Shown here piece by piece: positions 1-20,000 of a stretch of DNA of 20,000 nt. Under the pieces are notes generated by a model. The model was not told where the DNA came from. It saw nothing but the letters and a program-made list of their open reading frames with translations, and did no database searches. The stretch lies in IMG/VR virus record IMGVR_UViG_3300037067_009054. One strand, given 5' to 3'. This stretch comes from an uncultured virus (IMG/VR IMGVR_UViG_3300037067_009054) (taxonomy: Duplodnaviria > Heunggongvirae > Uroviricota > Caudoviricetes). Numbering within the stretch: the first letter of the stretch is position 1; each line of letters begins with the position of its first letter. The translations under genes were made by a program, and so were the position numbers.

Positions 1-7
1 GCTGTAG

Positions 8-22
8 CGAAGATATTTAAAG
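8..22 (+). promoter_or_regulatory. Possible archaeal BRE/TATA promoter
   Basis: cgaagata-TTTAAA-g with the TATA-like hexamer at 16-21, about 26-31 nt before the ATG at 47. Sequence resemblance only. Confidence 0.25.
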
Positions 23-46
23 TTGGGCCTTCTTTCTTAATGGTAT

Positions 47-1249
47 ATGACAATGTTTAGTAATCCAGTAGTCATTTCTCAAGGTCCCGCAGGTGCTCCA
101 GTTTATCTTTACCAGGCGTGGGCATCTGATGCCATCGGCACTGGATTTACTACTGTCTTTGATCCTGCACTTGATTATACTGCATTTAAAATTTCATATT
201 CCATTCTCACTCCGGTCGTTGGTGATTTTACTGGCCTCTGGAAGAATTATAAAGGTGCTACTGGTGCTGCTTCGTATACTTATATCGCGTATGCCTTAGA
301 TTCTGCTGGCAATGGATTCACTAACACTTATGATCCCACTCTTGATTATATAGCAATTAAGCCCACGACTTCTCCCCTCACTCCTCCTGTAGCTAGTGAC
401 TTCGTTGGCTTATGGAAGAATTATAAAGGTGCTCCTGGCACTGATCCAATAGGTAACGTTGCTGCTACTAGTCCTACTGTTAATTCTGATTCAGCTCATG
501 GTTACTCTGTTGGTTCGTGGTGGTGGAATACCACTTTACATATAAAGTTCAGTTGTGAATCTGCTGCCGTTGGTGCCGCTGTTTGGCGTCAAATCTGGCC
601 CGCTGTTCCCGGTGCGCTCTCTATCACAAATGACATGCTGGCTGGATCTATTGGTACTGATAAACTCGTAGAATCTGCAAATGTGTCCGATGCTATCACT
701 AAGAAGCATACGCAGGCATCTGATGATAATTTCAATGGGCTGTCGGCTAAGACCGCTTTTTCTGATGCAGATCCACTTTTGATCTACAGTATAGCGGACT
801 CCGCCTACCGGAAGATGACGCTCGGAGATGCTAAGAAGCTCATATTGTTTGCGGTCGATACCACTGCTACAGGGCAGGTTATCGCCGATAGTACAGATAC
901 GAAGATTGCTGCTGGCTTATCAGCATCCGCTACGATCGATACCCTTTCCGGTTGGGATGGCGTCAATAAGAAATATGTCTGCAAAGAGGCAGGCGTTTAT
1001 TTTATTCTCGCGTGTGTCTTTTTCGAAGCAAATATTGCAGGAGACAGGCGAGTTCATGTCCGAGTTAATAATTCGCAGGTTCTAGAAGGCCTGGCTGGCT
1101 CGTGGGCCTCTGGATGGGGTGAGGTCTTAGGTTTTTCTCTTACCACGTTAGCTGTCAACGATTATGTTGAGCTTTGGGCTTTACAAACATCCGGAGGCAA
1201 CCTTACCTGCCAATGGGGTAATAAGTTGTATATGATCCGAGTGGGATAA
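47..1249 (+). CDS. Tail fibre / receptor-binding protein with N-terminal repeats and C-terminal C1q/TNF-like beta-sandwich
   Basis: Two Y-x-Y-x-A-[WY]-A-x-D-x-x-G-x-G-F...GLWKNYKG repeats flanked by short G-x-x-G segments, resembling siphovirus anti-receptor repeats. The C-terminus YVCKEAGVYFILACV...LAVNDYVELWALQ fits the C1q-like pattern of tail-fibre tips. Confidence 0.7.
   Translation: MTMFSNPVVISQGPAGAPVYLYQAWASDAIGTGFTTVFDPALDYTAFKISYSILTPVVGDFTGLWKNYKGATGAASYTYIAYALDSAGNGFTNTYDPTLDYIAIKPTTSPLTPPVASDFVGLWKNYKGAPGTDPIGNVAATSPTVNSDSAHGYSVGSWWWNTTLHIKFSCESAAVGAAVWRQIWPAVPGALSITNDMLAGSIGTDKLVESANVSDAITKKHTQASDDNFNGLSAKTAFSDADPLLIYSIADSAYRKMTLGDAKKLILFAVDTTATGQVIADSTDTKIAAGLSASATIDTLSGWDGVNKKYVCKEAGVYFILACVFFEANIAGDRRVHVRVNNSQVLEGLAGSWASGWGEVLGFSLTTLAVNDYVELWALQTSGGNLTCQWGNKLYMIRVG
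101..433 (+). repeat. Two tandem ~58-aa internal repeats in the tail-fibre gene
   Basis: Identical 21-mer tggaagaattataaaggtgct at 239-259 and 413-433 (period 174 nt). Protein repeats VYLYQAWASDAIGTGF..DPALDY..GLWKNYKG and YTYIAYALDSAGNGF..DPTLDY..GLWKNYKG. Confidence 0.9.
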
Positions 1250-1300
1250 TCTCTAGTTATATCCATCTATTTTTTATACTCGAAAATCTTATTTTAGTGC

Positions 1301-1570
1301 ATGGCTGATGAAATTCCTCCCGTTGTCTCTGATCAGAGTCAAGCATTGCTCGAAGGAACATTTGAAATTGAATATGCTCCCGGAAAGATTTCTGCAAAAG
1401 GGCTTCGACTATTCCTTATTGCTCTTATAGTCGTTACTCCTGTTGTTCTCGTTATGTGTTATCTTTCAATTAAAAATCCAGATCCAAACAATGTAACTCG
1501 TCTCTATGAGATCGCATTGATGGTCTTGATATTCTTCTTCGGTAGGGCCTCTACAGGTGCCAAAGTATAG
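1301..1570 (+). CDS. Small two-TM membrane protein, holin-like
   Basis: 89 aa; hydrophobic segments LFLIALIVVTPVVLVMCYL and LYEIALMVLIFFFG; basic C-terminal tail; located directly after the tail-fibre gene. Confidence 0.55.
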   Translation: MADEIPPVVSDQSQALLEGTFEIEYAPGKISAKGLRLFLIALIVVTPVVLVMCYLSIKNPDPNNVTRLYEIALMVLIFFFGRASTGAKV

Positions 1571-1579
1571 GAGCTTATC

Positions 1580-1915
1580 ATGGAAAACGATGGTCAAATG
1601 TCTGCTGGCGATCTTCGCGAATCTCGTCCAAATTTCCTTGAAGGCATCGATCCTACCATGATAGATCACGATCATGTTCCTCAAATATTAACCGCCATCT
1701 TGAACCAGATGGCAGTTGTATGTGGTTGTATGAATCGCATGGAATCTAAACAACGTGAGACTGAAAATTATTTGCTTCTTTTTAGGGTTTCAAAATGCGG
1801 CTGGGACTGGATAAAAGATGCTAATAACATTAAGGCTGTCATTGCTTTAATCGGTGGTTTCACTGTTGTTGATTTTACTACTCGTTATTTGTTCTGGTTT
1901 GTTTGGCCCAAGTAA
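1580..1915 (+). CDS. Small membrane-anchored protein (coiled segment plus C-terminal TM), possible lysis accessory
   Basis: 111 aa; SD-like AGGAG at 1569-1573; C-terminal hydrophobic AVIALIGGFTVVDFTTRYLFWFVW. Confidence 0.55.
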   Translation: MENDGQMSAGDLRESRPNFLEGIDPTMIDHDHVPQILTAILNQMAVVCGCMNRMESKQRETENYLLLFRVSKCGWDWIKDANNIKAVIALIGGFTVVDFTTRYLFWFVWPK

Positions 1916-1920
1916 ATTTA

Positions 1921-1945
1921 ATCGGTCCATCGTAATAGGGCCGAT
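1921..1945 (+). terminator. Intergenic stem-loop after the membrane-protein pair
   Basis: atcggtcc-N9-gggccgat, 8-bp stem with one T-G pair, starting just after the stop at 1915. Terminator role is inferred. Confidence 0.45.
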
Positions 1946-2001
1946 CTTATTCAATGAATAACTATTTTTATTTGAACTCCTGTACATCTTATGGTGAAAT
2001 C

Positions 2002-3204
2002 GTGAAAAATTGGTTCATTTTAGGAATTGTTGTCTGGGCCTGTCTTCTTGCTCTGACATGTACTGCTTTTGCGACTAATTGGGATGCACTTCCTACTTAT
2101 ACTTATACTGGTAGTACGTGGTCTGGCTTGCATTCCTTTATTGATACTTATGGTACTGGTACATATCTCGTCGGTTCCATGTCTACTACTTCGTCTACCT
2201 TTTATGTTGATCAAAATTATGTTCGCATAAAAGGTACCGTTGGTTTTCCGGCTGATGGTGACTATATGATAGGTGCTGGTATTTACACTGTACCTAGCCG
2301 TATCGTTGATTATAGTGGCGCGGGTAAATTTACTACGTCTAAAACCAGTGGCAATGCTATTGATATCAGTGGAACTGGCGTTGTTCTTGAGAATATGGAA
2401 ATTCTTAATTCGCGTGGGTCTTCCAGTACTGCCAATTGTCTGTACGTACATTCCGCCCAGCCTGAGTTGCATAACGTTCGTATTAGGAATGGTGCTGGCA
2501 ATGCTATACTTGCTGAAAATACACATGATCTCATTACTGATCGTGTATATGTTAGTAACTTGTGGTCTGATTTGGGTGTAACTGGCATTGGAACTGGTGT
2601 TAAGCTTGTTAATAGTAATACCGATCCTAGATTCAATGATATTACGGTGTGTTATGGCTACTGCGGTTATAACCTTACTGGTTCATCTGGTCTTATATCT
2701 AATACTATGCAGTGTTACGATGCAAATTATCCTACGATCATAGATCCTGCATCTAATGGCGCATGTGATGATATGACTTTTAGGATTGCCGTATTCGATG
2801 TTGGATATCGTGGTTCTAATGCTGAAGGTTTGTGGATGGGTTGGCAGAATTCCAATACCATTGATAATATCCAGATATATAACATTTGGGCGTATGGTCA
2901 TGCCAGTGGAGTTTCGATAGGTCATGGTACAAACATTGGTATTTATGGTGGTGGCATTTCATCTGATAATTATGCAATGTATCTTTATCAGGGTGTCAAT
3001 CCCATAACTATCCAAGGTATTAACATTATTAGTTCTGGTCATAACTACTATGCTCTCACGTTAAACAATCCTGGTTCTGCTACTTTGCTCGGAAATGAGT
3101 TCGATTCTTCACTTGCTGCGTATTTAACAGGTACCTATTATTTCGGTGGCAATCTCGGCACTGGATCTATTCAAGGTACTGTTTCGTGGAGTCATTTCAA
3201 TTAA
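2002..3204 (+). CDS. Secreted right-handed parallel beta-helix protein (pectin-lyase-like/NosD-like fold), paralog 1
   Basis: Likely GTG start at 2002 after SD GGTGA (1993-1997) rather than ATG 1954. Signal peptide KNWFILGIVVWACLLALTCTAFA; Asn/Gly/Ile-rich PbH1-like coils (GNAIDISGTGVVLENMEILN, LHNVRIRNGAGNAIL). Confidence 0.75.
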   Translation: MKNWFILGIVVWACLLALTCTAFATNWDALPTYTYTGSTWSGLHSFIDTYGTGTYLVGSMSTTSSTFYVDQNYVRIKGTVGFPADGDYMIGAGIYTVPSRIVDYSGAGKFTTSKTSGNAIDISGTGVVLENMEILNSRGSSSTANCLYVHSAQPELHNVRIRNGAGNAILAENTHDLITDRVYVSNLWSDLGVTGIGTGVKLVNSNTDPRFNDITVCYGYCGYNLTGSSGLISNTMQCYDANYPTIIDPASNGACDDMTFRIAVFDVGYRGSNAEGLWMGWQNSNTIDNIQIYNIWAYGHASGVSIGHGTNIGIYGGGISSDNYAMYLYQGVNPITIQGINIISSGHNYYALTLNNPGSATLLGNEFDSSLAAYLTGTYYFGGNLGTGSIQGTVSWSHFN

Positions 3205-3222
3205 TTAGGTTTAGGTGATGTC

Positions 3223-4398
3223 ATGAAAGGAATACTTGGAATTGTTGTGTTAGTTCTTATGAGCTTATTGTTTATTGGCATTGCTGGCTCTGAGGTTTTT
3301 ACCTACACTGGCAATACTGGTAGTGGCTTGGCTACATTTGTTTCTAATAATGGTGCTGGAACGTATCACGCTGTTAATGATATATTAGTTACTTCTCAGG
3401 TCAATATTCCCGTTGATCAAGTCAGATTTGAAGATATAGAATATACCATTTCAATGCCTAGTGGAAATGCTATTTATAACACAGGAAATGGTATCGAGTA
3501 TGAAGGTTGTACTATTCGACAATATAATACCGATACTAGTGTTAATTGCTTAGTTTTTCATAATGCATCTAACATTGGCAATGGCGTTGTTGTTGCTAGT
3601 CCACAAGTAATTGATACAGTCGTATATAATTACGGTAGTGGTATTGGTATCTCTCTATACAATCCTTGGATTAGTTATATCAAAGGATCATCTGTTAATG
3701 GATACGGTCATAGCCAGGGTATAGGTATAAAGTATGATGGCACAAGATGTATGGAACCTCATCTTACTGATGTAAATGTTGATCATGGATATTATGGAAT
3801 ATACATTGCTGGTATACAGGGTGTGTATGGGCAACGTGTCAGTTGCACTAATCAATTCCTTCCACTCGCGATTGATCCTAGCTCTGATTATATGCTGTGT
3901 TCTAATATATTGTTCAGTGATTCTCGGTTTGATGTTGGTTATTCTGGTGGTGAAGCTGTTACTGTTGGATGGGTTAATTATCCTACCCCAGTTGGTCTTA
4001 TTCAAACTATCAACTTCGATAATTGTGACATCGTAGGAAGTAGCGCAGGCATTTCCGTCATGTATGGAAAGTATATTACCATATCTAGGAGTCGTCTTTC
4101 TTCTATTCAGAACTGTCTCTATCTATATTCATATGTAGATAGGGCTTTGTTGACTGATTCCACTATTACTTCATTTAGCCAAAGTGTTCCTGCCATATGC
4201 AGTAGTGGTGATAATGTACTCATAAATGGAAATGGCTTTACTACATCGCCTTACACTGCCTGGTTCACCGATTCTAATAAGCGTTTTCTTATCAACTTTA
4301 ATAACCACGTTGCTAAGATTTGCATTGGCCCCGGTCAAATTCAGGTTCCGATCGTTGGTGATCCTAATTACGGTGTTGGTTATAATAGTAATCCTTAG
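3223..4398 (+). CDS. Secreted right-handed parallel beta-helix protein, paralog 2
   Basis: SD AGGTGAT before ATG; signal peptide MKGILGIVVLVLMSLLFIGIAGS. Shares TYTG..SGL..F....G.GTY, GNAI...G.G and IDP.S...C....F....FDVGY.G...GW with 2002..3204. Confidence 0.75.
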   Translation: MKGILGIVVLVLMSLLFIGIAGSEVFTYTGNTGSGLATFVSNNGAGTYHAVNDILVTSQVNIPVDQVRFEDIEYTISMPSGNAIYNTGNGIEYEGCTIRQYNTDTSVNCLVFHNASNIGNGVVVASPQVIDTVVYNYGSGIGISLYNPWISYIKGSSVNGYGHSQGIGIKYDGTRCMEPHLTDVNVDHGYYGIYIAGIQGVYGQRVSCTNQFLPLAIDPSSDYMLCSNILFSDSRFDVGYSGGEAVTVGWVNYPTPVGLIQTINFDNCDIVGSSAGISVMYGKYITISRSRLSSIQNCLYLYSYVDRALLTDSTITSFSQSVPAICSSGDNVLINGNGFTTSPYTAWFTDSNKRFLINFNNHVAKICIGPGQIQVPIVGDPNYGVGYNSNP

Positions 4399-4401
4399 TC
4401 A

Positions 4402-4425
4402 ATCCTCGGCCCGATGGCCGAGGAT
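4402..4425. terminator. Perfect hairpin at the convergence of the two transcription blocks; probable bidirectional terminator
   Basis: atcctcggcc-cgat-ggccgaggat, perfect 10-bp stem between the stop at 4398 (+) and the stop at 4435 (-). Confidence 0.7.
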
Positions 4426-4434
4426 AATATTTAT

Positions 4435-4725
4435 CTAGTCTGGTACAAAACACATTGATGAACTTGTTTGCTTTTCTTCTTTGTCTCGTGTTATTGTTCT
4501 GTATATCCATCCTTTTTTTACTCTTAGTCTCATAGTGTTTGTCATTAACGTTGATCCTTTCATGTTTTCCCATGTTCCCTTTGGTTCGTATATGTTTTCT
4601 ATCATCAATGATATTCTTGATGCTATTTTATCAGTTGTATTTGTGTCTATGTTCTCTCCTATTCTTCCATTTGCTACTTCTTCATTGATTATTTTCTCTA
4701 TTTCTTCATGTAAGTTAAATGTCAT
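4435..4725 (-). CDS. Hypothetical protein
   Basis: 96 aa; A-ending codon usage like neighbours; start overlaps the upstream stop; GAGG SD. Confidence 0.7.
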   Translation of the reverse strand: MTFNLHEEIEKIINEEVANGRIGENIDTNTTDKIASRISLMIENIYEPKGTWENMKGSTLMTNTMRLRVKKGWIYRTITRDKEEKQTSSSMCFVPD

Positions 4726-5063
4726 TTCTTATTCCTCAGTGACCATATATGTTTTCTAAAGCAACTTGGGCATATATCTAATTCTAATACAAATGGTTCT
4801 TCACTTATTGTGTTCATTCTCCTCATTGCAACTGTTATCGTTCCATGTTCTCTGTTTTCTTTATTGTCCCATGTCCATGTGTTTGCATGAAATGTTGTTT
4901 GTGGTAAATCTATTTCTTCTCTTTTTGCATTCCAACCATTGCTATCAAAATCCCATTCTGTGTGATTTGATTTACATTCTGTTCCACATATATCACATTT
5001 TATACTATCTAACACTTTTCTTTCTATCTTTTTTGTTTTTGTTACTTCTTTTATCATTATCAA
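4722..5063 (-). CDS. Hypothetical Zn-binding protein
   Basis: CDICG and CPSC Cys pairs; SD GGAGG near 5064-5070 (start may be the TTG at 5063 or the ATG at 5057). Confidence 0.7.
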   Translation of the reverse strand: MIMIKEVTKTKKIERKVLDSIKCDICGTECKSNHTEWDFDSNGWNAKREEIDLPQTTFHANTWTWDNKENREHGTITVAMRRMNTISEEPFVLELDICPSCFRKHIWSLRNKK

Positions 5064-5554
5064 TCCTCCCTCAGTTCGTCTCTTACTTTCATTAGTAATT
5101 TCCCTAACATGTCCTGTCCGAAAAAATATCCATCATCTGATACTACCACTCCCCAAAATGTATCCGTTGGCGAGCATTCATGTAATGGTAAATCTCCTGT
5201 ATCTAATAATTGTTTTGCTAAACAATCATTTTTGAATTTTAGCCTCAATCCTTCAAGCATTATTTTTTCTTTTTTCTTTTCCCAGTTTTTTATTACTTCT
5301 CCTTTTTCTTCTCTTAGTGCCCTTCCTGCCATCATTGCTGCATATGCTGTTGGTGCTATTCTTATCCATTCTTGCATTGCTGGATCTTTTGCTCTCTTTG
5401 ATTGATAGTAGTGTTCGTTTGCTTCATATATTTTCCATCCTCCTTTTGTTTTTTCGAATATTTTGTCTCTCCAAAGGTTTGATAGGAAACCGTGTTCCTC
5501 TTCTCTTATATAGAAGCATATATGCTCTTTTCCGTCTAATGTCTTTTTAATCAT
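5060..5554 (-). CDS. NADAR (YbiA-like) family protein
   Basis: Motifs GFLSNLW, NEHYYQ, LRLKF, LLDTGD..LHECSP.D.FWG and G..MLGKLLMKVR match the NADAR family pattern. Confidence 0.9.
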   Translation of the reverse strand: MIKKTLDGKEHICFYIREEEHGFLSNLWRDKIFEKTKGGWKIYEANEHYYQSKRAKDPAMQEWIRIAPTAYAAMMAGRALREEKGEVIKNWEKKKEKIMLEGLRLKFKNDCLAKQLLDTGDLPLHECSPTDTFWGVVVSDDGYFFGQDMLGKLLMKVRDELRED

Positions 5555-7014
5555 TCTCCAAACACCTCGTTATAACACATTATTCTTGCTTGTGCGTGGT
5601 CCCTCAGCCATTTACCTTGATCTAGTATGTCTACTATTATTGCTTCGTTTGTTCCTTTCTTTGGTCTCAGTCCTCTTCCTACTCTCTGAATCATTGCTAC
5701 TTCAGATTTTCCTCCTGCTGCCATTATGATGGCATCTAGGTTTGGTATATCCACTCCTTCTCCTAGTAGTGTTGACACTAGTCCCATTAATTTTCCTCTT
5801 TTGAAATCTTCCAGTTCCTTTATTCTTAGTTTATTTAGTGCTGATTGGCTTTCTCCTTTTAGTGCTGTACCGTAAATGAACTTAGATCCTTCTATTTTCT
5901 GTGCTATCTGTTTTCCATGTGCTATCTGTGTTACATGTATGTATACTGAATGTCCTTCTGCTATCAGTCTTTTTGCTTCTTTTGCTATTAATTCATTTCT
6001 CGCATCGTTCATTACTATTTGATTTTTATAAGCTTCTGCATAGTTCTTTCCTGTTCCTCCTGGTGGTGCCTGTAAGAACTTGAATTTTGGTTTTGCCAGA
6101 TAACCTTGTTCTATTAATTCCTTTATTGTTATCACTTTAATAATCGGCCCTATCGCTGCAAAGAATTTCAGCTCGTTCCCGTCCTCCCGGCGAGGCGTCG
6201 CCGTGAGTCCGATTCTATAGAATGCATTTGTTTTCATTGCTATCTTATAGAATGTGTCTGCCGGGCAGTGATGTACTTCGTCCATCACTAGCATCTTAAA
6301 TTGGTCCAATGGGAATGTTTTTGCTCTTACCAGGCTCTGGACCATTGCAATTGTTATATCTCCGATTTCTTTTTTCTTGTTTCCGTATCTACTTGCTTTT
6401 ATCTCAAATATTTTATTTATTACTTCAAACCATTGGTCCATTAATTCGCTCGTATGAACCACTATCAGTGTCGGTGTTCCCATTTCTTTTATGATATTAA
6501 GGGCCGACATTGATTTTCCGGCCCCTGTTGCCAGCTCTAAAATACACCCTTCTCCTCGTTCTAACATTGCCTTCGCCTTCGCTACGGCCTCGTCCTGGTA
6601 GTTTCTTAGGTCCGGTCCTGTCCATGTCAGTTCCAATGTCTTTTGAGGCTTCCTTGGCATTCCAAGCAGTTCTATGGTGTACCCGTATGCCTTTAGTATT
6701 TCTGTTACGTTTGATAAAAGCCCTATTGGGAAATAGTAGTCCCCTCTTCTGGTTTTGTTCATCAATCTGATCCTGTAATCCCAGAATCCTAGTGTGCATA
6801 GTGTTCCGCATCTCTTGCAGTAAGGGCCTTCAGCTTTCATAACTAATTTTGTCCATCCACATTCCGGGCATTGATATTGTCTATTATCTATATGCTCAGA
6901 GTCCTTTATCCTATAGCTCGTTGCTTTGTCTATTGCTCCCATCGTAGATTTCGATACGTTTCCATTTATGAAAATCTGCGGCTGATTACTTGATTTGCTC
7001 AAAGTTATTTTCAC
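5551..7014 (-). CDS. Superfamily 2 DExH helicase (XPB/UvsW-like) with N-terminal Zn ribbon
   Basis: LRNYQ Q-motif, Walker A ATGAGKS, DEVHH, motif III GLTATP, GEGVDIP, motif VI QRVGRGLR; N-terminal CPECG..CKRCG. Confidence 0.92.
   Translation of the reverse strand: MKITLSKSSNQPQIFINGNVSKSTMGAIDKATSYRIKDSEHIDNRQYQCPECGWTKLVMKAEGPYCKRCGTLCTLGFWDYRIRLMNKTRRGDYYFPIGLLSNVTEILKAYGYTIELLGMPRKPQKTLELTWTGPDLRNYQDEAVAKAKAMLERGEGCILELATGAGKSMSALNIIKEMGTPTLIVVHTSELMDQWFEVINKIFEIKASRYGNKKKEIGDITIAMVQSLVRAKTFPLDQFKMLVMDEVHHCPADTFYKIAMKTNAFYRIGLTATPRREDGNELKFFAAIGPIIKVITIKELIEQGYLAKPKFKFLQAPPGGTGKNYAEAYKNQIVMNDARNELIAKEAKRLIAEGHSVYIHVTQIAHGKQIAQKIEGSKFIYGTALKGESQSALNKLRIKELEDFKRGKLMGLVSTLLGEGVDIPNLDAIIMAAGGKSEVAMIQRVGRGLRPKKGTNEAIIVDILDQGKWLRDHAQARIMCYNEVFGE
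6184..6207. repeat. Intragenic inverted repeat (helicase motif III)
   Basis: ctc[c]cggcga-ggcg-tcgccg[t]gag; 9 of 10 pairs. Confidence 0.7.
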
Positions 7015-7342
7015 TGTATTTCACTGCCCCTTTCCCTGTTTTCATTTCTTCTATCATCAATTCCGTTTCTGTTATTTTTGTAATTACTCCATAGAATCTT
7101 TTTGGTGTTTTTCGCTGCTTACATGAATAATAATCCGCTCCGAATTCTATTGGATCTCCTTCTTTTAGGTCCCCTATTAAATATCTGTATTCTCCTCTTG
7201 CCCGGTTCATGAATTTTCTTTCCAGTCCTCCTGGTTTTGTCGGGTCTATGCTTATTATTGCCATCCAATTTTTTCCTCTTTTATGTGTTTCAAAAATTGG
7301 TGCTTCTGTTAGTGCTCCGTGGTCATGTTTTAGTATTACCAT
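6986..7342 (-). CDS. Hypothetical virus protein
   Basis: 118 aa; SD AGGAG upstream; codon usage matches neighbours; no function recognised. Confidence 0.75.
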   Translation of the reverse strand: MVILKHDHGALTEAPIFETHKRGKNWMAIISIDPTKPGGLERKFMNRARGEYRYLIGDLKEGDPIEFGADYYSCKQRKTPKRFYGVITKITETELMIEEMKTGKGAVKYSENNFEQIK

Positions 7343-10300
7343 CTACCAGTCTCCTAACAATGTCTTCTGTTTTCCATCTCTTAACTTGTCGTTGCGTAGC
7401 AACGACAAGTCTTCTCCGGTGCATTCTAGGATTCTTAGTACTGGTGGCAGTATTTGCTTGTTTATGTAGTAGTCTGTGTCTACTTGTAGACTCATCTTCA
7501 TTATGTAGTCTGGGTCTTCTGCCCTATCTACGAATTTTTCTTTTTGTTTCTTTCCTCGCATCCTACCTTTTATTATTACATAAGGTACTCTGTCTCCTAT
7601 ACTTGGTGCATTGCTTCCTCTCTTTTTCATTCTTTCTACTAGCTGTACGTGTGGTTGCTTGTTTTTATATGCTTGTGCTCCTTTCCCATATCTTTTCGTT
7701 ATTGTCAAGTCCTCTAGCATTTTTCTGTCTAGTGCCAAGTTTAACTTGTGTACATCTTTTATTGTTCTGTCTACCAGTTCTATTGCCTCTTTTACTTTTC
7801 CTTCTTTTAGTATCAGGTCTAGGCAGGTTGCCATTGTTTTCGTTGTTAAATTGCACCAGTCCCTTCTAACTGTTTCTATTCCTCTTACTTTTATCTTATC
7901 TTTTCCGTTTGGTTCTATCAGCCACAGGGCGTATCTTTTCTTTGCTAGTAGTATTCCTCTTCTCGCAAACGATTCGAACACCAGTTCCATTGGTTCCGGC
8001 AGAGTCTTTGTTACTTCTTCTGCTATTTTCTTTCCTATTGTCTCTGCTTCTTGCAGAGACAATGAATTTCCTTCTGTTCGTATTACTTTTACGAAAACTG
8101 AATCTGTGTTTTTTAGCAATATGTTTCCGCAAGAATCTGTAAATGTGTGTACATCTCTTATGGTCAAGTCGTATACGTATCCATTGTAGTTTTCACATGT
8201 TATATTCGTTTTTGTTTTTGTATTGTCTGCTTTTTCTTTTTCTTCTCTTCCTTTTGTTTGTATACTATATACGTTTTTTTCTTTTCTGTAATTTATGTTG
8301 TGTTTTATTTCCATCGTCGAAATTAATGTCGATATTCCTGATACCAATTCTATTGATACCGTTGCATATGCAAAGTTGTTTCTTTTGTATTTATCACTAA
8401 ATCCGTTCTTTTTCGAGAATTTTCTTGATCCGTCTCCTTCTATTAGTACTTCTAGTAATTTTTCTTTATATTCATCTTGCATGTTGTATGTGAATTTTGG
8501 CAGTTTTTTCTCATAAGCGCCGTGTCCACATAATGCAGTAAATACTGCTGCACTTATTCCGTTCATCATTTGTAGTTTTCTTGTTTCGTCTTTATATGTT
8601 GTTCCATTTGATAATGTTCTTATTTTTTTATTTGATTCAATTATACACGTTTCTCCATTTTTGAATAATGTGTGATATGCTATTTGCATTTTTTCTAACC
8701 ATATTACATCTGAATCACATATACTTGCTCCTAATCTCGATCCAAATGTTGAACTTCCGTTTGTTATGTATCCTCCTAACAATATGCACAATTGTTCTAA
8801 ATCGTTTCCTTTTATGTATCTCTTTACCAATACATTTTCCTTTCTGTTTGTCCATCCGAATTTTAGATATTCTTCATTGTATATCTCAAATTTCGATGTT
8901 TTTTCTCTTCCTTTATACATTTTCTTATATTCGAAGTCTTTTACATATTCATATAAGTCTATTGAGTTTATTTTGTTTTCTATTTCTGGTATCTTGCATT
9001 TATACATTCTTGTTCTGTTCATGTCTGTTGGTTTTGTTTCTATTAAATTTTCGTCCATGTAAGAATGATCTTCTGTTGTTATCGATTCTCCGTATTTCTG
9101 GTTTACTCTATATATCTTTTTATTTGTTTTGTGTCTCATTATCGTTTCTATTTGTTCCCATCCTTTATGTGTTAGTGCGTCATATTTCGTGCATTTTACG
9201 TATTCTTTTTCTCCTATCTTTTCTACTTTACTGTTTTGTTTGCATGATTCAAACAGTTCTTCTATTCTTATTACTTCTATCATTCCTTTTTTGTTTCTTA
9301 CTGTTACACATCTATCTTTTGTTATACTATCTCCATATACTACGTTGAAATTCGATTTTTTTACATCTTTCATGTTATCTATAACATCTACTGTTCTTAG
9401 GATATTTTCCCTTCCGAATGATGTTACGGCATTTGCAATTCTTAGGTCGTATAATCTCGCCCTTGCGTATCCAGAGTAACCATAGAAGCTGTTCAGTAGT
9501 ATTTTCAATGCATACTGTTTTGCATCTAAGAATGCTATTTCCTTTTCATCTTTCGTCTTTTTCATTTCTTTTTTAATTGCAATTCTTTTTTCTAATAGTT
9601 CGTTCAATATCTCTGGTACTATTCCAGGTAGTATACTTTCATCCACGAAGCACCCGCCTCCGGCTGGTGCTTGTATTAAGTTTTCGTTATTTATCTCCGA
9701 CCCGTCACCGTGTGACGGGTCCGTTACTGTTGAGTAGCATAAGTTGTATGCCATCATAATGGTTGGATATAGTGATTTGTAATCAAGTACTACTGTATCT
9801 TCGATTATTCCTTTTTCTGGTGTTAGTACTTCTCCTCCTTTCAGGTCTTTGTTTTCCTCGAATCTGTCCTCTGACATTTCCGAATCTGGTTTTGTTGATA
9901 CTACTCTATCATATTTTCTGAACCTTCTTAAAAGTAGGTTCTCAATCATGCCGGATTGCCCGCCGTTTGCAATGTCCTGTAGAAGTGAGCCACTTGCCTT
10001 TGACATTTCTATATATCTTTCTACTACTTTCATCTCATCCAGTAATTCCATTACTAGTCTTGCATCTCTTCTTGAATATGATATGAATTTCTTTAATCCT
10101 TCTCCTTCTTCGGCCCACATTTGTTCTATTTCTTTTGGGTCCACGTCTAGTTTTTCTATTTTCAAAAGTTCCTTTGCTACGTTTCTCAGAGTGTATTGCT
10201 TCAGTTTATATTTTGATTCCGTTGAAGCTCTTAGGATCGGTAGCAGGTCAATAATAACTTTTCCCGTCCATGTAACATTTGTCTGTGTTACTATCTTTTT

Positions 10301-11104
10301 TGCATACCACTTCGTGTTTATCTGCTTTATTTTTGCTCTTTCTTGTAGGTATGTGAAATCGAATTCATTCGAGTTGTAGCCAGCAATTATGTCAGGATCG
10401 TAATTCTTTAAAATTAGCATGAAGCTCGCAAGTAACCCGAATTCATCAAAACACGCCATTGTGTCCTTACGGATACAATCTATTTGCTTTCCTACTAAAA
10501 CCAAGTCGTTTAAACCATTATAAGCAGGGCTGAAAGCCATGCTTATCAGAATCACAGGTGACTTATCGGATGTTGGCATTTTTCCTTTGTCTGGTAGACA
10601 CTCAATATCGAAGGTCATTATTCTTATTGGTGCATTTGTTTCTACTTCGGTTCTTTTTATGTCTTTTTCATTTATTTCATTCCCGTCTGGTGTTTCTGCC
10701 CAGCTCATGCCACCAAGATCTTTGTCTATTAGAAATCGATTCTTGAATAATATGTCAGTTTCATATACTGCTTTTACTCCATCCACCATTTTTGCTCTTT
10801 CTCTTAAGTTTCTCACTTCTTTTGGATCTGTCGTAGTTACTTTAAACATTAACTTTTTTGATTTTTGATATCCAATTGGTTCGAATTTTTTTATTTCTTC
10901 TACTTCTGCATTTAATCTTTCTGCCAGTTCGTTCTTTACTATTTTTTTGTCTGCTTCTTCGTATATCCCTACATAGAAGTATGGTTTGAATCCTACTATT
11001 CTTTTTACTATGCTTGTTCCTTCTTTTGTCTTCCCGTAGAGTTTTATTACTGGATTTTTTTCGTTATCGTAAATGTAGTTTGCATCCAGTATCTGAAATA
11101 TCAC
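7343..11104 (-). CDS. polB: Family B DNA polymerase, euryarchaeal cellular-like, intein-containing
   Basis: ExoI FDIE, ExoII GYNSNEFDF, ExoIII YSRRD; Pol motifs DYKSLYP, KILLNSFYG and YGD|TDS (split by an intein); N-terminal GFKPYFY and YETDILF; C-terminal PIP-like QKTLLGDW. Confidence 0.97.
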   Translation of the reverse strand: MIFQILDANYIYDNEKNPVIKLYGKTKEGTSIVKRIVGFKPYFYVGIYEEADKKIVKNELAERLNAEVEEIKKFEPIGYQKSKKLMFKVTTTDPKEVRNLRERAKMVDGVKAVYETDILFKNRFLIDKDLGGMSWAETPDGNEINEKDIKRTEVETNAPIRIMTFDIECLPDKGKMPTSDKSPVILISMAFSPAYNGLNDLVLVGKQIDCIRKDTMACFDEFGLLASFMLILKNYDPDIIAGYNSNEFDFTYLQERAKIKQINTKWYAKKIVTQTNVTWTGKVIIDLLPILRASTESKYKLKQYTLRNVAKELLKIEKLDVDPKEIEQMWAEEGEGLKKFISYSRRDARLVMELLDEMKVVERYIEMSKASGSLLQDIANGGQSGMIENLLLRRFRKYDRVVSTKPDSEMSEDRFEENKDLKGGEVLTPEKGIIEDTVVLDYKSLYPTIMMAYNLCYSTVTDPSHGDGSEINNENLIQAPAGGGCFVDESILPGIVPEILNELLEKRIAIKKEMKKTKDEKEIAFLDAKQYALKILLNSFYGYSGYARARLYDLRIANAVTSFGRENILRTVDVIDNMKDVKKSNFNVVYGDSITKDRCVTVRNKKGMIEVIRIEELFESCKQNSKVEKIGEKEYVKCTKYDALTHKGWEQIETIMRHKTNKKIYRVNQKYGESITTEDHSYMDENLIETKPTDMNRTRMYKCKIPEIENKINSIDLYEYVKDFEYKKMYKGREKTSKFEIYNEEYLKFGWTNRKENVLVKRYIKGNDLEQLCILLGGYITNGSSTFGSRLGASICDSDVIWLEKMQIAYHTLFKNGETCIIESNKKIRTLSNGTTYKDETRKLQMMNGISAAVFTALCGHGAYEKKLPKFTYNMQDEYKEKLLEVLIEGDGSRKFSKKNGFSDKYKRNNFAYATVSIELVSGISTLISTMEIKHNINYRKEKNVYSIQTKGREEKEKADNTKTKTNITCENYNGYVYDLTIRDVHTFTDSCGNILLKNTDSVFVKVIRTEGNSLSLQEAETIGKKIAEEVTKTLPEPMELVFESFARRGILLAKKRYALWLIEPNGKDKIKVRGIETVRRDWCNLTTKTMATCLDLILKEGKVKEAIELVDRTIKDVHKLNLALDRKMLEDLTITKRYGKGAQAYKNKQPHVQLVERMKKRGSNAPSIGDRVPYVIIKGRMRGKKQKEKFVDRAEDPDYIMKMSLQVDTDYYINKQILPPVLRILECTGEDLSLLRNDKLRDGKQKTLLGDW
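7384..7410. repeat. Intragenic perfect inverted repeat (polB 3' end)
   Basis: acttgtcgttgc-gta-gcaacgacaagt; 12-bp perfect stem. Confidence 0.9.
8037..8063. repeat. Intragenic perfect inverted repeat (polB, just after the intein)
   Basis: attgtctctgc-ttctt-gcagagacaat; 11-bp perfect stem. Confidence 0.9.
8108..9328 (-). mobile_element. Intein (407 aa) with LAGLIDADG homing endonuclease domain, inserted in the YGD|TDS catalytic motif of PolB
   Basis: Begins SITKDRCV right after YGD and ends NILLKN before TDS; block B TTEDHS; block F VYDLTI; LAGLIDADG-like LLGGYITNG and LLEVLIEGDG. AT-richer than the flanking exteins. Confidence 0.95.
9648..9721. repeat. Twin intragenic inverted repeats in polB
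   Basis: aagcacc[c]gcc-tcc-ggc[t]ggtgctt (9648-9672) and perfect gacccgtcac-cgt-gtgacgggtc (9699-9721). Confidence 0.85.
10458..10546. repeat. Second pair of intragenic inverted repeats in polB
   Basis: attgtgtcc-ttac-ggatacaat (10458-10479, one G-T) and ataagca[g]ggct-gaa-agcc[a]tgcttat (10520-10546). Confidence 0.7.
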
Positions 11105-11607
11105 TTTATATCATCCCTTAGTTTTTCTATTGTGTGTATGAATCCCAGGTGTCTTATGTCATCTACGTCTAGCTCTAGTAGCTTGCATAATTGCATAGTC
11201 CATGTGTATGTTTCACAAATGTAGTACTTGAAGTCATAGTTTCCGAATCTCCATCCTTGTCCATGCCATTGATTTGCAGTCGCTACTATTTTTCCACAAT
11301 GGCTTGCAATTAGTCCAATTACTAATTCTTTATCATCCTCTTGATAATGTGGCCCCAGCTCCCACGGTTTGCATCCTATGTTGTCTCTGAAGTCGTGTTC
11401 ATTGCTTGCTATTTCACATTGTACTAGCATGTCTCCCAGTGCCAATTCCATTTCTTTCATATATGCATTTTTAAGATCATCTTGTTTTGTCCATTTCCTG
11501 TAGCACTTGAATAAATCACCAGCATTTGAAAAAATAAACATTGCTCTTGCTAGTGTGGTTGGATTGTCTTTTTCTTTTTCAGATAAAATTCTTCCGTAAT
11601 TAATCAT
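11101..11607 (-). CDS. Divergent MazG-like all-alpha NTP pyrophosphatase fold protein
   Basis: AGDLFKCYRK...EMELALGDMLVQC resembles the MazG ExGE...EELGD helices but several acidic residues are missing; lies between thyA and polB. Confidence 0.45.
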   Translation of the reverse strand: MINYGRILSEKEKDNPTTLARAMFIFSNAGDLFKCYRKWTKQDDLKNAYMKEMELALGDMLVQCEIASNEHDFRDNIGCKPWELGPHYQEDDKELVIGLIASHCGKIVATANQWHGQGWRFGNYDFKYYICETYTWTMQLCKLLELDVDDIRHLGFIHTIEKLRDDIK

Positions 11608-11608
11608 G

Positions 11609-12370
11609 TTAACGTACTCCGTGGAACGTTGGTACTCTTTCTACTCTACGTGCTTCATTTAAGTCGTAGTCGTATATATGCAATGAATCATTGTCGTCAA
11701 TGATTCTTGCTATTTGACATCTATTCGGTTTAATTACTTCTCTATTTAGCATCTCTACTATTGCTACTAGATTTGATTGCCATGCCCCAAATAGATCTCT
11801 TGATCTCCATGATAGGTGTACATCTACTATATTTTGTTCATACCAACGTAACCAAATTCTTTGTAAGCACGGACTTGATGTGTTGTACATTCCATCTCTT
11901 TCTGCTTCCCATGTAATTGCTTGATTGAAGTTTGATGCCGTTTTTGAATCCATTTGTGATTTTAGTAAATCACTCATTGCTTCTAATTGATTTAATGTTC
12001 CGTTTTGTTCAAAATCGCTTAATCCTCTATATTGCTTTAGTCTTTCGTAGTATAGGTAATCAAATCTTTCGCTTTCTTTTGTTTTGTTGTTGTATTCACT
12101 TAGGAATTCACTTGTGAATTCTTTGCAGTATTCTTCAAGTCTCTTCCCTCCAAATTTGTATTGTGGATGTGTTTCGTGTCTTTCTATTTGTCCTATTGCG
12201 TCTCCCCTTAAAATGATTTTTTGGCACGAATCCTTTGCTTTTTTTCCTTCTCCTGGTGTTCCGAAAATTAATTCGGTTCCGTGTGTTAATACGAATTCAA
12301 TTGCAGCCGTCCAGGCATTGTGAAAGCTTTGTGATGCTATTGTGTTCGTTTGTGATAGTTTAATCACCAT
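11609..12370 (-). CDS. thyA: Thymidylate synthase, archaeal ThyA-like
   Basis: FDYLYYERL, AITW, catalytic PCLQ, RSRD..GAW.SN, SLHIY. Confidence 0.88.
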   Translation of the reverse strand: MVIKLSQTNTIASQSFHNAWTAAIEFVLTHGTELIFGTPGEGKKAKDSCQKIILRGDAIGQIERHETHPQYKFGGKRLEEYCKEFTSEFLSEYNNKTKESERFDYLYYERLKQYRGLSDFEQNGTLNQLEAMSDLLKSQMDSKTASNFNQAITWEAERDGMYNTSSPCLQRIWLRWYEQNIVDVHLSWRSRDLFGAWQSNLVAIVEMLNREVIKPNRCQIARIIDDNDSLHIYDYDLNEARRVERVPTFHGVR

Positions 12371-12373
12371 ATA

Positions 12374-13012
12374 TTATTGCTCCTGTATTGGACTGATAAC
12401 ATTTTTCCTAGTTTTTGGTATGTCTTTTCGTCCAGTAGATTTAGTGCTTCCCTTAAGTTCTTTTCCGTAAGTTTCACCACTTCCTTTCACCTTCAGTTCA
12501 TATGAGTAAGTAGTTTCTGTGCTGCATATTTGGTTTATGTCTTCTTTTCCCAGGTTTTGTTCTGCCACATTTATCGGTATCTTTATTTTTCCTTCTTCTA
12601 CGTACTTGTTTGCCAGTAGTGGGTATGTATCTACGAACTTCTTTGGAATTATCGTTCTCACTGTCCTCTTGCTGCGCAAGAGGCCAATTGTTCCTGTTTT
12701 GTTATATACTGCATCTTTCTTTCCCTTCGAGAATGCATCTGGTCCCCATGTTTCTTGTTCTACTTTTTTTCCTATTTCTATTACTTTTTCTTGTAACGTT
12801 CTTTTTTGTTCCATTAATTCATTTACTTCATTTTCTATTCCCAGTTCGTTTATTATATCTATTACTTTTTTTCTTGCTTCTTCTAATTTCTTGTCTCCTT
12901 CTAAACTTTCTATCCACGCTGTTTTTACTTTTATCACTGCTTGCATTGATTCTATTTCTTCCATCTCCGCTTCCAGTTGAGCTGGAAGCGGTTTACCTGG
13001 AATTATTTTCAT
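12374..13012 (-). CDS. Hypothetical protein with N-terminal coiled coil and basic tail
   Basis: 212 aa; E/K-rich helical N-half; codon usage matches neighbours. Confidence 0.75.
   Translation of the reverse strand: MKIIPGKPLPAQLEAEMEEIESMQAVIKVKTAWIESLEGDKKLEEARKKVIDIINELGIENEVNELMEQKRTLQEKVIEIGKKVEQETWGPDAFSKGKKDAVYNKTGTIGLLRSKRTVRTIIPKKFVDTYPLLANKYVEEGKIKIPINVAEQNLGKEDINQICSTETTYSYELKVKGSGETYGKELKGSTKSTGRKDIPKTRKNVISPIQEQ
12665..12683. repeat. Intragenic inverted repeat
   Basis: cctcttgc-tgc-gcaagagg; 8-bp perfect stem. Confidence 0.65.
12967..12991. repeat. Intragenic perfect inverted repeat near the 5' end of 12374..13012
   Basis: ccgcttccag-ttgag-ctggaagcgg; 10-bp perfect stem. Confidence 0.85.
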
Positions 13013-13204
13013 TTACTGTTCCCTCGCATCTACTAGTCTTATGTACATTGTATATGGTCCTGCTTCTTCGTAATTCTTTGGTGGAAATATCTGTTTACTT
13101 CTCATTTGTTGTGTTTCATTTATTTCCATTACTATCAGTTCTCCGTTTTCGATTCTATCTGCCGTCTTTCTCAAGTTTTCTATTATATCGTTGTTGTTTA
13201 TCAT
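13013..13204 (-). CDS. Small hypothetical protein (63 aa)
   Basis: ATG at 13204 follows a strong SD AGGAGG (13214-13219). The longer ORF start at 13255 would run through an intergenic hairpin. Confidence 0.7.
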   Translation of the reverse strand: MINNNDIIENLRKTADRIENGELIVMEINETQQMRSKQIFPPKNYEEAGPYTMYIRLVDAREQ

Positions 13205-13221
13205 CCAAAAATTCCTCCTAT

Positions 13222-13249
13222 CTGCGTCGTGCCCTATGGCACGACGCAG
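13222..13249. promoter_or_regulatory. Intergenic hairpin directly upstream of an SD
   Basis: ctgcgtcgtgcc-ctat-ggcacgacgcag; 12-bp perfect stem between the stop at 13252 and AGGAGG. Confidence 0.75.
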
Positions 13250-13251
13250 GT

Positions 13252-13797
13252 TCACAGTCCTAGATTCAAATCTACTGGTACTTCGTCGATTACTGCCGCT
13301 GCTGGTTCTTCTGCTTCCGGTTCTGCTTTTCCGGTTTCTTTTAGGTTTTTAACCATGTCTGGGAACTGGTCCATGTATATGTCTTCGATGTCTTTTTTTG
13401 AGATGTTTAAGGCTGTGCATATTGCATCTTTCTTTGCTCTCGTTCCTGCAATGGTCGGGATGTAGTATTTCCTTCTGTCTGGTATTGCTGTTCCGTCTGG
13501 TAATAGGAAATCTGCAAATTCCCTTTCACATGCCGATCCTACTCCGTCTGCATCTTTGTCATCGAATCTTGCATGATATATTGATTCAACTACCAGGCCC
13601 AGTTTCTCTCCTGTTATCATGGTTGTTTTTACCATTCTCAATTCTTTCAATCCCATTTTATTTGCTATTGCAATTGCCCCATCTCCGGTAAGGTCAATTG
13701 TCAATTTCTTTTGTTTTGTTTTTTTGTCCTTGAATGGGCTTGTATAAAAAAATGAGATGTCGAATTGTATTCCTTTTAGGTGTTCTGGTATTGTCAT
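13252..13797 (-). CDS. Putative single-strand annealing recombinase (Rad52/Sak/ERF-like)
   Basis: ADGVGSA...IAGTRAKKDAICTALNI matches the G.G.A...A.TRA..RA...ALGI pattern of viral annealases; acidic tail; SD GGTGGAG. Confidence 0.65.
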   Translation of the reverse strand: MTIPEHLKGIQFDISFFYTSPFKDKKTKQKKLTIDLTGDGAIAIANKMGLKELRMVKTTMITGEKLGLVVESIYHARFDDKDADGVGSACEREFADFLLPDGTAIPDRRKYYIPTIAGTRAKKDAICTALNISKKDIEDIYMDQFPDMVKNLKETGKAEPEAEEPAAAVIDEVPVDLNLGL

Positions 13798-15383
13798 TAC
13801 TCCACCTTTATTCCTGTGACATCCTCATATATCTGTTCAACTACTGGTTGTGGGTATTTGTTCAGGCCCAGCTTGTTATACAGATCATCGAATTTCAGTG
13901 TCTTCAATGCTTCTACTTTTACCTCTCTTGGATCGCTGTCTAATATCTTTTCACCGTTTGGCTTCTTCCTTACTACTCCTGCAATGAACAACATTGCATC
14001 TTCTATTTCTGTTACTATCGCGGAAGTCTCCGAATCCTCTTCTTCGTTTACTTCTGTTGTTTCCACTTTTGCTTCTTCATCTATCTTGCTTAGGTCTACA
14101 GAGTCTACTTTCTCTGCTTCTTTCTCTGTTTCTTTCTCTGCTTCTTTCTCTGCCTTTTCTCTTGCTTCTTTCTCTTCCAATTCTTTTGCTTTCTTCGCGT
14201 TAGCTGCTACGTCTTTCTTGAACTTTTCCAGTTTTTTGTCCACTACTGGTGCTGCTACTGTGGCCGCTACTGGTGCTTCCACTGGGGCCACTAATGGTGC
14301 CATTACTGTGGCCACTACTGGTGTTGCCGCTACTGGTGCCACTACTGGGGCCGTGTCATTTAGAATTGGTGCTTCTTCTACTGGTGTTTCTGGTTCCTCT
14401 GGTGTTAGTGTCTGTTGACCTTGTTTCACACTCGTTGTTCCTATTACATCTCCTTCTAATATTGCCAGTGCATTGATGTTTACTGTATATCCGTTGTCTG
14501 TGTCTCCCTTGATACTCGATACAGATCCTATTACGATTACCCTTCTCTCGTCTATTGCGCCACCTACCCATGCTGCCTGATCCTCCGGGTTATCGTATTT
14601 TTCAATGCTTTCTTTGCACAGCTCCACGAAATCTTCAATTTCAATCGGTGTTATTCCGGTTCCCATTTTCGGTGCTGTGATTCTTACCCATGCCGTTATT
14701 CCGTTTGCTGTCTTTTTCGATCTCAATGAAACTCTCGGCCCTTCTGCTTTCTCTGATTTATCGTAGATCGGTTGCTTCTCTTTCGACCCATATTTGCTCA
14801 TTGCTGATGCATTTGCCAGAGTCATTTTTACTACGACTACGGGTGGTGGGTTTGTTATTTTTACTAATTTCTGAATGTCTTCCAGTTCTATTGCTGCTCC
14901 CCACTCTGTTATCTTTGCTAAGATCTCTTCTCTTGTATATGGTTTCCTGCCGAATACGTTTGTAATCCAGTAGCTCTTCCTCCCTTCGTAGTCCTCTACT
15001 ACTACTTTAATTGAAGCTGCTGCGTTTTGTGGGATCTTGATTTTCTTGTCTCCCAGGTCGACCATTCCGTGCCAGCTCTGAATCTCCTTTCCTTTCTTTC
15101 CTTGCAGTAGGCCATATACTGTCGGCCCCTTGCCTGAGTCGCCTACTACTTCTCTCGCTCCGAATATGATTCCCTGTTCGTCTTTTGCCGATCCATCTGT
15201 TTCTGCTTTTCTTAGTTTTTTCATTGCAAATCCGGTTGCGGTTTGCACTGAATAGTTTGCATATTCTTTGTATGCTGCTTTTATTACTTCGTTGGCGTTC
15301 GGTATCTTTTTTACTAATTCTGGGTTCGTTGTCGTTACATTTGCTATGAATTCATCTTCTGTAATTTGGCTTACTTTCGTCAT
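13797..15383 (-). CDS. Putative multi-OB-fold ssDNA-binding protein with low-complexity linker
   Basis: Beta-rich N-terminal ~320 aa ending VIVIGSV...INALAI (OB-fold-like); Pro/Ala/Val and EKEA repeats; acidic C-terminal domain; adjacent to the annealase. Function is inferred. Confidence 0.4.
   Translation of the reverse strand: MTKVSQITEDEFIANVTTTNPELVKKIPNANEVIKAAYKEYANYSVQTATGFAMKKLRKAETDGSAKDEQGIIFGAREVVGDSGKGPTVYGLLQGKKGKEIQSWHGMVDLGDKKIKIPQNAAASIKVVVEDYEGRKSYWITNVFGRKPYTREEILAKITEWGAAIELEDIQKLVKITNPPPVVVVKMTLANASAMSKYGSKEKQPIYDKSEKAEGPRVSLRSKKTANGITAWVRITAPKMGTGITPIEIEDFVELCKESIEKYDNPEDQAAWVGGAIDERRVIVIGSVSSIKGDTDNGYTVNINALAILEGDVIGTTSVKQGQQTLTPEEPETPVEEAPILNDTAPVVAPVAATPVVATVMAPLVAPVEAPVAATVAAPVVDKKLEKFKKDVAANAKKAKELEEKEAREKAEKEAEKETEKEAEKVDSVDLSKIDEEAKVETTEVNEEEDSETSAIVTEIEDAMLFIAGVVRKKPNGEKILDSDPREVKVEALKTLKFDDLYNKLGLNKYPQPVVEQIYEDVTGIKVE
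14109..14177. repeat. 12-bp tandem repeat encoding EKEA/EKET
   Basis: tttctctgcttc, tttctctgtttc, tttctctgcttc, tttctctgcctt, ttctcttgcttc, then a partial copy. Confidence 0.85.
14241..14352. repeat. Degenerate ~12-bp tandem repeat encoding APVV/APVA/ATVA
   Basis: Recurrent (c/g)ctactggtgc and actggggcc units; protein APVVAPVAATPVVATVMAPLVAPVEAPVAATVAAPVV. Confidence 0.8.
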
Positions 15384-15384
15384 T

Positions 15385-15669
15385 TTATTCCTCGTTTATT
15401 TCTACTGTTTGGTCAACATCGGTTCTAGCGCCCCAGAATTTTGTTCCGGCGTCGCACAGTCCTATTTCGTTCATCTCTAATAATTTCTTCATGCTTTTTG
15501 AAGTTGTTTTCATACTGCTTTCTGAAAGGTATATTTTTTTTAGTGCTTTTGTTTTGTTCATCACCTCAAGTACATCACACATATTCGGTCTGTAAGAAAA
15601 ATGAACTGCTGTCGTTTTGGATGTCACCCTATTCATGTTTTCTCGTTTTCCCAGTATCAATACTTTCAT
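15385..15669 (-). CDS. DUF1699 family protein (Methanosarcinales-associated)
   Basis: VHFSYRP, KTTSKS..KLLEM..I and WGARTD match the recalled DUF1699 pattern VHLAFRPS...KTISKS..MFLEM..I...WGHRKD. Confidence 0.75.
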   Translation of the reverse strand: MKVLILGKRENMNRVTSKTTAVHFSYRPNMCDVLEVMNKTKALKKIYLSESSMKTTSKSMKKLLEMNEIGLCDAGTKFWGARTDVDQTVEINEE

Positions 15670-15692
15670 GAATTTTACCTGTGTTGTTCAAA

Positions 15693-16484
15693 CTATTTCA
15701 ATCTGTCGGTTCTATTTTCTTCGTTTGTTGCAATTTCCAATGTATGATATCCATATGTTTCATTCCCTCTCATTTCATCCCATTTGTTTCTCATTAATTT
15801 TGATTTTCTCATTATTCTGTCTATTTGGCTTATTACACCTCCATTTATGTTATTTATTATCCTACAAAATGCCAAATCTGCTTCACTCTGCGATTGGTAT
15901 CCAGCCTCTTTCCAGAATCCGTGATACAATTTCTTGAATTTTTCTCCGTAAGGTTTTGATCCTATCTTTACTAGAAGATCGTTATCTTCTAGTGATTTAC
16001 ATAACCAATTTATTGCTTCTTGGTTTTTTACTATTTCCTTCCTTTCGCCTATTGGCCTCAATGTTACTGTGAAGAATCTCCCGGCATCGTAAATTGCTAT
16101 TTCTCCCGTTTCGTGGCTTCCTACTTTTCGTCCGTGTTTTTCACCTGGCAAATATCCTTCACATAAAATATGAAGTCCGTTCCCGCTTGGTGATGGTTCG
16201 GTGTAGCTATTCAATTTATCTATTATCTGCTGTGCTCCGTACCATTTTCCTATTTCATCCAAGTCTATTCCACAGAATGGATCATCTTCTGTAAAAATAA
16301 ACCCTATTCCCGATAAGCAGTCACTGTTCATCCATGCATTAAACGCTTTGTCGAATGTCATGTGGCACTTGGTGTTTGATGTCGAAAGTAATTTTCCTTT
16401 TGTATCGGTTGGTATCTTTGTTTTCTTTTCACCTCTTATTACATTTCGCCAGCAACACCATTGGTTCCAGTCCTGTAGCTTCAT
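15693..16484 (-). CDS. NrS-1-type primase-polymerase (AEP domain plus helical bundle), no fused helicase
   Basis: QWCCW..KKTKIP, GIGFIF..DPFCGIDLD, SYTEPSPSGNGLHI, IYDAGRFFTVT, SQSEADLAFC, SKLMRNKWD. Confidence 0.88.
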   Translation of the reverse strand: MKLQDWNQWCCWRNVIRGEKKTKIPTDTKGKLLSTSNTKCHMTFDKAFNAWMNSDCLSGIGFIFTEDDPFCGIDLDEIGKWYGAQQIIDKLNSYTEPSPSGNGLHILCEGYLPGEKHGRKVGSHETGEIAIYDAGRFFTVTLRPIGERKEIVKNQEAINWLCKSLEDNDLLVKIGSKPYGEKFKKLYHGFWKEAGYQSQSEADLAFCRIINNINGGVISQIDRIMRKSKLMRNKWDEMRGNETYGYHTLEIATNEENRTDRLK

Positions 16485-17078
16485 TCATTTTTCCTTCTTT
16501 CTGTATTTATCTACTTGTTCTGCCCTGTTCTTTAGCATGTCTGCCATTACTAATAGTGTTTCTGCTTGTGCGTGTGATGCCAATCTCCATGCTATCATAA
16601 ATGCTGCTTTTTCTCCGTTCGGCCATGAGTCCACTATATCTTCTATGTTTATGTCTTTTCCATATATTACTTTTATCACCGTTGTGTTTATTCTTGCTTC
16701 ATCTTCACCCGACAGTCCAATTGTTGGTATTTTCTGTTTCGTAATCTTCTTTATCTTCAATTTTTTTTTCTCTATTCCTTCCCCTTGTTTTAATAGTTCT
16801 ATTAGAGTTACGTCATCTATCTTCGAAAGGTCTTTCGCATTCAGTGCGAACAGTTCTGTTTGCACTATAGGCAGTACTGCTAGTTCATTGAATGTACCTG
16901 TCTTTCCCTTTTCCCTCATTAGTTTTATTGCTCTTCGTAGTGTATCTTTCGCTGAGAAGTGTTCTGTGTTTAATTGTAATTCCTTGTATTCTATATCATT
17001 TTCTGTCATCAAGTGTTGCAAGTCGAAGTTTGGTTCTTTTTCTTTTTTTACGTAAATTGTAATCATTGTTACCATCAC
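16485..17078 (-). CDS. Hypothetical protein
   Basis: 197 aa ORF abutting the prim-pol start (TGA-ATG); its C-terminus is paralogous to the small ORF at 18023-18154. Confidence 0.75.
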   Translation of the reverse strand: MMVTMITIYVKKEKEPNFDLQHLMTENDIEYKELQLNTEHFSAKDTLRRAIKLMREKGKTGTFNELAVLPIVQTELFALNAKDLSKIDDVTLIELLKQGEGIEKKKLKIKKITKQKIPTIGLSGEDEARINTTVIKVIYGKDINIEDIVDSWPNGEKAAFMIAWRLASHAQAETLLVMADMLKNRAEQVDKYRKKEK

Positions 17079-17091
17079 GCTTCTTTTTTAT

Positions 17092-17493
17092 TCACTCCAT
17101 AAAACCCATTGATTGTAATTCCGCATTGTTATCATAGTTATCTCTTGTTTCTACTTCAATAGTAAGCCACCAAATATAGTCGTTCACGTCTTTTTCCCAT
17201 CTTTTCTTGGTAATATGATATATTTTATGTAATCTTGAGTCGTTTCCGTGTCCTCTACACCATTTTGAAGGGTGTAATGGGCAATTTTTGCAATACATGA
17301 AATGCCTGTTATTAATTTTGTCTACTTCTTCGCATATTTTGCATGTTTGCCAAGGCATTTTGTTGTATTTTACTTTGTATCCTTCCCATCCTTCTACTAG
17401 TAGTCGTGTGAATTTTTTAATTGATTCGTTTATTGCATCGCTTGATATATCATCAAGCGGGATTTGAACTAAATCATCGTTGTTGTCGTTCAT
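17092..17493 (-). CDS. Hypothetical Cys-rich protein
   Basis: CKIC...CKNCPL...C; ATGA overlap with the upstream gene. Confidence 0.75.
   Translation of the reverse strand: MNDNNDDLVQIPLDDISSDAINESIKKFTRLLVEGWEGYKVKYNKMPWQTCKICEEVDKINNRHFMYCKNCPLHPSKWCRGHGNDSRLHKIYHITKKRWEKDVNDYIWWLTIEVETRDNYDNNAELQSMGFME
17439..17459. repeat. Intragenic inverted repeat near the 5' end of 17092..17493
   Basis: cgcttgat-atatc-atcaagcg; 8-bp perfect stem. Confidence 0.6.
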
Positions 17494-17723
17494 TTCCCTT
17501 CTTCTCCTATTTCATATCTATATATTTTTCCAAATGGTAATCGTATTCCTATGTAAATATTGTTTCTATTTCCTTTTTCTGTGAATAATGCTCCAATTGC
17601 TTCATTAAATAAATCAAATGTGTCCATTTTTAATGTTTTTTCTAATGCGTCTTCTAAATCTTTTGCTTCTATTTCTGCTAATTGTTCTTCTGTTTCTAAA
17701 TCTTCTAGTAAATATGTTTGCAT
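17490..17723 (-). CDS. Small acidic hypothetical protein
   Basis: 77 aa; SD AAGGAG just after the hairpin at 17735-17762. Confidence 0.75.
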   Translation of the reverse strand: MQTYLLEDLETEEQLAEIEAKDLEDALEKTLKMDTFDLFNEAIGALFTEKGNRNNIYIGIRLPFGKIYRYEIGEEGK

Positions 17724-17734
17724 AAGTTTCTCCT

Positions 17735-17762
17735 TAATTGGCCCGCTGTGGCGGGCCGATTA
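17735..17762. promoter_or_regulatory. Intergenic hairpin directly upstream of an SD
   Basis: taattggcccgc-tgtg-gcgggccgatta; 12 bp with one T-G; followed on the - strand by AGGAG and ATG 17723. Confidence 0.75.
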
Positions 17763-17769
17763 TGTTTTT

Positions 17770-17982
17770 TTATTCCTCGTTATTACATAGTGGACAACAA
17801 TTACAAATTTTATTATGTTCTATGTGTTTTTTGTAGTCAAATTTGTTGTCGAATATATTGTCTTTGAAATAATGTTGTAATCCATATGCTACTCCCTCTA
17901 ATGTTTCAGTTTTGAATGTTCTTCCTGTTCCTATTGATATTTTATATCTTCCATCTGCTAATCTAGTTACTGCGAATGTCAT
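17770..17982 (-). CDS. Small hypothetical protein with C-terminal His/Cys cluster
   Basis: 70 aa; SD AAGGAGG; H..H...CNCCPLC. Confidence 0.75.
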   Translation of the reverse strand: MTFAVTRLADGRYKISIGTGRTFKTETLEGVAYGLQHYFKDNIFDNKFDYKKHIEHNKICNCCPLCNNEE

Positions 17983-17995
17983 TTTTCCTCCTTAT

Positions 17996-18023
17996 AGCTA
18001 GTCGGCCTGCGGGTCGACTAGCT
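17996..18023. promoter_or_regulatory. Intergenic hairpin directly upstream of an SD
   Basis: agctagtcggcc-tgcg-ggtcgactagct; 12 bp with one G-T; followed on the - strand by ataAGGAGG and ATG 17982. Confidence 0.75.
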
Positions 18024-18154
18024 CAAATTGATCCAATCCATTCGTTATTCTTTTCTGCGTAAGGATCTGATGTTTTTGCTTTATTTTCTAGCATATCTGC
18101 GAATATTCGTAGTTCGTTCCTTTTTTGGTGCTGGCAAAGTCTCCAAGCTATCAC
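18023..18154 (-). CDS. 43-aa ORF (or gene remnant) paralogous to the C-terminus of 16485..17078
   Basis: Hand translation from GTG: VIAWRLCQHQKRNELRIFADMLENKAKTSDPYAEKNNEWIGSI*, compared with MIAWRLASHAQAETLLVMADMLKNRA. Not in the supplied ORF track. Confidence 0.6.
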   Translation of the reverse strand: MIAWRLCQHQKRNELRIFADMLENKAKTSDPYAEKNNEWIGSI

Positions 18155-18177
18155 CCTATATCACTTTTTATTTCCTT

Positions 18178-18201
18178 GGTAGTCGCTTTCAAGCGACTAC
18201 C
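18178..18201. promoter_or_regulatory. Hairpin with the DUF932 stop codon in its loop
   Basis: ggtagtcgct-ttca-agcgactacc; 10-bp perfect stem; followed on the - strand by AAGGA. Confidence 0.75.
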
Positions 18202-19373
18202 TTTGCTAGGATTTTATTGTTGTCTGCTGTCATCGATCCTGCGAATTTTGCCAGGTCGTGTTCTCTATCTACACCGAATTTTTGTGCTACTCTTGTCAGC
18301 CCTTCTACCAATGCATAACCTGTTCCCCTGTCTTCTTGGTCGATTGTTTCATCTCCCATTAGCATTCCTGCAAGAGCTGCTATCTCTGATTTTGACATTT
18401 TGGCTTCACTGGTTAGGTTTTTCAATGTTGTATCGATGTTGGTTATTTTTATTTCTTTTGATTCTCTCAGTTCCTCGGCCCATACATCGAATAGCTGTCC
18501 ATTTTTCATTACATTTGCCAGTCCTGCTCCTATTGCCTCGATCCATACCTTGCTCATCTTTGCGACAATTTTTTGTCCATATATTTGTTCCGATAGCCTT
18601 TCTCCTCGGTGTACTTTGTGCATTACTGTGTCTTTTATGTGTAGATTTGAGCAGGCCCAGTTGTAGAATCCCACGTTGCCGTTTGCGGCCCCGCCTCCAA
18701 CGTCCGAATTGCTGAAGCTCATCATGCCGGAGAACATTTTTCCCTTCCCAATGTCATATGTTCTTTCAGGGTCCAGAATTTCTACGTACATGAATCCTTC
18801 GCTCAGTGAGCCTTTATCTATCGTCAGTGGTTTTTCTCCTTCTATTTTCCTGATAGCGTTTATGCTACCCACTTGCGTTGCGATCTCTGCCAGTGCATCG
18901 TAGTTATCTAAGATTAGGTATTCGTTTCCTAGGAATGCCCTCATGGTATCATCCATTGTCCTGATCAATTGTACAGATTCTTTTCCTCTCAGCCATGCGT
19001 TCATATTGTATTCAGCTAGTCCCTCCGGCCCCTTTTCTTTGCAGTCGTCGAAGTAATTTTTGTTCCCCATTGATCCCCTAATCAACTGTCCTTTTGCCCA
19101 GTTATTAGGTTTCGTTGCCATTGTTGCACCGTTTTCATCTGGGAACTCTACTACCATTTCTCCATTTACGTCTTTTACTGTAATTTTCTTTGCCTGTACT
19201 CCCAGGTTTTTCGTTTCCATTTTCTTTTGAGCCAGTATTCCAAGCATCTCCCTGGTGTTGTTTTTTCCAAACACCAAATCTCCCATGTTCACGTTTTTCT
19301 CATCCAGTACCATCGCTTTCGGCGATGGTACTATTTCGTTTCTAAGGTCCAATGTTTCGATTTCTTCTACCAT
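18189..19373 (-). CDS. DUF932-like phage/plasmid protein
   Basis: RAFLGNEYLILDNYDAL, SNSDVGGGA...G.Y...CSNL and H.G motifs; ATG at 19373 lies 8 nt after GGAG. Confidence 0.75.
   Translation of the reverse strand: MVEEIETLDLRNEIVPSPKAMVLDEKNVNMGDLVFGKNNTREMLGILAQKKMETKNLGVQAKKITVKDVNGEMVVEFPDENGATMATKPNNWAKGQLIRGSMGNKNYFDDCKEKGPEGLAEYNMNAWLRGKESVQLIRTMDDTMRAFLGNEYLILDNYDALAEIATQVGSINAIRKIEGEKPLTIDKGSLSEGFMYVEILDPERTYDIGKGKMFSGMMSFSNSDVGGGAANGNVGFYNWACSNLHIKDTVMHKVHRGERLSEQIYGQKIVAKMSKVWIEAIGAGLANVMKNGQLFDVWAEELRESKEIKITNIDTTLKNLTSEAKMSKSEIAALAGMLMGDETIDQEDRGTGYALVEGLTRVAQKFGVDREHDLAKFAGSMTADNNKILAKVVA
19306..19332. repeat. Intragenic perfect inverted repeat near the 5' end of the DUF932 gene
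   Basis: agtaccatcgc-tttcg-gcgatggtact; 11-bp perfect stem. Confidence 0.9.
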
Positions 19374-19410
19374 ATCCAATTCTCCAATTTAGTCGCGCTC
19401 GCGATCTTTT

Positions 19411-19842
19411 TTATAACCATCTCTGCCGTAATGCGTATCCACCTGAGTTGTGTTTATGCTTATTGTAATTTCTATCTCCATTTACATGATCGTTTGATGG
19501 ACATTTCTTTTCTCCTATGCATGTGAATCCATTTCTGTATAGCGTACTTGATAAATTATAAACTAATGCAAATCCCATGTCCATTCCGCATCCTCCAATT
19601 GTTATTCCGTCGTGTGTTTTATGCAATTTATCTCCCATCGCAATTGCCGCTTTGTATGAAATGTCTAATGGTTCGTTATTTCGCATTACTATAAGTGAAA
19701 TTGCTCTTGTCATTCTATTGCTTGAGCAATAATTTAATTTTGTGAAAATAGTATCTCCAGGTTTTAGTAATTTTTTTAGTGATTTTATTGCTTCTTCTTT
19801 TTCTTGTATTTCTTTTTGTAATTGTGCTTTAGATTTAGTCAT
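19411..19842 (-). CDS. Virus hypothetical protein with GGCGMDMGF motif
   Basis: 143 aa; SD AGGAGG; LKPGDTI..MTRAI..GGCGMDMGF.LVYNL looks like a recurrent phage hypothetical family. Confidence 0.75.
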   Translation of the reverse strand: MTKSKAQLQKEIQEKEEAIKSLKKLLKPGDTIFTKLNYCSSNRMTRAISLIVMRNNEPLDISYKAAIAMGDKLHKTHDGITIGGCGMDMGFALVYNLSSTLYRNGFTCIGEKKCPSNDHVNGDRNYNKHKHNSGGYALRQRWL

Positions 19843-19854
19843 GTTTTCCTCCTA

Positions 19855-19882
19855 AAGCCTCGCTCCATCAGGTGCGAGGCTT
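19855..19882. promoter_or_regulatory. Hairpin with the upstream gene's stop in its loop, directly before an SD
   Basis: aagcctcgc[t]cc-atca-gg[t]gcgaggctt; followed on the - strand by tAGGAGG and ATG 19842. Confidence 0.75.
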
Positions 19883-20000
19883 ATAAAGTCCTGCCATTAA
19901 ATCTCCTTTGATTATGTCCCATCCTGTCGATCCTATTCTATTTTCTGGTCTGTCCATGAAAAATCCAAATAATCCTGATACTAAATTGATGTCCTTTCTT
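19868..20000 (-). CDS. 3' end of a hypothetical gene running off the window
   Basis: Open frame ...RKDINLVSGLFGFFMDRPENRIGSTGWDIIKGDLMAGLYKPRT* with typical A-ending codons; TGA at 19870-19868. Confidence 0.7.
   Translation of the reverse strand, partial: RKDINLVSGLFGFFMDRPENRIGSTGWDIIKGDLMAGLYKPRT

Follow-up and report, generated by a model that had tools for sequence, protein, structure and literature searches.

Short perfect DNA hairpins as a trait of a family of viruses, probably of methane-making archaea, and their possible self-perpetuation in transcribed DNA

Results

The window analysed here is the whole stretch of 20,000 nucleotides from an uncultured virus of the Caudoviricetes (IMG/VR IMGVR_UViG_3300037067_009054), the genes and hairpins of which are listed in Table 1. 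The window forms part of a contig of about 78 kb, and a separate record is identical to a piece of the window. The search for relatives yielded three near-complete genomes (G001, G002 and G003) and four fragments, whereas scans of viral contigs with single proteins gave no match. The NrS-1-type primase gene is common to the window and G001-G003. The product of 13252..13797, likewise conserved in G001-G003, is probably a Rad52/RecT-like single-strand annealing protein, as judged from Atlas structural models; AlphaFold reached a pLDDT of 47 and 46 only for 13252-13797 and 13797-15383, and these poor models were set aside. PDB and Atlas searches gave no match for three large G002 proteins. The virus is probably one of methane-making archaea. 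When 392 genomes of a methanogen class were searched at the DNA level, the matches listed included polB-type ones and no CRISPR spacer.

Table 1. Genes, hairpins and related features of the window
Position	Feature	Strand or context	Remarks
1690..1717	Coding hairpin	+ gene 1580-1915	11 bp, one C.A on + (A.C on mRNA-like strand)
1921..1945	Junction hairpin	Between co-oriented + genes	8-bp stem with 9-nt loop; T.G once on +
4402..4425	Perfect 10-bp hairpin	Convergent junction of + and - gene arms	
7343..11104	Family B DNA polymerase (polB) with intein	-	
7384..7410	Perfect 12-bp coding hairpin	Near polB 3' end	GNA triloop on +; unrelated 15-bp hairpin over same codons in G002/G003, none in G001
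8037..8063	Perfect 11-bp coding hairpin	polB	Absent from G001-G003
9648..9672	Imperfect 11-bp coding hairpin	polB	One C.T
9699..9721	Perfect 10-bp coding hairpin	Variable polB loop	Different hairpin (8413) in same loop in G002
10458..10479	9-bp coding hairpin	polB	G.T on + (A.C on mRNA-like strand)
10520..10546	12-bp coding hairpin	polB	Centre shared with G002 7574; two compensatory pairs, amino acids changed (MAFSP vs LAFSE)
11685..11706	Perfect 9-bp coding hairpin	Thymidylate synthase gene	Six related sequences lack it
12665..12683	Perfect 8-bp coding hairpin		GNA triloop on -
12967..12991	Perfect 10-bp coding hairpin	ORF 12374-13012, close to its start	Both arms higher in GC than orthologous codons of G001-G003
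13222..13249	Perfect 12-bp junction hairpin	On -, between a stop codon and the Shine-Dalgarno before ATG at 13204	
13252..13797	Probable Rad52/RecT-like single-strand annealing protein	-	TM 0.52-0.54 between Atlas model and named clusters
15693..16484	N-terminal part of NrS-1-type primase-polymerase, including HBD domain	-	
15970..15993	Perfect 10-bp coding hairpin	NrS-1-type primase gene	Absent from G001-G003
17092..18027	Small genes in a row, preceded by hairpin-SD units	-	Gene-loss forms in contigs of DNA runs
17439..17459	8-bp coding hairpin		9 bp in G003 (66753)
17735..17762	Junction hairpin	11 nt before ATG at 17723	G003 counterpart (66686) perfect; one change in window gives A.C on mRNA-like strand
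17996..18023	Junction hairpin	13 nt before ATG at 17982	Orthologue G002 66439 perfect, loop different
18178..18201	Perfect 10-bp hairpin	Spans stop codon of ORF 18189-19379	
19306..19332	Perfect 11-bp coding hairpin	ORF 18189-19379, towards its 5' end	
19855..19882	Junction hairpin	12 nt before ATG at 19842	Versus G002 65301: flanks nearly identical, tip wholly replaced, one pair shorter

The excess of hairpins is real and is a trait of the virus family. Nine perfect stems of at least 10 bp are present in the window, against a mean of 0.10 (maximum 2) in 500 synonymous-codon shuffles, the control proposed in an earlier reading of the letters (hereafter the sequence-only reading), and a mean of 0.05 in 500 block shuffles. 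That reading had listed eight of the nine, all of which were found where it placed them; the ninth lies at 15970-15993. Its count of about 18 inverted repeats agrees with the 20 hairpins of score at least 8 returned by a strand-symmetric scan. Hairpin density is 3.0-6.5 per 10 kb in G001-G003, compared with 0.3-0.5 per 10 kb in other NrS-1-primase loci and methanogen-class chromosomes (0.29 stems per 10 kb for 79 viral and 0.49 for 69 cellular loci of the NrS-1 type), and 126 out of 151 hairpins are perfect. Density differs twofold between lineages and positions differ too, with one hairpin only between 27.2 and 54.5 kb in G001 and none between 43.5 and 59.9 kb in G003. Palindromes can trouble assemblers. 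However, chance or an assembly artefact is an extremely improbable source of the hairpins given the shuffled controls, the recovery of the window sequence, unchanged over long pieces, from two runs that belong to two studies and either of which may be its source, and the presence of orthologous hairpins in separate records.

There are two classes of hairpins, junction and coding. Junction hairpins follow a stop codon and adjoin a Shine-Dalgarno (SD) site, or are placed at convergent gene ends: they occupy 45 of 113 co-oriented gaps of at least 25 nt and 11 of 24 convergent junctions, and none of the 23 divergent ones. In 37 of 53 upstream hairpins the end of the hairpin is located 0-5 nt before the SD core. 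Their distance from the start codon is 10-19 nt, even in long gaps or within the upstream gene, and this placement is not predicted by a neutral process. All non-coding stems are kept between G002 and G003, where they differ at 4% of positions versus 12% in the flanks. Left arms recur at several loci, and the same hairpin may be followed by different genes in different relatives. In the row of small genes, forms lacking one or two of them were found in contigs of two DNA runs, X1 and X2 (joints 17486 to 17983 and 17486 to 18027), and a further cassette-loss joint, 17486 to 17735, occurs in X1. No TATA-like box was seen before 40 SD-adjacent hairpins with a crude pattern that matched 6 of 46 divergent starts. 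A sigma-70 scan stayed at chance level, and Rfam had no match in the window. A U tract accompanies the stem in 0 and 4 of 130 cases on the two strands (background 5%). An intrinsic-terminator scan gave 21 hits versus 14.8 in shuffles, all of them on the + strand because this strand is T-rich, and such terminators were discarded. An antisense terminator was also rejected, an A-rich run preceding 4 of 130 hairpins (background 5%).

Coding hairpins are gained and lost between lineages, with amino-acid changes. Within polB, for example, G001 has no coding hairpin of at least 9 bp and G002 has six. Some coding hairpins are older than the split between G001 and G002. Shared coding stems have a GC content of 61% and private ones of 44% (p=0.007, from lists drawn up by hand); this gap may have arisen because stable stems survive, and not through a ratchet. 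Both arms of lineage-specific coding hairpins usually differ from the orthologue and, over the large distance to these relatives, would not be explained by a single switch. In hairpins retained between G002 and G003, differences amount to 25-30% in loops, 12-14% in flanks and 4-5% in stems. The search for compensatory changes in relatives, another check proposed in the sequence-only reading, revealed 11 compensated pairs and 15 one-sided changes in this comparison. Of the 28 loops that changed, 4 are exact inversions, whereas 0.25 would be expected (p about 1e-4). No usable variants within stems were found among the contig matches listed, which came from other organisms or from relatives.

The stems had been described as unrelated in sequence. 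This description does not hold entirely: their loop-side end is mostly GC, GCC or GCT, 33 of the 39 tetraloops closed by GCN have RY at the centre, and the hairpins at 17735, 17996 and 19855 have orthologues in relatives. GNA-type triloops, read on either strand, make up 15 of 25 non-redundant triloop hairpins versus a background of 16%, and 22 of these 25 are closed by C-G. Triloops give GNA 11 times when the template strand is read, versus 5 times for the mRNA-like strand. Among 85 tetraloops there is no UUCG, and GNRA occurs at one locus only.

Mismatches within stems bear on which strand folds. The G-T pairs reported at 17739/17758 and 18005/18014 are present, and that at 10463/10474 can be read from the sequence. 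The T-G positions at 8036/8064, 13221/13250, 12977/12981 and 19317/19321 are there as well, but the signal seen in such flanking and loop-closing positions is not significant (27:20, p=0.31, and 8:3, p=0.14, respectively, in the four genomes). That internal A-C is absent holds for the arm of minus-strand genes save for one case, in an AT-rich weak stem (5208/5227). Other mismatches in window stems are T-C, C-T, G-A and T-T. A first strand-symmetric tally of the asymmetry gave 7:2 (p=0.10, not significant). In the window alone there are too few mismatches, and the asymmetry becomes visible only with the relatives. There it exists and follows gene direction (13:4) rather than genome strand (11:8), but its meaning is the reverse of that first proposed. 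Mismatch classes were compared over 22 events, all taken from a single genome pair. A.C on the mRNA-like strand, equivalent to G-T on the template, was found 10 times versus a neutral expectation of 37.6 (0.27), transversion mismatches 11 times versus 41.7 (0.26), and G.T on the mRNA-like strand once versus 30.5 (0.03). The difference between G.T and transversions has p values from 0.007 to 0.08 across five settings. Template G-T is thus as depleted as transversions, which gives no support to selection of the template strand for tolerating wobble. Since erasure of G.T on one strand resembles its tolerance on the other, transversion mismatches have to be compared before the folding strand is named. 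This comparison suggests that the mRNA-like DNA strand, and not the template strand, is the one that folds. At 1921..1945 the + strand is the mRNA-like one, so that its T.G is a counter-example to the strand bias, as are hairpins at 7154, 59655 and 15129 in G002 and 27959 in G003. A-to-I editing, by which A.C would be restored in RNA, was considered and dropped, as nothing spoke for it.

Discussion

We propose that these hairpins are short, self-perpetuating palindromes in the transcribed DNA of the virus, a reading in three steps to which, taken together, we give about an even chance (roughly 0.5). In the first step, template switching by a polymerase would copy one arm onto the other. The sequences bear traces of such copying, and the Family B DNA polymerase would be the candidate enzyme. 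Quasi-palindromes would be made perfect regardless of codons, with paired changes and sometimes an inverted loop. Loop inversion together with arm homogenisation is a published footprint of template switching (PMC8604942; PMC8794818). In the second step, the non-template DNA strand freed behind RNA polymerase would fold, which could be the cause of the mismatch pattern observed. Stem cytosines in the folded strand may be shielded from deamination or, alternatively, the opposite arm may serve as template for the repair of G.T/G.U to G-C. Such shielding or repair would remove G.T from that strand only, A.C and transversions would stay, and old stems would be able to become GC-rich. In the third step, copies within genes would be tolerated passengers, gained and lost, and copies in stop codon/Shine-Dalgarno gaps or at convergent ends would persist and form small repeated families. 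These junction copies would act as borders for the swapping of small early genes, probably via the viral annealing protein. They may also affect mRNA stability or translation. A bolder version, possible rather than probable in our opinion, is that hairpins folding on the displaced non-template strand in the course of transcription lose their G.T pairs, as by a strand-specific, GC-biased conversion ratchet. Selfish palindromes would in this way grow stronger and rewrite proteins, the DNA polymerase among them, and would have been recruited as promoter-less hairpin-SD borders along which early genes are shuffled.

Selection rather than conversion could also keep the stems, if a viral or host protein reads the extruded hairpin or cruciform, with its loop-side GC(Y) core and short loop, at gene borders as a DNA signal, with a role in pausing, termination, re-initiation or DNA organisation inside transcription units. 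The retention of all non-coding stems between G002 and G003, the tight placement before the SD core, the loop-side consensus with its central RY, the more frequent GNA reading on the template strand and the age of some coding hairpins all fit this idea. Nevertheless, we consider it unlikely, although worth keeping in mind: on the template, G.T has no advantage over transversion mismatches, variation is greatest in the loops, which also undergo inversion, positions and density vary between lineages, and no candidate reader protein was found. Quite unlikely, in our view, is that the hairpins are intercistronic or 3'-end stem-loops of the mRNA, blocking exonucleases or marking processing before the ribosome-binding site, as known from selective RNA processing or the hairpin rule of Mimivirus. 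Their location after stop codons and at convergent ends, with none at divergent junctions, and the RNA folding energies of the main stems (-17 to -26 kcal/mol) would suit such a role, and mRNA processing in methanogens is often found 20-30 nt before start codons in the account given in PMC5499594. However, the class missing on the mRNA strand is G.U, through which changes in RNA helices usually pass, UUCG loops and U tracts on either strand are lacking, GNRA is confined to one locus, and coding hairpins and loop inversions would be left unexplained. The view that the structures act as DNA hairpins and not as ordinary mRNA stem-loops is supported in this respect, and an mRNA role may be a secondary use of junction copies.

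Two specific functions had been put forward for folding of the template strand. Priming by the NrS-1-type primase on single-stranded template is brought to mind by the primase gene of the window and G001-G003, and hairpin priming signals exist for other primases (RSF1010 RepB' and ssiA). Yet 148 other NrS-1-type loci are not enriched in hairpins, the bias follows genes and not the genome strand, and the hairpin-poor stretches of G001 and G003 make the sites too sparse for lagging-strand priming, so that this function appears highly improbable. Integron attC sites are marked by a tyrosine recombinase and extra-helical bases, REP/RAYT elements by an HUH transposase and a fixed terminal motif. 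The hairpins match neither type: no family of these enzymes was found in 98 G002 ORFs, the stems are perfect and 24-40 nt long, and Rfam had no match in the window. The other function was that of promoters of the N4 type, formed by hairpins of the template strand and used by a viral RNA polymerase. The C-G-closed GNA triloops do look like the loop of N4, which contains a sheared G:A pair (PMC4496689), and the lack of a TATA-like box would be in agreement. But no recognisable RNA polymerase family was found in 98 of 100 ORFs of the complete relative G002, nor in 30 by PHROG, and no DxDGD-type motif in four sequences; a very divergent enzyme could be present, as several large proteins have no assignment. 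Moreover, divergent junctions are devoid of hairpins, most SD-adjacent hairpins carry tetraloops, and N4 has three such promoters of conserved sequence; we regard this function, too, as very improbable.

Several known systems share part of these features. The virion RNA polymerase promoters of N4 likewise have short stems and 3-nt G..A loops and are very stable as DNA (PMC4496689). In the virus, by contrast, no such polymerase was found, and there are dozens of sites, with variable loops in both orientations. In Nematomorpha mitochondria, perfect inverted repeats also lie within protein genes and are gained and lost between lineages, and their upkeep by arm conversion and a parasitic nature have been proposed (PMC6649704). 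The viral stems differ in being 9-19 bp long, GC-rich and often at junctions, whereas the repeats reported there reach 284 bp (PMC6649704), and in their strand-specific mismatch deficit. Template switching at short inverted repeats makes the two arms alike, inverts loops where the arms exceed 9 bp, and changes amino acids (PMC8604942; PMC8794818). The virus shows the corresponding traits: an excess of perfect arms that extends to coding DNA, loop inversion, and gain and loss with amino-acid change. In the yeast data described, such events are rare (39 genes; PMC8604942), whereas the viral hairpins are 10-20 times denser than those of control DNA, are linked to gene junctions and show a bias that goes with gene direction. 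The PeSL elements of T4-like phages also combine a repeated stem-loop and a Shine-Dalgarno sequence before small variable genes that are gained and lost (PMC4122927). Gene indels at the elements are seen in the virus as well, in the joints and in the different genes found behind one and the same hairpin. As PeSL elements are described, a promoter lies between stem-loop and SD (PMC4122927), whereas the viral hairpin abuts the SD, a promoter was not found and hairpins occur in coding DNA too. The Mimivirus hairpin rule likewise concerns palindromes without fixed sequence at gene 3' ends, where the signal is reported to be RNA and to be cleaved by a viral RNase III (PMC4402537). G002, in contrast, had no RNase III family match, and G.U is depleted on the viral mRNA strand.

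A literature search that covered main texts, few of them from subscription journals, gave no description of such hairpins in methanogen viruses, and we know of no such system described for a methanogen virus. The caution that a G-T/A-C asymmetry allows the strand to be called only after comparison with transversions is a general one. If self-perpetuation of palindromes in transcribed DNA is right, these viruses would be a small, testable example of how the proteins and gene order of an archaeal virus are moulded by a mutational process, and would contain a natural record of the DNA strand that folds in vivo.

Hairpin excess and the virus family

The hairpin set is a real feature of this DNA. 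All eight perfect stems named in the sequence-only reading were recovered, together with one more, and there are nine stems of at least 10 bp where 500 synonymous-codon shuffles average 0.10 and never exceed 2. The window belongs to a contig of about 78 kb whose sequence is present in landfill and groundwater DNA runs. Three near-complete relatives were compared, namely G001 (67.6 kb), G002 (69.1 kb) and G003 (69.4 kb), with 65–68% identity in thymidylate synthase; G002 and G003 share 87% identity across 52 kb. Genes in the relatives were called by a simple script (94–100 ORFs, 89–91% coverage), which may have left a few junctions mislabelled. Stems per 10 kb number 4.5 in the window and 3.0, 6.5 and 6.2 in G001, G002 and G003, versus 0.29 and 0.49 at viral and cellular loci of NrS-1-type primases (79 of 79 viral, 69 of 79 cellular, those of at least 5 kb); seven genomes taken as host-class give 0.32 over 400 kb. 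Hairpin density is a trait of this virus family, not of the primase or of likely hosts. Perfect hairpins make up 126 of the 151.

Among 14 control genomes, DUF1699 matched Methanosarcina acetivorans only, from which we infer a methanogen host. G002 is a complete record with direct terminal repeats and carries PEGA-domain, nuclease, glycosyltransferase-like and dCMP deaminase genes; terminase, portal and major capsid families gave no match in 98 of its ORFs (Pfam) or in 30 (PHROG).

Features of the window and of related or compared loci
Position	Feature	Remark
1954-4398	Paralogous pair of beta-helix-like proteins with signal peptides	Probably adhesins; no match in family search; other genes in their place in relatives
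4435-19842	Minus-strand arm	NADAR, helicase, family B polymerase with intein, thymidylate synthase, DUF1699, NrS-1-type primase
5060-5554, 11101-12370	polB neighbours	NADAR, small gene of no assigned function, archaeal-type thymidylate synthase
~8095-9270	polB intein	Absent from G001-G003
10520	Coding hairpin	Same centre as G002 7574; two compensatory pairs different
13252-13797	ORF	Predicted structure similar to Rad52/RecT annealing proteins
13797-15383	528-aa protein adjoining the annealing protein	Beta-rich N-terminal part, Pro/Ala/Glu-rich linker; possibly a single-strand binding protein
15693-16484	Short NrS-1-type primase without helicase	One of two primases in the family
15970	Additional perfect stem	
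17092-18700	Depth halved, contigs broken, in both runs	Several gene-content forms coexist in the population
17486	Population contigs joined to 17983 or 18027 (both runs), 17735 (one run)	Joints skip small genes at hairpin-Shine-Dalgarno borders
18024-18153	3'-end remnant, behind ORF 18189-19379	Gene whole in G002 (92% identical)
18189-19379	ORF	Absent from G002 and G003
L020:12695-15685	996-aa Prim-Pol/zinc-finger protein (piece of G002)	Second primase, in relatives
L040:2930, 8062, 9529	Three alike perfect hairpins, each then the same 9-nt sequence	Unrelated viral locus; separate repeat family

Junction and coding hairpins

Junction hairpins stand after a stop codon beside a Shine-Dalgarno sequence or at convergent gene ends, and coding hairpins lie inside genes. 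A hairpin ends within 65 nt upstream of 5/24, 12/94, 17/100 and 19/99 start codons in the four sequences, compared with 4.9% of random windows, and 37 of the 53 hairpins upstream of starts end 0–5 nt before the Shine-Dalgarno core. Hairpins occur in 45 of 113 co-oriented gaps of at least 25 nt, in 11 of 24 convergent and in none of 23 divergent junctions (Fisher p=8e-5 when limited to gaps of at least 25 nt). No TATA-like box was found upstream of hairpins (0/40), nor a U tract after them on either strand. Left arms are common to several hairpins at different loci, and three different tips (window, G002, G003) stand upstream of one nearly identical gene.

In polB, stems of at least 9 bp number none in G001 and six in G002. 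The polB hairpins of the window are its own; some are placed at the same codons as those of the relatives but differ in sequence and in the amino acids encoded. Some coding hairpins predate the G001/G002 split and have since been lost in one lineage. GC reaches 61% of 250 positions in shared coding stems versus 44% of 135 in private ones (p=0.007, hand-made lists). The polB intein of the window and the homing-endonuclease genes of G002 hold no strong hairpins.

The hairpins as DNA structures

The hairpins behave as DNA rather than RNA structures. Of 25 non-redundant triloop hairpins, 22 are closed by C-G and 15 have GNA on one strand, versus 16% in chance stems (p=8e-7). GNA-type loops with a sheared G:A pair are generally stable in DNA. 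This pair is described for the N4 promoter in PMC4496689. UUCG is found in 0 of 85 tetraloops. Between G002 and G003, 36 of the 55 hairpins compared are retained, with divergence of 4–5% in stems (lowered by defining retention as at most one broken pair), 12–14% in flanks and 25–30% in loops; in them, 11 pairs are compensated and 15 are changed on one side. Three non-coding rows were scored as lost: two are a single hairpin entered twice, its loop length having changed, and the third is a coding copy under a wrong label. Exact reverse complements make up four of the 28 changed loops (0.25 expected; hand-compiled list). Loop inversion and arm homogenisation are described as footprints of template switching in PMC8604942 and PMC8794818.

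Mismatches were counted as A.C:G.T on the mRNA-like (non-template) strand. The strand-symmetric scan of the four sequences gave 7:2 in stems (p=0.10), 27:20 just outside them (p=0.31) and 8:3 inside longer loops (p=0.14). A wobble-permissive scan gave 21:4, including rows common to G002 and G003 and mere end extensions, versus about even in shuffles. Comparing G002 with G003, we obtained 16:3 in near-perfect and 19:16 in degraded stems (neutral expectation 0.49–0.56), and 10:1 (p=0.015) from the same data under a codon-aware model without outer pairs. The single-mismatch scan gave 14:5 by gene direction, two rows without direction being excluded (13:4 without two rows that are other registers of perfect hairpins), 11:8 by genome strand and 5:1 in minority-strand genes. 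This amounts to a modest but real bias, tied to genes.

In 39 near-perfect hairpins of one genome pair, the ratios of observed to expected on the mRNA-like strand are A.C 10/37.6, transversions 11/41.7 and G.T 1/30.5. The requirement that one genome be perfect inflates every expectation, and the ratios alone are meaningful. Compared with all other mismatches, the G.T deficit has p=0.007; compared with transversions it has p=0.018, with 0.007–0.08 across five settings. What is specifically missing is G.T on the mRNA-like strand. Under selection of a wobble-tolerant template strand, one would expect template G.T above the transversion level and template A.C at that level; the data are opposite. 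The strand bias of the sequence-only reading holds as a gene-linked one, and wobble-tolerant selection on the template strand is not supported.

Origin and function

It is very improbable that the hairpins are priming sites for the NrS-1-type primase, as had been suggested, since loci of such primases elsewhere are not hairpin-enriched, the bias tracks genes rather than the genome strand, and some stretches of at least 16 kb contain one hairpin or none. The suggested N4-like promoters fare as poorly: no RNA polymerase family was found in 98 of 100 G002 ORFs (two, of 120 and 170 aa, left out) or among 30 ORFs by PHROG, the DxDGD-type motif was not found, and divergent junctions are without hairpins. 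Several large proteins have no family assignment. Stem-loops acting in mRNA are unlikely, as pairing selection there should pass through intermediate G.U, yet G.T is the class that the mRNA-like strand lacks. That a protein reads the hairpins as a DNA signal is a tentative possibility.

Among published cases, coding palindromes in the mitochondria of Nematomorpha (PMC6649704) come nearest; our search of the accessible literature found no account of such hairpins in methanogen viruses. The junction class, its lack at divergent junctions, the mismatch result and the loop statistics are new here.

Template switching combined with folding of the non-template strand during transcription explains the hairpins with a probability of about 0.5. 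By switching templates, the viral polymerase would create and perfect the arms, perhaps with the aid of the annealing protein. The non-template strand, displaced by transcription, would fold into the hairpin, where cytosines may be shielded or G.T/G.U pairs repaired against the opposite arm; the gene-linked bias, the GC gain and the absence from divergent gaps would follow from this. In yeast, quasi-palindrome mutation is reported to be linked to transcription (PMC3820800). Template switching and folding do not account for the tight Shine-Dalgarno spacing, which suggests selection on the junction copies, whether as DNA signals, mRNA elements or possible recombination borders like PeSLs (PMC4122927). 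Template switching, a protein-read DNA signal and mRNA stem-loops can coexist.
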